Shown here: positions 1 to 49,305 of the stretch, piece after piece | How positions within the stretch are numbered: the stretch's first letter is position 1 | How the letters are laid out: every line of letters begins with the position of its first letter | Position numbers and translations under genes: made by a program | Assembly: GCA_027623875.1 (NCBI GenBank) | Contig: JAQBUS010000001.1 | Location: forward strand, 1 to 49,305 | From: Pseudomonadota bacterium | GTDB taxonomy: Bacteria; Pseudomonadota; Alphaproteobacteria; Rhodobacterales; Rhodobacteraceae | Length of the DNA stretch: 49,305 nt | Reading direction: 5' to 3' | Notes under the pieces: generated by a model | The model's database searches: none | What the model saw: the letters and a program-made list of their open reading frames with translations, nothing else | Told to the model about the DNA's origin: nothing

Positions 1-232
1 AATTAAATAAAATAAAAAATGACTTAAGCTTTTATCCGGCATACAAGGATTTACACTTACTTTTCGTCATATTTCGAATTATACGTAGACAGACCGCAAA
101 ACATTGCCGTTAAAATAGAAAAAATACAAACAACATTTCCATCCAAAACAAAAACTAAAGAAACCCAAGTATTAACGACGCAACAAATTAATAAAAAACG
201 ACCTTTGTTGTTGAGTTTCGACCAAGACCTCA

Positions 233-961
233 TTATTCTGGAGCGTATTTGTACAAATTTAAATTAGGTCTTTTTGTTTCGCAGTGATGCCTCAAACGTC
301 TAACTTCCACTTTATTTAATATATCTAAAACTGAATCCACATAAACAGCCATCTCTTTTGGAGAAGTCCTTGGAACATCTTCAATTTTAAAGTTGTAGTT
401 AGCTTTTATTTTGTCAAAAATTTTAATTTTAGTGAGATTTATAGCCTGCCTAGTATTTTTGTGCTTTTCTGACATTTCAAGCTCGCTATCACCATTTAGC
501 AAACTTAAGAAAATATCTTTTTCGTGGTCAGTCAATATGTTCGAATATTTATTAATTATATTCTTAACGACCTCAATCTTAGAGTTTCCGTCAAAACTCT
601 CAAACGATTCGTCTTCTTCTCCGGCAGAATCACATACGACCTCAAAAAGACTCTTAATCCCTTCGTCTGTATTCACGATTCCATCTGAAAGATGTTTATC
701 TTCATCAATTCTTTTTGAAGAATTCCACTTAGTGTTATTTCTAGCGAAAGCGTAAGCCCACTTTCCGAAATCGGATTTCGAAAAATCATAACCGAATTTA
801 TCAAAAAACTTTTGTTTGTTTTTTATTAATTGAAAATTAATCGTACTCACCACCTCGCCAACTGAAAGAGTTAGATTAGTATTTAAGTGTTTACCTACAA
901 TCCTAACCAGATCCTCTTGATGGTTAGATAGAAACTCCTCGAATCTACACTTCATTTTCAT
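233..961 (-). CDS. putative phage-encoded sigma-70/ECF-like sigma factor
   Basis: 242 aa. Region-2-like segment (EVVSTINFQLIKNKQKFFDKF...FGKWAYAFARNNTKW). C-terminal region-4-like HTH (ILTDHEKDIFLSLLNGDSELEMSEKHKNTRQAINLTKIKIFDKIKA). Pattern recognition only. Confidence 0.4.
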   Translation of the reverse strand: MKMKCRFEEFLSNHQEDLVRIVGKHLNTNLTLSVGEVVSTINFQLIKNKQKFFDKFGYDFSKSDFGKWAYAFARNNTKWNSSKRIDEDKHLSDGIVNTDEGIKSLFEVVCDSAGEEDESFESFDGNSKIEVVKNIINKYSNILTDHEKDIFLSLLNGDSELEMSEKHKNTRQAINLTKIKIFDKIKANYNFKIEDVPRTSPKEMAVYVDSVLDILNKVEVRRLRHHCETKRPNLNLYKYAPE

Positions 962-2219
962 CTAAATATCCTTTCCAGTTCTTGAAAGTGTTAAGGCTAA
1001 CATTTAAAAATTTTGCAGCCTTACTGTCTGACTGACCGTTTTGGTGGTAAGCTTGAAGTATTGAAAATTTATTATCTTTGAAAAAATTTATTCTATTTTC
1101 CAAATGCCTTTTTTTGGCAGCTTCGCTCACGTTTCTAGCTCTAATTTCTGGAGAGCAGAATTCATTGGAAAAATCTTCGTCTTCCTTTTTAAACCTATAA
1201 ATTAAATTTTCAAGATACAATTTACTTATGCCCATAAGTTCTGCCGTTTTTTTTCTATTAAAGCCGGTTTCTCTCATGAATTTAATTATGTTATCTTTAT
1301 GGGCTTTTTTTATTTTCAACTTTTTAGATTCAAGGGTAGGAGTAATGCTTTTTTTCCATTTTTCATAAGCCTCTGTCCCTTTCTTGTTGGGAGGAGGGCG
1401 CCACTTCCTATCTTTGGTGATTTTAGACATTTTAGCTTTATACTCAGGAGTTTTAGTGAAAGAATAGTCTTGCCCCCTTTTAAAGGTAAGGGGAAAATCC
1501 TTTTTCCAATCCACTTTTGGAAATCTATCCAAAGCCCTTCTCATGACACTGCGAGAAACTCCCGCTTGCTCTGAAGCATATTGAATATTTCCACCACATT
1601 TACGCATTAGGGATTTGATGAAATCTAATTCCATTTGCTTATGCTTAGGGTTATTAAAAGAGGCATGTCCTTTGATTATTTTATTTTCTTTGAGGTATTT
1701 TTCACTATTACATTCTTCAGTTAAATCTGGACACAAAGGTTTAAATGAATTTTTTATATACTCCTTGTTTAGATTTTTAACAGCCTTCCTTAAGCGATTC
1801 TTATTTTCCTCGCTTAAGTTTTTTGGCCCTCCATTGAATCGAGTCAACTGCCCTTTTAAACGCTCCTTCTCAAACTTGAACAACTTATTCCAGTCATTAG
1901 GAAAAGAAATCGACCTTATAGACTCCCACTGGGAAATAGATAACGGTTTATTTAAGGAAGCCATCTGCCATTTTCCATGAATCATAGAAATTGTGAAGCT
2001 TTTAACTTTGAGGAATAAATCGTTTTCCTCAAGCCTTTCAGTTAAAATTTTCCTAGCTAATTCAGCGGAGCGAGCCTTAACAATCGTCTTGAAATCTCTC
2101 TCTTTCGAATTTTTATATATTTCCGTATAACTAATGAACCAGTACTGATCATGGGCAAATTTTTGCCTTCTAACTTTTTTTTGCTTAAATTTTGAAGTTT
2201 TAAAATCCATAGTAAGCAT
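945..2219 (-). CDS. DNA-binding protein with three Fis-type helix-turn-helix modules
   Basis: 424 aa with three HTH-like segments: GGNIQYASEQAGVSRSVMRRALDRF, FNRKKTAELMGISKLYLENLIYRF, NGQSDSKAAKFLNVSLNTFKNWKGYL. The first ATG (2219) lies 1 nt after a -10 box, so the in-frame ATG at 2210 may be the real start. Overlaps the downstream sigma-like gene by 17 nt. Confidence 0.5.
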   Translation of the reverse strand: MLTMDFKTSKFKQKKVRRQKFAHDQYWFISYTEIYKNSKERDFKTIVKARSAELARKILTERLEENDLFLKVKSFTISMIHGKWQMASLNKPLSISQWESIRSISFPNDWNKLFKFEKERLKGQLTRFNGGPKNLSEENKNRLRKAVKNLNKEYIKNSFKPLCPDLTEECNSEKYLKENKIIKGHASFNNPKHKQMELDFIKSLMRKCGGNIQYASEQAGVSRSVMRRALDRFPKVDWKKDFPLTFKRGQDYSFTKTPEYKAKMSKITKDRKWRPPPNKKGTEAYEKWKKSITPTLESKKLKIKKAHKDNIIKFMRETGFNRKKTAELMGISKLYLENLIYRFKKEDEDFSNEFCSPEIRARNVSEAAKKRHLENRINFFKDNKFSILQAYHQNGQSDSKAAKFLNVSLNTFKNWKGYLDENEV

Positions 2220-2220
2220 T

Positions 2221-2249
2221 ATTATACCATATCAAATAAGAAAGGTCAA
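2221..2249 (-). promoter_or_regulatory. sigma70-type promoter TTGACC-17nt-TATAAT
   Basis: Minus strand reads gccTTGACCtttcttatttgatatggTATAATaATGcttactATG. The TGA of the -35 box is the stop codon of ORF 2246..2428. The second ATG is 10 nt after the -10 box. Confidence 0.6.
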
Positions 2250-2428
2250 GGCTTTTTTTTCCACTTGCAGTAACTTGGGTTTTCTAAGCGCTTTCTCTTC
2301 ATATAGTCGCGCTTCTGCTTCCTACGCCTCTCCCTATCTCTCTCGTCATAAGCCTTACGCGCTCGAGATATAGACTCCTTACCTTTTGAGCTTTCGGCGT
2401 ATTTTTTTTGATAATCGTCTTTCGCCAT
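2246..2428 (-). CDS. small highly basic protein (60 aa), unknown function
   Basis: ORF with a Lys/Arg-rich sequence (RERRRKQKRDYMKRKRLENPSYCKWKKKP). Same strand and packing as its neighbours. Confidence 0.45.
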   Translation of the reverse strand: MAKDDYQKKYAESSKGKESISRARKAYDERDRERRRKQKRDYMKRKRLENPSYCKWKKKP

Positions 2429-2482
2429 ATATCGTCCACTAGTAGTCGGTCTGTATAATTTTTTTTTTTCGAAAATAGAATT

Positions 2483-2689
2483 TTAATCTTCTAAATCTAT
2501 ATCCATGAATCCATTCCCAGACTCGATAAGTTCTTGGATTTTTTCTTGAAAAGCTCCAATCATTACAAAAGTATTAATATCAAACTCATCTAGATATCTA
2601 TTGACTAAGTCGTCAATTTCAAAACGAAAAGCGTCAGTTTGCTCGTCATAATCCTTTGGCCCACCAATATAGAATTCGTCATCGTCCAT
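2483..2689 (-). CDS. small highly acidic protein (68 aa), unknown function
   Basis: ORF rich in Asp/Glu (MDDDEFYIGGPKDYDEQTDAFRFEIDDLV...MDIDLED). Confidence 0.45.
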   Translation of the reverse strand: MDDDEFYIGGPKDYDEQTDAFRFEIDDLVNRYLDEFDINTFVMIGAFQEKIQELIESGNGFMDIDLED

Positions 2690-2732
2690 ACCTTTATATA
2701 CACTTATAATAAAATTAATAAACGATTTTTCA

Positions 2733-2767
2733 ACATAACGAAAAGAGCCGCCCCGTAGGGCGGCTCT
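2733..2767 (-). terminator. rho-independent terminator
   Basis: Perfect 10-bp GC-rich stem agagccgccc / gggcggctct (2744-2753 and 2758-2767) with a 4-nt loop. On the minus strand it is followed by TTTCGTTATGTTG and lies 25 nt downstream of the stop of ORF 2792..3028. Confidence 0.8.
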
Positions 2768-2791
2768 TGATTAGTTGTGGCTGATTTTAAA

Positions 2792-3028
2792 TCAACTCTG
2801 ATCTTGCTTCTGTAGGACGCCTACAATCAATAATAGAGTGATTAACCCTGCGAGACTAGCCCCTTCCCCAACAAAGCCATTTACAATGCTCTGTAGGTTT
2901 GCGATGACATTCATCCCAGCTGCTTCACCGAACACGACTTGAGCTAAAACAAGAAGTCCGATGACTGACGTTAATACTGTGAATATACCTCCAGTGGAGG
3001 CTTTTATTGTGTTTACTACGTTTTCCAT
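2792..3028 (-). CDS. small membrane protein with two hydrophobic helices
   Basis: 78 aa. Two long hydrophobic stretches (GGIFTVLTSVIGLLVLAQVVF and ASLAGLITLLLIVGVL). Followed by a strong terminator. Confidence 0.55.
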   Translation of the reverse strand: MENVVNTIKASTGGIFTVLTSVIGLLVLAQVVFGEAAGMNVIANLQSIVNGFVGEGASLAGLITLLLIVGVLQKQDQS

Positions 3029-3046
3029 GATAATATTTATTTGAGA

Positions 3047-3715
3047 TTAGAATTTAACACTTAATCCAACGCCCCAAAGGGTTTCGTTTTCTCTAGTGTC
3101 GTTATCGGACACGGCTACATCCGCATACAAGTCTACATTATCCTTAATAGTCTTAGTTGCGGTAAGCTTTGCTCCAAGATAAGTGCTGTCGACTAAAGAG
3201 GAGACATCAGTGTTACCAAGAATACCAGCAAGCTCTAGATTTACAACTTCCAAATCAATATCGTAACTGACCCGACCTTCAAATGTATAAAGGCTATCAT
3301 CAGTATCCCGATAAACGCTAACACTAGGAGATAGTGGGAAGTTTAAGCCTACAGACGCAAAAGCCTCTAGGTTATCGCCAGAGACACTGTTGTCGGTATT
3401 GTATACTCCAACATAAGCATTAAGCTTATCCTCAAAGAAAGAGGTTCCGAGACCTACAGTTAGTTCATTGTTATCCGCACCGCTGGAGGTCGTGCTTTGG
3501 TTCGTAAAGAAATCCCCAAAGACATCGACAGACCCAAGGCCGACATTAAACCCGACTTGGGCTTGAATAGCATCCTGAGAAACTAGCTGACCGCGACGAT
3601 GGTAATCTGAGGAAAATTTAGTCCCCATATTCCCGTTTACGGAAGGAGCTTCTGCAGAAGCGACGTTAATAGAAAGCCCTAGAAGGGCAATTAGTTTTAT
3701 TAGTTTATTTTTCAT
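3047..3715 (-). CDS. TorF / Gcw_chp-like outer-membrane beta-barrel protein with signal peptide
   Basis: 222 aa. N-terminal signal peptide MKNKLIKLIALLGLSINVASA|EA. Family-like motif FSSDYHRRGQLVSQDAIQAQVGFN. Alternating beta-strand pattern throughout. C-terminal aromatic OMP signature ...WGVGLSVKF. Confidence 0.6.
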   Translation of the reverse strand: MKNKLIKLIALLGLSINVASAEAPSVNGNMGTKFSSDYHRRGQLVSQDAIQAQVGFNVGLGSVDVFGDFFTNQSTTSSGADNNELTVGLGTSFFEDKLNAYVGVYNTDNSVSGDNLEAFASVGLNFPLSPSVSVYRDTDDSLYTFEGRVSYDIDLEVVNLELAGILGNTDVSSLVDSTYLGAKLTATKTIKDNVDLYADVAVSDNDTRENETLWGVGLSVKF

Positions 3716-3736
3716 GTTTTTATTGATTAATGAAAG

Positions 3737-3910
3737 TTATATTTTCTTTTTAGCTACATGCTCGCCTACATTTCCAGCGGCATAAAGTCCAAAAATCCAT
3801 TTTACAAAATCAGCCCAATCTTTAAATTCAGCCATACCGTAGAGTAAAGCTGCGCTTGCGCAAGCAAAGCAAATCGTAGCGCATAATAGTTTTCTACTTT
3901 TTAAATTCAT
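3737..3910 (-). CDS. small hypothetical membrane-associated protein (57 aa)
   Basis: Translated by hand (below the ORF-track cutoff): MNLKSRKLLCATICFACASAALLYGMAEFKDWADFVKWIFGLYAAGNVGEHVAKKKI. It fills the gap between two minus-strand genes. Confidence 0.35.
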   Translation of the reverse strand: MNLKSRKLLCATICFACASAALLYGMAEFKDWADFVKWIFGLYAAGNVGEHVAKKKI

Positions 3911-3922
3911 AATTATCTTTCT

Positions 3923-4543
3923 TTATTGTATTCTTATTTCTTTCCAGTTTACTTGGTTGTTTTTTACTAAATCTCTAATGTGTCGTTGTTTTGAGTTGAG
4001 TTGACTTTTTCCGCTTTTAATTTCAATTAAAGTTACTGCGTCGTCGTCAAATGATATATAATCTATAGGTTTACCTAGGAAGGTGCAGTTCTCAGGGTCA
4101 AAATCAAATTGATCTAAAAATGGAGCTAATGTCTCTGCTATATGACCCAATCTTACTTCGCTACTTTTCTTTTGTGATAAAACTTTTTTTCTAGACTCAG
4201 TTTCTTCTTCTAAGTTTTTTTCTAAATTTTGTAAGCGAACAGTTAGTTCAAGTTCTTTTTCGCCCAACTCTTTCTCTTTTTTAGAGATTGATTCTTGTTC
4301 TCGACTTAGTATCCTTCTCAAATCTGCAGTTGATTCGTGAAATCTAGATTCTCTAAGGTCTTGAGATTTTTTACTTTGGTTTAATTGATTCTCTAAGGAA
4401 ACTAATTGAGACTTTAGGGAATCGGCGTTAAATTTAAACTTTTGCTCAGATTGCTGTACTCTTTTTAATCTTAATGCAATAGCTATTACACATATAATAA
4501 CACAAAACAATAAAAATTCAACGATAAAATTCATAAAAAGCAA
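3923..4543 (-). CDS. membrane-anchored coiled-coil protein with C-terminal Holliday-junction-resolvase-like (COG4741-type) nuclease domain
   Basis: N-terminal TM helix (FIVEFLLFCVIICVIAIAL), a long charged coiled coil, then GKPIDYISFDDDAVTLIEIKSGKSQLNSKQRHIRDLV (Hjc/PD-(D/E)XK-like D...E-x-K). The track start at 4543 is TTG; an ATG at 4534 is equally plausible. Confidence 0.5.
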   Translation of the reverse strand: MLFMNFIVEFLLFCVIICVIAIALRLKRVQQSEQKFKFNADSLKSQLVSLENQLNQSKKSQDLRESRFHESTADLRRILSREQESISKKEKELGEKELELTVRLQNLEKNLEEETESRKKVLSQKKSSEVRLGHIAETLAPFLDQFDFDPENCTFLGKPIDYISFDDDAVTLIEIKSGKSQLNSKQRHIRDLVKNNQVNWKEIRIQ

Positions 4544-4550
4544 AAAAAAG

Positions 4551-4790
4551 TTACTTAGACTTCTTTTTGCAGCAAGGCTTCTGAGGTTCGCTTTTACAAT
4601 CCGATCCCGATAAATCAGTAAAAGCCCTGAGTTTTTGAACCTCTTTCAATATATAATCGAGTTTGGATCGCAATTTAGAGTCATTATGATGAGTCTGCAG
4701 TTCGAGGTCGTCAACTTTTGCCTGTAACATTATGATGCTGTTTTTTAATTTTAAATGAGAGGTCTCATTTTGCTCTGAATCGCTACTCAT
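4551..4790 (-). CDS. hypothetical coiled-coil protein (79 aa) with Cys/Lys-rich C-terminus
   Basis: ORF overlapping the upstream gene by 4 nt. C-terminus is CKSEPQKPCCKKKSK. Confidence 0.4.
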   Translation of the reverse strand: MSSDSEQNETSHLKLKNSIIMLQAKVDDLELQTHHNDSKLRSKLDYILKEVQKLRAFTDLSGSDCKSEPQKPCCKKKSK

Positions 4791-5023
4791 TTTTTAGTTA
4801 AAGAAACTATCCTATCATGTCTAAATGATCGGACTTCATTTCGAGCAAAGCAATAAGCCTTAAAACCTGCATTGTCTCGATTCTGCTTTTTATTGCTAAA
4901 TGAGTTATACAAATTTATACTTCCGATTAAATAAGTTTTGATTTTGTCGTCTCTGTTTTTATAAACAACGTAATACTTGCTAGAATTAAATTGAGATATT
5001 TTATTTAAAAAATTTTTAATCAT
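4787..5023 (-). CDS. stand-alone WYL-like domain protein (78 aa)
   Basis: C-terminal GFKAYCFARNEVRSFRHDRIVSL matches the conserved end of WYL domains (aromatic-x-C...R-x-F-R-x-D-R-I). Confidence 0.35.
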   Translation of the reverse strand: MIKNFLNKISQFNSSKYYVVYKNRDDKIKTYLIGSINLYNSFSNKKQNRDNAGFKAYCFARNEVRSFRHDRIVSLTKK

Positions 5024-5032
5024 ATTAACAAA

Positions 5033-5236
5033 TCAATCTTCATGTGGAGTTATACCTCTAGACTCACAGTAAGCTACTGAATAACCAGTCTTAAAATGAA
5101 ACTTTTCTATCCACATTATCATTCCTAATATAACGTAAGGTTCCCAAGAGGAATAGCTAAGATTCATAAAAAGTAAAGTGCCTATTACGATGTAAGGGCA
5201 GAATTTGTTTAAACAATAATTAATTACAGCTTCCAT
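5033..5236 (-). CDS. small hydrophobic protein (67 aa)
   Basis: ORF with a hydrophobic core (PYIVIGTLLFMNL...VILGMIMWI). Confidence 0.35.
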   Translation of the reverse strand: MEAVINYCLNKFCPYIVIGTLLFMNLSYSSWEPYVILGMIMWIEKFHFKTGYSVAYCESRGITPHED

Positions 5237-5573
5237 CTTTTTTCTTTTTTATATATCTAGTATAATCTTTCTCTCCAAAACAATTAACATAACCCCTACC
5301 GTAGTGATCCATGAATGTGCCTCCAATTTCTAAGCTTTTAACCTTCGATAGCAAAGCTTTAAGGTCATCCGTAAGGCTGTCAGAGCCAGTTTCAATTGCA
5401 GATACAGTTGCGGTTACGGAATGAAGTCTTAAACTGTCTATTTTTACAGGAGAACCTTTAAAATGAAACTTGAAAGATTCACTATTTGAGGAATTTTTTA
5501 TTAACTTTATCAAGGATGATCGACTCGGATGCATAAACTCCAAATCATAATGGCAAGCGTTTGATTTATTCAT
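5220..5573 (-). CDS. hypothetical protein (117 aa)
   Basis: ORF that overlaps both neighbouring genes in operon fashion. Confidence 0.4.
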   Translation of the reverse strand: MNKSNACHYDLEFMHPSRSSLIKLIKNSSNSESFKFHFKGSPVKIDSLRLHSVTATVSAIETGSDSLTDDLKALLSKVKSLEIGGTFMDHYGRGYVNCFGEKDYTRYIKKKKDGSCN

Positions 5574-5796
5574 TGTCTAACTCTTTCATCCATTTAGGTT
5601 TGAAAGCGTTTGGAAAAACCTCTTCAAATCTATTTTTAAATTTATCACTAACGTTTCTAGGTATATCTCCCTTTCCATTACTATGGGAATCGTTAAAGAT
5701 TGTGTCTCTAGAACAGCTCATTTTATTATCCTTGCAATACTGCTTAAAGCCGTCTTGCGCTTTATTTACCTCTTTGCTTGTGTGGTCTTCGCTCAT
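5566..5796 (-). CDS. hypothetical protein (76 aa)
   Basis: ORF whose ATG lies 9 nt downstream of a consensus promoter. Confidence 0.45.
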   Translation of the reverse strand: MSEDHTSKEVNKAQDGFKQYCKDNKMSCSRDTIFNDSHSNGKGDIPRNVSDKFKNRFEEVFPNAFKPKWMKELDNE

Positions 5797-5805
5797 TATG
5801 TATAT

Positions 5806-5834
5806 ATATTAACAAATAATTCAAGAAATGTCAA
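5806..5834 (-). promoter_or_regulatory. sigma70-type promoter TTGACA-17nt-TAATAT
   Basis: Minus strand reads ccTTGACAtttcttgaattatttgtTAATATatatacataATG, with the ATG at 5796. Confidence 0.65.
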
Positions 5835-5837
5835 GGT

Positions 5838-6200
5838 TTATATTCCGTATAAAGAATTTAAGATGTTTTTAGACTTTTCTCTAAGCTCACCCATTCTCTC
5901 TTTAGAAATTTCATCTTTAACTTTTTTATCTTCCAAAGCTTTTTCTAAATCTTTTTGTTTTTCACCCTCTCTATCCTCCTCGGCATCGCTACCCTTAGCT
6001 ACAACCAAAAAAGTAATCTCATGGTTTGCGCTTTCACGAATCAATTCTTTAGAGTAATCAATTAAATCAAGGTATTGCTCCTGCTCTAAGACTTCGTAGG
6101 ACTCCCAGTTTTGAATTTTTTCAGCTAGAGTGTTGCTAGTGACTAATGCGAATTTAATTTGTCTATGACTCTTCATTTGATTTTTCCCACTGGTATACAT
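5838..6200 (-). CDS. hypothetical protein (120 aa), charged C-terminal half
   Basis: ORF only. Overlaps the upstream gene by 38 nt, so an internal Met (MKSHRQ, at 6176) may be the start. Confidence 0.4.
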   Translation of the reverse strand: MYTSGKNQMKSHRQIKFALVTSNTLAEKIQNWESYEVLEQEQYLDLIDYSKELIRESANHEITFLVVAKGSDAEEDREGEKQKDLEKALEDKKVKDEISKERMGELREKSKNILNSLYGI

Positions 6201-6681
6201 TTTCCAAATCTAAAATGTTGGACATTTTAACTTGAGTAATCTGGTCTAATTTACCCTCTCTTTGGTAAATTTTATATTTAGCTTCCCAACTATTCTGCAC
6301 GAAGGGGAGATCAAAATCTATATTTGAATTAACATATTGAAGCAACCTTTTTCTGTTAACAAAAATATACTTATCCTCAAGTTCGAAAACTACTAGGTCA
6401 GAACCCCCATAAAGCCAGCCGAATTCCCCATTGACAGTTCGGAGTTCTACCCAAGCCCAATTATCATTTGGTTTTTTATTGCTCCTGTTGGTTTTTTTTC
6501 TAGATTTTAAAGAAATCCTAACAGAAACAGGGCCAGATTTACCCTTTCCAACTAATATAAAGTTAACGAATTCATTAAACTCTTCCTGCGTTGGCTTTTT
6601 GAGTATGTAGCCTCTTTTTTTAGCTTCAGAAATAAATTCTCTTCCCCATATTTTCTGGGGTTTTCTATTTTTGTTAATCAT
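6163..6681 (-). CDS. hypothetical protein (172 aa)
   Basis: ORF only. The SDLVVFELEDKYIFV segment is weakly reminiscent of a D...E-x-K nuclease motif, which is not enough for a call. Confidence 0.4.
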   Translation of the reverse strand: MINKNRKPQKIWGREFISEAKKRGYILKKPTQEEFNEFVNFILVGKGKSGPVSVRISLKSRKKTNRSNKKPNDNWAWVELRTVNGEFGWLYGGSDLVVFELEDKYIFVNRKRLLQYVNSNIDFDLPFVQNSWEAKYKIYQREGKLDQITQVKMSNILDLENVYQWEKSNEES

Positions 6682-6865
6682 TTTTATTTTTAATTGAAAA
6701 GCCTAAATTTCTAAGCCAAACTTTACTAACTGGAACTCTTGCGTTTTCATTGATGTAACTTTTTAAATCATCTAAGGAGATGTATTCAAAAGAATTAGAA
6801 CCTTTTGTGCGCCCGCTGCCTCTTTTCCTAGGTAAGCCATCTTTATTTACAGTTGGGTTTATCAT
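6674..6865 (-). CDS. small basic protein with AT-hook-like N-terminus (63 aa)
   Basis: The segment GLPRKRGSGRTKGS resembles an AT-hook (RGR core). Confidence 0.35.
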   Translation of the reverse strand: MINPTVNKDGLPRKRGSGRTKGSNSFEYISLDDLKSYINENARVPVSKVWLRNLGFSIKNKND

Positions 6866-6892
6866 GATAATACACTTGAACGTCGTGTTTAC

Positions 6893-7105
6893 CTATCGAA
6901 TGTAATGCGGAGAGGTAGTTTTCTTTATAGAAACTATGTTTGGGCAAAAAGATTTATCAAACTCTTTAACCATTTTAATTAAGGATTTGGACCTTTCTAC
7001 AGCTTCAGACTTTTTAACATAATTAGTCGGCTCAACCCTTCGACCATCCCTAGTGACAACATACACTGGATCTACAATTGAATTTAATGAATTATCTTCT
7101 TCCAT
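6893..7105 (-). CDS. hypothetical protein (70 aa)
   Basis: ORF only. Confidence 0.35.
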   Translation of the reverse strand: MEEDNSLNSIVDPVYVVTRDGRRVEPTNYVKKSEAVERSKSLIKMVKEFDKSFCPNIVSIKKTTSPHYIR

Positions 7106-7284
7106 TCTGATTTATCTTTTTTTGAAATTTCTTTAATTTCTACCTTGAAACCTATTAAGCCTCCAGAATTACACGTTTCTTCAAACATTGACTTGGCTGT
7201 TTCGGGGCTGTTTGCACTATAATATCTATAATGGTTTCTCTTTTCCGAGTCCACTGTATATTTAAACCTATATTTATCAGCCAT
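7084..7284 (-). CDS. hypothetical protein (66 aa)
   Basis: ORF with an AAAGG about 10 nt upstream of the ATG. Confidence 0.4.
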   Translation of the reverse strand: MADKYRFKYTVDSEKRNHYRYYSANSPETAKSMFEETCNSGGLIGFKVEIKEISKKDKSEWKKIIH

Positions 7285-7300
7285 AATTTCAACCTTTTAG

Positions 7301-7627
7301 TTAAAAAGGTAAAATATCGTCAGCCTCCTGCTCTTGGGCTTCCTCCTTATCTTCGATCTTTTTTTCAGCCTGCTGCTTGAGAGGTGGCTTTGTTAGGCTA
7401 GCAGAATCCTCCCTAGGCGCTGACACATACAGGATGACATCTGGAGCGTTTGGAGATTCTTCTTTTTTCTTATTTGAGAATCCCACGATATTTAAATCTG
7501 ACTCAGTATCAAAATCCTTAAGCTTTAGTTTTCCAGAGAAATAGTTTTGATTCTTCCCCTCCTTCTTCCATAGCGCTCCAATTTCTCTCTGCTTCCAGAC
7601 GTTTTCTTTTGTATTTTCTTCACTCAT
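7301..7627 (-). CDS. small protein with bacterial-SSB-like acidic C-terminal tip (candidate ssDNA-binding protein or SSB-tail mimic)
   Basis: 108 aa. Compact N-terminal domain (IGALWKKEGKNQNYFSGKLKL...), a Pro/Glu/Lys-rich linker, and the terminal EQEADDILPF, which resembles the E. coli SSB tip DDDIPF. Confidence 0.4.
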   Translation of the reverse strand: MSEENTKENVWKQREIGALWKKEGKNQNYFSGKLKLKDFDTESDLNIVGFSNKKKEESPNAPDVILYVSAPREDSASLTKPPLKQQAEKKIEDKEEAQEQEADDILPF

Positions 7628-7644
7628 ATTTTATACCTGTGTTT

Positions 7645-7673
7645 ATATTAATAATAATAATAAAATAGTCCAA
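7645..7673 (-). promoter_or_regulatory. sigma70-type promoter TTGGAC-17nt-TAATAT
   Basis: Read on the minus strand, with a 17-nt leader to the ATG at 7627. Confidence 0.45.
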
Positions 7674-7681
7674 AAAATCAA

Positions 7682-7855
7682 CTATTTTTCTTCTTTAGCC
7701 TCAAAGGCTGCTTTTAAATCCTTTATAACTTCAATTTTTTCTGCCTCCGACAACCTTACATAAGATTTTTTAAACCTTCTTAGCAACCTCTTCTGCTGTG
7801 GGTGACCCTCGTAGTTCATTATTTTTTTAATTTCTTTTACTTTTGATTTGTTCAT
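7682..7855 (-). CDS. small hypothetical protein (57 aa)
   Basis: Translated by hand: MNKSKVKEIKKIMNYEGHPQQKRLLRRFKKSYVRLSEAEKIEVIKDLKAAFEAKEEK. Its ATG overlaps the guaC stop as ATGA. Confidence 0.4.
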   Translation of the reverse strand: MNKSKVKEIKKIMNYEGHPQQKRLLRRFKKSYVRLSEAEKIEVIKDLKAAFEAKEEK

Positions 7856-8865
7856 ACTTTAATATACTTTACATCTTGAAGACTTAGTAGGTTTTTGCCT
7901 CCCGAATAGCTTACGGCGCTTTTTAAATCTTCATCAATTTCAATAAGCTTGGTTTTGAAGTTCATTCCGCAGGAGGGAATGTTCCTTAGGGTGCCCTCTA
8001 TGTGGGCTCTTGTTTTTTTATTCTCAAAGCTAGCCGAACCGTAATAAGCCTTGTGAGGCGTACCATTAATCTCAATAGAGTGAGAAGGACTGTCAGAACA
8101 GCATGCAAATAAGCCTCCAGCCATAACTAAGTCCGCTCCCGCAACCAAGGCTTTGGCCGCGTCTCCATTGCAACAAACCCCTCCATCCGCAATGATTTTA
8201 ACTTTTTCAGGTAGTTTGTAGTCCTCCTTTAATGAAGCGTTTGAGAACATGAAGCCATCGTCTTTGTCAAATAAAACTTTTGAGCAGGACTCAACGCAGG
8301 TGAACATAGGAATTGTGAAACCAGTCTTATCCTTTGTGGTGCAAGGGCTACCCTGCCCAATCCCCACTTTAACATAATCAGCTCCCCACGCAGAAAGATC
8401 AGCTACAGCCTCTGGCTTCGCCACATTGCCAGCAATAATACAAACGTTTTCTAAGCTTGACTTGCAAATCTCAATCATTTCCTTCATTGATTCGCAATGC
8501 CCATGAGCAATGTCAATGGTTATATAGTCAACTCTAGATTTAGAATTCCTAATGCTTTTTATAATATCCTTGTCCGCACCCTTTACGCCAAGACTTATTG
8601 AGATAGTTTTCCAATTTTCCTCGTTAGCCTCTTCTATGAATTTTTGAATATCAACATCAAATCTATGCATGATGTAGAAATAATCATTATCACTCATCCA
8701 TTTGCAATGCCTCACATCTATAACAGACTTCATATTGGAAGGTATAACTGGAAGTTTGAACTTTTTACCTCCTATTTCCTTGGAAACATCACAATCAGAC
8801 CTAGACCTAACAATAGAAAAATTAGGAACCAAGTTTACATCGGAATACTTTAAATATTTACTCAT
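7852..8865 (-). CDS. guaC: GMP reductase (GuaC, IMPDH/GMPR family)
   Basis: 337 aa. The N-terminus (YSDVNLVPNFSIVRSRSDCDVS...KFKLPVIPSNMKSVID...YFYIMHRF) closely parallels Bacillus-type GuaC. Catalytic loop is GIGQGSPCTTKDKTGF. Confidence 0.85.
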   Translation of the reverse strand: MSKYLKYSDVNLVPNFSIVRSRSDCDVSKEIGGKKFKLPVIPSNMKSVIDVRHCKWMSDNDYFYIMHRFDVDIQKFIEEANEENWKTISISLGVKGADKDIIKSIRNSKSRVDYITIDIAHGHCESMKEMIEICKSSLENVCIIAGNVAKPEAVADLSAWGADYVKVGIGQGSPCTTKDKTGFTIPMFTCVESCSKVLFDKDDGFMFSNASLKEDYKLPEKVKIIADGGVCCNGDAAKALVAGADLVMAGGLFACCSDSPSHSIEINGTPHKAYYGSASFENKKTRAHIEGTLRNIPSCGMNFKTKLIEIDEDLKSAVSYSGGKNLLSLQDVKYIKV

Positions 8866-9146
8866 ATTTTTAAGTTTTTAAGCACGTCTTCACATAAATT
8901 ATCAATAAACTCCCCACTAATTCTAGTGTAATATTTATCCCTTACAACATGGTAAAAATTTTCATTCTCAATAATAATCACTAAGCTAGCCTTAGATAAA
9001 AGATCTCGACCATATTTTTCTATAAAAGCTTTCTCCAGACCATCAAGGATGAAGTCCTGAGTCTGGTTAAAACCAAAGGTGAAATTTAAATTTTCAGCTT
9101 TTTCTATTAAAATCATGACATGTGGTGGTAGGCTACATAAAGACAA
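8862..9146 (-). CDS. hypothetical protein (94 aa or shorter)
   Basis: ORF only. The track start at 9146 is TTG; the first in-frame ATG is at 9116. Confidence 0.35.
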   Translation of the reverse strand: MSLCSLPPHVMILIEKAENLNFTFGFNQTQDFILDGLEKAFIEKYGRDLLSKASLVIIIENENFYHVVRDKYYTRISGEFIDNLCEDVLKNLKI

Positions 9147-9183
9147 AGTGCGACATAACCAATAGCTATAAATAATTCATTCA

Positions 9184-9723
9184 TTATCTAAATTCCTTTC
9201 TTAGTAATCTCCACCTATCAGAGTCTATTGTTTTAGTTCCACTATCTATAGCATACAGCATTTCAATAATTTCGTCAAGGTTATTATAAATATATTTATG
9301 AGGGAACATTCCTAACATCCATAGCGGAGTCTTTGACTTTCCGCCCTCCATACTGACGAAGACAGGCTTCTTCATACGAACCGCCGTCACAATTTCCTCT
9401 GCAGACCCCCAACTCGCAACGTCTGGAACTAAATGCGCAATTATAAAGTCAGAACGGTCTACTAGATTAAGATCGTAAGCGCGCACAGTTTTCATTCTAT
9501 CAGTAACTCTGTCGTACTGTTTTGTTTTCATCCAAGTCTCCATCTCTACTCGAGTGGCCTCGTCTTCCTCAACGTCCTTCATGAAGGGTTTATTATAAGG
9601 GTTGAAGCAGGTTATCGATAAAGAACTTAGTTTTTCAGTGACTTCAGCTCTCCAGTCTCTACCGCTAAGGTATTGCATATGACCTACTAAGTAGGTTTTT
9701 GTTTTGAATAGTAGGTTGCTCAT
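9184..9723 (-). CDS. nucleoside 2-deoxyribosyltransferase-like protein
   Basis: 179 aa. Pattern KTYLVGHM...DWR...(D)RSDFIIAHL...WGSAEEIVTAVRMKKPVFV is typical of the NDT-like Rossmann superfamily. Confidence 0.45.
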   Translation of the reverse strand: MSNLLFKTKTYLVGHMQYLSGRDWRAEVTEKLSSLSITCFNPYNKPFMKDVEEDEATRVEMETWMKTKQYDRVTDRMKTVRAYDLNLVDRSDFIIAHLVPDVASWGSAEEIVTAVRMKKPVFVSMEGGKSKTPLWMLGMFPHKYIYNNLDEIIEMLYAIDSGTKTIDSDRWRLLRKEFR

Positions 9724-9731
9724 TTCCTATA

Positions 9732-9760
9732 ATAGTAACATGAAATCACTTTATAGTCAA
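9732..9760 (-). promoter_or_regulatory. sigma70-type promoter TTGACT-17nt-TACTAT
   Basis: Minus strand reads gcTTGACTataaagtgatttcatgtTACTATtataggaaATG, with the ATG at 9723, 8 nt after the -10 box. Confidence 0.6.
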
Positions 9761-9776
9761 GCATATATTTGTAAAA

Positions 9777-10211
9777 TGGTGGAGGTGGCGGGAATTGAAC
9801 CCGCGTCCCAAGCATCTTCAAGCGCTCACATCTACAAGTTTAGTTAATTTTTTTTATAGTTATGATATTAACATCCAACTCCTTGTTACCATTATACTCA
9901 GTGGACTACAGTTTATTAACAAGTAAACCTTTTCTGTTTTTGCAGATAGATGACCCCTTATCCCCTTTATCTGCGTCAAGAAGTAAGAGGTGACAGCTCT
10001 ACGCTGCCATTGGAAGCTCTTCAGCCTCGTAGAGAGCAGTGGCGTCCTCAATTAATTGAGAGACTGCGTACTCCTCACGAGCGGCTTCAAGAAGCTCCTC
10101 TATGCTATTATAGCCTTCGCCAAATATAGCTTTTGCATCTTTTTAGGGAGCCTGATGCTTCTCCCACTTGCAGTGAACGAATCCAACCCTAGTCGAATCC
10201 AGTACACCCCC
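9777..10211 (-). ncRNA. ssrA: tmRNA (ssrA), one-piece
   Basis: 5' end GGGGGUGUACUGGAUUCGAC... and 3' end ...GGACGCGGGUUCAAUUCCCGCCACCUCCACCA. The 7-bp acceptor stem includes a G3:U pair (the AlaRS identity element). T-arm is GGGUUCAAUUCCC. An internal reading frame ends ...PMAA-UAG. Confidence 0.9.
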
Positions 10212-10234
10212 AAAATTTTTCAAAGAACAACTAT

Positions 10235-10263
10235 ATAATACACTAGATATTGTTTTTTGTCAA
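10235..10263 (-). promoter_or_regulatory. sigma70-type promoter TTGACA-17nt-TATTAT for the tmRNA
   Basis: Minus strand reads gcTTGACAaaaaacaatatctagtgTATTAT, followed by 23 nt and then the mature GGGGG 5' end. The -35 box and spacer lie inside the 3' end of the Clp ATPase gene. Confidence 0.6.
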
Positions 10264-12732
10264 GCTTTTCTGCGATAAATGAATGACGCCGTCATCACTT
10301 ATGTCGAACATGGCGATATCACCACTTGATATTTTCTTCCTTAGGATTGCCTCCGCTAGAATTGGCTCTACCTTATCCTTTAGTATGTGAATAATGGGTC
10401 TAGCACCCAGGTTCATAGACTGAGCTTCCTTGATTAAGGAATTGATCAAATTTAAAGATAACTCTAGTTTTATTTTCCTATTTTTTATTCTTTTGTTTAG
10501 GTTGGCAATTTCAATGTCAAAAACTTTACGAAAATCATTATCATTAAAATCTTGAAATATTATTATGTCATCAAGCCTATTAACAAACTCAGGAGAAAAG
10601 AAAGCTTTAGACTTTTCTAGAATTTTATCGCGAGTGATTTCCTCGGAAGAGGATTGAGAAAAACCTAAGGCTCCTCCCGATTTTTCTATAATATCGCTAC
10701 CCAGATTACCTGTTAAAATAATAAAACAATTACTAAAGTCAGCCACCCTACCAAAATTATCAGTTAATTTTCCCTCCTCTAAAACTTTAAGTAAAACTTG
10801 AGTAACTTCAGGATGAGCCTTTTCTATTTCATCAAATAGTATTACGCTATAAGGGCTTTTTCTAACCTTATCTATTAATGCGCTACCCTCATCATAACCA
10901 ACGTAACCAGGAGAAGCTCCCACTAACTTTGAGCTGCTAACTTTTTCAGAGAATTCACTCATGTCGAATTTAATAACCCTATTCTCGCCTCCAAAGATAA
11001 ATTTAGATATTTTTTTAGCGGTTAAAGTTTTACCAACCCCTGTTTTACCTAAAAATAAGAATGAAGCTGTTGGTTGAGATGGATTATTTAAACCTGAAGC
11101 GAACCTAATAACTGATTTGTAAATCTTGTCAACAGCCTCGCTCTGACCTATAATTTCTTTGTTTAAATTTTTCTTTAAATTCAAATATTTATTTTCACCA
11201 GAAGAAGATATGATGGATATTGGTATACCGGTTTTTATAGATATAACCTCTTCAATGTCAGACCGATTTACATATATAGTATTATCTAATATAGACTGCT
11301 GCCATTCATCCAAGATGACTTGATACTTCTCGAATAATTCATCTTGACATTCCTCCAGAACCCTCTTTCTTTCTGGATCTGTTGTTAGTTGTTCTTGCTC
11401 CATTATAGACTCAATGGCCGATTCTAAACTTTTAGCTTCATTAGGTCTTTTGAAATTTCTAACTTTAACTTTTGACGCCGCCTCATCTATTAAGTCAATA
11501 GCTTTATCTGGTAGATTTCTGTCTGTCAAGTACCTACTGCTCAAGTCTACTGAAGCTTTTAGGGCGTTTTTCCTATATTTAATTTTATGAAAAGATTCGT
11601 ACTGATCGCTTATATTAAGCAAAATTTCATAACACTCCTTAGTTGAAGGCTCATCTATAATGACGGACTGGAACCTTCTAGCTAGAGCGCCATCTTTAGA
11701 TATAGATTGCTTATACTCCTTTAAGGTTGTCGCGCCAATACATCTAATTTCACCTCTAGCGAGCATAGGCTTAAGCATGTTTGCAGCATCCATGCTTCCT
11801 TCGGCGCTTCCCGCGCCAATTAAGGTGTGTATTTCATCTATAAATAAAATATTATTTTCGTCTTTTTTAATCTCATCTATAACCCCCTTTAATCGCTCCT
11901 CGAATTGCCCCCTATATTTAGTACCAGCAACTAAATGGCTTAAATTTAAAGCGTACACCTGCTTACCTAGAAGAAAATCAGAGACTTCTCCGTTGATTAT
12001 TCTTTGAGACAAACCTTCGATAATGGCAGTTTTACCCACTCCAGCTTCACCAAGTATTATTGGGTTGTTTTTAGTTCTCCTGCATAAGATTTCAACAACT
12101 TCAGATATAGCTTCATCCCTACAGACTACTTTGTCAAATTTACCAGAAGCAGCAAGATCCGTAAAGTTTACAGAGTATTTAGATAGGAATTTTTCACTAT
12201 TTGAAGGGGGGATATGTAAACCCGCATCCTTTGCGGACTTTAAACGCCTATTCTTTTTAGCTTTTTTAACATCAACCATCCTGTCTATAGAGTCGCCCTC
12301 AAGGGTAGACCTTACCCGTTGAGAAATTGCGTCACAGTCCAAATTGTACTCTTCAAGTACATGAGACAAACCTTTAGTTTCTAACAAGCTTATTAAAACA
12401 TGCTCTACCCCTACGTAAGCGTGACTATAAAACTCAGCAAGTTCAGCGGACTTTCTCAATACGCTTTTGAAACTTTTAGAAAAAGTTATCTGCTCAGGGT
12501 TGAAATTTACATTAGGTTTTAAATATTCATTAAAATAATCGTCATCGAAATTCTCTGGATCTTCGACAGCTTCAGCTAACAAGGAGTTCTGAACTTTAAA
12601 AATGCCAAGTAATAAATGCACAGGCTTAACTGAGCTATTTTTGGATTTTGCCGCCTGTTCTTTAGCTAACTTAATAGCTTGCTGAACTCTAGGAGTGAAA
12701 TTTGGTAAAGCTTCCATGTTATTCAACGTCAC
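10243..12732 (-). CDS. ClpA/ClpC-type double-AAA+ unfoldase with Clp_N domain and ClpP-docking loop
   Basis: 829 aa. Two Clp_N repeats. Walker A motifs GEAGVGKTA and GKTGVGKTL. The D1 signature (GQFEERLK...IDEIHTLIGAG...ARGEIRCIGATT...ALARRFQ) is present. Only a short middle region. SGGALGFSQSSS aligns with the ClpA IGL / ClpC VGF loop that binds ClpP and is absent from ClpB. Confidence 0.85.
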   Translation of the reverse strand: MTLNNMEALPNFTPRVQQAIKLAKEQAAKSKNSSVKPVHLLLGIFKVQNSLLAEAVEDPENFDDDYFNEYLKPNVNFNPEQITFSKSFKSVLRKSAELAEFYSHAYVGVEHVLISLLETKGLSHVLEEYNLDCDAISQRVRSTLEGDSIDRMVDVKKAKKNRRLKSAKDAGLHIPPSNSEKFLSKYSVNFTDLAASGKFDKVVCRDEAISEVVEILCRRTKNNPIILGEAGVGKTAIIEGLSQRIINGEVSDFLLGKQVYALNLSHLVAGTKYRGQFEERLKGVIDEIKKDENNILFIDEIHTLIGAGSAEGSMDAANMLKPMLARGEIRCIGATTLKEYKQSISKDGALARRFQSVIIDEPSTKECYEILLNISDQYESFHKIKYRKNALKASVDLSSRYLTDRNLPDKAIDLIDEAASKVKVRNFKRPNEAKSLESAIESIMEQEQLTTDPERKRVLEECQDELFEKYQVILDEWQQSILDNTIYVNRSDIEEVISIKTGIPISIISSSGENKYLNLKKNLNKEIIGQSEAVDKIYKSVIRFASGLNNPSQPTASFLFLGKTGVGKTLTAKKISKFIFGGENRVIKFDMSEFSEKVSSSKLVGASPGYVGYDEGSALIDKVRKSPYSVILFDEIEKAHPEVTQVLLKVLEEGKLTDNFGRVADFSNCFIILTGNLGSDIIEKSGGALGFSQSSSEEITRDKILEKSKAFFSPEFVNRLDDIIIFQDFNDNDFRKVFDIEIANLNKRIKNRKIKLELSLNLINSLIKEAQSMNLGARPIIHILKDKVEPILAEAILRKKISSGDIAMFDISDDGVIHLSQKSLTKNNI

Positions 12733-15274
12733 TTAATTTCATGAATATTTTCTCATTCAATTTTGAAATATTATCAATAAAAAGTATATCGTCACCTTTA
12801 CTTCCAGTTAATGAGATTATATCGTTCTTCTCTGGAGGTTTATTTCCTGCGTTTATGTATTCTGAGAACTTGCTGCCCCTCCTATTATCACACATCATCG
12901 CCCCGTACTTTCCATACTCATCCGATATTAACAATTTTAAATACTTATTCCCATTTCTACTAGTGCTTCTAAAGGACTCTTCAACAACTCCAATGAATTT
13001 ACCACGATCTCCCTGAGGCATTGAATAATACCTTAAGGAATCGTAAAGCTCTCCACTATCTTTGAATACATTTTTTAATTTGTAACTGTAACTGTACCCT
13101 AATAACTGTTTCTCAAAATACCAGCTAGCAAATTTCTCAAACTTTTTATTTTGAAGGTATATACCCTTGTATTTGACATATTTTTTTCTAAAAGTCTCAA
13201 ATCTAGACTCTTTCATTAATAATTTTCCATCGTCAGCTATCAAGCCTTCTTTAGCAGCAGCTATAATGTCCAAAAGCCTATACTCGTGCCTTTCGCCAAA
13301 TATCATAACGTTTCGCTTCTCCCTATCAGTTAATAAATTGAAAGACTGAGCTTCTAGGACGGTTAGGGATCTTGAATCCTTGGAGGATAAAGCTCCAGCC
13401 TGTATTAATGCCGACAGTATTCCAATGTTGAGTCCGGCCTGCTTAGCTGAAACGAATATATCAAACTTATTGGGATTTTTAGATTTCCTAAAACTTCTCA
13501 AAGCGTTTAAGGACTTCTCACTGACACCTTTAATACTATTTAAACCAAATCTTATATTGAAACCCTCTTTCGAAAAGTCCATATTTGATAAACCTAGGTC
13601 CGGAGGAAGCAATTTCATGTCAAAGAAGGAAAGTTCTTGAGTTATGCTATTTATCTCCTCTTGAGGAGACGGTTCAAACTTGGTCATTTTTAACAAGCTT
13701 AAGAAGAATTGCTGGGGATATTTGAATTTTAAGTAAGTTGTCCAAGCTGAAAGAGTTGCATAAGCTATTGAATGACTCTTATTAAACGAGTAATTCGCAC
13801 TATCTTCAGCAACCTTCCATAGGATATCTCCAACGTCTTCCGGTATTTTGTTTTCAGAAATTTTTTGCTCAATCTTAATTTTCCAAGCAGGCATCTGGTC
13901 CACTTTTTTCTTACCAACTATTCTTCTTAATTGTTCAGCTTCATCAAGTGTGAAGCCTACCTTGACAGCCATCTTCATTAATTGTTCCTGATAGAGGGGT
14001 ATCCCTCCGGTATAATCAAGTATATCGTTAAAGAAATCATGTATATTTTGACGTTCTCCAGATTCAATATAACTCGAATAGCTATCCAAAAACTCCAACG
14101 CACCAGGCCTGGCAATTGCTATCACCGCACTTAACTCCTCCAAGCTCTTGGGTTTAACTTTCCTGCAAACTCTAAAGTTGGTATCGGCTTCAATTTGAAA
14201 TAATCCTTGAGGACATCTAAATTCGTTGGATAGAGGTTTGTATATTTCAGGATCGTCCAAATCTACATCATAAATATTAATATTTAAATCGTTACAAACG
14301 TCATAAATAACACTCAGAGTCCTCAAACCTAGGATATCAAATTTCACCATAAGCTCCGAAACCCAGTTCATGTCGTACCCAGTTACGAAAGATCCATCGT
14401 TAGCTAATTGAACTGGACATATTTCCGAAATCTCTTGGTACGCGATAGCTATTCCAGAGGGATGAACTCCTGTGTTTTTGTTTAAACCTTCTATTTTTTT
14501 AGCTATCAAATAGATAAAATCATTTTCGTCAGCCCACTCCTTGAATCTAGGACTTTCCTCGTAAGCTTCGCTCAGGGGTGAGATTTTACCAAACTTTTTA
14601 GGAATCATATCGCTGACAGCGTTAACATCCTGTTCGGCTTTTTCTCCCACTATCTTTCCGCATTCTTTAATGCATAGTTTTCCACTTAATGTATTCAGCG
14701 TTAATATTTTACAAGTTCTAGATGGGTGTTTCTGTTCAATATATTCTATAACTTTCTGCCTATGCTCATAAGCTATGTCATTGTCCACGTCAGCAAGCAA
14801 GCTGCCGTCTAGATATGTCACCCCATCTTTAATGGTTTTTTTAGCTCTACTCTTAGACACAAACCTCTCAAAAAATAATTCATACCTAACGGAATCAATA
14901 TCAGTAACTCCAATTAGAAAAAGGACTAACGAACCAGCCGCAGAACCCCGTCCCGGACCAACTGGTATGTCATTCTCACGGCAATAATTAAGAATATCCC
15001 AGTTGAGAAGAATATAATCAACGAAGCCCAAATCGTTAAGTGTGTCAAGCTCCATCTTGAGCCTTGAAATGTATAACTTTTTATTACAGAATTCATTAAT
15101 CCCCTTTTCCTTTAAGCCTTTCTTGCATAAGTGTTTTAAAAAATCAAAATTAGAGCAACCTTCTTTTGTAGACAATTCCTTGTAGTGCCTCTTTTCTATT
15201 TTAATCTCAGGAAGCCTAACTCCCGGCGGAACGCAATTATTATAAGCCTTAAAATCTTCAATGAAACTTTTCAT
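12719..15274 (-). CDS. dnaE: DNA polymerase III alpha (DnaE-type) catalytic core: palm/thumb/fingers/OB, lacking its PHP domain
   Basis: 851 aa. Hallmark motif GPGRGSAAGSLVLFLIGVTDID. Also LPPDLGLSNMDF, and a C-terminal OB-like region (GKFIGVVEESFRSTSRNGNKYLKLLISDEYG). It starts at the position where the palm domain begins in full-length DnaE. Confidence 0.85.
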   Translation of the reverse strand: MKSFIEDFKAYNNCVPPGVRLPEIKIEKRHYKELSTKEGCSNFDFLKHLCKKGLKEKGINEFCNKKLYISRLKMELDTLNDLGFVDYILLNWDILNYCRENDIPVGPGRGSAAGSLVLFLIGVTDIDSVRYELFFERFVSKSRAKKTIKDGVTYLDGSLLADVDNDIAYEHRQKVIEYIEQKHPSRTCKILTLNTLSGKLCIKECGKIVGEKAEQDVNAVSDMIPKKFGKISPLSEAYEESPRFKEWADENDFIYLIAKKIEGLNKNTGVHPSGIAIAYQEISEICPVQLANDGSFVTGYDMNWVSELMVKFDILGLRTLSVIYDVCNDLNINIYDVDLDDPEIYKPLSNEFRCPQGLFQIEADTNFRVCRKVKPKSLEELSAVIAIARPGALEFLDSYSSYIESGERQNIHDFFNDILDYTGGIPLYQEQLMKMAVKVGFTLDEAEQLRRIVGKKKVDQMPAWKIKIEQKISENKIPEDVGDILWKVAEDSANYSFNKSHSIAYATLSAWTTYLKFKYPQQFFLSLLKMTKFEPSPQEEINSITQELSFFDMKLLPPDLGLSNMDFSKEGFNIRFGLNSIKGVSEKSLNALRSFRKSKNPNKFDIFVSAKQAGLNIGILSALIQAGALSSKDSRSLTVLEAQSFNLLTDREKRNVMIFGERHEYRLLDIIAAAKEGLIADDGKLLMKESRFETFRKKYVKYKGIYLQNKKFEKFASWYFEKQLLGYSYSYKLKNVFKDSGELYDSLRYYSMPQGDRGKFIGVVEESFRSTSRNGNKYLKLLISDEYGKYGAMMCDNRRGSKFSEYINAGNKPPEKNDIISLTGSKGDDILFIDNISKLNEKIFMKLSDVE

Positions 15275-15275
15275 A

Positions 15276-15914
15276 TTAAACTTCTACCTCCCACAATAGT
15301 TTTTTAAATACTTGGTAATTTTTAAATATATCATAAAGGGCATCGTGAAGTTTTCCCTCGTCGAAATCTATACTATAATCCACGCATAACTGTTTCAAAC
15401 TGGTTTTCAAACCCTTTTTCCTGAAGTTTTGAAGTTTATATTGCCAAGATAAGAAATCTGAGCCGTTAAGATCTATGCCTTCTTTCTTAGCTCTAGCTAG
15501 GCAGTTTGTATCTATAGTTCTATCCATGTAGGAATAGTCAGAACTCTTCCCGCATAATATTCTGTGGATATTATGTATATAAACGTCAAACCCAATTATA
15601 TTATGACCAACCACGTAGAAGCTATCATCATAAAGATACTTGTCAAAGTCCTCTAAAACCCTCAGAGGGTCTACCGCTCTTTTTTTATAAACACTTTCTT
15701 TAAAGCCTGTGATCCTTTTTGCGTCGTCAGATATTGGAAGACTGTCCCATTTTAAATAAAAATCATTCTTCTCTATTATTTCGTCGTTTTTTATTACTAA
15801 ATAAGCTAACTGCCAAGGTTTGTTGTTTAGCGACGCCAGATTTAAACCACAGGTTTCGTAGTCAAATATGACGTAATTTTTATTTTTATCAAATCTTAAT
15901 AAGTGATTATTCAT
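15276..15914 (-). CDS. DnaQ/epsilon-like 3'-5' exonuclease (DEDDh)
   Basis: 212 aa with ExoI VIFDYETCGL, ExoII VVGHNIIGFDV and ExoIII HDALYDI. There is a 1-nt gap to the polymerase core gene and an 8-nt overlap with the PHP gene. Confidence 0.8.
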   Translation of the reverse strand: MNNHLLRFDKNKNYVIFDYETCGLNLASLNNKPWQLAYLVIKNDEIIEKNDFYLKWDSLPISDDAKRITGFKESVYKKRAVDPLRVLEDFDKYLYDDSFYVVGHNIIGFDVYIHNIHRILCGKSSDYSYMDRTIDTNCLARAKKEGIDLNGSDFLSWQYKLQNFRKKGLKTSLKQLCVDYSIDFDEGKLHDALYDIFKNYQVFKKLLWEVEV

Positions 15915-16665
15915 TTACATACTCCTTCCAACTTTCAATACAAAATTCTCTACTACCTAAATGATCTAAGCCGGGATTTGATAAAGAGCGCTTCCTTCCA
16001 AAGGAACGATTGCATATGCATTTATAAGTCTGAAACGCTTCGACATCTTTTCGGGATTTATAATAAATCGTTTTAGCTTCTTCGTTTAAAAAACCATTTT
16101 CATCGCAAAATTTTAAAACTTTAGATTTAAGAAGATTATCAAACGGCAAACCGTTATCTTCAATAAAAAAAGTTGGACTACAAAAAGAGAAATCTGGAAT
16201 GCAGTTTCCGAAAGTCAAGCTGTTGCGATGCAAGAAGGAATCATAAAAGGGCACGGCTAATTTGAGATGATCCTCGCTCCATAAATCTTTTAGCAATTTG
16301 CAATTCCCAATCCCATTGAACTCGCAATTAATTTTGCTGTAAATTTTATTTAAAAGAGTGCAGCCTTCGTCATCCTTTGAGAAGATAATTATTTTATGTA
16401 TAGAGTCGTCCCCTTTCTCTGATTTTGAAAGAGACGAAATCTCAAATCTCAATCCAAAGATTAGCTGAATACCTAAACTCTCCGAATTGTTCTTAGCTTC
16501 CAAGAAGCCAATTGGAGCGTCCTCTACTAGGATCACAGTCTTGAGATCTTCTTCTTGAGCTATTTCAAAAATAGAATCCGAAGATCCCTCCTTGGTCGCC
16601 CCGGGAGGAGTGAGAGTGAGGATGCTTTTCCCCACGCTATAATGAGACTTAAATAAAGGTTGCAT
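15907..16665 (-). CDS. stand-alone PHP-domain fragment of DNA polymerase III alpha (metal ligands degenerate)
   Basis: 252 aa. The N-terminus LFKSHYSVGKSIL sits where DnaE has F-x-H-L-H-x-H-S-x-Y-S-L-L-D-G, and the His-x-His ligands are missing. Its position immediately upstream of the exonuclease and core genes supports the call. Confidence 0.6.
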   Translation of the reverse strand: MQPLFKSHYSVGKSILTLTPPGATKEGSSDSIFEIAQEEDLKTVILVEDAPIGFLEAKNNSESLGIQLIFGLRFEISSLSKSEKGDDSIHKIIIFSKDDEGCTLLNKIYSKINCEFNGIGNCKLLKDLWSEDHLKLAVPFYDSFLHRNSLTFGNCIPDFSFCSPTFFIEDNGLPFDNLLKSKVLKFCDENGFLNEEAKTIYYKSRKDVEAFQTYKCICNRSFGRKRSLSNPGLDHLGSREFCIESWKEYVNE

Positions 16666-16671
16666 GACTAT

Positions 16672-16700
16672 ATATTACCATAATAAGCAACATATGTCAA
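16672..16700 (-). promoter_or_regulatory. sigma70-type promoter TTGACA-17nt-TAATAT
   Basis: Minus strand reads ccTTGACAtatgttgcttattatggTAATATatagtcATG, with the ATG at 16665, 6 nt after the -10 box. Confidence 0.7.
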
Positions 16701-16746
16701 GGTATTTTACTTAAAACCTTATCTGCGAAGAACTTTTTTAGGAGTA

Positions 16747-18915
16747 CTAATTTTTAATATTTTTACCATCCTTGAGACCTCCAGCATAAACATTTAAATC
16801 TAAACCTATTTTTTTAGAAGCTTTGAATATTAAATCTAAATAGTATTGTGGGTTTGAATCTGATTGAACGTGATATTCATCACTAAATACAATGCCATCA
16901 TGATTACGGATATGATGACGATTTTCCTGCCAGTAAAACGGCTTAAGGCTGTGACCTTTGCCAGATAGGTAGTTCTCACCCTGCCAAGCGCTTTCCACGA
17001 ACTCCTTAAACGACTTTGCAAAAGTCTTACCTCGATCCACTTGAAACATGACCCCACGATACACTCCGCCAAAGTCGTCAAGCCGGTTACGCAGTACGCC
17101 TAAGTCGTTCAAGTAGTGCTTCTCGGGATTCTTGTTGAAGTTGGGTAAATGATAGGACGGCGCCCCTTCATCCTGAAAAGCAAGCGCAAGTACATTTTTC
17201 TTCTTTGCCGCAGCAGCAAAAAACTCAAGTGAACGTTCACCATCTTCAGCGATACCCGGAGTACCGATTTCCTTAGAACCAACCACTTGAACACGACGGT
17301 TATATAAATTCTCGTCGTTCATGTAATAAGGTAAAAGAGCTTCCTTCATTATTCCGTCACGCATTTCCACAAGAGCTTTGCGGGTAGAGAGGATTGAGCC
17401 GCTCTCATCAACATACATCATGATGAAGAGGTTTCCATCTACAGGAAGCTCTTTCCAATAAGCTCCTTTGTCGAGACCCTTACCCCCTCCCAAACTTACG
17501 CAATCAGAACAGCCTTCATCCTTGCAACCTTCACATTCCACCCCTAAACCTAATGGGTGTTCTACTTTGTTTGGCATTAGTCCAGCAGCTACACCAGCAC
17601 CAGCGCCATTAACTAACCCAGCAACTCCACCAGCAACACCCGGAGCCAAAGATAATGCAGGACCGCCAGATTCTCCAGGATTACTATTCGGATCCCTAGG
17701 GTTAGTCAGAGCCACAAGCTCTTCACCATCATTAAATCCATCACCATCAGTATCTTCGTTTGTAGGGCTTAATCCATATAAGGATTCCAGAGACGAAGGT
17801 ACCCCATCTTCATCCTCATCCCCTCCAGGCGCGGGAGAACCAGGTTTACTGCTGGCCACTAAGGGGTTTGATAGGCCGCGAATTTCCTCAGAGTCACTAA
17901 TGCCATCTTTATCCGTATCGTTAGATTTCGGGTTAGTTCTAAAATAACTTTCCAAAGAGTCGGAAACTCCATCTCCGTCACTATCTAGGCCGGTCGCAAC
18001 GGTCGGCTTGACTGAGGAATACGAACCAATGCCTCCAAGCGCAGGAACCGCCTTACCGTCCAGTACAGCCTCTCCGATTCCAGCACCAATGCCAGCAAAA
18101 CCAGCCGCCGCACCAACTCCAGCGTTACCAATTCCAGCGCCAACTCCCTGACTTGGGTAATTATAGGCATAAAGTTTTCCTTTATCCACGCCCCGTCCAT
18201 CACTTCCTGGATTCCCCCCTTCAAAATCTGCGAGTATATCTCCTAGCTCGCTCTCGCCTTCATCTAGGGACATGTTGAGTAGGTTAGCCTCATCCCCGTC
18301 TAAACCATACTCATCTTCAATCACTAAAGCGCTTTCAGTATTATTTTCTTTTTTTAAATTATATAATCTACGATCTAGAATTCCAGCGTCAATATTTTCA
18401 TTAAGCCCAACTCTAAAACCATTTCCATTATTAATAGATAAGCTGTCATTATCAACATATACGGAATCATTAATGCCGCCATGTAGAACATTATTATTAA
18501 GGAATCTTCCGCGATCTTCAAAGTTTTTTTCATGAATAATATGCCTGTTAACTGAAGCTACTCGATCTACTATTAAGGAAGTATCTAACCTATTGTTGAT
18601 TAGTAAATTATCACCGTGATTCAACCCGACGTCAAAATCCCTGACAAATTCACGATCAACATAAACTATTTCCCTGCCTTCAGGGTCAACATCGACTGGA
18701 CGCTCTTCCCTTAGTTTTACAACGTCATCTTCAACTGTTCCGTCGAACAAATCAATGTAGTCAGCGTTAACAGGATCCATCGTAATAACTACGACTTCCT
18801 CGGTAGGCTTGAATGAGTTAAGGTTTAATAATATTAAAAATAAAAATAGGGACATCGTTGCGTACCCCATTATTAAATTAATTAAAGAGAGTTTTTTTAA
18901 TTTTTTATTTTTCAT
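16747..18915 (-). CDS. membrane-anchored protein with thrombospondin type-3 (Ca-binding) repeats, Gly/Ala-rich tracts and a C-terminal vWA-like domain
   Basis: N-terminal anchor KKLSLINLIMGYATMSLFLFLILLNL. Four TSP3-like repeats: DSDGDGVSDSLE, DTDKDGISDSEE, DEDEDGVPSSLE, DTDGDGFNDGEE. MIDAS-like motif YVDESGS. The track start at 18942 is a TTG inside the promoter, so the ATG at 18915 is preferred. Confidence 0.55.
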   Translation of the reverse strand: MKNKKLKKLSLINLIMGYATMSLFLFLILLNLNSFKPTEEVVVITMDPVNADYIDLFDGTVEDDVVKLREERPVDVDPEGREIVYVDREFVRDFDVGLNHGDNLLINNRLDTSLIVDRVASVNRHIIHEKNFEDRGRFLNNNVLHGGINDSVYVDNDSLSINNGNGFRVGLNENIDAGILDRRLYNLKKENNTESALVIEDEYGLDGDEANLLNMSLDEGESELGDILADFEGGNPGSDGRGVDKGKLYAYNYPSQGVGAGIGNAGVGAAAGFAGIGAGIGEAVLDGKAVPALGGIGSYSSVKPTVATGLDSDGDGVSDSLESYFRTNPKSNDTDKDGISDSEEIRGLSNPLVASSKPGSPAPGGDEDEDGVPSSLESLYGLSPTNEDTDGDGFNDGEELVALTNPRDPNSNPGESGGPALSLAPGVAGGVAGLVNGAGAGVAAGLMPNKVEHPLGLGVECEGCKDEGCSDCVSLGGGKGLDKGAYWKELPVDGNLFIMMYVDESGSILSTRKALVEMRDGIMKEALLPYYMNDENLYNRRVQVVGSKEIGTPGIAEDGERSLEFFAAAAKKKNVLALAFQDEGAPSYHLPNFNKNPEKHYLNDLGVLRNRLDDFGGVYRGVMFQVDRGKTFAKSFKEFVESAWQGENYLSGKGHSLKPFYWQENRHHIRNHDGIVFSDEYHVQSDSNPQYYLDLIFKASKKIGLDLNVYAGGLKDGKNIKN

Positions 18916-18941
18916 GACTATTGTATTTACACAAGTTATCA

Positions 18942-19094
18942 ATTATATTATATAATAAAAAATTATAAATGTCAACTTTTTTCTTTAACTTTGTTTTTTA
19001 AAAAATCAATCATTTTTAATAATTTGTCTATTTCCTTTTCTTGTTTTTTAACCTTAACGCTTAACTCTGTGATGATTTCTATAGCTTTTTTCAT
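18942..19094 (-). CDS. small hypothetical coiled-coil protein (50 aa)
   Basis: Translated by hand: MKKAIEIITELSVKVKKQEKEIDKLLKMIDFLKNKVKEKKLTFIIFYYII. Its ATG overlaps the upstream stop as ATGA. Its 3' end contains the next promoter. Confidence 0.3.
18947..18975 (-). promoter_or_regulatory. sigma70 consensus promoter TTGACA-17nt-TATAAT
   Basis: Minus strand reads agTTGACAtttataattttttattaTATAAT, with a 31-nt leader to the ATG at 18915. Confidence 0.7.
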
Positions 19095-19402
19095 TTCCTT
19101 AAACAATTAATACTTGATATAATAAAGTTTAAATTGAAAGCATCGATTCTGTCTATTTTTAGATTAGATTTTTTACCACCCATAGTGAAGCCGTATTCTT
19201 TTTCGTGGCCATGTATAAGTTCCGAAATAAAATCATGAGCTCCATGAGCTTTAAGCCATTTCCAGTAAATGCTGCGAGTACCCGTTTCGCATTTTAATAA
19301 AATATCATCAAAAATAAAAACTTTTCCGTATAAAGTTACATCTCTAAAGCAAGAAATTTCACTAGGAGGCTCACACAAGCTAGAGTCTATTATGAGATTC
19401 AT
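19091..19402 (-). CDS. hypothetical protein (103 aa)
   Basis: ORF only. Confidence 0.4.
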   Translation of the reverse strand: MNLIIDSSLCEPPSEISCFRDVTLYGKVFIFDDILLKCETGTRSIYWKWLKAHGAHDFISELIHGHEKEYGFTMGGKKSNLKIDRIDAFNLNFIISSINCLRK

Positions 19403-19417
19403 AGAGCCAAGCGAGAA

Positions 19418-19660
19418 CTATTTTTTATTTTGTTGAATTACATCGTATATCTTTCGAACGTCCATACGACGATCCTCAAGCCTTTTCTCTATGGTTGTGT
19501 GACGCTCAAAGTCTCTCACCTCATTTTTAGCTAGAGTGACATTTATTTCATTAATCAACTTTTCCATTCCTTCAAGACGTTTATTTTCCCTCTTGAGGAA
19601 GTACCCTATTATTGAAAAACAAGCTCCTATACCTATGAATATATACTCGTCTATTATCAT
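19418..19660 (-). CDS. small N-terminally anchored membrane protein (80 aa)
   Basis: TM helix EYIFIGIGACFSIIGYFL followed by a charged helical tail. Confidence 0.45.
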   Translation of the reverse strand: MIIDEYIFIGIGACFSIIGYFLKRENKRLEGMEKLINEINVTLAKNEVRDFERHTTIEKRLEDRRMDVRKIYDVIQQNKK

Positions 19661-19664
19661 ATAA

Positions 19665-19711
19665 GTATATACACTTCTTGAGAGAAATATCTAAATCTCT
19701 CGTGTATATAC
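19665..19711 (-). terminator. long imperfect hairpin (terminator or regulatory structure)
   Basis: Outer stem gtatatacac (19665-19674) pairs with gtgtatatac (19702-19711). An inner stem gagag/ctctc is also present. The hairpin lies between the Nudix stop and the next ATG. Confidence 0.35.
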
Positions 19712-19722
19712 GAAGGAAAACG

Positions 19723-20142
19723 TTAAATAAAAGACTTTAAATTCTTTTTTAATATTAAATCCATAGGAGAAATTGAATCCAGCTCGTTTTTCTTTATATA
19801 TTTATAGTCAGTATGCTCGAGATCTATAACTGGATTTATTTTTTCACTCAAAGTGTGTTTATACAAATAAAATACAAAATCAAATCTGTCATCGTACCAA
19901 TTGTATAGATATTTTAGATTCCAACTATTAGTCTCAAACTCTGTCTCCTCAAAAAGTTCCCTGGAGGCCGCATGGAATGGGCTCTCCCCAGCCTCCACAT
20001 CCCCGGTGACTACAGACCAATAGCCCGGAAACTTTACACATTCCAGTTCGTTCCTTTTTAATAAAAGAATCTCCTCATTGATTGAAGTGCATACTCCGAC
20101 TATTTTTCTACCACTTAAAGCTTCATTCGAAAAAGGGGGCAT
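19723..20142 (-). CDS. Nudix hydrolase
   Basis: 139 aa. Nudix box GDVEAGESPFHAASRELFEETEF fits G-x5-E-x7-R-E-U-x-E-E. AAGAGG lies upstream of the ATG. Confidence 0.8.
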   Translation of the reverse strand: MPPFSNEALSGRKIVGVCTSINEEILLLKRNELECVKFPGYWSVVTGDVEAGESPFHAASRELFEETEFETNSWNLKYLYNWYDDRFDFVFYLYKHTLSEKINPVIDLEHTDYKYIKKNELDSISPMDLILKKNLKSFI

Positions 20143-20221
20143 CTTTTACCTCTTTTATTTTAAAGTAAACCAATAAGAAAAGTTCTATGAACTTAGGCAT
20201 TACCTAACCCTTTTATGAATG

Positions 20222-20242
20222 ATTCTAGAATGTGATCGATCA
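20222..20242. promoter_or_regulatory. two adjacent perfect 10-bp palindromes (candidate operator)
   Basis: attctagaat (20222-20231) and tgatcgatca (20233-20242), within the 122-bp intergenic region upstream of the Nudix gene. Confidence 0.25.
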
Positions 20243-20264
20243 TACATATATATACACGTAAAAA

Positions 20265-21326
20265 CTACAAATCTAAATCTTTTTTTAAGGAGTGCCTAGG
20301 ACAGCCTTTGTAGGATAACTTTTCCAGATACTCCCCTTCTTTTTCATTAGGAATTAATGTATGCTCCTCTTCGTCGTGCACAGTTTTGACGGTATTGCCG
20401 TTTTTACCCTTAAGAGCCCAGTATTCAAAGGCAAACTTAAAGGGACAGTGCCACATTTTCGTCCCATCTTTCTTTAGTTGATTTGGGTACTTGGCAAAAC
20501 CGCAAGAAAGTGGACCACCAAAAGTTCCGTCTGAAGGAAAGGGCATGTCGGCGGCAAAATTACCGGTAGCCTCATCCTCGCCAAAGGAATTTAAATACTC
20601 TTGTATCTCATTAAGTTGGTATTCGAAACCGTCGATTTCATCGTGAGACATAGGTTCGAGCTTCATTACTCCCTCCCCTTCGTGACCAAGCATGTCCCGA
20701 GACATGTCAAAGTTTAAAAATAGAAATTCTGTGGAAAATTCTTCGCAATTTGGATATAATTTTTTAACAGCCAAACAATACAACAGATTTTGAAGGTTGT
20801 CTGTTATCTCTGATCCGGTATATTTTTTCTTACTAGTTTTAAAATCTCTAACAACAGCTTTTTTACCTTTATCATAGATAAATAACTTATCTATAAAACC
20901 ATAGATGTGATAGGACAAGCCTCCGTCATCAACTTTTAAGTCAAAAACCTGCTCAGACAAACCCTCGTCAAGGTTTTTAGATTCTTCTCCGAAAAAATCA
21001 TAACGAAGACCTCTCACGATGAATTCATCCATGAGATCTAAGTTATCCTTGCTATCTACCGGAGGATCTTGCCTTGAGGCTTGGATTTTAACTAATTTAT
21101 GTACAGCTTTTGAGGATTCTACCGTTCCATTTTTAATTATAGATTCAAAATGCTTTTTATGCCTATCCTTACCCAGGTATTCGAATATATTATGACACAC
21201 AGTGCCCCGGGAGGCGCCGTCATTCGACTTATCAGGCATCTTGAGGTGGTACTTGCACCAATACGACCAAGAACACTTTTTAGCGGTCCCTATGCGGCTT
21301 GCAGACAGTCTTACGTTTTCACTCAT
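20265..21326 (-). CDS. PD-(D/E)XK (RecB/Cas4-like) exonuclease
   Basis: 353 aa. Core motif YGFIDKLFIYDKGKKAVVRDFKTSKKKY (D...D-x-K). An N-terminal Cys pair (CSWSYWC) and C-terminal Cys residues suggest a Cas4-like metal cluster. Confidence 0.65.
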   Translation of the reverse strand: MSENVRLSASRIGTAKKCSWSYWCKYHLKMPDKSNDGASRGTVCHNIFEYLGKDRHKKHFESIIKNGTVESSKAVHKLVKIQASRQDPPVDSKDNLDLMDEFIVRGLRYDFFGEESKNLDEGLSEQVFDLKVDDGGLSYHIYGFIDKLFIYDKGKKAVVRDFKTSKKKYTGSEITDNLQNLLYCLAVKKLYPNCEEFSTEFLFLNFDMSRDMLGHEGEGVMKLEPMSHDEIDGFEYQLNEIQEYLNSFGEDEATGNFAADMPFPSDGTFGGPLSCGFAKYPNQLKKDGTKMWHCPFKFAFEYWALKGKNGNTVKTVHDEEEHTLIPNEKEGEYLEKLSYKGCPRHSLKKDLDL

Positions 21327-22386
21327 AGCAGGGTAGTTTTTTCACATTCTTGTGAATGTTATTAGATAATTTTTTATTAATATATAAATCCTTAGCCGAC
21401 TCAAGAACTACTTGACATAGTTTTTCGTGATTTCTGTAATTGTTTTCCTTTTTAATTTGCCAGTCCGAAATTTCAGATTCAGTCATCTCTCCGAAATCGT
21501 TTTTAGTAGGAAGGCAAATGGATACGCTTTCTTGATTGAAGTGAGATAATAATTTTAAATAGTTTTTGACGCAGGCGTTTCTACCTCTATTTTCCTGATT
21601 ATTAAAGTCATTATTAAATGACAATGTAATCTTTTTTAAATTTAACCCTATTAGATTGATCAATAACTCTGAAGAAATATCCAAACCAAATGTAACTAGA
21701 ACGTTTTTTATTCCATTTTCAAATAATGACAACATGTCTCCAATGCTTTCCACTAAGATAACCTCTCCAGAGTCCATGATTGAGGACATTGTCGCTCTTT
21801 CTCCAGACTCATCCTTGATATGTAATGGATATATCCAGTACACCTTTTTACCCATATGCTTCCACTTAGGACGATCCTTGATATTCGACATGTCCCTACC
21901 TGCCAAACCATGAACTCTAGAATTTTTATTGTAAATAGGGAACACAAACCTTTGGTACATCGATCCACCGGTACTCATCCCCGCTTTAAATAATTTTAAG
22001 GTTTCATTGCTAATTCCCTTCTTATTGTAAAATGCATAATGAGGAAGGAGATTATCGACATCTTCAAGGGAAAATGTTTTTTCGATTTTAGGAATAGCTT
22101 CCAAATCCTTCTTGATTGAGGATCCGGGGAGCGAGCTTACTCCTGAAAGATATTTATCTAAATCAGCAGGCTTTGTAGTTCCTAAAGATTTTTCAATTAA
22201 AGCTTTAAAAGGCATGAAGGATTCCCCAGCTACATAATCTCTCCAGACTCCGGTATCTTTATATATTTGCAATGCCGTTGGGTTGTCGCCATTTCTATAA
22301 ACAGCTGTTGACTGCCAATAGTCTCCCCTATCTAGGAGGTTGTACCCTAGAGAAGTTAAGGCTTCCTTTATATCTATATTGTTCAT
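21319..22386 (-). CDS. TOPRIM-domain DNA primase with degenerate (Cys-less) zinc-binding region
   Basis: 355 aa. TOPRIM glutamate block VILVESIGDMLSLFENGIKNVLVTFG. The N-terminal region (YWQSTAVYRNGDNPTALQIYKDTGVWRDYVAGES) resembles the CHC2 finger context but has no Cys or His ligands. ATGA overlap with the helicase gene. Confidence 0.6.
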   Translation of the reverse strand: MNNIDIKEALTSLGYNLLDRGDYWQSTAVYRNGDNPTALQIYKDTGVWRDYVAGESFMPFKALIEKSLGTTKPADLDKYLSGVSSLPGSSIKKDLEAIPKIEKTFSLEDVDNLLPHYAFYNKKGISNETLKLFKAGMSTGGSMYQRFVFPIYNKNSRVHGLAGRDMSNIKDRPKWKHMGKKVYWIYPLHIKDESGERATMSSIMDSGEVILVESIGDMLSLFENGIKNVLVTFGLDISSELLINLIGLNLKKITLSFNNDFNNQENRGRNACVKNYLKLLSHFNQESVSICLPTKNDFGEMTESEISDWQIKKENNYRNHEKLCQVVLESAKDLYINKKLSNNIHKNVKKLPCYE

Positions 22387-23912
22387 ATGGGAAGATCGTC
22401 TTCGCCGGAAGACCCCTCTAGCTCGTTAATGGATTCACCCTCTCCGACTAAATCAACTAAGTCACCCCTATCTATGATTTTGAAATTGTCAAATTCGAAA
22501 TTTATATGGTTTCTTTGATGGGTTCCATCTGGCATTTCAACTAAATTTTCCGCTCTTGCAAAATCAGCCCCGTAGGATCTAGCCTTTTCAATTTTCATCA
22601 AATGTCTACCGCAATATACAGGATCATTCTGTAGTTCATCCATTGTCTTGTGTCTTAGTATTAACATGTGAGAGCAGAACTGCTTAACTCTGTGACTTAG
22701 GGATATAACGCTCTCATCGTCCACAACATTCTCAGACCTACGATTACCAACCGTTCCGATTCTGTTTGATTGAATGCTTGTTACCAACGAGATCATTGGT
22801 CTTCCGTTAAATACAATGTCTCGCTGTATTAACTTTTTGAATTTGTCAACAAGCTCCCCTATGATTTGAAATTCTGATTTGAATTTACTAGTCAACTCAA
22901 AGCTGGATTTTATATAGTCAAAATTAATTATTAATGGATTGCCTCTTTTTATTTTATTATGGTAGTACCTTCTAATGTAAGTTAGGATTTCATCGATATT
23001 CTTACCTCCTACATTGTAATAATCATATCTAATTTCATTATTATCCATTTTTTTAAGAGTAGATTCCACTCTCATTCTGCTGTTTGAACTGTCAAACCAT
23101 TCCCCGCTTTCAATTAAGTGTAGAGGAACTCCAGAATATGAAGCGCACATCCTGAAGGCTATCTCCTCCTCCGTCATTTCTCCGTTATCTAAATGCAGTA
23201 TAGGTATTTTTTCTCTACCAGCAATGCACATACAATAATGAGTAGTAAATTGAGTCTTGCCCACTCCGGAACCTGCGCAGACAATCGTTATGTTTCCGGG
23301 CTTGGTTAGTGATCCACACAGTCTATTAACGCTTTTATGAGGACCCATTACTCCGTCATCCTTAAATATAGACCTATCTTGAGCTCTTTCGTTGACTAAG
23401 TCACCAATTATTGAGAATAGATTTGTGGCATTGCCAGAGGAGTTCTCGAATAATTCTATTTTTGAATTATAAGCCTCATCGCATTTCTCAAGTATCTCAT
23501 CAAAAGAAGCAGAAGAGTCAAGGGTTTCCATCTCTTTTGATATTTGACCACCAGCGTCAGACATCTTCCTCCTTAATGTAAGTAGCTTTATAACGTCAAC
23601 CGCGTTCTTGAAGCCGGCTTCGTCTAAATGCTCAGAAAGAATGCCTAAGCCATCAAGAAACCCAACTGAATCTACATCCTTAAATGTTAAGTTGGCCGAT
23701 TTTATATGGTGAGATAGTAGAGCTATATCTAATTTCTTACCCTCATCTAATAAAGCCTTCATCCTCAAGAAGATTGTTTTATAAGTGATAGACTCTTTTG
23801 AATAAAAGTCTCCTTCATTTATAAAAGGCTCTATTTCAGCCATGAAATAATCTTGGTGAGCCAAAACCCCCGCAAGGACAACTCTTTCTTGTTCTAAATC
23901 GTATAAGCGCAT
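22383..23912 (-). CDS. dnaB: DnaB-family replicative helicase
   Basis: 509 aa. DnaB-like N-terminal domain (EQERVVLAGVLAHQDYF), Walker A CAGSGVGKTQF, and a RecA-like C-terminal domain. Confidence 0.8.
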   Translation of the reverse strand: MRLYDLEQERVVLAGVLAHQDYFMAEIEPFINEGDFYSKESITYKTIFLRMKALLDEGKKLDIALLSHHIKSANLTFKDVDSVGFLDGLGILSEHLDEAGFKNAVDVIKLLTLRRKMSDAGGQISKEMETLDSSASFDEILEKCDEAYNSKIELFENSSGNATNLFSIIGDLVNERAQDRSIFKDDGVMGPHKSVNRLCGSLTKPGNITIVCAGSGVGKTQFTTHYCMCIAGREKIPILHLDNGEMTEEEIAFRMCASYSGVPLHLIESGEWFDSSNSRMRVESTLKKMDNNEIRYDYYNVGGKNIDEILTYIRRYYHNKIKRGNPLIINFDYIKSSFELTSKFKSEFQIIGELVDKFKKLIQRDIVFNGRPMISLVTSIQSNRIGTVGNRRSENVVDDESVISLSHRVKQFCSHMLILRHKTMDELQNDPVYCGRHLMKIEKARSYGADFARAENLVEMPDGTHQRNHINFEFDNFKIIDRGDLVDLVGEGESINELEGSSGEDDLPI

Positions 23913-23920
23913 ATTAAACT

Positions 23921-23949
23921 ATCTTACCACAAAAAAGTGGAGTAGTCAA
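23921..23949 (-). promoter_or_regulatory. sigma70-type promoter TTGACT-17nt-TAAGAT
   Basis: Minus strand reads agaTTGACTactccacttttttgtggTAAGATagtttaatATG, with the ATG at 23912, 8 nt after the -10 box. Confidence 0.6.
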
Positions 23950-23954
23950 TCTAT

Positions 23955-24215
23955 TTATTCACTATCTTCGGAAAGATAATCTAAACTGTCATGATTCTGA
24001 GACTCGTCTAAGAACTCTTCCATCGCTTTTCTTATGCCTAATTCTATTACTGCAGAGGCTGATTTGGAATAAATAAATGGTCGCCCATCCTGGCCGACAC
24101 AGACAAGAAGAAAGCCTCTGTTGTTTTCTGATTCCCCTGTTAGCTCGAACAGTTCCTGAAGGAAGCTTTCTGGAATTTGAAACTCCTCCAAGTTCTCTGG
24201 GTTTATATCTTTCAT
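23955..24215 (-). CDS. small acidic protein (86 aa)
   Basis: ORF preceded by the GTGTAATATA motif. Confidence 0.45.
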   Translation of the reverse strand: MKDINPENLEEFQIPESFLQELFELTGESENNRGFLLVCVGQDGRPFIYSKSASAVIELGIRKAMEEFLDESQNHDSLDYLSEDSE

Positions 24216-24219
24216 ATGC

Positions 24220-24229
24220 TATATTACAC
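24220..24229 (-). promoter_or_regulatory. GTGTAATATA motif (copy 1 of 3), candidate -10-type promoter element
   Basis: Minus strand reads agtGTGTAATATAgcatATG. TAATAT ends 5 nt before the ATG at 24215. Confidence 0.3.
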
Positions 24230-24235
24230 TATATA

Positions 24236-24646
24236 CTAAAGGTCAACACCATATTTTCCAAAGAGCTTTTCGTTTATTTCGTCTTTTTCGTAAATTTCTA
24301 CTAAAGTAATGTCGTTAAGCCTACAGAAATCTAATTTTTTTTGATCTCTATTGAGCTGCGCTATGAAATTATTTTTGTAGCCACCGTGAAAGTGTGGCAC
24401 GTATTTGGTATGTTGACCGCCTTGAACTTCTACTGCTATTTTCTTGTTGGCGTTGTAGAAATCTAAAGACATTCTAGTTCCGACAATGGGGAACTCTTCA
24501 AAAACAATGTGATTATCCCAATATGGCTCAAGGAATTTTTTAACTCTGTATTGGAACTTGCTTCGGCTTTTCTTGTTCCATTTTATTAATTTCTTTTTAA
24601 TATTAGAAACACTACGAGTGGCGCCAGTTAGAGTTTTAAACTTCAC
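24236..24646 (-). CDS. restriction-endonuclease-fold (DUF559/Vsr-like) protein
   Basis: 136 aa, GTG start. SLDFYNANKKIAVEVQGGQHTKY fits the D...E-V-x-G-x-x-H pattern of this fold. Confidence 0.45.
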   Translation of the reverse strand: MKFKTLTGATRSVSNIKKKLIKWNKKSRSKFQYRVKKFLEPYWDNHIVFEEFPIVGTRMSLDFYNANKKIAVEVQGGQHTKYVPHFHGGYKNNFIAQLNRDQKKLDFCRLNDITLVEIYEKDEINEKLFGKYGVDL

Positions 24647-24648
24647 AG

Positions 24649-24717
24649 TTATTGCGAAATTAACTGGTTAATGTAATCTCTGTTACCATGAAAACCAAAA
24701 CAATCATGGCGAACTTG
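24649..24717 (-). pseudogene. orphan duplicate of the 3' end of the DUF5672-like gene
   Basis: Reads QVRHDCFGFHGNRDYINQLISQ*, compared with the intact C-terminus QVRHDCFGFHGNKDYIGSCVI* of ORF 25536..26213. There is no upstream ORF in this frame. Confidence 0.6.
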
Positions 24718-25531
24718 CAATTAAGTCGCTTCTAATGAAGGCCGTTTCAAGAATTTTTTTATCAATGAGTTCTTGGCATGCGGGATTACAAATGAAACTA
24801 TCAGAGTCTCCAAAAAGATATCTTTCCGAAGCTAAAGATTTATGAGATTGATACGCTTTTGCTGGGTAATTAACTAAACTGCCTTCCCAATTCGGAAACC
24901 AATTATAAAATTCTTCTGTAGCTACGACATGAATTAATTCATAACCAAAAGATTGTATTTTTTTGATATATTTTACAGTATCTTCTGCAGTGTAATCACA
25001 ATCATATTCCCAATGATTCCCTGAGTATTTCGAGCTAGCCAACCAGTGATGCCATCCAACGAGAAGTTGATCAACATTTAAGTTAGACAGGGATTCAAAA
25101 ATTTCAAACTCGCTACCCTCTATGTCCATTTTTAAAACAGAGGTATTTGGGTATTTTTCTAATACATCATGAATATTAACAGCATCAAACTTGGGGTTAT
25201 TTTGATCCACGCATAATGCGGAGATTGCGGGACCACCAAAATTAACTTTTTTAAGGCTTGAACCTACAACAGCTTTCTCTTCGTAAATAAACCTATTTTG
25301 CATATGAGGCAAATCCTTCAACCTATTGTATGTGTCCCTAGAGACCTCGGTAGGGTCGAAGCCAACAACCTTAACGGTGTCATTTAGTTTTAGCATTTCC
25401 CCGTCAAAAGAAAAGTCATCTCTAAGACCCATCGATAAAATGTAAGAATTATCCCTAACTCTTGAAGCGTCCATTATTAATGAAGCGCCATTATCTACGC
25501 CAATAAAAGATAAATTAATTTTACTATTCAT
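24704..25531 (-). CDS. FkbM-family methyltransferase
   Basis: 275 aa. VLKMDIEGSEFEIFESL is the FkbM signature (D-I/V-E-G-x-E). The last 5 codons are read out of frame from the duplicated DUF5672 tail. Confidence 0.6.
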   Translation of the reverse strand: MNSKINLSFIGVDNGASLIMDASRVRDNSYILSMGLRDDFSFDGEMLKLNDTVKVVGFDPTEVSRDTYNRLKDLPHMQNRFIYEEKAVVGSSLKKVNFGGPAISALCVDQNNPKFDAVNIHDVLEKYPNTSVLKMDIEGSEFEIFESLSNLNVDQLLVGWHHWLASSKYSGNHWEYDCDYTAEDTVKYIKKIQSFGYELIHVVATEEFYNWFPNWEGSLVNYPAKAYQSHKSLASERYLFGDSDSFICNPACQELIDKKILETAFIRSDLIASSP

Positions 25532-25535
25532 AATG

Positions 25536-26213
25536 TTATATTACACAAGATCCAATGTAATCCTTGTTGCCGTGAAAACCAAAACAATCATGGCGAACTT
25601 GCCCCCAATCATCCTTGGAGAATTTATTAGCAAGCTCTATGGGCGCGTATTTTATTCCATGACTAATAAAATATTCATAATTATTTAAGCAATAGTATAC
25701 GTCTTCGGGACCTATTAATTCCTTAGGGCACTGAGCAGCAAGCTCTAAGATTTTTCTACTCCTAAGGGAGAATCCCCCATTGCCGACAAAGTTAGGTATA
25801 CTAGAAGTAACTTCCGGCTCCAACCACTGAGACCCCTGAAGGATGAAGTCGGGCCAAACGGCGCCTATATAATCATAGTCCAAAAACTCGTTCGTCCAAA
25901 GCTCGGGATGATGGACAAAGCCATCGGTTTGAACTATAAGAACATAATCAGTATCGATAAATTTATATAATTCATTAACAATAAATTCATTGTATCCATT
26001 GTTCCCCCTTCCTTGTTGGTGGATGTTGTGATTGAACTTTTCAACTTCCACATATTCTATACCATCCAAGGACTCATTAGGCTTTTCAAAAGAAATTAAT
26101 TTAACTTGGTCAAAGTCTATTTCACCCATGCAGACCCGAAGAAGCTTTGTGCAAATATTGGGGTCCACCCCATCAATTGTTGCAAGAGTTACATCTTTTA
26201 ATTTAGAACTCAT
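25536..26213 (-). CDS. DUF5672-like protein (putative glycan-modifying enzyme)
   Basis: 225 aa. YDYIGAVW...GNGGFSLRSRK pattern, recalled from the DUF5672 family. Not verified by search. Confidence 0.35.
   Translation of the reverse strand: MSSKLKDVTLATIDGVDPNICTKLLRVCMGEIDFDQVKLISFEKPNESLDGIEYVEVEKFNHNIHQQGRGNNGYNEFIVNELYKFIDTDYVLIVQTDGFVHHPELWTNEFLDYDYIGAVWPDFILQGSQWLEPEVTSSIPNFVGNGGFSLRSRKILELAAQCPKELIGPEDVYYCLNNYEYFISHGIKYAPIELANKFSKDDWGQVRHDCFGFHGNKDYIGSCVI
25537..25546 (-). promoter_or_regulatory. GTGTAATATA motif (copy 2 of 3)
   Basis: Minus strand reads cttGTGTAATATAacattATG. TAATAT ends 6 nt before the ATG at 25531. Confidence 0.3.
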
Positions 26214-26215
26214 TA

Positions 26216-28180
26216 TTAAGAATCAGGAATACAGGCAATGCATTCGCCGGGAGGTGAGTCTAAGAATATATACCCAAGGTTTGACAGTTCATCCATGAAG
26301 CTTTTTAATTTAGCGGTAACCCCACTAAAGGCTCCATCGCTATGCTCAGATTCAAATTGTATATATTTAATTTTATATTTACTAAAATCCACGCTCCTTA
26401 AGATATCTATATCGTACCCTTCAGTGTCAATATACAATCTATCTATTACTTCTAGATTATATTCTTCGAGAAGTCGGTTGATATTAATAGCCGGAGCATC
26501 AAAACTCTCGACATCATCTTCGAGATGGTTGTGGTCTAGCAAGTGTTGTCTGTTGACAGATGTATGTTGCCCATTGGTTTCTTTAGGGCTAAAATAAAGA
26601 GTTAACTTGTCAGCCTCCTCCACCGTAATTGCCTTGTTGACTAGCTCAATGTTAACATCTACGCCCTCATAAACACTGACACAATTTGCAATCTTTGTTG
26701 AATTTGGATCAACTAGTATAGCTAATTCTATCTCTGAAGCATTGTTTATGATGAAATCTTTTACGGAATCAAGAAGATCGCAGTCGTTGCATCCTATTTG
26801 TACTATGTTCATCTTGTCAGCCTCCTCCACCGTAATTGCCTTGTTGGCTGGCTCAATGTTAGCATCTTTTTTTTGTAAAATAATGGTTAAGCTATCTGGA
26901 TTGGTGTAAAATATGCCACAAAATTTTGAATCATCAATTCTGTTTTTCTTTATATTTTCAACAAATATATTAAGAAAGCCATCGTCTTTAAGGGCGTCAC
27001 AATGAACGTCTTCTATTATGTAAAATCCATTTGATTTGACATGTTTATATAAAACATCGAAAGATTTAAGCTGATCTTTGGTTGCATGACTGCCGTCATC
27101 AATAATGATGTCAAATTCATTATCATAATCTTGACAAATATCAAGCAAAACATTTTCATCCGATTGATTGCCTTCACGAAGGTCTATTCTGCCGAGATCT
27201 TTAATTAATTCCCATCCGCCACCTTCGACTCCAAGTTTTAAATTTCTATTAACGATGTCAGGATTAATATCTAAACCAACTATTTTTGCATTTGAAAAGT
27301 AATCAGCAAAAGCCAAAAGGGAAGCCCCTTTTGCTATGCCAAGTTCAAATATTTTTATAGAGTCATGCCTAAGAGGATCAAGAAAATAGGAATACACCTC
27401 AGAGTATAAATGACCCCCTCCGCAGTGATGATCGAAAAAATTTGTACCCTTATCCGTCTTATATTTGTCGCAAATTTCCGTTAAAGATAGGTCTTCGTTA
27501 ATTCGCTCCCAATTCACAAGGGGGGATTGATAAGGTTCGTGAAGATGACTTGAGTAACCGGGAATAGGCACCCAAAGCCTGATATTTAAATCGGTATATA
27601 AAAATCTGAAAAAATCTCTATCCATTAAGCCGAAACTAATGGCGTATTCTTTTATTTTTTCAAAAATCAATTTAGTGCAGGCCCAAGTGCAAGTTGTAGA
27701 CTCTGAGGTTCTCCAGTGAGAGGATTCGGTTAATTGAATTTCCTCTTTACCCTTAGTTATGTCATCTTCGCGAGTATATCTGTCCGGATGATCGTAGAGA
27801 GTGATCAAACCAAATGCCGCCAAGCCTTCAACTAGTATTTTACCAGCTCCTTTTTTGTGAGAATAATCATCTTCCACAAAATATACGCTGTCAAAAGAAA
27901 GGTCTGAAGCTAAAGATAAACAATGCATTAAGCTGTTGTGATTGTTTTTGAAATTGACTCTATGAAGTTTGACAAAAGAAAAAGATTCTATATGTGTTAA
28001 ATAATCACAATCATCTCCATCAAAAACAACATGGAATTCAGCGTTGTCAAGCTCTTCAAAAACATTAGAAACTAAGAGGTCAAAATTCCTAACTTTAGAA
28101 AAGTAAGAAGGCCTTGCGTCTTTAAAAAGAGGACTCTCAAGCTCCGCGTTGCATGTTCTAAATAAAATTACATTTTTCAT
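26216..28180 (-). CDS. three-domain enzyme: GT2-like glycosyltransferase + class I SAM methyltransferase + FkbM-type methyltransferase
   Basis: N-terminal domain has VYFVEDDY (DxD). Middle domain has KYKTDKGT...IFELGIAKGASLLAFADYF...IIDDGSH. C-terminal domain has IVQIGCNDCD...YIDTEGYDIDIL. The ATG at 28180 is preceded by GGAGGTGAAA; the track start at 28192 is the TTG overlapping that SD. Confidence 0.6.
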   Translation of the reverse strand: MKNVILFRTCNAELESPLFKDARPSYFSKVRNFDLLVSNVFEELDNAEFHVVFDGDDCDYLTHIESFSFVKLHRVNFKNNHNSLMHCLSLASDLSFDSVYFVEDDYSHKKGAGKILVEGLAAFGLITLYDHPDRYTREDDITKGKEEIQLTESSHWRTSESTTCTWACTKLIFEKIKEYAISFGLMDRDFFRFLYTDLNIRLWVPIPGYSSHLHEPYQSPLVNWERINEDLSLTEICDKYKTDKGTNFFDHHCGGGHLYSEVYSYFLDPLRHDSIKIFELGIAKGASLLAFADYFSNAKIVGLDINPDIVNRNLKLGVEGGGWELIKDLGRIDLREGNQSDENVLLDICQDYDNEFDIIIDDGSHATKDQLKSFDVLYKHVKSNGFYIIEDVHCDALKDDGFLNIFVENIKKNRIDDSKFCGIFYTNPDSLTIILQKKDANIEPANKAITVEEADKMNIVQIGCNDCDLLDSVKDFIINNASEIELAILVDPNSTKIANCVSVYEGVDVNIELVNKAITVEEADKLTLYFSPKETNGQHTSVNRQHLLDHNHLEDDVESFDAPAININRLLEEYNLEVIDRLYIDTEGYDIDILRSVDFSKYKIKYIQFESEHSDGAFSGVTAKLKSFMDELSNLGYIFLDSPPGECIACIPDS

Positions 28181-28182
28181 TT

Positions 28183-29178
28183 TCACCTCCAATAAGAATA
28201 TATTCCTTTGTTTATCTCGTAGTTCATGGTTTTAAGCTCTCTCTTGGGTTGATCTTTCGCCCAATTAAACATTTTATCCACTAAGGAGTCTAAGTTGGTT
28301 TCATCTTTAAAGCTCAAGAAATTCTTAGCCTTATCGTGATTGCAGTATGCATCCTTTACCTCGAGCCTGGCCTCTGCATGCTCAATTGTATTTGAGTATC
28401 CATACTTCTCCCCCGTTTTTCTTACGATTTCAGCCACCTCATTAAGCGACCAGTGTTTGTCAGCTCCAATATTAAAAATTTCTTCGTCATGACCATCGAT
28501 CAATTGGTAGAAAGGCTCCATGTAATAGTCGATATCTGAAAAAGCTCTAGTCTGCTCACCATCTCCATATACTAATATGGGTTCTCTATCTAAAGTCCTA
28601 CGAATAAAGATTCCAATGACATTTCTATATTTATCCCAAATGTTTTGATAAATACCCAAAACGTTATGCGGGCGGATGATGTTATATCTTAGTCCAAATT
28701 GAACGCCGGCTTGTTTAATGTCCATTTCTACAGCGTATTTAGCTATGCCATAGGGGTCACAGGGTGTGGGAGTGAGGTCTTCCGTAAAAGGCGGGACGCT
28801 GCAACCATATACAGCCATAGTGGAAGTGAAAATTAATTTACAATCAAATTCAACACAATTATTTATAACATTGACCGAGGATATGATATTGTTTTGGTAA
28901 TTGAAGCGCCTTACGAACGGTGACAACCCTTCGGCTGCATAAGCGGCAAAGTGATACACCGCATAAGGTTTATGTTTTTTAAATAAATCTTTCAATCTTT
29001 CGTGATCTTCATCCAGAGACAAATGATGAAATGAAAATTTTTCATGATTGGGTGTATAATCTAAATACCCCCCAAAAAGATTGTCTATACCAATGACTCT
29101 ATATCCTTTGTTTAGTAAAAATCTAGAGTAATGGTTACCCAATAAGCCCGCACAGCCAGTTACAAATATAGTTTTCAT
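28183..29178 (-). CDS. NAD-dependent sugar epimerase/dehydratase (extended SDR)
   Basis: VTGCAGLLGNH (GxxGxxG) and YGIAKYAVE (YxxxK). The ATG at 29178 forms an ATGA overlap with the upstream gene; the track start at 29199 is TTG. Confidence 0.75.
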   Translation of the reverse strand: MKTIFVTGCAGLLGNHYSRFLLNKGYRVIGIDNLFGGYLDYTPNHEKFSFHHLSLDEDHERLKDLFKKHKPYAVYHFAAYAAEGLSPFVRRFNYQNNIISSVNVINNCVEFDCKLIFTSTMAVYGCSVPPFTEDLTPTPCDPYGIAKYAVEMDIKQAGVQFGLRYNIIRPHNVLGIYQNIWDKYRNVIGIFIRRTLDREPILVYGDGEQTRAFSDIDYYMEPFYQLIDGHDEEIFNIGADKHWSLNEVAEIVRKTGEKYGYSNTIEHAEARLEVKDAYCNHDKAKNFLSFKDETNLDSLVDKMFNWAKDQPKRELKTMNYEINKGIYSYWR

Positions 29179-29864
29179 TTTGAAAGAAACATTAAACAAT
29201 CACGGAAACCGTCCGGTGTGATGTCTTGGTACAAGTTAAAGGGGCTGTTTCTGAAAATTTTACCAATGGTTTCCATGTCATTCCAATACCAACCACCGAA
29301 AACTTCAGTTTCTCGGTATTTATCCTGAAGATCACAATCACTCATTAAAGATTTTTCATTATCAAAATGCCGAGAAGAATATTTGAAATGCCGATGAAAA
29401 TCAGCAAACATAATTAATCCCGTACCGCCAGGCTTTAGTTTATCGTATATGGAATTTATATATGTCTGAAGTCCAGAATTTGGAAAATGACAAAAAACCC
29501 CAAAAGAAAAAACAAAATCTACAGAATTGTCTTCTACCCCCGTGCAGTTGTAATCCCTATCTCCAAGTTCTATATACTTTACATTAATAGGGGGATCCTT
29601 TAGTAAATTGATAGTCTCTCTAGGAAGAATATCCAGAGCTACAACTCGGCCAAAATTTGGAGCTAAAAATTCTCTTGTCCACATGCCCGATCCGCAACCT
29701 ATCTCTAAGCAGCTGCTCTCTGAGTTATAATGCTTGGAGAGTTCAGAGATAATCTGATCTTTATGTTCCGCTTTATAGGCGGAGAAATCCTCAATAAAAC
29801 CTGTGGTTCCCCAGGCGCCAATGAATTCTTGCTTGCTTAGTCCGCTCAATTTGTTTTCAATCAT
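29175..29864 (-). CDS. class I SAM-dependent methyltransferase
   Basis: Motif I is CLEIGCGSGMWT, followed by VVALDI. Confidence 0.7.
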   Translation of the reverse strand: MIENKLSGLSKQEFIGAWGTTGFIEDFSAYKAEHKDQIISELSKHYNSESSCLEIGCGSGMWTREFLAPNFGRVVALDILPRETINLLKDPPINVKYIELGDRDYNCTGVEDNSVDFVFSFGVFCHFPNSGLQTYINSIYDKLKPGGTGLIMFADFHRHFKYSSRHFDNEKSLMSDCDLQDKYRETEVFGGWYWNDMETIGKIFRNSPFNLYQDITPDGFRDCLMFLSK

Positions 29865-29884
29865 TTTATTTATTTATTTATTTA
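29865..29884. repeat. (TTTA)5 microsatellite
   Basis: Five perfect tetranucleotide units between the ATG of ORF 29175..29864 and the last codons of ORF 29874..30719, covering that ORF's stop codon. Confidence 0.9.
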
Positions 29885-30719
29885 TTTGTTCTGGAATTAA
29901 TCCTTTGCCAAGTTCTAGAAAAAACTTTTCATTAATCTGCTCAATTTCTAAATCTAAATTTTTTAATTTAGAATAAAACTCATCAGAAGCTGCAAATGGA
30001 TGCTCTTCGTATTTTGAGTCAGTCCTTGAGTGGTCTGTTACCTGTGGACCATATGTACAGCCTAAATGAGCTTCTGTTTGATGAGGCGCAGATTTATCAA
30101 GGGGAAGGTAGACGTGTTTCCCTGAGGCGAACCGATCTCCATAAAAGCCAAAGCTAATGCATTTTTCAGAAACTAGCGGCCAAACGCAATTAGCTAAAAA
30201 ATATTGATCAGACATATAATTTTCAGAAGAATTTTTTTCACTCTTCCACTTTAGTAATAAATCAAGCATGGAGAAAGTGAAATCACGAGGCCTTGAGCTC
30301 CACATCCCCCCCAAGATGGGAACGTCATGTTGTTCGTGACACCTAACGGAACAAAAGGATGAGGGGCTTGATTCGAAGATTTTAACGATTTGAAAGTCAT
30401 AAAAATTAATTCTATCATCCAAGTCTCTAGATAAAAGAATATCTATTTCTGGATCGTCCCAAGCATAAAACCTCCAAAACATATAATTATCGTCATTCTT
30501 GTCGACCAACTCGTACTCAAGGAAGGAATTTTCTTCCGGCAGCAAGCTAAAATCTATGGAGTTGTTGTGGTATACTCTCATTTTCCAATCAGGCATTATC
30601 TCTTGAATAAGTTTTAGGTTGTCCCAAACCCCTTGCGTGTAAGTTTTTATTCTTATTTCCGACTTATCAAAATTTCCGCAATTTGGATTGAATAAACTAT
30701 AAGAGATTACTTTTTTCAT
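29874..30719 (-). CDS. putative DxD glycosyltransferase, paralog of the N-terminal module of ORF 37094..39610
   Basis: KKVISYSLF...WKMRVYHNN...WRFYAWDDPEIDILLSRDLDDR parallels KKIISFSIYG...WICRFYCTK...WRILACDDPNVDVCIQRDSDS. Confidence 0.45.
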   Translation of the reverse strand: MKKVISYSLFNPNCGNFDKSEIRIKTYTQGVWDNLKLIQEIMPDWKMRVYHNNSIDFSLLPEENSFLEYELVDKNDDNYMFWRFYAWDDPEIDILLSRDLDDRINFYDFQIVKIFESSPSSFCSVRCHEQHDVPILGGMWSSRPRDFTFSMLDLLLKWKSEKNSSENYMSDQYFLANCVWPLVSEKCISFGFYGDRFASGKHVYLPLDKSAPHQTEAHLGCTYGPQVTDHSRTDSKYEEHPFAASDEFYSKLKNLDLEIEQINEKFFLELGKGLIPEQINK

Positions 30720-30723
30720 ATTG

Positions 30724-31614
30724 TTATTTTTTCAATAAGGGTATTGGCGAGAACGATTGTTCAGGAAAACCCACACTCGGGCCGTGACTGGGAGCGAGCC
30801 AGGGGTGAGAAAAAAGATTATGCATTTCTGCGTTGTAATTTCCGTTTCGCTGGTACAAAACCAGCTTCTCCGCCTTTAAGTTTAATTTTTCACAAATCCA
30901 AGTGATTGCTGAACCTTCCATCCAAATTTCTTTAGCATTTTCAATAACCTTCATCCAGTCAAAAAGAGTAAAGCCTTCGATGAAGTCTAGCGATATATGT
31001 CTTAAGCCGTTCTTACTGGAGTCGCTTCCCAGAAAATCATCCAAAATAATAGAAAGGGTGGAAGTGCAGGATGGGGGAGTACCTAAGAAAATATTAACTA
31101 AGCCGTAATCCTCGTTATCTTTCAAACCTAAAACATTATAATATAAATCATTTTCTTTGTCTGTGTTGCGATTAATGTGCAAATAATCAGGCCAGTCACT
31201 ATCAGACACACCAACAAAAGCATACTTTCTTTTTTGCATGGTGCCAGGATTGTCCATAATCTCTGGATTGGCCGGACGAATAGAACCTAAATGGTTTAAA
31301 GGGACTATTTTTAAATCAATACCACCCGAAATCCCACTATAAATTTCACCTCTAGGGCCGGAGTATTCGAGGTACAATTCAAAGATATCTTTAGTTAAGC
31401 CCATGTCGATAAAATGTTCCTCAGAAGGATCCTGAAAGTTTTTATTGCAAAAATAATTAAAATTATTAAGGTAGTCCCCTATGTAATCGCAATAAAAAGG
31501 GTTAACGGGCCAATATATTTCATAACCTTGCTCCTGGAAGAAGTAGCCGATTTTTTGAAGGTATAAAATATCACCCAAACCCTCTGGCTGATTGATTATG
31601 CATACTTTTTTCAA
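30724..31614 (-). CDS. hypothetical protein, possibly a GT-B/GT9-like glycosyltransferase
   Basis: N-terminus IINQPEGLGDILYLQKI is reminiscent of heptosyltransferase-type folds. TTG start with AAGGA 12 nt upstream. Confidence 0.3.
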   Translation of the reverse strand: MKKVCIINQPEGLGDILYLQKIGYFFQEQGYEIYWPVNPFYCDYIGDYLNNFNYFCNKNFQDPSEEHFIDMGLTKDIFELYLEYSGPRGEIYSGISGGIDLKIVPLNHLGSIRPANPEIMDNPGTMQKRKYAFVGVSDSDWPDYLHINRNTDKENDLYYNVLGLKDNEDYGLVNIFLGTPPSCTSTLSIILDDFLGSDSSKNGLRHISLDFIEGFTLFDWMKVIENAKEIWMEGSAITWICEKLNLKAEKLVLYQRNGNYNAEMHNLFSHPWLAPSHGPSVGFPEQSFSPIPLLKK

Positions 31615-31656
31615 ATTAAAAAATTCCTTTGTAGCTGATGCGCTTTTGTTGACGAT

Positions 31657-32280
31657 TTAGTTGTCGGTTATTCGCAAGCAGCATTGTTCATTGTGATACT
31701 CTGGATTTTCCATTCCAACAGTACCGTTCATCCCTATCCATTCCCATTTTATGTTTGGATTTTCAGTAGTCCATTCGTGCAATGATCTAAGTTCTGATGA
31801 ATCTCCGTCAAAATTTGGAAAATTAACTAACTCATCAAAAACAATAATGCAGTTTTTCTCCAACCTACCAGTTTTGGTTAAGGCATTAAGGATGTATTTT
31901 GCAGAGCTGTACAGATCGGAGTCGATATGTAAGAAGCTAACCTTTTCTTTTACGGAACACAAAAAAGGATTCAAGGTTTCCTCAAAAAGACCTTTGATTA
32001 ATTTTACGTTATAATTGACATCGGGAGTTTTACCGTAATTGCTGAATGAGCCTCTTTCAAAACCATCCCTCCACTTGTCGGGCAAACCCTCGAAGCTGTC
32101 AAAGCCATATACTATTTCCGTTGTGAATTTTGAAAAATAATTAATTGTCCTACCGCTTGCCACTCCAAACTCAAGCCACAATGTATTTTCTTTACGTTTT
32201 AATTTTAAATCTTCAAAGATGTACTCTAAGCAATATTTGTTAATATTGGGTATATCTTTTATTAAATAATCGTATTTCAT
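31657..32280 (-). CDS. TylF/MycF-like sugar O-methyltransferase
   Basis: WLEFGVASGRTINYF, GFDSFEGLP and LHIDSDLYSSAKYIL match macrocin-O-methyltransferase-family signatures. Confidence 0.6.
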   Translation of the reverse strand: MKYDYLIKDIPNINKYCLEYIFEDLKLKRKENTLWLEFGVASGRTINYFSKFTTEIVYGFDSFEGLPDKWRDGFERGSFSNYGKTPDVNYNVKLIKGLFEETLNPFLCSVKEKVSFLHIDSDLYSSAKYILNALTKTGRLEKNCIIVFDELVNFPNFDGDSSELRSLHEWTTENPNIKWEWIGMNGTVGMENPEYHNEQCCLRITDN

Positions 32281-33269
32281 TTTAATTTAATCATTACTTG
32301 TTTGATCGCCATCCACATATCTAAATATTTATAGCTTGCTAGTCTGCCGAGAAATAAAACATTATTTTCTGATAGTATTGCTTTTTTATATTTTTCATAA
32401 ATAATTTGACCCCACCCGAAGTTCTTTGGGTATATAGGATCATTTGTTTCGTCGTGCTCTTCGGGGTAATCTCGTGTAAATACAGTGTACTTAGAGTTGG
32501 TTTCATTTAAAAATATTCCATTATCCGAAGTGCGATTGTATTTTTTTGTATTACATTCGTTAATTACCGCACCCTTTTCGAAAGAAAATTTATCATCTCG
32601 CCTTCTTTTGCAATGTTCGAATCTTAATGAGCGATATGGAAGTTTTCCAAACGAAAAATTAAAAAATTCATCAGGCTTTCCAGTGTAAATCATTTTGTCG
32701 CATTTTAATTTTTTATATTCCGTTTTTGACACCCCAAGATTAACCTTTACACCATTAAGCATATTTTTAAACATTTCAGTGTAGCCATTTACTGGAATGC
32801 CCTGATATTCTTCCGAAAAATAATGTTCATCATAATTGTTGCGCTTGTTTGGCAGTCTACCTGATATTGATTTGGGAAGCTCTTCCCAGGGGATGCCCCA
32901 GTGTCTTTCTGAATATTGTTTGAAAATTAAATCTTGAATTTCTTTAGAGGTTAACTCTCTACCGATTTGTTCTGTAGTTTTTTTATTGTATGGAATTGAT
33001 ATTAATCCATATTTTGTATTTGCGCGGACTTTATGTTTGTAATCATTAAACTTTGAATATCGATTTACAAAATTCCAAGCTTCTTCATCATTTGTATGAA
33101 ATATATGGGAGCCATATTTATGGACGGTTACACCTTCTTGTTTTTCGTCATAACAGTTTCCACCAATATGATCTCTGACGTCAAAAATCTCAACATCATG
33201 ATTCTGCTCCTTGAGTATTAAGGCGGAAGTTATTCCGGATATTCCACAGCCTATGATATTAATTTTCAT
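32277..33269 (-). CDS. glf: UDP-galactopyranose mutase
   Basis: IIGCGISGITSA (FAD GxGxxG), then HIGGNCYDE...VHKYGSHIFHTND...WNFVNRYSKFNDYKHKV, following the Glf consensus. Confidence 0.8.
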   Translation of the reverse strand: MKINIIGCGISGITSALILKEQNHDVEIFDVRDHIGGNCYDEKQEGVTVHKYGSHIFHTNDEEAWNFVNRYSKFNDYKHKVRANTKYGLISIPYNKKTTEQIGRELTSKEIQDLIFKQYSERHWGIPWEELPKSISGRLPNKRNNYDEHYFSEEYQGIPVNGYTEMFKNMLNGVKVNLGVSKTEYKKLKCDKMIYTGKPDEFFNFSFGKLPYRSLRFEHCKRRRDDKFSFEKGAVINECNTKKYNRTSDNGIFLNETNSKYTVFTRDYPEEHDETNDPIYPKNFGWGQIIYEKYKKAILSENNVLFLGRLASYKYLDMWMAIKQVMIKLK

Positions 33270-34290
33270 TTAATATGTAAGACTTGATCCATTCCTTCTT
33301 GTAGTATTTATTTTTTATGTAACTTTGTTTGGCGAGGCATTTTTCATACAATCGTTCATCTTTCGAAAGGATGTTAAGTTTGCGAACGAACTCTTCAGCA
33401 AATTGAAAAGTGCAATCCTCAGAAAACCAATCTCCAGATTCGAACGGGAAAATCACATCCATATTTTGAATCATTAATAAAGAATTCGAGTATAAACCTT
33501 CAAAGAATCTTCTGCATAAATTCCCAGTACCATTCAAGTGCAAGCAAAATTTATGATTAGAAAGAGTTTTTATGTAATCTTCAAAATTTAAACCACTATA
33601 CTCACTTAAAAGATTTCCCGTATTCAAATTCAACTCAGAAGAATAAATATCTCGAATCATGGATTGACGATTAACCCACTCGTCCTCGTGTCCAGAACGA
33701 TTGAAATTTAAATGAGCTCCCGCCCAGAAGCATTTATTGATTTCAGGTTCAGCCTTCAGGGTATCGTTCAGTAAAACCCAAACGGGATTTATTTGACCAA
33801 AAGCTAAAAAGGGGAATGGTTTGACTTTTGGGGAATACTCTTGCATATGAGTTCTTCTGTACTCTCTTTTAAATATTAAATCATAATGAAAATTATTTTC
33901 AATTAAAAAATCCTCGCCTTTTTTTGTGAGAGGTTTGTCTGCAGCGTCAAAAAAGAATAGTTTATTATATTTAAGATTGGAGAGTATGTCGTAAATATGG
34001 GAAATATGATTCTTTTTATCTTGAATAACAGCATCTTGATCTTTTTCCCAAATTTGGCAATAACCATATCTATTGGCACTATCAACTTCATAACATATAA
34101 AAACGTTATCATAAGAGTCATCTAATTTTTTTGAATCGTAAATCCCTTCAATGCCGTAAGTTTTAAGCAAACCATCACCGTTTAATGAATTTACTACATT
34201 TAGCCCTCCTGGAGACCAATAATCAAAGTTGTCGAAAACTTTCGCCAAAAAAGTAATGTTGTTTTGCGGGTCTACTATTAAGTTTTTCAT
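33259..34290 (-). CDS. putative exostosin-like (GT47-like) glycosyltransferase
   Basis: FCLHLNGTGNLCRRFFEGLYSNSLLMIQ resembles the exostosin C-terminal motif. The ATG at 34290 forms an ATGA overlap; the track start at 34308 is TTG. Confidence 0.35.
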   Translation of the reverse strand: MKNLIVDPQNNITFLAKVFDNFDYWSPGGLNVVNSLNGDGLLKTYGIEGIYDSKKLDDSYDNVFICYEVDSANRYGYCQIWEKDQDAVIQDKKNHISHIYDILSNLKYNKLFFFDAADKPLTKKGEDFLIENNFHYDLIFKREYRRTHMQEYSPKVKPFPFLAFGQINPVWVLLNDTLKAEPEINKCFWAGAHLNFNRSGHEDEWVNRQSMIRDIYSSELNLNTGNLLSEYSGLNFEDYIKTLSNHKFCLHLNGTGNLCRRFFEGLYSNSLLMIQNMDVIFPFESGDWFSEDCTFQFAEEFVRKLNILSKDERLYEKCLAKQSYIKNKYYKKEWIKSYILNEN

Positions 34291-35264
34291 TGAATTTTTT
34301 CTAACCAATAATTTAATAAGTCCTCTAAGGTTTTATCTATATCATATTCTTCCTTAAATCCAGTAAGCTCAATAAGGTTGGTGGAATCTCCATGTTGATA
34401 ATGAATGTCATGGGGCCTCCAAAACTTTTCATTTATTTTTTGCTCAACATTTTTAAGTCCAGATAGTTCAATAAGCTTATCGGTAAAGAACTGCATTTTT
34501 CTAGGAACATCTCCACAAACATTGAACACGTGATTATTAACCTCGGGGTGGATCATGGCTAAATAATAAGCCCTAACAGTATCCCTTGCGTCCATTACTA
34601 CCCTTATGCTATTTAGGTTTCCTATGGAAAGGGTGGGGTCTTGAAGCCCCTTCATCATTCTAGCTATCTGATAGGCGTCTGACGATATTGAGAAGTTCTT
34701 TCCTCTTCTTGGTCCGGTATGTGAAAAAGCTCTTGTAATGAACCCCTTGACAAAACCGTTCTCCATTCTCTCTTGGAGGTAGAGATCTGTGGCCGCCTTA
34801 GACGCTCCATAGGGGTTCGCTGGAAACATTTTGTCTCCCCAGTGTATCTTTCTTCCATCCATCCCTTCGTTTCCGTACACCTCTGAAGTTGAGCAAAACA
34901 TGAGCTTGCAGTCTGGTTGGTGATCTTGGATTACTTGAATTAAGTTTGCACTTCCTATGATATTGTCATCAAAAGTTCCAAGGGGGTCCGCAAAACTTGA
35001 GGGAGGATGGGATTGGGCAGCTAAATGAAACACCCCGTCGAAAGAATTTTTCTCAAAAATATTCCTAAGCACTCTATAGTTCCCTAAATCGGAATAGTGA
35101 AAATTTATAGAATTATAAACTTCATCAGAAACGACATCTAAAATGTCAGCCTCCATTCCGTTAGTTCTTCTAATAAGGCCGTGGATCTCATGTCCGTTCT
35201 TATGCAGTAAGTTTGCTAGGTGGGGCCCAGCAAAACCCGTGATTCCAGTAATTAAAAATTTCAT
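34287..35264 (-). CDS. GDP-mannose 4,6-dehydratase / GDP-6-deoxyhexose reductase family SDR
   Basis: ITGITGFAGPHL, YGASKAATD and FSHTGPRRGKNF...IGNLNSIRVVMDARD parallel GMD motifs (H-E-S-P-R-R-G, G-N-x-x-x-x-R-D). Confidence 0.7.
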   Translation of the reverse strand: MKFLITGITGFAGPHLANLLHKNGHEIHGLIRRTNGMEADILDVVSDEVYNSINFHYSDLGNYRVLRNIFEKNSFDGVFHLAAQSHPPSSFADPLGTFDDNIIGSANLIQVIQDHQPDCKLMFCSTSEVYGNEGMDGRKIHWGDKMFPANPYGASKAATDLYLQERMENGFVKGFITRAFSHTGPRRGKNFSISSDAYQIARMMKGLQDPTLSIGNLNSIRVVMDARDTVRAYYLAMIHPEVNNHVFNVCGDVPRKMQFFTDKLIELSGLKNVEQKINEKFWRPHDIHYQHGDSTNLIELTGFKEEYDIDKTLEDLLNYWLEKIQ

Positions 35265-36127
35265 AATATTTTTCTTATATAGTGTAAAAAATTATAATCT
35301 GTAAAATATCTAGCTTTAGATTCAAGAATATAATCTTTATACTGTTTATTATCAACTTCAACTATATTTTTTAAAGCATTAATTGCATCTGGAGCTTTTG
35401 GATCAAACAGTATATAAGAGCGCTCGTCGTAAATTTCTTTTATTTTATGACATCCATAGTAAATAGGCACTGTATTATTCAAAAAACAATCAAAGAGTTT
35501 TTCGCTTACGTAATAATCTTCTGAAGAATTTTCTATAGCTATACTATATTCATAATCTTTCAACGCTTCTATCTTATCCTTTACAAAACCTTTGTATCGA
35601 GAATCTGATATGTTCCAGTTTTTTCCATATATATCTATATCTAAATCAGAATCTAATATATTTTTAACAAGCGTTTCTCTCCAGTAATAGTTATGATTGG
35701 AGTCTTGATTGTTCCAGTTGCTGAATATTACGGAGAGTTTTTTTGGTTTGTCAAAATTAAAATCATATTTAAATCTATCACAAGTAACATTAACATCTAT
35801 AGAGTCCTCATAAAACATGAAGATTGGCATGTGTTTTACGCCGTCACCTTGAATGTTTTTGTTTGAAGTGATTGTTAGGAAGCAGTGGTCTTTAATTGAG
35901 TGGTCTACGTTGGGACTCCAGTCAGGCTCCATTGTTAAGCCTATGTTTTTTTCTCTGGGACTACGCTTCATGTCCTCACAACCATTAATAACTATTAAAT
36001 AGTCATAAGAATCATCAGTAACCAGCTCTATATTATATTGTTTTGGGTCTCCCCAGTTAGACTCGACTCTTTTGGCTAAATAATCTAAGTCGCTCCAAAA
36101 ATTACCTACAAACTTTACTCTAACCAT
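35261..36127 (-). CDS. GT10-like (alpha-1,3-fucosyltransferase-type) glycosyltransferase
   Basis: YEYSIAIENSSEDYYVSEKLFDCFLNNTVPIYYG matches the GT10 motif F-E-N-S...D-Y-x-T-E-K...V-P-V-x-x-G. Confidence 0.6.
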   Translation of the reverse strand: MVRVKFVGNFWSDLDYLAKRVESNWGDPKQYNIELVTDDSYDYLIVINGCEDMKRSPREKNIGLTMEPDWSPNVDHSIKDHCFLTITSNKNIQGDGVKHMPIFMFYEDSIDVNVTCDRFKYDFNFDKPKKLSVIFSNWNNQDSNHNYYWRETLVKNILDSDLDIDIYGKNWNISDSRYKGFVKDKIEALKDYEYSIAIENSSEDYYVSEKLFDCFLNNTVPIYYGCHKIKEIYDERSYILFDPKAPDAINALKNIVEVDNKQYKDYILESKARYFTDYNFLHYIRKIL

Positions 36128-37097
36128 TTATGAAAACTTCCTTAAATTTATTCATGGAGTTTTCTGGGGAAAAATGTTCGGAGTATGCGTCCCAGTTTTT
36201 TTCTGGCTGCGGAGTAAAATTTAACATTATGTCTTTCGCTTCTTTTTGATCTCCATAATACAAACCTTTATCTCCAAGCATATTTATATGTGCCCTATCT
36301 CCACTTCCGTTCCACGTTATGATGGGTTTGTTTTTAATTGAAAACTCTGCAACAGACAAACCAAATGATTCCCCCTGACCTCTCGCATGGATCATTCCGT
36401 CACAAGTATTTATAAATTTAGAAATCCATTCTTTATCCATTGTCGCTGGAAAGTGTTTTACTCTTGAGTGCTCTTCCATGAATTCATATGTATATAAAAA
36501 AAGGAAGTATATGTCGTCTCTTTCATTTAAAACCTGTTTAATTGCATTATGCACAAACTCTAAATCAAATGTTTCAGGCCCACCAGTCCTACCAAGTACT
36601 ACTGCGTCAGGAGGGATTCCTAATTCTTCTCTAAGGTTTTCGCTTACATCTGGTAGGGTGACTATATATGGAACGAAGGGATGCTTGCCTCCGTCCATCG
36701 TCTTGCTCAACCATTCTGATATATAAGCATAAACATCTCCATGTGGATCGCAAATTTGAAAAACACTATGGACGCAAGTTTTTATGTCTTTGGAAAATAA
36801 ACCATCATTGCCCCCAGCTTTTTGCATATAAAGCATGTCGATTTCCTCCCCCTTAAGAAAGGCTTCTGCTTCTGCCCAGCTATTGTAGCGGTAAACTGGG
36901 AAGCGGCTGCCAAAATATTCTTGAGCTAGTGGATGCTCATAGAGAGTTCCCCTGTGGTCCCCTTTGCCAGTATTAAGCGGCCCCGCCAAAATATAGGATT
37001 TATTATTTAGGAGTTTCTCGTTGAAGTGAGCGTATTTGAAAGTTGCTCCTTCCGAACCTCTAACATTTAATTCGTTTACGTGAAAAGCTATTTTCAT
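36120..37097 (-). CDS. GT-B fold (GT4-like) glycosyltransferase
   Basis: ARGQGESFGLSVAEFSIKNKPIITW fits the E-x7-E motif region. Confidence 0.5.
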   Translation of the reverse strand: MKIAFHVNELNVRGSEGATFKYAHFNEKLLNNKSYILAGPLNTGKGDHRGTLYEHPLAQEYFGSRFPVYRYNSWAEAEAFLKGEEIDMLYMQKAGGNDGLFSKDIKTCVHSVFQICDPHGDVYAYISEWLSKTMDGGKHPFVPYIVTLPDVSENLREELGIPPDAVVLGRTGGPETFDLEFVHNAIKQVLNERDDIYFLFLYTYEFMEEHSRVKHFPATMDKEWISKFINTCDGMIHARGQGESFGLSVAEFSIKNKPIITWNGSGDRAHINMLGDKGLYYGDQKEAKDIMLNFTPQPEKNWDAYSEHFSPENSMNKFKEVFING

Positions 37098-39610
37098 GAT
37101 ATAGGGTCATCAAAATGATGGTTGCCATCTCCACAATGTTGAATGTTTGATCCAAATACCTCCCTAGAACCTTGCGTTCCCGGCATGTCGAGGTAATAAT
37201 AAATGTTCAATTCGTTTTTTTGATCTCCAATAAAATTATCAAGGGGTCCACTAACTCCCTTGCTTCTAACTATCTCCATCATCTTATTAGCCCCCTTAAG
37301 GTTTAATGCGTAAGCCCAGTTACCTATAAACCAAGTAGCTGTAAATTTTCCAAAATGGTCATTGACGCTATCTCCACCAGAGTGCGCGGCAATTTGAACT
37401 AAGTCCCAATCCTCAGGGAGTTGACTCCAAGATTTAGAAATTCTCTCAACGGCATCATCATTAAAGACTACATCATCCTCAAGGATTAAAGTTGTTTCTA
37501 TATTCTCTTCGACGATTTTTTTCCAAATTGCAATATTACTTAGTATGACCCCGTATTCACTATTACTAAGAGTTAAAGTGTCTCCAATGTCCGGCCTAGT
37601 GTAAGTAGGTTTAATGGCTGGAACAAATTCCATGAGTTCAGGACGGATTGTAGACGCAGAGAACCTATCCACGTCAATACTTTTAGCAACACAGGAACCT
37701 TTGACGCTTTCCCACCTATCGGGCCTTTTGTCAAGATTTATACAATAAGCTTTATTGAACGGAAGTTCGTTGCTGTCTTTGACCTTTTTTTTATATACCC
37801 AACTATTGTCTTGGAAAATATCTATAGGCTCTGACTTGAAGAATCTTCTTATAGCTTCCGTTTGGGAACGCCCGGTTCCTCCGAGCTCTCCGAAGCCCCA
37901 GTCATGACCGCACATATAACCATCGCATTTTAGTTTGGGGTTGTAAAGGTTTAAATATCTTTCGTTAGCTTCATAAGTATGTTCTCCATCCAAGTAAACT
38001 AAATCGACGGAATCGTCAGGAATTAACTCAAAGGCTCTTTCCGCAGTCATTTTCAACTTTACAACCTTATCCCCAAACCTGCCAACCCTGTCATCAAAAG
38101 ACTTCTCAACAAACTCCATTGGAGCTTTGTAAGAACTTTCATCCGAAGAATCATAATCGTTTTCCCAAGGATCTATACAGTATATTTTATCTACATTTCC
38201 AGTTTGCAGAAATATCTCTGTAGATTCACCCATATAGCAACCTATTTCAATAATTGTTGAATTTGGTTTGATGTATTTTTCGCTTAATTCCCTTAGTCCA
38301 TCTATGAGGAAACCATGAGTGCTCTTAGGCCTTTGTAGAATTTTATCTAAGTTTACTTCTCCATTCTCATCTAAGACGAAATCTGCAAAACCTTCCTTTG
38401 AATCAGGGGGATTAACTTTTTGACCAGTATCTTCTATAGCTTCAGCTGGAAGTAGATTGGATTTATATCTATTTAGGACTTCTAGTTCTTGAGCTTTTAA
38501 TTGAGTATTACCTCCAGTGCCTTCAGGGATGCAGAACTTAATGCTTTTGTATTCGACTGGTAAATTTGCCTGTATGTAGCATTTGTCTATTAAATCACTT
38601 ACATTATGAATCTGCCTTCCGTAGTTGCCTAGCGCAAGAAGGCTCGTTTTACTCAAGTCGTAATCTTTGGCGTAGGAATCCACTCCATCTTCATCGCCAA
38701 CTAAAATCTTAAATTCTAAATTATCCAAATCAGAAAGGCAATACTTAATTAGATTCAAATTTGACTCTCTAACCGCAAAAATTATCTTCTTGCCTGTCTC
38801 GTGGAGATGGCGAATCATTCCGTTAAGCGGCATTTGATCGTCGATAGAAAGGTGCGACTGAATGAATATTTCGTCTTTATCCAAGAAGTTATCATCAACT
38901 AATACCTCAGAAGCAAAAACTCTGTCCCCAACAAAACCTCCATACTTAAGGGGCTCGTGAGGCGGAAAATCATTCTCTTGACCGTGCTCCATATAGTCAT
39001 CAGAGAAACAGTTGTACATAATCTCACTTAGGAAGTTTTGGTCGTCAAAATACGTTGCCCTACCAGAACCCCAGCCACCTTCAAGGTTGTCTTGATCTAT
39101 TGAAGCGTAGTTTTTACTTTTAAAGAAGGAAATTAATTCTTCAGTAAAATCAAACTTATCCGTCTTTTTAATGCCCCACATGCCAGCCATGATTTTATGA
39201 AAATGACCTTGTGAGCAATCATGCATGAAGTGTAAGGTTTTGTCTGAGTTTATCCATTCATCAACAGCAACTTTCTCGCGAGAGTTCACAACCGAGTCGG
39301 AATCTCTTTGTATGCAAACATCAACATTAGGGTCATCGCAAGCTAAGATGCGCCAATATATTGGAGGAGAGGGGAGGTCTGGCACGATAACTTCACAATC
39401 CAACTCTTTAAGCTTCTCTAGATTAGGAACATCTTTTGTACAGTAAAATCGACATATCCATCCCGGATAGATCTCCTTAGCTTCTTTAATGTTTAATTCT
39501 GCCCCAAGATAATACAAGGGCTTTTCGCCATAAATCGAAAAACTAATGATCTTTTTATTAGATCCATCTTTTAGCTTTTCGTAAAAAACTGGAAAAGGGC
39601 TACTACTCAT
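37094..39610 (-). CDS. three-domain enzyme: DxD glycosyltransferase-like module + class I SAM methyltransferase + GT25 glycosyltransferase
   Basis: 838 aa. N-terminal module is a paralog of ORF 29874..30719. Middle domain has IIEIGCYMGESTEIF...VYLDGEHTYEANERYL. C-terminal domain has FNKAYCINLDKRPDRWESV...SNSEYGVILSNIAIWKKIV...LILEDDVVF (GT25 pattern). Confidence 0.6.
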   Translation of the reverse strand: MSSSPFPVFYEKLKDGSNKKIISFSIYGEKPLYYLGAELNIKEAKEIYPGWICRFYCTKDVPNLEKLKELDCEVIVPDLPSPPIYWRILACDDPNVDVCIQRDSDSVVNSREKVAVDEWINSDKTLHFMHDCSQGHFHKIMAGMWGIKKTDKFDFTEELISFFKSKNYASIDQDNLEGGWGSGRATYFDDQNFLSEIMYNCFSDDYMEHGQENDFPPHEPLKYGGFVGDRVFASEVLVDDNFLDKDEIFIQSHLSIDDQMPLNGMIRHLHETGKKIIFAVRESNLNLIKYCLSDLDNLEFKILVGDEDGVDSYAKDYDLSKTSLLALGNYGRQIHNVSDLIDKCYIQANLPVEYKSIKFCIPEGTGGNTQLKAQELEVLNRYKSNLLPAEAIEDTGQKVNPPDSKEGFADFVLDENGEVNLDKILQRPKSTHGFLIDGLRELSEKYIKPNSTIIEIGCYMGESTEIFLQTGNVDKIYCIDPWENDYDSSDESSYKAPMEFVEKSFDDRVGRFGDKVVKLKMTAERAFELIPDDSVDLVYLDGEHTYEANERYLNLYNPKLKCDGYMCGHDWGFGELGGTGRSQTEAIRRFFKSEPIDIFQDNSWVYKKKVKDSNELPFNKAYCINLDKRPDRWESVKGSCVAKSIDVDRFSASTIRPELMEFVPAIKPTYTRPDIGDTLTLSNSEYGVILSNIAIWKKIVEENIETTLILEDDVVFNDDAVERISKSWSQLPEDWDLVQIAAHSGGDSVNDHFGKFTATWFIGNWAYALNLKGANKMMEIVRSKGVSGPLDNFIGDQKNELNIYYYLDMPGTQGSREVFGSNIQHCGDGNHHFDDPIS

Positions 39611-40733
39611 CGCTGAAAACTATATCCGTACATTGATCTTCTCCGGCAACGCAAAGCCAGTGAGGATGATTGCCTTCCTCAAAGTCAAAATCAGCCTCCT
39701 GTTTGAAGGTTTCTTCCCTTGCGTATAAGACTCTCTTGTCTAATCTAGGAGCAAAGATTTTAGGAGGAGTTTCCCTTCCTTTTGCCAAGTTGCAAGCCCA
39801 CCAGCTGAAAGATGAGTTAGCCCTAAAAATACTTCTGGCGAAATATAACCTAAGAAAGTCCGGGAGCCAATCAAATATAATATCGGGAACAACTTCCGAA
39901 CCTACTGGATAGTGCCATCCACCCCTTTTGTATTGATGCTTTTCTTTAATCCAATTTCCAGTTCTATCGTCAGTAGTCCATTCAATTTCCTTCGAATCAT
40001 AACCGTACTTTTCAAAAGCCTTTAAGTATGAGCTTTCAGCTACCACAGAATAACCTCCGTTATCTTTATAGTTTACGTCTGAAATGTCGTCTCTCCTTAG
40101 GTGAGCTATATCGTAAGTGCCCTGCTTGTCCTCCAGTCTTTTATAGACGTCTAGATTTTTAACCTCATCTTTAAATTCATACAAACTATGAACATCTGAG
40201 ATTTTCATTTTTTCAAATATACTAGTGTGGTAAGCACTGACACTATCTATGCAGACGTCTTGACCAAAGTCGGTGTAGTTTTCATTTGGATTATCTGCAT
40301 TTACATACTTGAAGTCAAAGTCACTTCTAGAGCTAAACTCATTAATTTTAGTCATTCTATAGTCTATTTCATCAAATGGTTTTGTGGACTGATTAATGTG
40401 TAATCTTAATTCGTCGTCATAAATTACCTTATGATTCAAGTTGAATAATTGGTCCCCCTCCCACTCCGAAGGGAGATACAGAGTTCCATTAAACATCTTA
40501 GCTCTCTCGTGTGCGTAAGCATATGTATGCATGCGATTTCCAAATCTTCCGTTCCAGTGCATTATTAATACATCTTGACCATTTTTGCCTCGGTTTTTAC
40601 CCTTAGACTTAAATGGAGGAATCTCTTCTGGAATGTCGGAAAAGTCAGCCTCGACAATTTCGTTCACTATCTCCTTGCTGGATTTAATGGATTGCCTAGG
40701 GCTTTTTTTACTCTTTCTTGATTTGGCAGTCAT
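39603..40733 (-). CDS. GT11/POFUT-superfamily fucosyltransferase-like protein
   Basis: WNGRFGNRMHTYAYAHERAK resembles the G-G-L-G-N-Q-x-F-x-Y-A motif, and YDIAHLRRDDI resembles H-V-R-R-G-D-Y. Basic N-terminal tail. 1-nt gap after the recA-like gene. Confidence 0.45.
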   Translation of the reverse strand: MTAKSRKSKKSPRQSIKSSKEIVNEIVEADFSDIPEEIPPFKSKGKNRGKNGQDVLIMHWNGRFGNRMHTYAYAHERAKMFNGTLYLPSEWEGDQLFNLNHKVIYDDELRLHINQSTKPFDEIDYRMTKINEFSSRSDFDFKYVNADNPNENYTDFGQDVCIDSVSAYHTSIFEKMKISDVHSLYEFKDEVKNLDVYKRLEDKQGTYDIAHLRRDDISDVNYKDNGGYSVVAESSYLKAFEKYGYDSKEIEWTTDDRTGNWIKEKHQYKRGGWHYPVGSEVVPDIIFDWLPDFLRLYFARSIFRANSSFSWWACNLAKGRETPPKIFAPRLDKRVLYAREETFKQEADFDFEEGNHPHWLCVAGEDQCTDIVFSDE

Positions 40734-40734
40734 G

Positions 40735-41841
40735 CTAATTTAATTTTATAATTTCTTCTTTTACATAATTATAAAGAAAGTCTTTCATTTTTCTATTACC
40801 TTCTAAGAAATCCAATAGTTTTTGCTCTCCTTGGAATTTATCTGGGCATTCTATGCCTTTCTTGGATAGCTTGTTTATCATTTCTTCGTCAATAGATAGC
40901 CAAGGGCCTTTCTGTTCGATGTAACCCCAGGCCTTCATTAAGTCTATTATCTCTCTTTCTACCCAAACGGACTCTCCGTTTTTTCTACCATACTTAATTG
41001 GATATCTTACTTGAGCGCCAGTTTTTTCATTAACGCTTTTGCGGAAACGAATTTTGCAATAATGACCTATTGGGTCGCCCTTGTCATCTATTCTGGTTGC
41101 CGAGGGATTCGTGAACATTATATCTCCAGTGTACCTCTCCTCGAATTCGCATATGAAATTTGCGTAATGCTTTACTGCATTTCCACCCGCCTGCTTTACT
41201 TTTGGGCCACCTCTTGAGGCGTAAGGATTTGTAGCAACCTCAATTCTTACTTGAGAGGTCAATATGAGCATGTGTCCCATTTTCGTCAAGGGGAGAATCA
41301 CCTTCTTTAAGAAAACAGATGTTATTAGGGCTCCGCCAGCTACTTGCTCGCTCTCTTCGAACGGTTTATTGAAATCGTTTACCCTGCATAATGCATCCAT
41401 GCTGTCAATAATAAATAAATACTTTTTCTTTTCAGAGTTATTGTGTATTAATTCTCTAATAAGTTCAAAAACTTTTTCGTATACATTACAGTCGAACTTG
41501 AAAAAACTTTCTGGATCGGTATTTACACCACACCTGTTTAAGAGCTCAGGAGATAGCCTACCTTCGCTTTTGACGTATACAACCATCCCTCCCCCCTTAA
41601 AGTGGTCTTGGAAGTGTTTTGCCACCGTTAAGGCGCAGCTAGTCTTCCCTCCCTCATTTACACCGGTAAATCTATGAGCCCCGGGAGTGAACCCTCCATT
41701 TAGGGCCAAGTCTAAATTCAAACTGCCAGTCGGTATCTTGTAATGAAAATCCTCATGATTGTTATAATGATATTTTACATTATCCTTGTCGTTAAGGAAT
41801 TTTTCTATTTGCTGTTTAGATGCAGAAGGTTCTTTAGCCAT
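40735..41841 (-). CDS. recA: RecA/UvsX-family recombinase
   Basis: GSLNLDLALNGGFTPGAHRFTGVNEGGKTS (Walker A) and LFIIDSMDAL (Walker B). The ATG at 41841 lies 6 nt after a -10 box; the track start at 41859 is a TTG inside the promoter spacer. Confidence 0.7.
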   Translation of the reverse strand: MAKEPSASKQQIEKFLNDKDNVKYHYNNHEDFHYKIPTGSLNLDLALNGGFTPGAHRFTGVNEGGKTSCALTVAKHFQDHFKGGGMVVYVKSEGRLSPELLNRCGVNTDPESFFKFDCNVYEKVFELIRELIHNNSEKKKYLFIIDSMDALCRVNDFNKPFEESEQVAGGALITSVFLKKVILPLTKMGHMLILTSQVRIEVATNPYASRGGPKVKQAGGNAVKHYANFICEFEERYTGDIMFTNPSATRIDDKGDPIGHYCKIRFRKSVNEKTGAQVRYPIKYGRKNGESVWVEREIIDLMKAWGYIEQKGPWLSIDEEMINKLSKKGIECPDKFQGEQKLLDFLEGNRKMKDFLYNYVKEEIIKLN

Positions 41842-41847
41842 ACAAGT

Positions 41848-41876
41848 ATCATAAACCAAGACGACATAGAAGTCAA
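41848..41876 (-). promoter_or_regulatory. sigma70-type promoter TTGACT-17nt-TATGAT
   Basis: Minus strand reads gagTTGACTtctatgtcgtcttggttTATGATacttgtATG. The TGA of the -35 box is the stop codon of ORF 41873..42283. Confidence 0.65.
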
Positions 41877-42283
41877 CTCAAAAAATCTCTTATTGATCTC
41901 TTTTTTATTTTTTGGGTGTTTTTTTCAACAACGTCGTTCTTTGGCTTAAATGTTTTGAGCTTTTTAGGCTTCCAGTGAAATTCTTTCCACTTCTTATCTA
42001 GGGAATTAATCCAATAGTCGCTATCTTTATTAAAGAACAGAGCAAAAGTTGGAAGCTTTCCAGTCTTTGAAAGTTTTTTTCCGTAATTTCCATACGCCTC
42101 ATTAAAGGAAACTTTATGCCAGAAGTTATAATCTGGAAATCTTTTGTAAAGCTTTGTGAAGAATTTATTCTCCCTACTCCAGAAGCTTCTAGCTTCTTTT
42201 GTCGAATTGTCAGAGGGAAAGACTAGTAATCTTTCTATGACCAATTGGAAATCTGACTTTTTTCTGGGACTCTTGGAAGGCAT
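41873..42283 (-). CDS. basic hypothetical protein (136 aa)
   Basis: ORF whose ATG lies 7 nt after a -10 box. Confidence 0.45.
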   Translation of the reverse strand: MPSKSPRKKSDFQLVIERLLVFPSDNSTKEARSFWSRENKFFTKLYKRFPDYNFWHKVSFNEAYGNYGKKLSKTGKLPTFALFFNKDSDYWINSLDKKWKEFHWKPKKLKTFKPKNDVVEKNTQKIKKRSIRDFLS

Positions 42284-42290
42284 GTTAGTA

Positions 42291-42319
42291 ATTCTAACAT
42301 ATTAATTTAAAAATGTCAA
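42291..42319 (-). promoter_or_regulatory. sigma70-type promoter TTGACA-17nt-TAGAAT
   Basis: Minus strand reads ataTTGACAtttttaaattaatatgtTAGAATtactaacATG. The TGA of the -35 box is the stop codon of the 1699-aa ORF. Confidence 0.65.
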
Positions 42320-45300
42320 TATTTAAACCAACTCCAAGGCACTGTGTTTGGTCCAATATCGTAGCTGTGACCATCATTTGTGTGTAGGTATTCATCGCCA
42401 TTTCCATCACGATCCCCTTCGGGATCATCTAAGTATCTGCCAGGATTCCACATGTCAGCGCCGTCTCCACCTTTGCCATTTATGTTAAATTTTGATTGAC
42501 TAGTCAAACTGATAGGGTCACTGGGATCGAATTTTAAAGGAATGACTGCAACTCCATTTCCAAGGTCTTCGCCAGATGTATTGAACCCACCCTCTTGGTA
42601 ATTACTGCCGCCTTCTCCATATGTAGCCCAATATTGCTCGCTAATATCTTTTCCGTGTTCAGCGAAATTCTCTTTGAATGAGTAAGGGTCAAAAACTGAA
42701 TCAAGGTCTTGAAGGGATGGTATCGAAGACGCCTTAAAAGGATAAACTGAATCATTCAAATGTTTCTCTTCGACTTTTGCGGAATGACTATCATATCTAA
42801 GTTTATTAAGCTTGGTTTGGTACCGATTTGATGCTGCCTGTTGATCATCTAAAACTTGAAAAAACGTTGGCCAAAATAAAAGTAGTTCGTACTCGCAGAT
42901 TGGACATTCGTCGGGTTTGTCGCGCCAATTAGTAACACTAAAGTCACTGCATGTTGAGGGCTTTAATCTATCTCTGGAGGTTGGAAGCAGGTAAGCGGCA
43001 GCTCCCCAGAGCGAGAATTTTTCAGATTCTCCAGATTCTTTATTTCCAATTATGCCTACTATGATATCGTACTTTCCACCATCTTTATAGTTTGGACAAC
43101 TTTGTTTACCCCATTCTCCCACAGTATCTTCCACGAGCACTGTCTGTGCAGCAACAACACTTATGTCATCTGCTCCAGAAAGAACCACCTCACCTGTCTT
43201 CTGAGGAATGGTGAATTTAAACTTATTATAGCCGTCACCTGTCGGCGTTACTTCCTTACCTTTCTCAGCAAATCCAAAAGTCCCATCTTGACTAAAACCA
43301 AAATTCATTCCCCCGTCTAAAGTAGAAGTGAGCCAAAGCCAGTGCTTCTCCCCTTCTTCGTTAAAATTGGATTCGTATGTTTTATATGGACACCATTGAA
43401 AAGCGGAAACATCTATATAGTTGAATTCATTTGTTGATGTTAATGCTACCTTGTCCCTTTGCTCAGAGAGCGACTCAGGAAAATCAGGAGCGGCTTCTTC
43501 CGTTGGTACGTCACTTGCGAAGTTAGCTTTATACCAATAAGCCTTTTTTGATTCTTTATTGCATTTTTTGTCCTCATCTGCCTCTTCTTCGTAGCGGGTT
43601 CCTAGTTTGCAGTGTCCGACAGTACCGTTTAGTTTGTCTTTGAAATCAGATTGACTAGTGGGAAATGCGTCTAAAGCCACGAAGGGCATGCAGTACTTAG
43701 TTTCCTTTGGCGTTAGGGTTGCGCTAGGTGAAGCTGAAGGACTAGGTGAGGGGCTGGACGAAGGTGAGGGTGAAGGACTTGCCGAAGGGCTAACCGAAGC
43801 CGAAGGGCTAACCGAAGCCGAAGGGCTAACCGAAGGACTTGCCGAAGGGCTAACTGAAGCCGAAGGGCTAACCGAAGCCGAAGGGCTAACCGAAGCCGAA
43901 GGACTAACCGAAGGACTAACCGAAGGACTAACCGAAGCCGAAGGACTAACCGAAGCCGAAGGACTAACCGAAGGACTAACCGAAGCCGAAGGGCTGACCG
44001 AAGCCGTAGGACTAACGGATGGGGTCGGAGTCGTCCAGTTCGTAAGAGTTGGACTAACTGAAACCGTAGGAGTTTGGTTAGAAGTGAAAGTTACGGTCAC
44101 GGATACGGACGCAGTTAAACTTACGGAAGGAGTGGGCGTCGTCCAATCTGTAAACGTAACCGTAGGACTAACCGAAGCCGAAGGACTAACCGAAACCGAA
44201 GGACTAACCGAAGCCGAAGGGCTGACCGAAGGAGTAACCGAAGGACTAACCGAAGCCGAAGGGCTGACCGAAGGAGTAACCGAAGGACTAACCGAAGCCG
44301 AAGGGCTAACCGAAGGGCTAACCGAAGGGCTAACCGAAGGGCTAACCGAAGGACTAACCGAAGCCGAAGGACTAACCGAAACCGAAGGACTAACCGAGGC
44401 CGTGAGAGTGGGGGTAGGAGTAAACGGAGTAAAAGTTAAAGTCGGGGTGGGGCTTAATGTAACCGTCGGAGTATTACAACCATTGCAATGTGAATGAAAA
44501 GCTCCTACAGCAGAAGAATTCAAAACCGATGTAGGTTGATAAAGCCTAATATCATCCACGACCGTATAACAGACCTCTGGGGCGTGAGTAATCGAAAAAA
44601 CAGCTCCACTGACCACTCCGGCAGGCCTAGGACTCTTCTTGTACCAACCTATTTGAGCTCCGTCGCTACACCTGTTTAAATAAAATCCAACATAAAGAAG
44701 GTCTTGCGGTGTTAAGGTGGGGGTTAGTGATACACTAGGGCTAGGTGAGGGCGAAGGACTGGGTGAGGGACTAGGCGAAGCACTTGGAGTTTCTGACACG
44801 CTTGGAGTTGGCGTCTCCTGAGGCGTTGGAGTTTTACTGGGGGTTGATGTTGGGCTAACTGAGGACGTAGGACTAACTGACAGAGTAGGTGTAAACGGAG
44901 TTAAGGTTACTGAAATCGTCGGCGTATCTGGAGTTAGGGTTAGAGAAACTGAAACTGTAGGAGTGCAGGCCCAGTTATAAACTGAAACACTGCCACCCCA
45001 ATCCGCATCTTCAGGGCAACCTTTGGGGGATTGCTCTAGTGAATAAGCATGAGTCGTTCCGGCGCTAGTGCCACTAGGGAAATTATAATTAGGAGCGTCA
45101 GTAATCCACCAGCCTCCGGAGGTTGAGGATTCTTCCCCAAACCATAAATGATAGTTTCCGCTGGAATGCTTCCAAATAGGTTGACATCCTAAGATTCCCA
45201 ATGAAGCATCAATAGTATAAGTGCCATCAGCAAGAGTTGAGGTGCCGGAAACGCAAAACGAATCCGTGCTACAGCCCGTGCAAGTAAAAGTTACCGTTGG

Positions 45301-47415
45301 AGTTAAGGAGACTGTACTCGTTAAAGATACCGAAGGGGTCGAAGTAGGCGAAACTGTCGCTGTTAGAGATACTGAAGCGGTCGAGGTCGGCGAAACTGTA
45401 ACTGTTGGGGTCGCACAAGACGAATCGCTGCAACCTCCAGCGATTTTAGTATACTCGCTAGTGAGTAAAGTGTTTGACAAGCCTTGCCCGGAGAATAAAG
45501 CTATAACTTTATAGCAAACTCCATTAGCGTTGGCTTTGATTACGTCGTCGACACTTAAGTCTCCATTTGTGCCATCTAATTGTTCGTAGGTTTGCTTTGA
45601 CCCACTTGAATCAGCGAAGCAGGACTCAATTCTTATTGCATTGTAAGGAGTTAGCGTTAAAGTTATTGATTCCGTCTTTGTTGGAGAAACTGAAACGGTT
45701 GGGGTTGTTACGCATTTATCGTCAAGACAATCTCTGGATGATATTTTTTCGTATTCACCCGGCTCTAGCTCTGCTACGGCAGTACACCCTTCGTAGATTA
45801 TGCTTACAACCTTATAGCAGACAGTAGAGCCAATTGGCCTTATGACATCATTGTCTAAAAGGTCGCCATTTGTCTTATCTCCATAGTACAGTATGACTCC
45901 TGGATCTTCGCACTTTTGTAGGACTATACAGCCTGGAGTCGGCGTGGGAGAAGCTGTAACTGTTGGAGTGCAGACCTGAGCAGCGCAATCGTTACAATTA
46001 CCCATAAAAGTTAGGTCCGCATGATCGGGCAGGTCTATAGACTCAAAACACGCGTCGGGTTCAGAAACTCCTCCATTTCTAATGCTCGATGTCACTGCAA
46101 TGCAATCATCAGATGACGTCCGATAAACTGAGTTTACGCCTGTAGCTATATCGGTTTTGGATTTGTAGTAAATTCCTGTAGAGCTGCCGGAATTTCCACT
46201 GCAATCAGTGCAGGTAACGTGAGTAACCTTATACCACTTTTCAGGAGTACATGTTATTGAAGTTGTCGGAGAAACTGAAACCGTAGGCGTAATGCCGGGC
46301 GTAAGAGTAGCACTAACTGAAACGGTGGGGGTTGACCAGTTTGTGACTGTAACGGTGGGAGATGCGGTAGGGCTGACGGATGGAGTGGGCGTTGTCCAAT
46401 TCGTAACAGTCGGACTAACTGAAACCGTAGGAGTTTGGTCAGGAGTGAAAGTTACGGTCACGGAGGGACTTAATGTAACCGTCGGGGTTACTGCGCAAGC
46501 CGCGCAATCCTGCCCGATGGCAGTCCACCCCGAAGTGAAAACCCTAGAAGGTTCGGAAGTTGATATTGCGGTATAAACTTGAACACAAAAACCACCAATA
46601 GTTTTTACCCAATCTCCCTCGTTTAAGGTGCTATGAAATTCAATTGGTAATATGTATTCGATAGAGCTCTCTAAAATATTTGAAGGATCGCATCCGCCAT
46701 TTTCGAAAAGCAGCGACCTCTTCTTCATTACTTGCCAAGGCGTTATAGTTACGGTGGGCGTAACAACACAATCTTGACAGCTTTGTCCGTAATCCCAGGA
46801 GTAAGAAGTATTATTTCCATCTTCTATTTTGCCTCTAATAAGCATCTGGTCAGACCAGTCCACTAAATCAATCTCAAAACATTTACCTATTACATTTACT
46901 GCAGAATTACCCCACCAAGAATCGTCAACGCCTTTTAGCCAAATGCCATTGGTAATCGGTCCATATTGGGCGGGATTCCTGTTTATATCAAAATAAAGAG
47001 TTGTTGAAGAGTTAACTGGAGAAGTTAAGTATCCTTGATTGACACAATTTTCATAACGAACAAGACGAGCAACTTGCGCAGTAACCGTAAAGTTAACATT
47101 GGCTGTAGTTTCCCAATCTAGGGTACTTGTGTTTCCTGAACTACTGGGAATTGTAGCGTTTGTAGTGTTCCCATCTACTCCAAGAATTCCTATGGAGCCT
47201 TGACCTGAAAGGCTGTCCTCTAGCTTCCAGACAGAACCGTTCCAATATATAAATAAAGTAGCACTGTTATTTCCCTGCCCTATATCATATCTCCAATAAG
47301 CTTTACCGTTTTTGTCTCCACCGTAATTATACCAACCGTTTGCATTGTCGGTAACTCCTCCGCCAAGAGAAATGGTGGTCGGATGCCCAGAAACAAATAA
47401 TGCTGCAGTATCCAT
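42316..47415 (-). CDS. giant modular beads-on-a-string protein (1699 aa): repeated small Cys-containing domains separated by TPTV(T/S)/SPS(V/A)S mucin-like linkers, with a globular C-terminal region; probable virion fibre or decoration protein
   Basis: At least six ~70-aa modules each end in a paired-Cys motif followed by TPTVT: CQDCVVTPTVT, DCAACAVTPTVT, CNDCAAQVCTPTVT, DDKCVTTPTVS, CSDSSCATPTVT, CNGCNTPTVT. Several contain VCYKV or VCYTV. There are long SPSVSPSASV arrays. There is a 3-nt gap to the upstream 592-aa gene. Confidence 0.6.
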   Translation of the reverse strand: MDTAALFVSGHPTTISLGGGVTDNANGWYNYGGDKNGKAYWRYDIGQGNNSATLFIYWNGSVWKLEDSLSGQGSIGILGVDGNTTNATIPSSSGNTSTLDWETTANVNFTVTAQVARLVRYENCVNQGYLTSPVNSSTTLYFDINRNPAQYGPITNGIWLKGVDDSWWGNSAVNVIGKCFEIDLVDWSDQMLIRGKIEDGNNTSYSWDYGQSCQDCVVTPTVTITPWQVMKKRSLLFENGGCDPSNILESSIEYILPIEFHSTLNEGDWVKTIGGFCVQVYTAISTSEPSRVFTSGWTAIGQDCAACAVTPTVTLSPSVTVTFTPDQTPTVSVSPTVTNWTTPTPSVSPTASPTVTVTNWSTPTVSVSATLTPGITPTVSVSPTTSITCTPEKWYKVTHVTCTDCSGNSGSSTGIYYKSKTDIATGVNSVYRTSSDDCIAVTSSIRNGGVSEPDACFESIDLPDHADLTFMGNCNDCAAQVCTPTVTASPTPTPGCIVLQKCEDPGVILYYGDKTNGDLLDNDVIRPIGSTVCYKVVSIIYEGCTAVAELEPGEYEKISSRDCLDDKCVTTPTVSVSPTKTESITLTLTPYNAIRIESCFADSSGSKQTYEQLDGTNGDLSVDDVIKANANGVCYKVIALFSGQGLSNTLLTSEYTKIAGGCSDSSCATPTVTVSPTSTASVSLTATVSPTSTPSVSLTSTVSLTPTVTFTCTGCSTDSFCVSGTSTLADGTYTIDASLGILGCQPIWKHSSGNYHLWFGEESSTSGGWWITDAPNYNFPSGTSAGTTHAYSLEQSPKGCPEDADWGGSVSVYNWACTPTVSVSLTLTPDTPTISVTLTPFTPTLSVSPTSSVSPTSTPSKTPTPQETPTPSVSETPSASPSPSPSPSPSPSPSVSLTPTLTPQDLLYVGFYLNRCSDGAQIGWYKKSPRPAGVVSGAVFSITHAPEVCYTVVDDIRLYQPTSVLNSSAVGAFHSHCNGCNTPTVTLSPTPTLTFTPFTPTPTLTASVSPSVSVSPSASVSPSVSPSVSPSVSPSVSPSASVSPSVTPSVSPSASVSPSVTPSVSPSASVSPSVSVSPSASVSPTVTFTDWTTPTPSVSLTASVSVTVTFTSNQTPTVSVSPTLTNWTTPTPSVSPTASVSPSASVSPSVSPSASVSPSASVSPSVSPSVSPSASVSPSASVSPSASVSPSASPSVSPSASVSPSASVSPSASPSPSPSSSPSPSPSASPSATLTPKETKYCMPFVALDAFPTSQSDFKDKLNGTVGHCKLGTRYEEEADEDKKCNKESKKAYWYKANFASDVPTEEAAPDFPESLSEQRDKVALTSTNEFNYIDVSAFQWCPYKTYESNFNEEGEKHWLWLTSTLDGGMNFGFSQDGTFGFAEKGKEVTPTGDGYNKFKFTIPQKTGEVVLSGADDISVVAAQTVLVEDTVGEWGKQSCPNYKDGGKYDIIVGIIGNKESGESEKFSLWGAAAYLLPTSRDRLKPSTCSDFSVTNWRDKPDECPICEYELLLFWPTFFQVLDDQQAASNRYQTKLNKLRYDSHSAKVEEKHLNDSVYPFKASSIPSLQDLDSVFDPYSFKENFAEHGKDISEQYWATYGEGGSNYQEGGFNTSGEDLGNGVAVIPLKFDPSDPISLTSQSKFNINGKGGDGADMWNPGRYLDDPEGDRDGNGDEYLHTNDGHSYDIGPNTVPWSWFKY
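43721..44400 (-). repeat. coding tandem-repeat array (12- and 18-nt units) encoding (SVSP/SVSPSA)n
   Basis: Runs of ccgaagggctaa / ccgaaggactaa / gccgaagggctaaccgaa, interrupted at about 44000-44160. Shorter Pro/Ser/Thr tracts occur at about 44700-44960, 45250-45420 and 46270-46490. Confidence 0.85.
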
Positions 47416-47418
47416 TTA

Positions 47419-49197
47419 TTAAAAAATCTTGTTAAAGAACCCCTCGATTAAATAATCGGTAGGATTACCATGGCCTAGTGTTTTGTCAACCCCATAAGAC
47501 TTCTTGAACAAACTAGTATCAACTGTTGTCGGGTGGGGCTCTATAATTGTTATTCTTTCTTCTTTTACTATTGGAGTGGTAACGCTTGAGTAAGCGCTAC
47601 TGATCATTGATTGCGTCGGACTAAAGGAGTATTTAATTCCAAAGGGATACATGGAGCTAAAATCATAATCAACGTTAAAAACTGCATCCTTGTAGATTGA
47701 TGTCGAATCCGGAGCGATTATAGAGGATATTTTCAGCACTTCGAATTTGCTATTTTCCACCACGTTATTTGATTGAGAGAACGAAACAGAGGAACTCCCC
47801 GAAGGAAATCTAACTTTTAATCTTTGGCCATAGTCAATCACCGTAAGCTTTGGCAGCCCGGAATCTGGCACTCCGCTCCACCAGTTGGCGGAACCTCCGT
47901 AAACGGCCTTTGGTAGGTCATTAAACCAGTACTGCCAATTAATCTCGGCGGCATTTTCGTTATTAAATCCAGCCGAAGTGTTTTTTACTTTTACTTCGTA
48001 TATTTTAGAGACCAGACTAACGTCTTTAATTAAAAGAGAATTTGTAGGAGTAGGAGTAGAGACTGGAGCCGGCTTGGAGTAGTCGATAACTTCAGCGTAA
48101 TCATAAACGTTTTTATCATCCCCTTGAACATAGGAAGTGTAACTAACGAGTTTTCCGCTAACATTTTGAGAACCTTCCTTAACTGTGAGGTTTCTCTCCA
48201 TTAGGTAACCCTTGTCCGTTAACTTATAGAATACTCTATTCGTTAAATCGGAAGAGTTTGGGCTAGATACCTTTTCACTGGAACCTATAAAAAAGTGATT
48301 TCCCCATTGCCTTGGAGAACTTGCAACTTCTAAAATGGTGTGGTAGTTGAAAGCTGGCGTGGGAGTTGGGGTTGGCGCACACGACGAACCTAGGAATCCT
48401 TTATCGCTAGAAGGTAGAGACGGGTCAACAAAGTAACTGTCAGGAAGAACTTGGCTATTTCCTACTCCGTTCACGCATGTCAAATGAGCCCTAACAAAGC
48501 TTATTTTATTGTTTCCTTGGTAAACCCATTCCTCGCATCCACTAGGCAAGTCGTTCCACTTTTGGCAACCGCCCTGGTCGAAGGGATCATCTGGAATTTT
48601 CCAAGGTGAAGGGCCCGATATATTGGAATAAGATTCCACTCCCAAAACGCAAGAAACATCCGCCGTCCATTCTATCGCATAATAAGGAGGTATGGAGGTT
48701 TTGGTGGGAGTTGGAATAGTCGTTGAGGGAACCGGCGTGCAACAATAATCAATTGCATATATGTTGTAGGTCGAACTGCCGCAACTTTCGGAAGACTCCA
48801 CCTGACCTAAATTTGATATCACTGGGTCAACTATTGAAGCGGAAACCAAATAGGAACAAGATTTTAAATACAAATACGCATTTAAAGCTGTTATCGAATC
48901 GTTACTCCTTAAGTATTCTCTAACGTAAGTGGAGCTACCTGAGCATTTTGCGCAATCAGCAGAAACTGTAACGTTTCCGGAATTATAATCACTTTCGAAG
49001 GTGAAAGTTTGCGGACCGCTACTGGTCGCCAAAAGAGTTATCTTTAGGGAGCCCTTGGTTACTACATGGCTTCCGTAATTTAAGAAATTAAAGCTATTAA
49101 ATAAACCTTGGTCGGAAAATTGAAAAACATATTCTTTTCCTACGCCAATATTTAAGTCCGTTATTGGACTTCCGTTTAATTTAGCGCCTGAACTCAT
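47419..49197 (-). CDS. 592-aa protein with Cys-containing modules and (TP)n linkers; probable structural partner of the 1699-aa protein
   Basis: Linkers are CCTPVPSTTIPTPTKTS, CAPTPTPTPAF and PAPVSTPTPTN. A paired-Cys motif (CAKCSGSS) is present, as in the neighbouring gene. Confidence 0.5.
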   Translation of the reverse strand: MSSGAKLNGSPITDLNIGVGKEYVFQFSDQGLFNSFNFLNYGSHVVTKGSLKITLLATSSGPQTFTFESDYNSGNVTVSADCAKCSGSSTYVREYLRSNDSITALNAYLYLKSCSYLVSASIVDPVISNLGQVESSESCGSSTYNIYAIDYCCTPVPSTTIPTPTKTSIPPYYAIEWTADVSCVLGVESYSNISGPSPWKIPDDPFDQGGCQKWNDLPSGCEEWVYQGNNKISFVRAHLTCVNGVGNSQVLPDSYFVDPSLPSSDKGFLGSSCAPTPTPTPAFNYHTILEVASSPRQWGNHFFIGSSEKVSSPNSSDLTNRVFYKLTDKGYLMERNLTVKEGSQNVSGKLVSYTSYVQGDDKNVYDYAEVIDYSKPAPVSTPTPTNSLLIKDVSLVSKIYEVKVKNTSAGFNNENAAEINWQYWFNDLPKAVYGGSANWWSGVPDSGLPKLTVIDYGQRLKVRFPSGSSSVSFSQSNNVVENSKFEVLKISSIIAPDSTSIYKDAVFNVDYDFSSMYPFGIKYSFSPTQSMISSAYSSVTTPIVKEERITIIEPHPTTVDTSLFKKSYGVDKTLGHGNPTDYLIEGFFNKIF

Positions 49198-49270
49198 ACC
49201 GAGAAAAGGACCGATAAATTAATTTTATAGAAGAACGAACGCCAGCTTACAAAAACTCTTTCCATAGAAC

Positions 49271-49280
49271 TATATTACAC
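49271..49280 (-). promoter_or_regulatory. GTGTAATATA motif (copy 3 of 3)
   Basis: Minus strand reads tatGTGTAATATAgttc, about 75 nt upstream of the ATG at 49197. A possible -35 (TTACTA) lies at 17-nt spacing. Confidence 0.3.
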
Positions 49281-49305
49281 ATACTTTAAATATATAGTAA
49301 TATAA

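Follow-up and report, generated by a model that had tools for sequence, protein, structure and literature searches.

Does a phage that carries a tmRNA gene directly downstream of the gene for a Clp unfoldase encode both the writer and the reader of a degradation tag? The question is raised by the DNA analyzed here, a stretch of 49,305 nucleotides (the window), for which a first-pass annotation had proposed that the two genes form a tagging-and-unfolding module dependent on host SmpB and ClpP. Comparisons were made against a set of about a hundred relatives.

Origin of the window

The window is best explained as part of the genome of a tailed marine phage that has not been cultured. It is present in IMG/VR, and its relatives carry lambda-J-like tail genes, which sustains the earlier view of the element as viral; a cellular origin is rejected on these two findings together with gene content and strand uniformity. 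Contigs of the lineage reach about 214 kb, and at least 80 IMG/VR contigs encode a DnaE with at least 60% identity to that of the window. The phage group is uncultured, marine and very common. A megablast search with 25 kb of the window returned no match among cultured relatives, a blastn search found no sequence relative of its tmRNA among 50,697 GenBank phage records, and its DnaE is at most 32% identical to those of GenBank phages.

A complete tmRNA gene

ARAGORN reports a single tmRNA, a one-piece gene of 435 nt at 9777-10211 (-), and Rfam model RF00023 finds it at the same coordinates, scoring 130.7 bits (E 6e-51) where the gathering score is 47 and matching model positions 1-374 of 374; the earlier call of a complete one-piece tmRNA is borne out by both programs. 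The tRNA-like domain is present, with an acceptor stem bearing the G3-U pair of alanine identity, a T-arm, and an encoded 3' ACCA; the sequence reads GGGGGUG...CACCUCCACCA. Compensatory change is seen in 31 of the 66 predicted pairs across 36 relatives, all 36 of which keep G3-U; pairs of the acceptor stem and T-arm are among those that covary, and the minimum free energy z-score of the molecule is -4.7. By these comparative measures, the whole tmRNA is under structural selection.

Helix 5, recognized from a stem-loop listing and from covariation, is the hairpin UGGCAGC-GUAGA-GCUGUCA at 9991-10009 (-), whose loop contains the stop codon of the tag; its equivalent covaries in the relatives (alignment columns 218-236, where AU occurs in 18 sequences and GC in 13). 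Rfam instead assigns helix 5 to a hairpin that lies within the tag insertion of the window, a placement we reject, the true homolog being the stop-codon hairpin at 10009-9991. ARAGORN misses the tmRNA of two relatives, L006 and L009, both of which Rfam detects. Identity of the tmRNA body to all relatives is 72-84%, a range with insufficient resolution on whether tag cassettes have been exchanged independently.

The tag reading frame, established by translation and homology, occupies 9999-10121 (-). It opens after PK1 at a GGC resume codon (10121-10119) with U(-5)A(-4) just before it, runs for 40 codons, and closes at a TAG stop (10001-9999) in the loop of helix 5. The encoded tag, GEGYNSIEELLEAAREEYAVSQLIEDATALYEAEELPMAA, has 40 residues, a net charge of -10 by translation, and a C-terminus of PMAA. 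Because the resume codon is homologous across 49 unique related tmRNAs, and because change within the frame is mostly synonymous (over the first 18 codons, comparisons with the tags of L011, L045 and L021 give 4-7 synonymous and 1-2 nonsynonymous differing codons), the 40-residue frame is fixed, and the pattern of substitution indicates purifying selection on the tag peptide. The 16-residue tag given by ARAGORN, EDATALYEAEELPMAA, is a truncation that captures just the C-terminal 16 of the 40 residues; the resume codon identified by homology is found 24 codons earlier, with an open and conserved frame in between. ARAGORN tags for L003 (ADKLDKG...) and several other relatives are also wrong, and an alternative +1 frame (GCG AAG ..., giving AKAIIA*) was rejected as unconserved in relatives. 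Phage tmRNA tags are usually lifted directly from ARAGORN output.

Within this one lineage, tags span 20-40 residues in length and -10 to +10 in charge, and all end in A-(L/M/V)-(A/V)-A. The tags have diversified into long peptides, highly acidic or highly basic, in which the terminal alanine-rich motif alone is kept.

The tmRNA has a sigma70-type promoter of its own at 10235-10263 (-), matching the consensus at 11 of 12 positions, with the -35 hexamer TTGACA at 10263-10258, a 17-nt spacer, and the -10 hexamer TATTAT at 10240-10235. The first-pass annotation had found this promoter and had placed it within the last codons of the unfoldase gene, which is right for the -35 hexamer alone (codons AGC TTG ACA, S-L-T); the -10 hexamer lies beyond the stop codon. 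The window contains six matches to this motif class where 0.81 would be expected, and every one of them lies on the coding strand. Many relatives have a comparable block at a constant spacing from the tmRNA, among them one (L001) in which the upstream gene is not ClpC. The predicted pre-tmRNA 5' leader of about 17 nt, GTTCTTTGAAAAATTTT, at 10212-10228 (-) with its start coordinate taken from the predicted transcription start, follows a consensus, gtTcTTTaAaA.TTTAT, that immediately precedes GGGG in 45 different upstream regions, whichever gene lies upstream. From this conservation, promoter and leader appear to be independent of ClpC and to travel with the tmRNA.

A ClpC-type unfoldase

The ATPase open reading frame, 10243-12732 (-), has Pfam matches to Clp_N, AAA, AAA_lid_9, AAA_2 and ClpB_D2-small. 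Both Walker A motifs are intact (GEAGVGKT and GKTGVGKT), and the Walker B motifs and pore-loop tyrosines (FIDEIH, LFDEIEKAH, KYRG, GYVGY) are visible in alignment with ClpC. An 829-residue double-AAA+ Clp ATPase had been annotated; the architecture stands, and the length requires revision, for the mechanical reading frame begins at GTG 12732, while the start is probably ATG 12717, which lies one base past the DnaE stop codon and yields 824 residues, the same length as the database protein P0001. The gene is accordingly placed at 10243-12717 (-), encoding a class I Clp/Hsp100 unfoldase of the ClpC type.

The best solved relatives are the ClpC proteins of Bacillus subtilis and Staphylococcus aureus, which align end to end in a single stretch (residues 11-815, E 1.7e-182); a tblastn comparison with Firmicute sequences put identity over the B. 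subtilis ClpC region at about 38-41%. Matches to ClpB are split in two stretches that break at about 478-494. ClpA lacks a middle domain, and that of ClpB is about twice the length of ClpC's; residues 418-480 here align continuously with ClpC, with one 3-residue gap, and form a middle domain of ClpC length. No NCBIfam model attains its cut-off and could name the protein: TIGR03346 (ClpB) scores 756 against 1232 and TIGR02639 (ClpA) 678 against 993. Of the broader class first proposed, ClpA or ClpC, it is therefore the ClpC half that holds, by middle domain length and the low TIGR02639 score. The exclusion of a ClpB-type enzyme is upheld by the middle domain, the split ClpB matches, and the retained Gly-Phe of the ClpP loop.

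That loop, ALGF (residues 688-691 in the 829-residue numbering, 10660-10671 (-)), had been reported as intact, and it does align with the corresponding ClpP loop of B. subtilis ClpC, YVGF, at the same position. G690 and F691 are invariant among 16 family proteins, and 24 of 25 retain (L/I/V/M/A)GF, though the proteins are just 31-61% identical. Docking on a ClpP barrel is therefore implied by the conserved loop, and the ATPase, judged by its sequence, appears to be of the protease-coupled type.

At the N-terminus, one Clp_N repeat (residues 97-141) is significant by Pfam where two had been claimed, and the whole N-domain, residues 11-150 (12283-12702 (-)), aligns with residues 5-140 of the ClpC N-domain, in keeping with that claim. 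The phage protein shares with B. subtilis ClpC/MecB, S. aureus ClpC and Mycobacterium tuberculosis ClpC1 the order N-domain, D1, short middle domain and D2, with all ATPase motifs. It differs in being phage-encoded and last in a DNA polymerase operon, and also at one of two N-domain positions, E32 and E106 of B. subtilis ClpC, which we take to be adaptor or phospho-arginine binding residues; the E32 numbering reportedly goes back to work by Trentini and colleagues in 2016 on the phospho-arginine site of B. subtilis ClpC. The equivalent of E32 is Val38, at a position variable in the family, and the equivalent of E106 is E110, which is invariant.

SmpB and ClpP were said to be absent from the window, and indeed neither is found among its reading frames or in 147 related loci (1.43 Mb), in a search that recovered ClpP in other phages as a positive control; nor were adaptor genes or domains seen among the window's reading frames (MecA, McsB, ClpS), the window representing 49 kb of a genome of probably 120-214 kb. 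The ClpP barrel for the phage ClpC would most likely be that of the host.

Gene neighborhoods

ClpC is the final gene of an operon whose upstream part, at 12719-16700 (-), was delineated from Pfam matches, promoter matching and gene order. Behind a sigma70-type promoter (16700-16672) follow a PHP-like reading frame (15907-16665), an RNase T-like exonuclease (15276-15914) and a DnaE core (12719-15274), all on the same strand. The order RNase T, DnaE, ClpC recurs in all relatives examined, and in 77 of the 80 loci among the matches listed ClpC comes immediately after DnaE, with a spacer of 0-1 nt (one base in the window). These comparisons point to DnaE, not the tmRNA, as the conserved partner of ClpC.

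The neighborhoods bear directly on the proposal that the phage ClpC specifically reads the tag written by the phage tmRNA and feeds host ClpP, creating a private degradation channel. For it speaks that the two genes are neighbors here and in the sub-clade whose ClpC is the most similar (L003, L006, L009, L032, L069/L181, L185, also L084), and that both reside in one genome in many relatives: of the 19 tmRNA contigs of 100 kb or more, at least 10 carry both genes at a great distance from each other, a lower bound given that the best 80 of more than 530 candidates per gene were compared. The genes have a promoter class in common, the ClpP loop is conserved, every tag carries the same type of terminus, and M. 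tuberculosis ClpC1 unfolds SsrA-tagged protein, ClpC1 and ClpA both acting on SsrA tags (PMC6274998).

Adjacency, however, is the minority state. ClpC lies directly upstream of 5 of 35 informative unique tmRNAs; for the other 30, it lies 1.4-5.7 kb upstream in five, and none is found within 3-12.6 kb in 25. Viewed from the other side, about 71 DnaE-ClpC loci among the matches listed are informative: the tmRNA is at most 300 nt from ClpC in two of these, separated from it by 1.35-2.7 kb in nine, and not within about 4 kb in about 60. Even in a strain 99% identical to the window, a 2.7-kb cassette is inserted between ClpC and tmRNA. ClpC is anchored to DnaE rather than to the tmRNA, and tag bodies swing across their full range of charge without a matching shift in ClpC: tag class, from acidic to basic, bears no relation to the charge of the ClpC N-domain (-8 to +4), and acidic tags accompany ClpCs that are only 38-39% identical (that of the window and that of L092, whose contig also carries tmRNA locus L011). 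Because the two genes adjoin only in a small sub-group, a dedicated tag-and-destroy module is not established. The module first proposed is not a conserved unit; the genes make up no obligate genetic module and lie side by side as a local feature of one sub-clade, and specific reading of the tag by ClpC seems to us unlikely. A functional partnership would likewise predict a shared promoter class and co-residence in many genomes.

Alternatively, ClpC may serve replication, by remodeling or activating replisome or initiator proteins or by destroying host replication or transcription factors, with the tmRNA as an unrelated means of ribosome rescue. ClpX and ClpA provide a parallel in acting on MuA, lambda O and P1 RepA. 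The invariant place of ClpC at the end of the PHP-RNase T-DnaE operon, nearly without a spacer, and the floating position of the tmRNA fit such a role, but in the early regions of phages genes may be ordered without regard to function, ClpC has no replication-specific domain, and ClpP or a target, none of which was identified, would still be required; we find this explanation quite doubtful. That the tmRNA is mainly a decoy with an irrelevant tag, titrating host SmpB or competing with host tmRNA and so blocking a host response, as was suggested of SmpB titration by the TLD-only tmRNA fragment of mycobacteriophage DS6A (PMC4131195), is highly improbable given the structural selection on the whole molecule, a tag peptide kept via synonymous change, and a stop codon held in the helix-5 loop.

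Two probable takeover functions

We consider it reasonably probable, as a single joint estimate for the whole account, that the window carries two independently transcribed takeover functions, both dependent on host factors, that abut here. The first would be the polymerase operon, expressed from the promoter at 16700 and supplying the PHP-like protein, the RNase T-like exonuclease, the DnaE core and ClpC; the second would be the tmRNA, expressed from its own sigma70-type promoter with the conserved 17-nt leader. Host AlaRS would load the tmRNA with alanine, host SmpB and EF-Tu would bring it to stalled ribosomes, and alanine plus the acidic 40-residue tag ending in PMAA, a putative degron, would be appended to the stalled protein. 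Ribosomes would thus be freed and incomplete proteins marked, the marked proteins presumably being removed by Clp proteases: host ClpXP or ClpAP, or possibly the phage ClpC with host ClpP, since by analogy with bacterial unfoldases reading of the tag by the phage enzyme is possible. Takeover of host proteostasis early in infection is the most likely role of both units.

A more far-reaching version, quite improbable in our estimate, is a private and programmable degradation channel in which lineage-specific long charged tags (20-40 residues, -10 to +10), written with host SmpB, are read by a complex of phage ClpC and host ClpP or by a tag-specific partner. If true, the channel would stamp proteins from ribosomes stalled in host shut-off, recycle host protein to amino acids and escape host adaptors, and tag diversity would mirror an arms race or adaptation to host range.

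Comparison with known systems

Phage tmRNAs are already known; what is new here is that the tags are long and charged and that ClpC is linked to a polymerase. The tmRNAs of the mycobacteriophage Bxz1 group, Bacillus phage G, huge phages and the OM43 phage Melnitz (two-piece) resemble that of the window as complete ssrA genes in lytic phages, with presumed use of host SmpB and an early-type promoter, and ribosome maintenance or the tagging of host proteins for recycling has been proposed for them (PMC4131195; PMC7162821; PMC9004378), amino-acid recycling having been put forward for a marine phage tmRNA in particular (PMC9004378). The tmRNA of the window is set apart by being both one-piece and marine, a combination found in only 2.5% of one-piece phage tmRNAs (PMC9004378), by the length and charge of its tag, and by having no sequence relative in GenBank phages. 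Our literature search found no phage tmRNA with a tested function, and exact-phrase searching found no phage-encoded ClpC, ClpB or ClpX.

The bacterial SsrA pathway (tmRNA-SmpB with ClpXP/ClpAP) likewise combines a tmRNA-written tag ending in a hydrophobic residue and two alanines with a ClpP-coupled unfoldase, but here writer and candidate reader are viral, SmpB and ClpP are unseen in the window, and the strongly acidic tag is about four times as long as that of Escherichia coli. Other large-phage contigs do pair a Clp ATPase with ClpP (for example L002, on a 518,809-bp IMG/VR contig, and L096, L097, L106, L107, L120, L122, L123, L132 and L134). Those ATPases are 40-44% identical to that of the window over residues 182-814 and lack the N-domain, the ClpP gene lies 1-2 kb downstream, and no tmRNA of the window's family occurs in the loci; the lineage of the window, in contrast, has the ClpC N-domain, DnaE upstream, and no ClpP nearby.

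Strong selection on structure and coding, together with diversification of the tags, means that the body of the tag must matter to something, and the role of phage trans-translation is therefore directly testable. In this lineage, a DnaE operon that ends in a ClpP-dockable ClpC forms a link between replication genes and regulated proteolysis. Should tmRNA and ClpC prove to be partners, they would constitute the first viral tagging-and-degradation pathway; should they not, each would remain a defined and tractable takeover function.

The tmRNA and its tag peptide

A single tmRNA gene, proposed in the first-pass annotation, was found at positions 9777-10211 of the minus strand by both ARAGORN and Rfam model RF00023, the latter covered over its whole length with a score of 130.7 bits (gathering score 47) and an E-value of 6e-51. 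Its acceptor stem carries G3-U, and ACCA is encoded by the gene. Relatives were gathered by a tmRNA-specific motif from at least 81 IMG/VR contigs (55 in the first round) and two MAG contigs, and all gathered motif-bearing contigs hold a full-length tmRNA. Across 36 tmRNA relatives, RNAalifold predicts 66 pairs, with compensatory changes in 31 of them, and G3-U is kept in all 36. The 3' pseudoknot region has a variable insertion of 10-35 nt (columns 326-360 of our alignment of related tmRNAs, window positions about 9880-9900), long in L032, L044, L045, L055, and L021 (L-numbers denote related loci from IMG/VR and other metagenome contigs), short in the window, and missing from most of the other tmRNAs.

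In the alignment, 49 of 49 unique tmRNAs have a homologous GGC or GCC as resume codon, in most of them after UACAU, so that U falls at -5 and A at -4, the arrangement of the E. coli tmRNA. In the window, this codon opens a frame of 40 codons (9999-10121, minus strand), translated as GEGYNSIEELLEAAREEYAVSQLIEDATALYEAEELPMAA, with a net charge of -10; the tag called by ARAGORN, which we rejected, is the last 16 residues alone of this frame. Tags of tmRNAs are usually about 10-27 residues long. A second group (L011, L021, and L045) encodes (G/A)EGYYSIEELLEAAREEYDNLVQFEQAEELEMVA, read in the same frame but closed by different stops, and over the first 18 tag codons the window differs from these three at four to seven synonymous but only one or two nonsynonymous codons. 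Mostly synonymous differences, and one frame shared among tags with different stops, show that the 40-codon frame is real and its peptide under selection. The loop of the hairpin at 10009-9991 contains the tag stop codon, and the homologous hairpin covaries among tmRNA relatives. In most relatives the tag has 20-21 residues, as in GNKSRIKAYSPQSESLALAA; another class, GNKNRVRALGFKNRLAAKRFGFKGRKLALAA, has 31 residues and a charge of +10; and all tags end in A-(L/M/V)-(A/V)-A. Tag classes across L011-L067 and L148-L173 comprise forms of 20-21 residues with mixed charge (...LALAA) and long forms of 31-33 residues at +10, of 34-40 residues at -10, and of 38 residues (basic), while the tmRNA body is 72-84% identical throughout, across all tag classes.

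A ClpC-type unfoldase

Directly upstream of the tmRNA, the ORF at 10243-12732 (minus strand) encodes the double-AAA+ Clp ATPase described at first reading, with Pfam domains Clp_N, two AAA+ modules, AAA_lid_9, and ClpB_D2-small, and with both Walker A motifs intact. Its earlier description as ClpA/ClpC-type can be narrowed to ClpC: the closest relatives of solved structure are B. subtilis ClpC/MecB and S. aureus ClpC, and ClpA scores lower. The alignment with ClpC is a single block (residues 11-815 of the window protein on 5-800, E-value 1.7e-182), whereas ClpB alignments fall into two stretches with a break at the middle domain, so the middle domain is of ClpC length. The window ATPase does not reach the cut-offs of the NCBIfam equivalogs ClpA and ClpB. 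The likely start, ATG 12717, one base past the DnaE stop TAA, gives a protein of 824 residues and agrees with the database counterpart P0001 and with the N-termini of relatives.

The proposed ClpP-binding loop is present as ALGF (10660-10671), aligned to YVGF, the ClpP-docking loop of ClpC. G690 and F691 (numbering of the 829-residue ORF) are invariant in 16 family members, and (L/I/V/M/A)GF is kept in 24 of 25 members that are just 38-61% identical to the window ClpC; retention of the motif despite this divergence speaks for selective pressure to dock on ClpP rather than for a free disaggregase of the ClpB kind. In the N-domain, the residue matching E32 of B. subtilis ClpC is Val and the one matching E106 is invariant; both positions have a role in phospho-arginine binding in the B. 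subtilis protein.

Gene neighborhoods of ClpC and the tmRNA

ClpC directly follows DnaE in 77 of 80 DnaE-centered loci (the best 80 of more than 530 candidates), with a spacer of 0-1 nt after the DnaE stop; the remaining three are truncated or partial matches. The string in the window consists of PHP-like, RNase T-like, and DnaE genes with ClpC last (12719-16700, minus strand), and ClpC holds this place in 77 of the 80 loci (L175-L254). The replicative polymerase is split (12719-16665, minus strand), with a 252-residue ORF that has a weak PHP-domain match (E-value 0.0097), a separate RNase T-like exonuclease of 212 residues, and an 851-residue DnaE core that starts at the NTPase domain and is without a PHP domain.

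The first-pass annotation had joined the tmRNA, as tag writer, and the adjoining ATPase, as tag reader, in a possible tagging-and-unfolding module. The relatives speak against a fixed module: adjacency among them is rare. A tmRNA lies no more than 250 nt past ClpC in the window, L003-5, L006-7, L009-10, L032, L069/L181, L185, and L084. In IMGVR_UViG_3300046450_002833 (L001, identical with L068 and L243), which is 99% identical to the window, adjacency is broken by a 2.7-kb cassette (8517-11150) encoding a 120-residue ORF, a 497-residue NTP_transferase-domain protein, and a 264-residue ORF, and the tmRNA has its own TTGACA-17-TAATAT promoter. For 35 informative unique tmRNAs, ClpC is directly upstream of five and 1.4-5.7 kb upstream of another five; the other 25 have no ClpC in the 3-12.6 kb upstream. 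Among the DnaE-ClpC loci listed, a tmRNA lies within 300 nt of ClpC in only two and at 1.35-2.7 kb in nine, and some 60 lack one in the roughly 4 kb next to ClpC. Of 19 contigs that carry a tmRNA and measure at least 100 kb, at least 10 have both genes, far apart. The commonest tmRNA neighbors are an NDT-like gene and GMP reductase. The nucleoside 2-deoxyribosyltransferase-like (NDT-like) protein (179 residues; 9184-9723, minus strand) is the most conserved neighbor, at 72-90% amino acid identity across the family, far above ClpC (31-61%), and its gene flanks the tmRNA on either side, depending on the relative.

A dedicated pairing, in which the phage ClpC would be the reader of the tmRNA tag, draws some support from the action of ClpA and M. 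tuberculosis ClpC1 on SsrA tags (PMC6274998). We regard it as doubtful. The acidic tag class goes with ClpCs sharing 38-39% identity (the window against L092, the ClpC locus on the contig that carries tmRNA locus L011), and no correspondence between ClpC N-domain charge and tag charge was seen among relatives. Because of the synteny counts, the broken tmRNA adjacency, and the lack of co-variation between tag and ClpC, the conserved unit is DnaE-ClpC, not ClpC-tmRNA. The invariant coupling to DnaE suggests a replication-linked role for ClpC, a reading that we consider improbable.

Promoters and transcription units

The TTGACA-17-TATTAT promoter described for the tmRNA is present (10263-10235, minus strand) but does not lie wholly in ClpC codons: the -35 hexamer falls within the ClpC codons S-L-T, and the -10 just past the ClpC stop codon. 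The motif TTGACW-N16-18-TAHWAT matches the window six times, where 0.81 matches would be expected, and each time on the coding strand; besides the match before the tmRNA, one stands before the NDT-like gene that follows it and one, at 16700-16672 (minus strand), before the PHP-like ORF heading the polymerase string. In relatives, a TTGAC(A/T)-17-TAATAT-like block keeps a constant spacing to the mature tmRNA 5' end, and 45 loci conserve a 17-nt leader, GTTCTTTgAAAAtTTTAT (window 10212-10228, minus strand), immediately before that end. Both occur in L001 as well, where the gene upstream of the tmRNA is not ClpC. This fixed arrangement, L001 included, indicates that the tmRNA is its own transcription unit, with ClpC closing the polymerase operon. 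Read-through from ClpC into the tmRNA may occur, since no terminator is predicted between them in the window. The leader is kept whether promoter or coding sequence lies 5' of it, and some relatives have an upstream ORF that terminates at the leader itself, implying co-transcription and processing.

Partner proteins

Searches by tblastn with E. coli SmpB and ClpP sequences, checked against PDB chains, covered the window and 147 related loci (1.43 Mb), the rest of the phage genome being probably more than 100 kb. They returned no SmpB, and ClpP only beside Clp ATPases that lack the N-domain and belong to another group of phages, matches that serve as a positive control. Neither protein matched in the window, as noted at first reading, and Pfam found no ClpS, MecA, McsB, or SspB-type domains in window ORFs. 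The N-domain-less ATPases (about 630 residues) occur in L002 (6001-9403), L096, L097, L106, L107, L120, L122, L123, L132, and L134, on contigs that include one of 518,809 bp, with a ClpP gene 1-2 kb downstream that is 36-42% identical to E. coli ClpP; each such pair makes up a complete phage-encoded Clp protease.

The phage lineage

All real genes of the window lie on one strand. They include a DnaB-like helicase, primase, exonuclease, UvsX/RecA-like recombinase, and the split DnaE for replication and recombination, together with GMP reductase, NUDIX, a Holliday-junction endonuclease, and a large glycosyltransferase/methyltransferase cluster. This 16-kb glycan-modification cluster (24700-40733, minus strand), inside the phage replication region, encodes glycosyltransferases (one family-10 fucosyltransferase-like domain included), nucleotide-sugar epimerases, several methyltransferases, and DUF5672. 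Two ORFs of 1,699 and 592 residues (42316-49197, minus strand) match neither Pfam nor NCBIfam, the larger having one PHROG match of unknown function, and a 731-residue ORF (16747-18942) has bacterial TSP3 repeats. Relatives encode a lambda-J-like central tail fiber (phrog_31, E-value 2e-104) as well as a minor tail protein close to the tmRNA, and a sequence search found no related phage among GenBank phages. Contigs of the lineage reach 214 kb, among them IMGVR_UViG_3300024581_003792 at 213,830 bp, JAYQMT010000004.1 at 210,818 bp, and IMGVR_UViG_3300046170_000519 at 205,857 bp. The window belongs to a marine lineage of tailed phages that is abundant but uncultured. MAG bin labels of family contigs conflict (Cellvibrionales, Halobacteriovorax, Bacteroidota). 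Downstream of the tmRNA region, the ENA marine metagenome contigs L003 and L006 encode proteins with PSCyt2/PSD1 and DUF1501 domains, which belong to families characteristic of Planctomycetes-like genomes.

Proposed roles and novelty

We consider it probable that the tmRNA and ClpC are two independently transcribed early functions, both exploiting host factors. With host AlaRS, SmpB, and EF-Tu, the tmRNA would free stalled ribosomes, appending Ala and a 40-residue acidic tag with a Clp-type C-terminus, and the phage ClpC would dock on host ClpP. That the tmRNA is a pure decoy is unlikely, because the tag is under coding constraint.

Mycobacteriophages and Bacillus phage G carry tmRNAs (PMC4131195), as do huge phages, sometimes with SmpB (PMC7162821). 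Such tmRNAs occur in 2.3% of 18,146 phage genomes, few one-piece examples being marine, and tagging of host proteins for amino-acid recycling has already been proposed (PMC9004378). The phage ClpC side may be undescribed, since exact-phrase literature searches for phage-encoded ClpC, ClpB, or ClpX gave no match and "Clp" is absent from the huge-phage paper (PMC7162821). New here are the corrected 40-residue tag with its charge of -10, the broad spread of tag length and charge inside one phage lineage, and the invariant DnaE-ClpC operon.

What the first reader, a model, noticed from the sequence alone, without database searches (positions are those of the whole stretch)
24704..41876. A ~16-kb phage-encoded nucleotide-sugar, glycosyltransferase and methyltransferase operon, transcribed together with a recA-like gene
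From the promoter at 41848-41876, sixteen consecutive minus-strand genes follow with overlaps or gaps of 9 nt or less. The only larger gap is 42 nt (31615-31656).

After the RecA-like gene they encode:
- A UDP-galactopyranose mutase, a GMD/RMD-type dehydratase-reductase and a second extended SDR.
- Up to nine glycosyltransferase-like domains: GT10-like, GT11/POFUT-like, GT25, GT4-like, GT2-like, exostosin-like, a possible GT9-like, and two paralogous DxD modules.
- At least six methyltransferase domains: two FkbM, two to three TylF/Methyltransf_24-like, and class I.

This predicts autonomous synthesis of a methylated glycan containing 6-deoxyhexose and galactofuranose. That density is known from giant eukaryotic viruses (chloroviruses, mimiviruses). 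Here it sits among bacterial-type replication genes (DnaB, DnaE, tmRNA). Two enzymes are three-domain fusions (GT+MT+MT and GT+MT+GT), which suggests an assembly line. Placing recA at the head of a glycan operon is also odd.
Basis: partly seen in the sequence, partly recalled or inferred. Interest (0 to 1): 0.85.

Follow-up and report, generated by a model that had tools for sequence, protein, structure and literature searches.

The report
Variable sugar-coat gene island in jumbo phage
An uncultured ~200-kb freshwater phage carries a 16-kb block of 15 sugar-building, sugar-transferring and sugar-methylating genes at a spot that is empty or differently filled in its relatives; it probably decorates the phage's own giant mucin-like protein, although similar clusters are already known in cyanophages.

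Summary
Sixteen tightly packed minus-strand genes (41841 to 24704) run from a RecA/UvsX-like recombinase through 15 glycan genes. Five glycosyltransferase (GT) domains are solid, two are weak and three ORFs or domains are unassigned. Five methyltransferase domains pass Pfam cut-offs and one falls just below. There is also a UDP-galactopyranose mutase (UGM), a GDP-mannose-dehydratase-like (GMD-like) 4,6-dehydratase and a second SDR.

The block is native to the contig. Its composition matches the backbone, and the contig was assembled independently in several samples. At least 43 IMG/VR contigs (up to 211 kb) share the backbone.

The new result is comparative. In 30 related loci recA abuts a conserved 136-aa gene. 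In 14 loci a "type-1" island of 2.9-16 kb sits there, and the window has the largest. In 4 loci an unrelated GT60/GT92/sulfotransferase island sits there. This explains "recA heading a glycan operon".

A 97%-identical strain switches cassettes at a domain linker. No island protein has a membrane segment. Type-1 islands co-occur with giant Pro/Thr/Ser-rich ORFs just upstream (1699 aa here).

Best reading: cytoplasmic O-glycosylation of phage proteins. Remodelling of host lipo-oligosaccharide (LOS) or LPS is not excluded.

The kind is not new. Cyanophage S-SRM01 has a similar fucose/GT25/FkbM cluster. I rate this a new variant of a known kind.

The parts
41848..41876 (-). Promoter-like site TTGACT-N17-TATGAT, ending 6 nt before the recA ATG (leaderless-type)
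   Evidence: The same architecture stands before recA in L004, L005, L008 and L009, which all carry islands, and in no empty-site locus.
40735..41841 (-). RecA/UvsX-like recombinase. This is a conserved backbone gene and the upstream anchor of the island.
   Evidence: Pfam RecA 53.5 bits. phrog_97 at 1.4e-33. 66-78% identical in at least 43 IMG/VR contigs.
39603..40733 (-). g02: GT-B glycosyltransferase of the fucosyltransferase superfamily (GT11/GT23/GT37/GT65-like) with a Lys-rich N-terminal tail. It is core gene 1 of all type-1 islands.
   Evidence: - The AlphaFold model has pLDDT 83.
- All top-50 PDB Foldseek hits are NodZ, AtFUT1, FUT8 or POFUT1, down to E 3e-6.
- Viral fucosyltransferases match in BFVD.
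- Motifs HWNGRFGNRMHTY, AHLRRDD and FRANSSFSWWA are invariant.
- One homologue carries Pfam Glyco_transf_11.
37094..39610 (-). g03: 838-aa four-domain enzyme, core gene 2 of type-1 islands.
- GT-A module with a D103-S-D105 motif: residues 1-240, nt 38891-39610.
- alpha/beta domain: residues about 245-400.
- Methyltransf_24: residues 454-571, nt 37898-38251.
- GT25: residues 619-838, nt 37097-37756.
   Evidence: - Pfam.
- The model of residues 1-440 has pLDDT 89 and gives GT-A hits to glycogenin, K4CP and COLGALT1.
- Homologues keep the N-module and swap the C-terminal partner: GT25, GT2, FkbM, GT10 or a GT4-like domain.
- The strain-level recombination breakpoint is at nt 37787, which is the linker between the methyltransferase and GT25 domains.
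36120..37097 (-). g04: probable GT-B (GT4-like) glycosyltransferase. Support is weak.
   Evidence: phrog_2170 glycosyltransferase at 4.4e-4. Glycos_transf_1 at E 0.084. WbaZ-1 at E 0.25. 79% identical copies occur in L004 and L007.
35261..36127 (-). g05: GT10 (alpha-1,3/4-fucosyltransferase family) glycosyltransferase
   Evidence: Pfam Glyco_transf_10, 50.4 bits against a cut-off of 23.9.
34287..35264 (-). g06: GMD-like NDP-hexose 4,6-dehydratase (extended SDR)
   Evidence: - GDP_Man_Dehyd 197 bits.
- TIGR01472 gmd scores 119 bits, below the equivalog cut-off of 415.
- The sequence has the STSE and YGASK motifs.
- It is 89-91% identical in L004, L008 and L011.
33259..34290 (-). g07: 343-aa protein, exostosin/GT47-like only by a sub-threshold match
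   Evidence: Exostosin_GT47 at E 0.031, 14 bits against a cut-off of 33. No PDB match. A 79% identical copy occurs in L011.
32277..33269 (-). g08: UDP-galactopyranose mutase family flavoenzyme
   Evidence: Pfam GLF 160 bits plus NAD_binding_8. TIGR00031 scores 250 bits, just under the cut-off of 303.75. It is 34-38% identical to annotated phage UGMs.
31657..32280 (-). g09: TylF/Methyltransf_24-type (sugar) O-methyltransferase
   Evidence: TylF 31 bits and Methyltransf_24 30.7 bits, both above their cut-offs.
30724..31614 (-). g10: unassigned 296-aa protein from a conserved family of about 235-aa metagenomic proteins. It is preceded by the only long gap in the run (42 nt).
   Evidence: It has 106 homologues, none with a Pfam domain. 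Profile searches against PDB and Pfam are negative. The only hint is a weak C-terminal motif match to the g02 family (hhalign E 0.017, probability 2.7%).
29874..30719 (-). g11: stand-alone paralogue of the g03 GT-A N-module
   Evidence: BLASTP against g03 residues 19-210 gives E 3e-10 at 24% identity. It aligns within A3, where R/D-x-D is invariant.
29175..29864 (-). g12: class I SAM methyltransferase
   Evidence: Methyltransf_23, _25 and _11 at 46-51 bits.
28183..29178 (-). g13: extended SDR, epimerase/reductase type rather than a dehydratase
   Evidence: Epimerase 134 bits. The best NCBIfam match is GalE at 120 bits, and GDP-fucose synthase scores 41 bits; all are below their cut-offs. The motif is STMAVYG, which lacks the dehydratase Glu (this reading is an inference).
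26216..28180 (-). g14: 654-aa three-domain fusion.
- GT-A-like N-domain: residues 1-270.
- Class I methyltransferase: residues 276-397, sub-threshold.
- FkbM methyltransferase: residues 444-642.
   Evidence: - FkbM 45.7 bits. Methyltransf_24 24.7 bits, below its cut-off of 26.3.
- The N-domain family has 1003 representatives and a consensus of DG...EDDY.
- 4 of 28 homologues hit GT2.
- The match to PDB glycosyltransferase 6p61 has E 0.43.
25536..26213 (-). g15: DUF5672 protein, function unknown
   Evidence: Pfam DUF5672, 74.6 bits. A 60% identical copy lies in the L004 island.
24704..25531 (-). g16: weak FkbM-like methyltransferase, the last island gene
   Evidence: PF05050 23.1 bits against a cut-off of 22.7. 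TIGR01444 23.6 bits, below its cut-off of 37.7.
23955..24646 (-). Conserved 136-aa and 86-aa backbone genes. They are the downstream anchor of the island and probably lie in the same transcription unit.
   Evidence: They lie 0-23 nt after recA in 30 related loci. No promoter of the genome's class stands before them in any locus.
23921..23949 (-). dnaB promoter TTGACT-N17-TAAGAT, 8 nt before the ATG. It is the likely start of the next transcription unit.
   Evidence: It is conserved in 36 of 46 loci.
42316..47415 (-). Giant 1699-aa ORF, the candidate glycan acceptor. It is 27% Ser+Thr and 8.7% Pro. Cys-bounded modules are separated by long SVSPS/TPTVSVSPT tracts.
   Evidence: - Composition.
- It has 15 Pro/Thr/Ser-rich segments totalling 427 residues.
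- Its high GC comes from amino-acid composition: GC3 is 0.364.
- No homologue is found in relatives beyond strain level.
- Length varies between strains, 1798 aa in L070.
41873..42283 (-). Conserved 136-aa ORF between the giant ORF and recA, with its own promoter at 42319-42291

Best explanation
**What it is**
- The 16-kb block is a hypervariable glycan-synthesis island.
- It sits at a fixed insertion site, between recA/uvsX and a conserved 136-aa gene.
- That site lies in the replication module of an uncultured, widespread aquatic jumbo-phage lineage with contigs up to about 211 kb.

**How I think it works**
- The island is transcribed with recA from a leaderless-type promoter. All of its products are soluble cytoplasmic enzymes.
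- Three enzymes convert host GDP-hexose and UDP-galactose into a 6-deoxyhexose (fucose- or rhamnose-type) donor and UDP-galactofuranose. They are the GMD-like dehydratase, a second SDR and a UGM-family mutase.
- Two core enzymes occur in every type-1 island: a fucosyltransferase-fold GT-B (g02) and a GT-A module fused to exchangeable catalytic domains (g03). I propose they start the glycan directly on an acceptor.
- The accessory glycosyltransferases (GT10, GT25, the GT-A paralogue and the weak GT4-, GT47- and GT2-like proteins) extend it.
- Five or six methyltransferase domains (TylF/Methyltransf_24, FkbM, class I) O-methylate it.

**Most likely acceptor.** Ser/Thr in the Pro/Thr/Ser-rich linkers of the phage's own giant ORF(s), encoded two genes upstream. 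This would give a strain-specific, mucin-like glycoprotein.

**Shown here:** gene content, folds, solubility, island variability, recombination at domain linkers, and co-occurrence with Pro/Thr/Ser-rich ORFs.

**Inferred:** sugar identities, order of steps, the acceptor, and any virion association.
For: **The block is native and viral**
- Island and backbone match in GC (0.366 vs 0.362), GC3 (0.345 vs 0.350), codon frequencies (r 0.935) and tetranucleotides (r 0.933, against 0.953 within the backbone).
- The same contig was assembled in ENA and in two Logan runs.
- At least 43 IMG/VR contigs have RecA 66-78% identical.
- No relative was found in 185,579 species genomes.
- UvsX, polymerase-exonuclease, DnaE, DnaB and primase are all strongly divergent from cellular versions.

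**The island is variable**
- The recA-to-anchor distance is 0-23 bp in 30 loci and 2.9-16.1 kb in 14 type-1 loci.
- Four loci carry an unrelated island with 2x PF11397 (GT60-type GlcNAc transferase), a sulfotransferase, GT10, GT92, GT31 and GT25.
- L068 is 97% identical to the window up to nt 37787, which is the linker between the methyltransferase and GT25 domains. After that it is mosaic.
- The g03 N-module has at least 6 alternative fusion partners.

**Enzymology.**

**Cytoplasmic, non-lipid route**
- No island protein reaches a Kyte-Doolittle 19-residue window average of 1.6.
- There is no phosphoglycosyltransferase, Wzx, Wzy or ABC exporter.

**Acceptor**
- The giant ORF is 27% Ser+Thr and has 427 residues of Pro/Thr/Ser-rich tract.
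- Such tracts lie upstream of recA in 11 of 12 type-1 loci that have at least 3.9 kb of flank, and in 0 of 30 empty-site loci.
- Type-1 islands fall in two separate RecA clades, both with these tracts, with empty-site clades between them.
- The unrelated type-2 island begins with two genes of the PF11397 family. From my own knowledge, that family holds cytoplasmic polypeptide GlcNAc transferases.
- A bacterial homologue of g02 lies beside a large ORF with 135 residues of TPTSP tract.
Against: - No experiment and no virion proteome exist. The giant ORF has no recognisable structural-protein domain. It lies among replication and nucleotide-metabolism genes, not in a structural module.
- Co-transcription with recA and dnaB neighbours suggests early or middle expression. 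That timing suits host-surface or DNA modification at least as well.
- GT25 and HtrL_YibB are classic lipo-oligosaccharide (LOS)/LPS-core families, as is LicD (seen in relatives), and such enzymes also need no membrane segments.
- PT-rich linkers are common in unglycosylated multidomain proteins.
- The co-occurrence statistic is confounded by phylogeny. It uses an arbitrary threshold and 10-kb flanks. It fails for L007 and for three of the four type-2 loci.
- Some empty-site phages still carry a GT-like gene upstream of recA.
- Five ORFs or domains (g04, g07, g10, g14-N, g15) are weakly assigned or unassigned.
Confidence: 0.5

Rival explanations
1. **Host-envelope remodelling.** The soluble glycosyltransferases and methyltransferases act at the inner face of the host membrane on lipid A-core (LOS-type), on undecaprenyl-linked intermediates, or on a host surface glycoprotein. 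They change the cell surface early in infection, for example for superinfection exclusion, blocking other phages or predators, or preventing re-adsorption of progeny. The host's own MsbA or Wzx exports the product.
For: - GT25 is the Lic2B/LgtB LOS galactosyltransferase family.
- Relatives' islands carry HtrL_YibB, LicD and a cytidylyltransferase.
- LOS-type assembly needs no phage flippase or polymerase, so the lack of membrane proteins is compatible.
- The island sits in an early/middle-looking replication operon.
- This was the published interpretation for P-SSM2's 24 "LPS" genes (PMC1079782).
- Serotype-like cassette switching is what surface-antigen loci do.
Against: - It does not explain why type-1 islands track giant Pro/Thr/Ser-rich phage ORFs.
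- It does not explain why the alternative island begins with two genes of a family I know as polypeptide GlcNAc transferases.
- The GT families present (GT10, GT11/23/65-like, GT25, GT47-like, GT60, GT92, GT31) are those typical of protein and Golgi-type glycosylation.
- No lipid-linked initiating enzyme is present.
- There is no evidence of lysogeny in this lineage: no relative was found in 185,579 genomes.
Confidence: 0.3
2. **DNA hypermodification.** The island glycosylates, and methylates the sugars on, modified bases in phage DNA, as T4 and other phages glucosylate or arabinosylate hydroxymethyl-pyrimidines. This would protect the genome from host nucleases.
For: - The island lies between recombinase and helicase in the replication module and is probably co-transcribed with them.
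- A nucleoside deoxyribosyltransferase-like gene, NUDIX and a GMP-reductase-like gene are nearby.
- All the enzymes are soluble.
Against: - Up to ten glycosyltransferase-like domains, UGM, GT10/GT25-type enzymes and five or six sugar-type O-methyltransferases far exceed any known DNA glycosylation system.
- No hydroxymethylase/thymidylate-synthase-like gene and no T4 a-gt/b-gt-like gene appear in the 49 kb.
- The site is empty in most relatives that have the same replication genes.
Confidence: 0.04
3. **Not a phage feature.** The block is host O-antigen/capsule DNA joined by mis-assembly, or the whole contig is part of a bacterial genome (it has been binned into a Bacteriovoracaceae MAG).
For: - NCBI names near-identical proteins "MAG... 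[Bacteriovoracaceae bacterium]".
- The window also encodes tmRNA, ClpB, DnaE, DnaB and RecA, which are housekeeping functions in bacteria.
Against: - There is no compositional break at 24.7 or 41.9 kb.
- The same junctions occur in independent assemblies and in relatives from lakes and the Tara ocean samples.
- The replication proteins score far below cellular orthologues (RecA 53 bits, DnaB 37 bits) and match phage families.
- Every called gene of the 49 kb lies on one strand.
- At least 43 relatives are IMG/VR viral contigs of up to 211 kb, and none is in 185,579 species genomes.
- There is no Wzx, Wzy or phosphoglycosyltransferase.
Confidence: 0.03

Closest known systems
Glycan gene cluster of Synechococcus phage S-SRM01 (MW015081.1, about 191.6-205.0 kb; cultured freshwater T4-like cyanophage, 240.8 kb)
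   Same: - It is a run of about 17 adjacent co-directional genes annotated as GT25, two alpha-1,2-fucosyltransferases, a NodZ-type fucosyltransferase, two GT2-like genes, an FkbM methyltransferase, GMD and GDP-fucose synthase.
- It also holds a 226-aa homologue (34% identity) of the g03 GT-A N-module.
- The fucose-centred chemistry is the same, and it is also a freshwater large phage.
   Different: - S-SRM01 also encodes an NDP-sugar synthase and a SIS-domain enzyme, so it is more self-sufficient.
- Its genes are single-domain rather than fused.
- It has no UGM and no TylF-type methyltransferases.
- Its cluster sits among photosynthesis auxiliary genes (psbA, hli), not between recA and dnaB.
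- Its phage backbone is unrelated (T4-like).
- Variability, the acceptor and any link to Pro/Thr/Ser-rich ORFs were not examined here.
"LPS" gene clusters of Prochlorococcus myovirus P-SSM2 (Sullivan et al. 2005, PMC1079782)
   Same: [quoted passage not shown] That is a large, strain-variable glycan gene set in a lytic aquatic phage.
   Different: - The authors interpreted it as host LPS alteration.
- No sequence comparison with P-SSM2 was made here, and its clusters were not checked for domain fusions or Pro/Thr/Ser-rich partner ORFs.
- The backbone and insertion sites are different.
Chlorovirus PBCV-1 capsid glycosylation (three-domain A064R; viral GMD) and Mimivirus fibril glycosylation
   Same: - Virus-encoded soluble glycosyltransferases work in the cytoplasm without the host ER/Golgi or lipid carriers.
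- One polypeptide combines two glycosyltransferase domains with a sugar methyltransferase.
- The virus has its own GMD-type enzyme.
- The glycans contain methylated 6-deoxyhexoses.
- The GT families are "eukaryote-like".
- The nearest viral structural neighbours of g02 include giant-virus fucosyltransferases.
   Different: - The hosts are eukaryotes.
- The acceptor there is the major capsid protein (N-linked) or fibril proteins.
- Homology of g03 or g14 to A064R was not tested.
- Here the backbone is bacterial-phage type, with a tmRNA and leaderless sigma-70-like promoters.
Mycobacteriophage virion O-glycosylation operons (Che8, Corndog and Myrna type; from my own knowledge)
   Same: These are tailed phages that encode glycosyltransferases, and in some cases methyltransferases, which O-glycosylate their own structural proteins on C-terminal Ser/Thr-rich stretches in the cytoplasm.
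   Different: - Those operons have only 2-6 genes, sit next to the structural genes, and have no nucleotide-sugar pathway enzymes.
- There the acceptors are the capsid and tail-tube subunits. Here the proposed acceptor is a giant non-homologous ORF, and virion association is unproven.
Bacterial O-antigen, capsule and LOS outer-core loci
   Same: - They have mosaic, serotype-like cassette variation at a fixed chromosomal site between conserved flanking genes.
- They mix NDP-sugar enzymes, glycosyltransferases and modifying enzymes.
- GT25, LicD and HtrL-type genes are shared.
   Different: The island has no initiating phosphoglycosyltransferase, no Wzx/Wzy or Wzm/Wzt, and no membrane protein at all. 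It is carried by a virus, and recombination occurs at domain linkers inside fusion proteins.

Membership tests
Phage-borne glycan-biosynthesis gene cluster (auxiliary "LPS/glycan" clusters such as those of S-SRM01 and P-SSM2) | Located on a bona fide phage genome, not on host DNA | tested here: met
   - Composition is uniform.
- Independent assemblies exist.
- At least 43 related IMG/VR contigs were found.
- Replication proteins are phage-type.
- No relative occurs in 185,579 cellular genomes.
- No capsid or terminase gene lies in the stretches seen, so the viral assignment rests on these indirect lines.
Phage-borne glycan-biosynthesis gene cluster (auxiliary "LPS/glycan" clusters such as those of S-SRM01 and P-SSM2) | Several adjacent nucleotide-sugar-modifying enzymes plus several glycosyltransferases | tested here: met
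   There are three NDP-sugar enzymes (g06, g08, g13), five solid glycosyltransferase domains (g02, g03-N, g03-C, g05, g11) and five methyltransferase domains above Pfam cut-offs.
Viral self-glycosylation machinery (PBCV-1 A064R type, Mimivirus fibrils, mycobacteriophage virion glycosylation) | Virus-encoded soluble glycosyltransferases with no lipid-carrier or export components | tested here: met
   The highest 19-residue Kyte-Doolittle average is below 1.6 for all 15 island proteins. No phosphoglycosyltransferase, Wzx, Wzy or ABC family appears in the Pfam scans.
Viral self-glycosylation machinery (PBCV-1 A064R type, Mimivirus fibrils, mycobacteriophage virion glycosylation) | Multidomain polypeptides that join glycosyltransferase and sugar-methyltransferase domains | tested here: met
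   g03 is GT-A + alpha/beta domain + Methyltransf_24 + GT25. g14 is a GT-A-like domain + class I methyltransferase + FkbM.
Viral self-glycosylation machinery (PBCV-1 A064R type, Mimivirus fibrils, mycobacteriophage virion glycosylation) | The glycan is covalently attached to a virus-encoded (virion) protein | not testable with these tools
   Support is only indirect: a Pro/Thr/Ser-rich giant ORF lies two genes upstream and co-occurs with type-1 islands. Glycoproteomics is needed.
Viral self-glycosylation machinery (PBCV-1 A064R type, Mimivirus fibrils, mycobacteriophage virion glycosylation) | Sequence or structural homology of the fusion enzymes to A064R or to the mycobacteriophage glycosyltransferases | not tested
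   No reference sequences were at hand. The BFVD search was run only for g02 and returned giant-virus and phage fucosyltransferases.
Bacterial O-antigen/capsule locus (Wzx/Wzy- or ABC-dependent) | Initiating phosphoglycosyltransferase (WbaP/WecA type) | tested here: not met
   No such Pfam or NCBIfam match and no membrane segment was found.
Bacterial O-antigen/capsule locus (Wzx/Wzy- or ABC-dependent) | Flippase plus polymerase, or an ABC exporter | tested here: not met
   No polytopic membrane protein is encoded between 24704 and 41841.
LOS-type outer-core glycosyltransferase set (Lic2/Lgt/LicD) | Peripheral glycosyltransferases of the GT25 or related families that act directly on lipid A-core | tested here: inconclusive
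   A GT25 domain is present. LicD, cytidylyltransferase and HtrL occur in relatives' islands. The acceptor cannot be determined from sequence.
Phage DNA glycosylation systems (T4 a-gt/b-gt and related hypermodification) | A pyrimidine hydroxymethylase (or other base-modifying enzyme) plus a DNA glycosyltransferase | tested here: inconclusive
   None was found in the 49-kb window. Only about a quarter of a roughly 205-kb genome is visible.
UDP-galactopyranose mutase (Glf) | Score above the curated equivalog threshold | tested here: inconclusive
   Pfam GLF scores 160 bits, well above its cut-off of 26.3. TIGR00031 scores 250.4 bits, below its cut-off of 303.75, and the protein is 330 aa against a 378-position model. 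It belongs to the family, but the substrate (UDP-Gal or another NDP-pyranose) is not fixed.
GDP-mannose 4,6-dehydratase (Gmd) | Equivalog-level score and catalytic Thr/Glu and YxxxK residues | tested here: inconclusive
   TIGR01472 scores 118.9 bits against a cut-off of 415. STSE and YGASK are present in the sequence. It is a 4,6-dehydratase-type SDR, but the nucleotide and sugar specificity is unproven.

The most novel reading that the evidence does not exclude
- A cosmopolitan lineage of aquatic jumbo phages makes a mucin-like "glycocalyx". Giant, fast-evolving Pro/Thr/Ser-rich proteins are O-glycosylated in the bacterial cytoplasm by a phage-encoded assembly line that uses eukaryote-like glycosyltransferase families.
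- The glycan structure is diversified like a serotype. Whole cassettes are gained and lost, and catalytic domains are swapped by recombination at the linkers of fusion enzymes.
- This would be a bacterial-virus counterpart of Mimivirus fibrils and chlorovirus capsid glycans. It would also be a natural library of soluble, modular protein-O-glycosylation enzymes.
Probability: 0.35. Interest if true: 0.8.

Novelty: new variant of a known kind. Interest (0 to 1): 0.6.

Why it matters
- If the acceptor is the phage's own giant Pro/Thr/Ser-rich protein, tailed phages would join giant eukaryotic viruses in building complex, methylated glycans on their own proteins without any membrane machinery. Glycan type would then become a strain-level variable trait of phage particles, relevant to adsorption, grazing, aggregation and immune or defence evasion.
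- The island also gives a compact, naturally shuffled set of soluble glycosyltransferase and methyltransferase modules. Their domain-boundary recombination points are already mapped, which is useful for glyco-engineering.
- If instead the target is the host envelope, this is an unusually large and variable surface-remodelling cassette in a lytic jumbo phage.
- Either way, the fixed site between recA and the 136-aa gene is a clean natural experiment, with empty, 2-gene and 15-gene states. It lets the open question of what phage "LPS" clusters are for be tested by comparison.

Tried and rejected
- **Megablast of the 17-kb block against 50,697 phage records:** no match.
- **tblastn against the same collection:** no match for the giant ORF or for g02.
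- **Single-sequence IMG/VR scan with RecA:** nothing. The alignment-based scan worked.
- **phmmer of five Pfam-less ORFs against PDB:** nothing usable.
- **Profile searches of the g02, g10 and g14-N families against PDB:** negative or E > 0.4.
- **NCBIfam on the unassigned ORFs:** nothing.
- **Pfam at E <= 10:** only sub-threshold GT1 and exostosin hints.
- **hhalign of the g14-N family against the g03 N-module:** no relation. hhalign of g10 against the g02 family gave only a weak motif match. The "GT9-like" label for g10 therefore stays unsupported.
- **PHROGs on ORFs upstream of recA in relatives:** this found ribonucleotide reductase and galactosyltransferase-like genes but no structural proteins. 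I could not show that the giant ORF is a virion protein.
- **Generic promoter and terminator scan:** at chance level. I replaced it with the genome-specific motif analysis.
- **Literature:** full-text search and most paper look-ups failed or timed out, and two ids were not held. Only PMC1079782 could be read. Comparisons with PBCV-1, Mimivirus and mycobacteriophages therefore rest on my own knowledge.
- **Considered and rejected:** chimeric assembly or host O-antigen DNA, and a bacterial-chromosome origin despite the Bacteriovoracaceae MAG label (see rivals).

Full report
**1. The observation**

Every ORF of at least 100 aa that looks real lies on the minus strand of the window. I used the starts that an independent gene caller chose on the same contig. 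With those starts, the run from the RecA-like gene (40735-41841) to 24704-25531 has gaps of 1, -8, -4, -8, -4, -4, -11, -4, 42, 4, 9, -4, 2, 2 and 4 nt.

Pfam confirms the following:
- RecA
- GT25 plus Methyltransf_24 in the 838-aa protein
- GT10
- a GDP_Man_Dehyd-type SDR
- UDP-galactopyranose mutase (UGM)
- TylF/Methyltransf_24
- a class I methyltransferase
- a second SDR
- FkbM, plus a sub-threshold class I methyltransferase, in the 654-aa protein
- DUF5672
- a borderline FkbM

**2. ORFs without Pfam hits**

- *g02, the 376-aa ORF (39603-40733).*
  - I modelled it from 32 homologues (pLDDT 83).
  - All 50 best PDB matches are fucosyltransferases of the NodZ/FUT8/AtFUT1/POFUT1 fold, with the best E at 3e-6.
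  - In the viral structure library it matches giant-virus and phage fucosyltransferases.
- *g03, residues 1-440 of the 838-aa protein.* The model has pLDDT 89. It shows a GT-A domain with an invariant R-D-x-D, followed by a second alpha/beta domain.
- *g11, the 281-aa ORF.* It is a paralogue of that GT-A module (E 3e-10).
  - GT4-like g04.
  - Exostosin-like g07 (E 0.03).
  - GT2-like N-domain of g14.
- *g10.* It belongs to a family of about 235-aa metagenomic proteins with no assignable fold.

The overall count is:
- five solid glycosyltransferase (GT) domains
- two weak GT domains
- three unassigned ORFs or domains (g10, g14-N, g15)
- five methyltransferase domains above their cut-offs, and one below

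**3. Promoter and operon limits**

A generic sigma-70 scan is at chance level. The genome does, however, have its own clear promoter class: TTGAC[AT]-N17-TAnnnT ending 4-8 nt before a start codon.
- There are ten matches on the minus strand, one on the plus strand and 2.5 +/- 1.5 in shuffles.
- Six of the ten stand directly before annotated starts, and one stands before the tmRNA.
- The dnaB copy is conserved in 36 of 46 related loci.
- The recA copy occurs only in island-bearing relatives.
- None ever precedes the conserved 136-aa gene downstream of the island.

No terminator-like site lies at either end of the block. The likely transcription unit therefore runs from recA through the island and two small conserved genes, down to 23955. 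Read-through from the promoter at 42319 is possible.

**4. Is it really phage DNA?**

- Island and backbone are indistinguishable in GC, GC3, codon usage and tetranucleotides.
- The contig was assembled independently in one ENA and two Logan data sets.
- The replication proteins are far from cellular orthologues and match phage families: UvsX phrog_97 and the polymerase exonuclease phrog_192.
- An alignment-based scan found at least 43 IMG/VR contigs, up to 211 kb, with RecA 66-78% identical.
- ENA, JGI and NCBI contigs of 154-208 kb share the same synteny.
- No relative occurs in 185,579 bacterial and archaeal species genomes.
- A near-identical contig has been binned into an NCBI "Bacteriovoracaceae" MAG. 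I treat that as binning, at most a host hint.
- No capsid or terminase gene lies in the stretches I could see. This is the main gap in the viral assignment.

**5. The comparative result**

I measured the distance from the end of recA to the conserved 136-aa gene in every locus.

| State of the site | Loci | Size |
|---|---|---|
| Empty | 30 | 0-23 bp |
| Type-1, core only (g02 + g03 N-module fusion) | 8 | 2.9-3.5 kb |
| Type-1, intermediate | L005, L008, L007, L004, L011 | 4.5, 7.3, 10.3, 11.0 and >10 kb |
| Type-1, the window (largest seen) | 1 | 16.1 kb |
| Type-2, unrelated content | 4 | 5.8-9.6 kb |

The type-2 island carries two PF11397 GlcNAc-transferase genes, a sulfotransferase, GT10, GT92, GT31, GT25 and HtrL.

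So the glycan genes are a variable island dropped into a conserved recA operon.

The variation reaches strain level. L068 is 97% identical to the window from 42004 to 37787, and nt 37787 falls in the linker between the methyltransferase and GT25 domains of g03. Beyond that point L068 is mosaic:
- a g04-like domain is fused in place of the GT25 domain
- the GMD-like (GDP-mannose-dehydratase-like) gene is kept at 96.9% identity but relocated
- other genes are only 72-75% identical

Across the protein database, the g03 N-module is joined to at least six different C-terminal partners.

**6. Mechanism**

*Solubility and starting materials.* No island protein has a membrane-spanning segment. There is no nucleotidyltransferase, initiating phosphoglycosyltransferase, flippase, polymerase or exporter. 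The pathway must therefore start from host NDP-sugars and build on an acceptor that is accessible in the cytoplasm.

*Sugar chemistry.*
- The GMD-like enzyme has the dehydratase Thr/Glu and YxxxK motifs. The second SDR lacks the Glu.
- Two fucosyltransferase-type glycosyltransferases are also present.
- Together these point to a GDP-6-deoxyhexose branch.
- The UGM-family enzyme points to a furanose donor.
- TylF and FkbM methyltransferases point to O-methylated sugars.
- None of these sugar identities is proven, because the equivalog thresholds are not met.

*Acceptor.* Two genes upstream lies a 1699-aa ORF that is 27% Ser+Thr and 8.7% Pro. It has 427 residues of SVSPS/TPTVSVSPT tracts between Cys-bounded modules.
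- Pro/Thr/Ser-rich giant ORFs occupy this position in 11 of 12 type-1 loci with enough flank, and in none of the 30 empty-site loci.
- On a RecA tree the type-1 loci form two separate clades, with empty-site clades between them.
- These ORFs share no detectable homology between relatives and vary in length between strains.
- I therefore favour cytoplasmic O-glycosylation of these phage proteins, with confidence of about 0.5 for the whole model.

*Caveats.*
- The co-occurrence test is phylogenetically confounded and depends on a threshold.
- The giant ORF has no recognisable structural domain.
- The region is otherwise devoted to replication and nucleotide metabolism.
- The likely expression timing is early or middle.

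**7. Rivals**

- *Host LOS/LPS or other envelope remodelling* remains a serious alternative (about 0.3). GT25, HtrL and LicD are LOS-type families, and LOS assembly needs no phage-encoded membrane proteins.
- *DNA glycosylation* is unlikely (about 0.04).
- *Mis-assembly or a bacterial origin* is essentially excluded (about 0.03).

**8. Comparison with known systems**

The cultured freshwater cyanophage S-SRM01 has an analogous run of about 17 genes. It includes GT25, three fucosyltransferases, GT2-like genes, FkbM, GMD, GDP-fucose synthase and a homologue of the g03 N-module. P-SSM2 has 24 "LPS" genes that its sister phage lacks. UGM is annotated in 88 phage records.

To my knowledge the following are new. 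The literature tools were mostly unavailable, so this judgement is limited.
- The fixed hot-spot with empty, minimal and expanded states, and two unrelated island types.
- The two-gene conserved core.
- The multidomain fusions with recombination at domain linkers.
- The association with giant Pro/Thr/Ser-rich ORFs.
- An uncultured, cosmopolitan jumbo-phage backbone.

**9. Verdict**

- I rate this a new variant of a known kind, with interest 0.6.

Noticed in passing
window 42319-42291, 41876-41848, 23949-23921, 18975-18947, 16700-16672, 9760-9732, 10263-10235: - This is a genome-specific promoter class, TTGAC[AT]-N17-TAnnnT.
- It is placed 4-8 nt before start codons, which implies leaderless or near-leaderless mRNAs. 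One copy lies about 23 nt before the tmRNA.
- It has 10 minus-strand matches, 1 plus-strand match and 2.5 +/- 1.5 in shuffles.
- The dnaB copy is conserved in 36 of 46 related loci.
- Only 7 of 41 genes have a Shine-Dalgarno-like core.
   Followed up: partly
window 9777-10211 (-): A phage-encoded tmRNA with tag peptide EDATALYEAEELPMAA. ARAGORN calls it and Rfam RF00023 scores 130.7 bits. It lies next to a ClpB-like AAA+ chaperone at 10243-12732. Relatives also carry an HSP20.
   Followed up: partly
window 16747-18942 (-): A 731-aa ORF with bacterial thrombospondin type-3 (calcium-binding) repeats, a hydrophobic N-terminus and locally raised GC (0.47). It sits between the polymerase genes and the nuclease/primase genes. 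Its function is unknown.
   Followed up: no
window 34287-35264 compared with L004, L008, L011 and L068: The GMD-like gene is 89-91% identical at protein level in relatives whose RecA is only about 77% identical. In strain L068 it stays 96.9% identical at nucleotide level while sitting at a different position in the island. This suggests exchange between phages or unusually strong constraint.
   Followed up: partly
window 40580-40733 (N-terminus of g02) and alignment A2: The core fucosyltransferase-fold enzyme carries a Lys-rich, low-confidence N-terminal tail. Its length varies from about 30 to about 200 residues among relatives. The role is unknown; targeting or tethering are possibilities.
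   Followed up: no
L073 (1.36-Mb contig, GC 0.40) and L074 (GCA_003703975.1, 0.82-Mb contig, GC 0.60): Cellular homologues of g02 (49-51% identical) lie beside three paralogous 750-900-aa ORFs without Pfam domains, plus a roughly 340-aa ORF. One of the large ORFs has 135 residues of TPTSP tract. This may be a cellular counterpart of the enzyme-plus-large-acceptor pairing.
   Followed up: partly
whole window; NCBI proteins MFT6546485.1, MFT6546488.1, MFT6546459.1: Near-identical proteins are deposited as part of a "Bacteriovoracaceae bacterium" MAG. This is either mis-binning of a phage contig or a hint at a low-GC predatory-bacterium host.
   Followed up: partly
L021:11067-20721, also L014, L018 and L027: - At the same recA site, some relatives carry a completely different island.
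- Its families are typical of eukaryotic glycosylation: two PF11397 GlcNAc-transferase genes, Sulfotransfer_2, GT10, GT92, GT31, GT25 and HtrL_YibB.
- A sulfotransferase suggests a sulfated glycan.
   Followed up: partly
window 7852-8865, 9184-9723, 19723-20142, 3923-4543: The backbone carries GMP-reductase/IMPDH-family, nucleoside 2-deoxyribosyltransferase-like, NUDIX and archaeal-type Holliday-junction-resolvase-like genes. This is nucleotide-pool remodelling of the kind seen in large phages.
   Followed up: no
L019:8332-9618 and L015:8190-9629: A galactosyltransferase-like gene (phrog_1721) lies just upstream of the 136-aa ORF and recA, in an empty-site relative and in a type-1 relative. 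Empty-site phages are therefore not free of glycosyltransferases.
   Followed up: no

Follow-up and report, generated by a model that had tools for sequence, protein, structure and literature searches.

Two tightly stacked genes on the minus strand of the window (the whole stretch of DNA analysed, 49,305 nucleotides) encode long proteins in which small modules, most of them bearing cysteines, are set apart by spacers of Thr, Ser, Pro and Val. Judged from sequence, the two proteins may be sugar-coated surface fibres. The fuller reading that I favour, one that falls a little short of an even chance, is that the first of them, A, and less so the second, B, is a hypervariable exposed appendage of a phage (fibre, whisker, decoration or adhesin), the spacers of which are O-glycosylated in the cytoplasm. 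I infer that A and B belong to the virion, that they are glycosylated, that they bind something, and that their cysteines form disulfides rather than ligate metal.

Gene B (47419..49197, minus strand) encodes 592 aa and gene A (42316..47415, minus strand) 1699 aa, with the start of A 3 nt past the stop codon of B. A preliminary description had put two ORFs of these lengths at 42316-49197, and the coordinates agree to the nucleotide. Their neighbours are genes of nucleotide metabolism (RNR small subunit, dCMP deaminase, dUTPase) on the one hand and of replication (UvsX, DnaB, primase) on the other, and the surroundings hold no recognisable structural (tail) gene module. The replicon carries a tmRNA, Pol III alpha, DnaB, a Toprim primase and UvsX and is a large bacteriophage with a genome of tailed-phage type, uncultured and roughly 200 kb long. 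These hallmarks are of phage or bacterial type, and the replicon is not a giant virus (nucleocytoplasmic large DNA virus).

It is highly improbable that the long A ORF is an artefact, the product of mis-assembled repeats or of chance in low-complexity DNA. Arrays of 18-nt tandem repeats are difficult for short-read assembly, and they do open long spurious reading frames on the other strand (43658-44497, plus strand). But the 1699-aa ORF is unchanged across three assemblies, independent ones among them, and non-repetitive modules make up 69% of it. In two related phages, L004 and L032, the orthologues sit in the same gene order and keep the frame, which in L004 runs intact through the repeats. 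Then there is the dN/dS of A, 0.45, which is below 1 and so marks a real, selected coding sequence.

Modules and spacers

A is laid out as eight small modules with seven spacer arrays between them, followed by a C-terminal domain of 460 aa. Those modules set apart by spacers are 67-106 aa each. The principal parts, in order from the N-terminus, are:

47080..47415, minus strand: module M0a, aa 1-112; Trp-rich, Cys-free, many N-x-S/T sites; AYWRYD...WKLED
46768..47079, minus strand: module M0b, aa 113-216; type I, strand-C ... KCFEI ... CQDC
46495..46731, minus strand: module M1, aa 229-307; type I, ...GGC ... FCVQV ... CAAC
46243..46494, minus strand: spacer, aa 308-391, 84 aa; TPTVT / TNW(T/S)TPTPSVSPTAS units
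45970..46242, minus strand: module M2, aa 392-482; type II, 8 Cys, C-x2-C-S-G start
45712..45930, minus strand: module M3, aa 496-568; type I, VCYKV and CLDDKC
45415..45645, minus strand: module M4, aa 591-667; type I, VCYKV and CSDSSC
44965..45282, minus strand: module M5, aa 712-817; Trp-rich, 6 Cys; IWKHSSGNYHLWFGEE...GGWWITD
44476..44700, minus strand: module M6, aa 906-980; type I, VCYTV and CNGC
43699..44475, minus strand: longest spacer, aa 981-1239, 259 aa; 129 Ser/Thr, 51 Pro
42319..43698, minus strand: C-terminal domain, aa 1240-1699; non-repetitive

Together the seven T/S/P/V-rich spacers come to 522 aa, 31% of the protein, with 258 Ser plus Thr and 101 Pro. The DNA behind them consists of genuine tandem repeats, their periods being 12, 18, 36, 42 and 78 nt. 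The longest consists of SPSASV / SPSV hexapeptide arrays, from 18-nt repeats, and its counterpart in L004 is built of VTFTDWMTPTPS units. Where a module meets the spacer that follows, a Cys stands 0-5 residues before TPTV(T/S) at all seven junctions; by chance, a Cys within 4 residues is expected at about 14% of junctions. The preliminary description had every module end in a paired-Cys motif. The cysteine is always there, but the close pair occurs at six of the seven junctions, as C-x2-C (four) or C-x4-C (two). The internal strand, VCYKV or VCYTV, was read correctly, the former in M3 and M4 and the latter in M6; M0b has KCFEI and M1 FCVQV in its place.

It would be too much to call these modules a single repeat family, as had been supposed. 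When they were aligned with one another, M3 and M4 were the sole pair in A with significant similarity (E 3e-9), and only theirs is a provable homology. The remaining modules have a common framework of Cys and hydrophobic residues, with no significant sequence similarity. A has at least three module types, and one paired-Cys family is not demonstrable by sequence. Outside A, M2 has two relatives: the first module of B, a weak one (E 0.0015 in a set of 12 sequences), and a module of the protein upstream in L007 (L007_497_801, E 5e-5 in a set of 64 modules). Leave-group-out HMMs of A modules against those of L007 came out at E 0.27 and 0.75, and hhalign gave P 3e-4 at 39% probability over 22 columns. 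A second motif had been described as occurring twice (AYWRYD... and IWKHSS...). The letters are present, but M0a matches M5 no better than it matches shuffles (p ~0.09).

B fits the picture of beads on long linkers less well than A. Its two modules with Cys (aa 68-153 and aa 173-273) are trailed by the Pro/Thr spacers CC-TPVPSTTIPTPTKTSIPP and SSC-APTPTPTPA, and then a third spacer, KPAPVSTPTPTN, comes before a Cys-free part: there is not one Cys in the C-terminal 300 aa. These three spacers are all it has, and they are short (11-19 aa), so the long linkers that the preliminary description gave to both proteins belong to A.

That the module matches no named family has held up in Pfam, PHROGs, NCBIfam and PDB sequences. 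Pfam has no family for full-length A or B (E 0.01), and at E 10 nothing credible for their sub-domains, M0a being without any match. PHROGs and NCBIfam gave only low-complexity matches, to the spacers; PDB sequences yielded weak compositional matches to LRR kinases, none of them below E 7e-4. An exhaustive HMMER scan of 1.84 billion representative proteins returned no match to any module and no homologue of A or B beyond this phage group. It found just three relatives, all by way of the C-terminal domain of A, the one part of that protein for which sequence comparison detects relatives. Conservation there is highest in the last ~100 aa (ISLTSQSKF...GGxGADMWN...). Structure prediction was of little help. 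The AF2 model of M4 has five beta strands at low confidence (pLDDT 58.9, from a 5-row alignment) and no significant Foldseek match in the PDB (best E 0.86, TM at most 0.35), and that of the C-terminal domain reached pLDDT 31.7. Neither model is good enough to argue for a fold or a role in binding, and that of M4 is too weak to exclude one either, Ig-like and carbohydrate-binding folds among them.

Related phages and the glycan genes

Five related phages (L006, L007, L008, L009 and L011) have proteins of 1135 to more than 3178 aa in the position of A. These giants have 68-163 Cys, T/S/P spacers and C-x2-4-C right before the spacers, with 6-10 Cys to a module. Between close relatives A diverges far faster than its neighbours. 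Nucleotide identity with L004 is 93-98% in flanking genes versus 51-88% in the C-terminal domain of A; in L032 the flanking genes are 98.5-99.5% identical and A 88%. The dS of A is 0.53, with the dN/dS already given, compared with a dS of 0.16-0.19 and a dN/dS of 0-0.04 for its neighbours p136 and UvsX. Evolution at such a pace is typical of proteins at a surface or in contact with a host.

Downstream of A there is a real cluster of sugar-nucleotide, glycosyltransferase and methyltransferase genes, about 16 kb long (24.2-40.7 kb). The preliminary description had it directly beside the fibre genes, which it is not, since p136 and UvsX intervene:

41873..42283, minus strand: p136, a 136-aa basic protein, conserved upstream of UvsX in related phages
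40735..41859, minus strand: UvsX/RecA-like recombinase, a backbone gene between A and the glycan genes
39603..40733, minus strand: g376, putative glycosyltransferase; weak PHROG match
37094..39610, minus strand: g838, Methyltransf_24 and GT25 domains
24236..37097, minus strand: remainder of the glycan cluster, with GT10 fucosyltransferase-like, GDP-mannose 4,6-dehydratase (GMD), UDP-galactopyranose mutase (GLF) and NAD epimerase/dehydratase genes, at least five methyltransferases, DUF5672 and several unknown ORFs

Like UvsX, p136 is a conserved backbone gene, outside the variable cassette, and the slots on either side of the two vary across relatives. At the stop codon of A there is a promoter-like site, which may start a separate transcription unit. 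Homologues of g838 occur in L006-L009, and the closest solved structure to its GT25 part is procollagen galactosyltransferase 1, a protein O-galactosyltransferase. Across the 16 operon proteins there is no hydrophobic or predicted membrane segment, and no match to a flippase, polymerase or (lipid-carrier) priming-transferase family. The whole operon is predicted to be soluble, which fits a soluble acceptor in the cytoplasm. The gene g376, with or without a g838-like glycosyltransferase, is present in 6 of 6 loci with an upstream giant and in 0 of 13 with a visible upstream region but no giant, a co-occurrence that is phylogenetically confounded, the giant loci being mostly closest relatives (UvsX 70-78% identical). 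This co-occurrence, the lack of any membrane-bound operon protein and the relative of the GT25 domain give indirect support to the idea that the spacers are substrates of glycosylation.

A model and its competitors

I propose that the small beta-rich modules would be independent beads, each fastened by 4-8 cysteines and pinned at its C-terminus by a Cys pair. The extended Thr/Ser/Pro/Val spacers, generated from expandable tandem repeats, would keep the beads apart, and the conserved C-terminal domain of A would serve in assembly or attachment. Before lysis, while still in the host cytoplasm, the spacers would receive O-linked sugars from a soluble cassette that the phage itself encodes: g376, the methyltransferase-GT25 protein and, in this phage, about 13 kb more of sugar-nucleotide, glycosyltransferase and methyltransferase genes. 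The sugars would make the spacers stiffer and shield them from proteolysis.

An alternative view, possible though on the unlikely side, grants that A and B are exposed modular fibres or adhesins and takes their spacers for plain Pro/Thr linkers of the sort seen in many modular bacterial enzymes; such linkers go unglycosylated in many proteins. The glycan genes would then act elsewhere, on host LPS or capsule (for superinfection exclusion or receptor masking) or on a virion protein such as the capsid, and would merely share with A and B a hypervariable island flanking UvsX. The variability of both slots around p136-UvsX speaks for this, as does the classical role of GT25 and GT10 families as LPS or oligosaccharide transferases. 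UvsX and p136 split A from the operon, with the promoter-like site between, and this counts against the favoured reading too. What such a view does not readily accommodate is that giants and g376 co-occur perfectly in the sampled loci, that the operon contains nothing of the membrane-embedded machinery (flippase, polymerase, lipid-carrier priming transferase), and that the nearest solved structure to GT25 modifies protein.

A and B may also be no part of the virion at all, but this I consider a good deal less probable. They would be released at lysis or remain within the cell, as a sticky matrix, decoy or scaffold, and their Cys clusters would bind zinc. The genes do sit amid replication and nucleotide genes of early or middle type, with no structural module in sight; there is no signal peptide or membrane segment, and the N-terminus of A is not hydrophobic. 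Pfam, PHROGs and the 1.84-billion-protein scan show no likeness of A or B to tail-fibre, decoration or capsid families. The position of the genes and the lack of such a likeness also count against the favoured reading. Four Cys per module, a C-x2-C pair included, would suit a Cys4 metal site, and in the reducing cytoplasm where they are made, cysteine-rich modules could take up metal instead of forming disulfides. However, structural genes are commonly scattered in large phage genomes. Extreme Ser/Thr/Pro spacers, shuffled modules and rapid divergence typify exposed proteins that are under pressure to diversify, and the relatives' modules of 6-10 Cys resemble disulfide-knotted extracellular modules.

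The exposed, glycosylated appendage can be taken further, to a rather doubtful proposal: an uncultured clade of ~200-kb, probably marine phages would build phage mucins, giant and fast-diversifying O-glycosylated fibres with a new family of module folds. Orphan Cys-knotted modules would stand on long Ser/Thr/Pro stalks, and the stalk glycans, methylated and containing Galf or deoxyhexose, would come from a dedicated, fully soluble pathway of up to 16 kb. If true, phage mucins would be the bacteriophage counterpart of the glycosylated fibrils of giant viruses, and their modules an undescribed fold family.

Comparison with known systems

The long surface fibres of mimivirus and other giant viruses carry heavy glycosylation, which comes from a sugar pathway that the virus encodes and that does not depend on the host. 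The preliminary description invoked these fibrils, and one part of the likeness stands: both genomes have a large glycan cluster, made up here of GMD, GLF, epimerase, GT10, GT25, DUF5672 and methyltransferase genes. But A has no detectable similarity to giant-virus proteins (Pfam; 1.84 billion proteins), and since the replicon is of tailed-phage type the comparison is a functional analogy only.

Another comparison is with the Che8-type mycobacteriophages (cluster F1), in which phage-encoded glycosyltransferases glycosylate the capsid, according to Freeman et al. 2023 as cited in PMC11256854. This phage too has its own glycosyltransferases, and in both cases a phage protein, synthesised in the cytoplasm of the host, is presumed to accept the sugars. 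There, the sugars go onto the major capsid (and tail tube) subunits, and a handful of glycosyltransferase genes is enough. Here, the candidate acceptor is an orphan modular protein of 1699 aa with 522 aa of Ser/Thr/Pro arrays, beside a ~16-kb cassette with sugar-nucleotide synthesis and many methyltransferases.

Bacterial cellulases and CBM proteins, and mucin-like or serine-rich repeat adhesins, likewise join compact domains by extended Pro/Thr/Ser linkers. Their linkers are often O-glycosylated, and their arrays, like those of A, arise from expandable tandem DNA repeats. A differs in its orphan Cys-capped modules and in lacking a catalytic domain, CBM, signal peptide, LPXTG motif and accessory-Sec features. 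The signal peptide, wall anchor and accessory Sec / GtfAB genes of Gram-positive serine-rich adhesins are absent from A and its neighbourhood, and the NCBIfam serine-rich match to A scores 30 bits against a cut-off of 650.

With Hoc-type, Big-domain and receptor-binding fibres A shares modular repeats, fast evolution (its divergence far outrunning its neighbours'), module shuffling and a likely role in adhesion. Yet Pfam and PHROGs place it in no family of Ig-like, Big, fibre or decoration proteins, it lies outside any recognisable structural or tail module, and its conserved end is the C-terminal one, not the N-terminal. The PTVSV spacer of A also precedes a DUF285/BspA-like repeat protein elsewhere in the same phage, which suggests that several displayed proteins share the spacer.

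Modules and spacers of two stacked genes

In the 49.3-kb window, the long ORFs all run on the minus strand. The preliminary description had placed two proteins of 1699 and 592 aa within 42316-49197, and the ORFs match those coordinates exactly:

47419-49197, minus strand, gene B, 592 aa
42316-47415, minus strand, gene A, 1699 aa

The two genes are stacked, with 3 nt between the stop codon of B and the start of A. In protein A, Ser makes up 15.5% of the residues, Thr 11.5%, Pro 8.7%, Val 8.6%, and Cys 2.6%. When it is segmented, seven Thr/Ser/Pro/Val spacers (522 aa in total, with 258 Ser plus Thr and 101 Pro) are seen to set apart eight small modules:

Segments of protein A
aa 1-112, module M0a
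aa 113-216, module M0b
aa 229-307, module M1
aa 392-482, module M2
aa 496-568, module M3
aa 591-667, module M4
aa 712-817, module M5
aa 906-980, module M6
aa 1240-1699, non-repetitive C-terminal domain, after modules and spacers

The alternation of modules with long spacers attributed to both proteins is therefore true of A but not of B, which has two Cys modules and only three short spacers (11-19 aa).

The coding DNA of the spacers of A consists of true tandem repeats, with periods of 12, 18, 36, 42, and 78 nt. Because the spacers are tandem-repeat codon arrays, GC rises locally to 0.48 between 44001 and 46000 (about 0.36 elsewhere) and GC skew reverses its sign. The rise need not mean foreign origin; horizontal transfer was rejected as its source, since the jump falls just where the Ser/Thr/Pro/Val codon arrays lie. 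The long plus-strand ORFs opposite the spacers (43658-44497, 46292-46576, and 45221-45514, including a 279-aa 'GLTEAEGLTE' repeat) are spurious by-products of the same codon repeats. A gene caller put such a false gene on L004, a locus from a close relative (2-793, minus strand).

Then there is the matter of how modules end. At all seven module-to-spacer junctions of A, a Cys is followed after zero to five residues by TPTV(T/S), and at six of them there is a close Cys pair (CQDC, CAAC, CNDC, CLDDKC, CSDSSC, CNGC). With Cys at 3.6% outside the spacers, chance would put one within four residues of a junction in about 14% of cases. The rule, first described as paired Cys directly before TPTV(T/S), is real.

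It is too much to say, as had been suggested, that the modules are of one type. M3 and M4 are similar at E 3e-9 in pairwise and iterative searches, the sole demonstrably homologous pair in A, and a jackhmmer search from M3 over all fetched loci recruited M4 alone. M0b, M1, and M6 have in common with M3/M4 the framework first strand-C ... G-x-C-[YF]-x-[VI] ... C-x2-4-C, yet their similarity to that pair is not significant. M2, which starts with C-x2-C-S-G and has 8 Cys, is a distinct type; it resembles the first module of B and one module of the upstream protein of L007, a more distantly related locus. Aligning the modules, as the preliminary description had advised, thus defines an M3-M4 repeat but no demonstrable family across all of them. 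Its Trp-rich 'second motif', supposedly repeated in M0a and M5, lacks statistical support, as the alignment is no better than that of shuffled sequence (p ~0.09).

Searches of Pfam, PHROG, NCBIfam, and PDB sequences with A and B gave no matches except low-complexity ones to spacers. When all non-spacer parts of A were joined and compared by exhaustive HMMER with 1.84 billion representative proteins, three were found (63%, 84%, and 46% identical), all through the C-terminal domain only, and a word-indexed protein search gave the same picture. A 13-module profile built from A and L007 had no matches among 5.8 billion proteins, and no loci came from scans of IMG/VR and metagenomes, whether the query was the C-terminal domain of A, B, or alignment A2 or A5. 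An AF2 model of M4 (five aligned modules, from the window only) is five-stranded and all-beta, at low confidence (pLDDT 58.9), with no significant match in Foldseek; that of the C-terminal domain of A reaches pLDDT 31.7. What had been observed is thus mostly correct, and the claim of novelty stands at the level of sequence. Should the reading hold, it would also define a new group of small modules stapled by cysteines, which present domain databases do not see.

The phage and the rapid divergence of A

The window encodes:

UvsX-type recombinase
DnaB helicase
Toprim primase
PD-(D/E)XK nuclease
DNA polymerase III alpha subunit, 851 aa
RNase T-like exonuclease
9777-10211, minus strand, tmRNA (ARAGORN tag peptide EDATALYEAEELPMAA; Rfam RF00023, 130.7 bits over the full-length model)

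The nearest cultured phages share only 23-32% identity with the window in UvsX and Pol III alpha, a distance at which their proteomic or morphological data do not carry over, and a nucleotide search gave no match. The window is essentially a single 49,318-bp scaffold of metagenomic origin. Contigs that hold IMG/VR relatives of its UvsX gene reach 205-211 kb. The element is therefore an uncultured large bacteriophage; its gene content led to the rejection of a giant-virus origin.

A sister assembly of the same phage (L001) carries, upstream of B and beyond the end of the window, genes for dUTPase, dCMP deaminase, RNR small subunit, and a truncated DUF285/BspA-like repeat protein (L001 3-1256, plus strand). 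This last opens with a PTVSVTPTVSV spacer (PTVSVTPTVSVTPTVSV) followed by leucine-rich repeats (Pfam E 8e-107), and is therefore a third protein of the phage with the A type of spacer.

The tmRNA gene sits between genes for a ClpB-like ATPase and a nucleoside 2-deoxyribosyltransferase-like protein. At 10243-15274 (minus strand), a ClpB/Hsp104-type double-AAA ATPase (829 aa), an unusual chaperone for a phage replication block, adjoins Pol III alpha and the RNase T-like exonuclease. In a 731-aa protein (16747-18942, minus strand), a strongly hydrophobic segment at the N-terminus (KD 2.15 at residue 20) is accompanied by Gly/Ala-rich stretches and by bacterial thrombospondin type-3 (calcium-binding) repeats; this protein is the sole predicted membrane or secreted protein among those examined in the window.

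The gene order A, p136 (a 136-aa basic protein; 41873-42283, minus strand), UvsX is preserved in two close relatives, L004 and L032, and in L032 the next gene is that for g376, a putative glycosyltransferase (39603-40733, minus strand). In L004, the reading frame of A is intact through a different spacer array, (VTFTDWMTPTPS)n. Flanking genes of L004 are 93-98% identical to the window in nucleotide sequence, the C-terminal domain of A 51-88%; for L032 the values are 98.5-99.5% for flanking genes and 88% for A. Substitution rates tell the same story: A has dS 0.53, dN 0.24, and dN/dS 0.45, and p136 and UvsX have dS 0.16-0.19 and dN/dS 0-0.04. Because its dN/dS is below 1, A is a real gene, and it is a hot spot of recombination, of relaxed or diversifying selection, or of both. 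Residues ~1417-1605 of A (42601-43166) are a local hypervariable patch inside the otherwise conserved C-terminal domain, 51-71% identical to L004 in nucleotides, with 77-88% on either side.

Giant proteins and glycan genes in related phages

More distant relatives (UvsX 70-78% identical) carry long, beaded, Cys-rich proteins, here called giants, directly upstream of p136-UvsX:

L006, at least 1135 aa
L007, 2371 aa
L008, at least 1226 aa
L009, 2983 aa
L011, at least 3178 aa

They contain 68-163 Cys, their spacers are rich in T/S/P, their modules terminate in C-x2-4-C immediately before a spacer, and none has a Pfam domain. The L007 giant has at least 8 modules with the framework C ... CY-x-[VI] ... 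C-x3-C, as in the type I modules of A. Cross-group HMMs between A and L007 modules are not significant (E 0.27, 0.75) and hhalign gives only P 3e-4, so their homology is plausible but unproven. The N-termini of giants (L007 2398-2540 and 2-2404; L009 582-900) hold short Cys motifs of the type C-x-D-x2-A-x-N-Y-D (e.g. GCMDPKANNYDPSATTCC, GCTDSRACNYDSSANKDDGSC), a further undescribed mini-module type absent from A.

Thirteen other loci with a visible upstream region lack a giant. An unrelated, Cys-poor protein of 598-675 aa occupies the place in 12 of them, and in those 12 UvsX is followed almost directly by DnaB. The slot in L029 holds a linker-rich, Cys-poor 775-aa protein, then an RNR small-subunit gene, and a non-homologous gene set of ~9 kb lies between UvsX and DnaB. 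The slot proteins of 636-675 aa were compared with A and with the giants and are homologous to neither. One contig of the clade and of the giant-less type, L031 (NZCP01000022.1; 17.7 kb, UvsX 67% identical), was deposited within a 'Candidatus Woesebacteria' metagenome-assembled genome, a placement that is most likely a binning artefact and not a host assignment.

The conserved backbone of these loci is p136, UvsX, an insert, g136, DnaB, and primase. A homologue of g376 is present in the insert of all six loci with a giant (the window, L006, L007, L008, L009, L011) and in none of the 13 giant-less loci with a visible upstream region, counts that are phylogenetically confounded. Most giant-bearing inserts also encode a protein with GT or methyltransferase domains like g838, the Methyltransf_24 plus GT25 protein of the window (37094-39610, minus strand). 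Pfam finds GT2 in L006; GT10, GLF, GMD, and Methyltransf_24 in L007; and weak GT2 and GT47 matches in L011. The insert of the window is a cluster of ~16 kb encoding 16 proteins:

Glycan cluster of the window
GT25 plus methyltransferase domain protein
GT10 fucosyltransferase-like protein
GDP-mannose 4,6-dehydratase
UDP-galactopyranose mutase
NAD-dependent epimerase
methyltransferases, at least 5
DUF5672 protein

None of the 16 has a hydrophobic segment or matches a flippase, polymerase, or lipid-carrier priming transferase family, so a soluble cytoplasmic acceptor fits better than an envelope polysaccharide. The closest solved structure to the GT25 domain (residues 610-780) is human procollagen galactosyltransferase 1 (E 3e-7; E 4e-4 for a bacterial GT25), a protein O-glycosyltransferase. 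All this supports, short of proof, the idea that the spacers of A may be a substrate of the phage's glycan genes.

Proposed beads and stalks

I propose that the Cys-capped modules are rigid beads, in which the terminal Cys pair would tie the C-terminus of the module back to its core, through disulfides formed after release or through a metal site. The Ser/Thr/Pro arrays would be extended, probably glycosylated stalks, whose tandem-repeat coding would permit rapid change in length. Neither A nor B has a signal peptide or membrane segment, so both would be made in the cytoplasm. Glycosylation, if the hypothesis holds, would take place there. Exposure would follow lysis, and the simplest way to it would be as a component of the particle. 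The last ~100 residues of A, which are conserved (ISLTSQSKF...GGxGADMWN...), might serve as an assembly or attachment element.

Beads on stalks and rapid turnover of modules fit a fibre or decoration with an adhesive role, subject to diversifying pressure. The initial reading of A and B as a glycosylated virion fibre is plausible, and comparative genomics somewhat strengthens it. For glycosylation of the virion by phage-encoded enzymes, Che8-type mycobacteriophages are a precedent (Freeman et al. 2023, as cited in PMC11256854); the fibrils of giant viruses are a functional analogy only. A and B would vary known themes, modular surface proteins with Pro/Thr linkers and phage-encoded protein glycosylation, and stand out for their scale, their orphan modules, and a candidate pairing of enzyme and substrate. 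If the model is true, protein glycosylation by phages would go beyond the few sugars on capsids of mycobacteriophages and reach mucin scale on dedicated fibre proteins of large environmental phages, with a bearing on their adhesion to hosts or particles, resistance to proteases, and evasion of recognition. In the comparison of loci, giants and GT cassette behave as an accessory unit around the conserved p136-UvsX backbone, and this signal offers candidate pairs, with g376 or g838 as the enzyme and TPTV(T/S)-type peptides as its substrate.

The glycan cluster had been described as adjoining A. It is present, at the size claimed, but UvsX and p136 stand between A and the GT genes. A near-consensus sigma-70-like site (42291-42319, minus strand) extends over the stop codon of A and lies shortly upstream of p136. 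It consists of TTGACA, a 17-nt spacer, and TAGAAT, with an extended TG, and matches at 11 of 12 positions in a consensus scan in which the total of such sites was not above shuffle expectation. This candidate promoter could separate B-A transcriptionally from p136, UvsX, and the GT genes.
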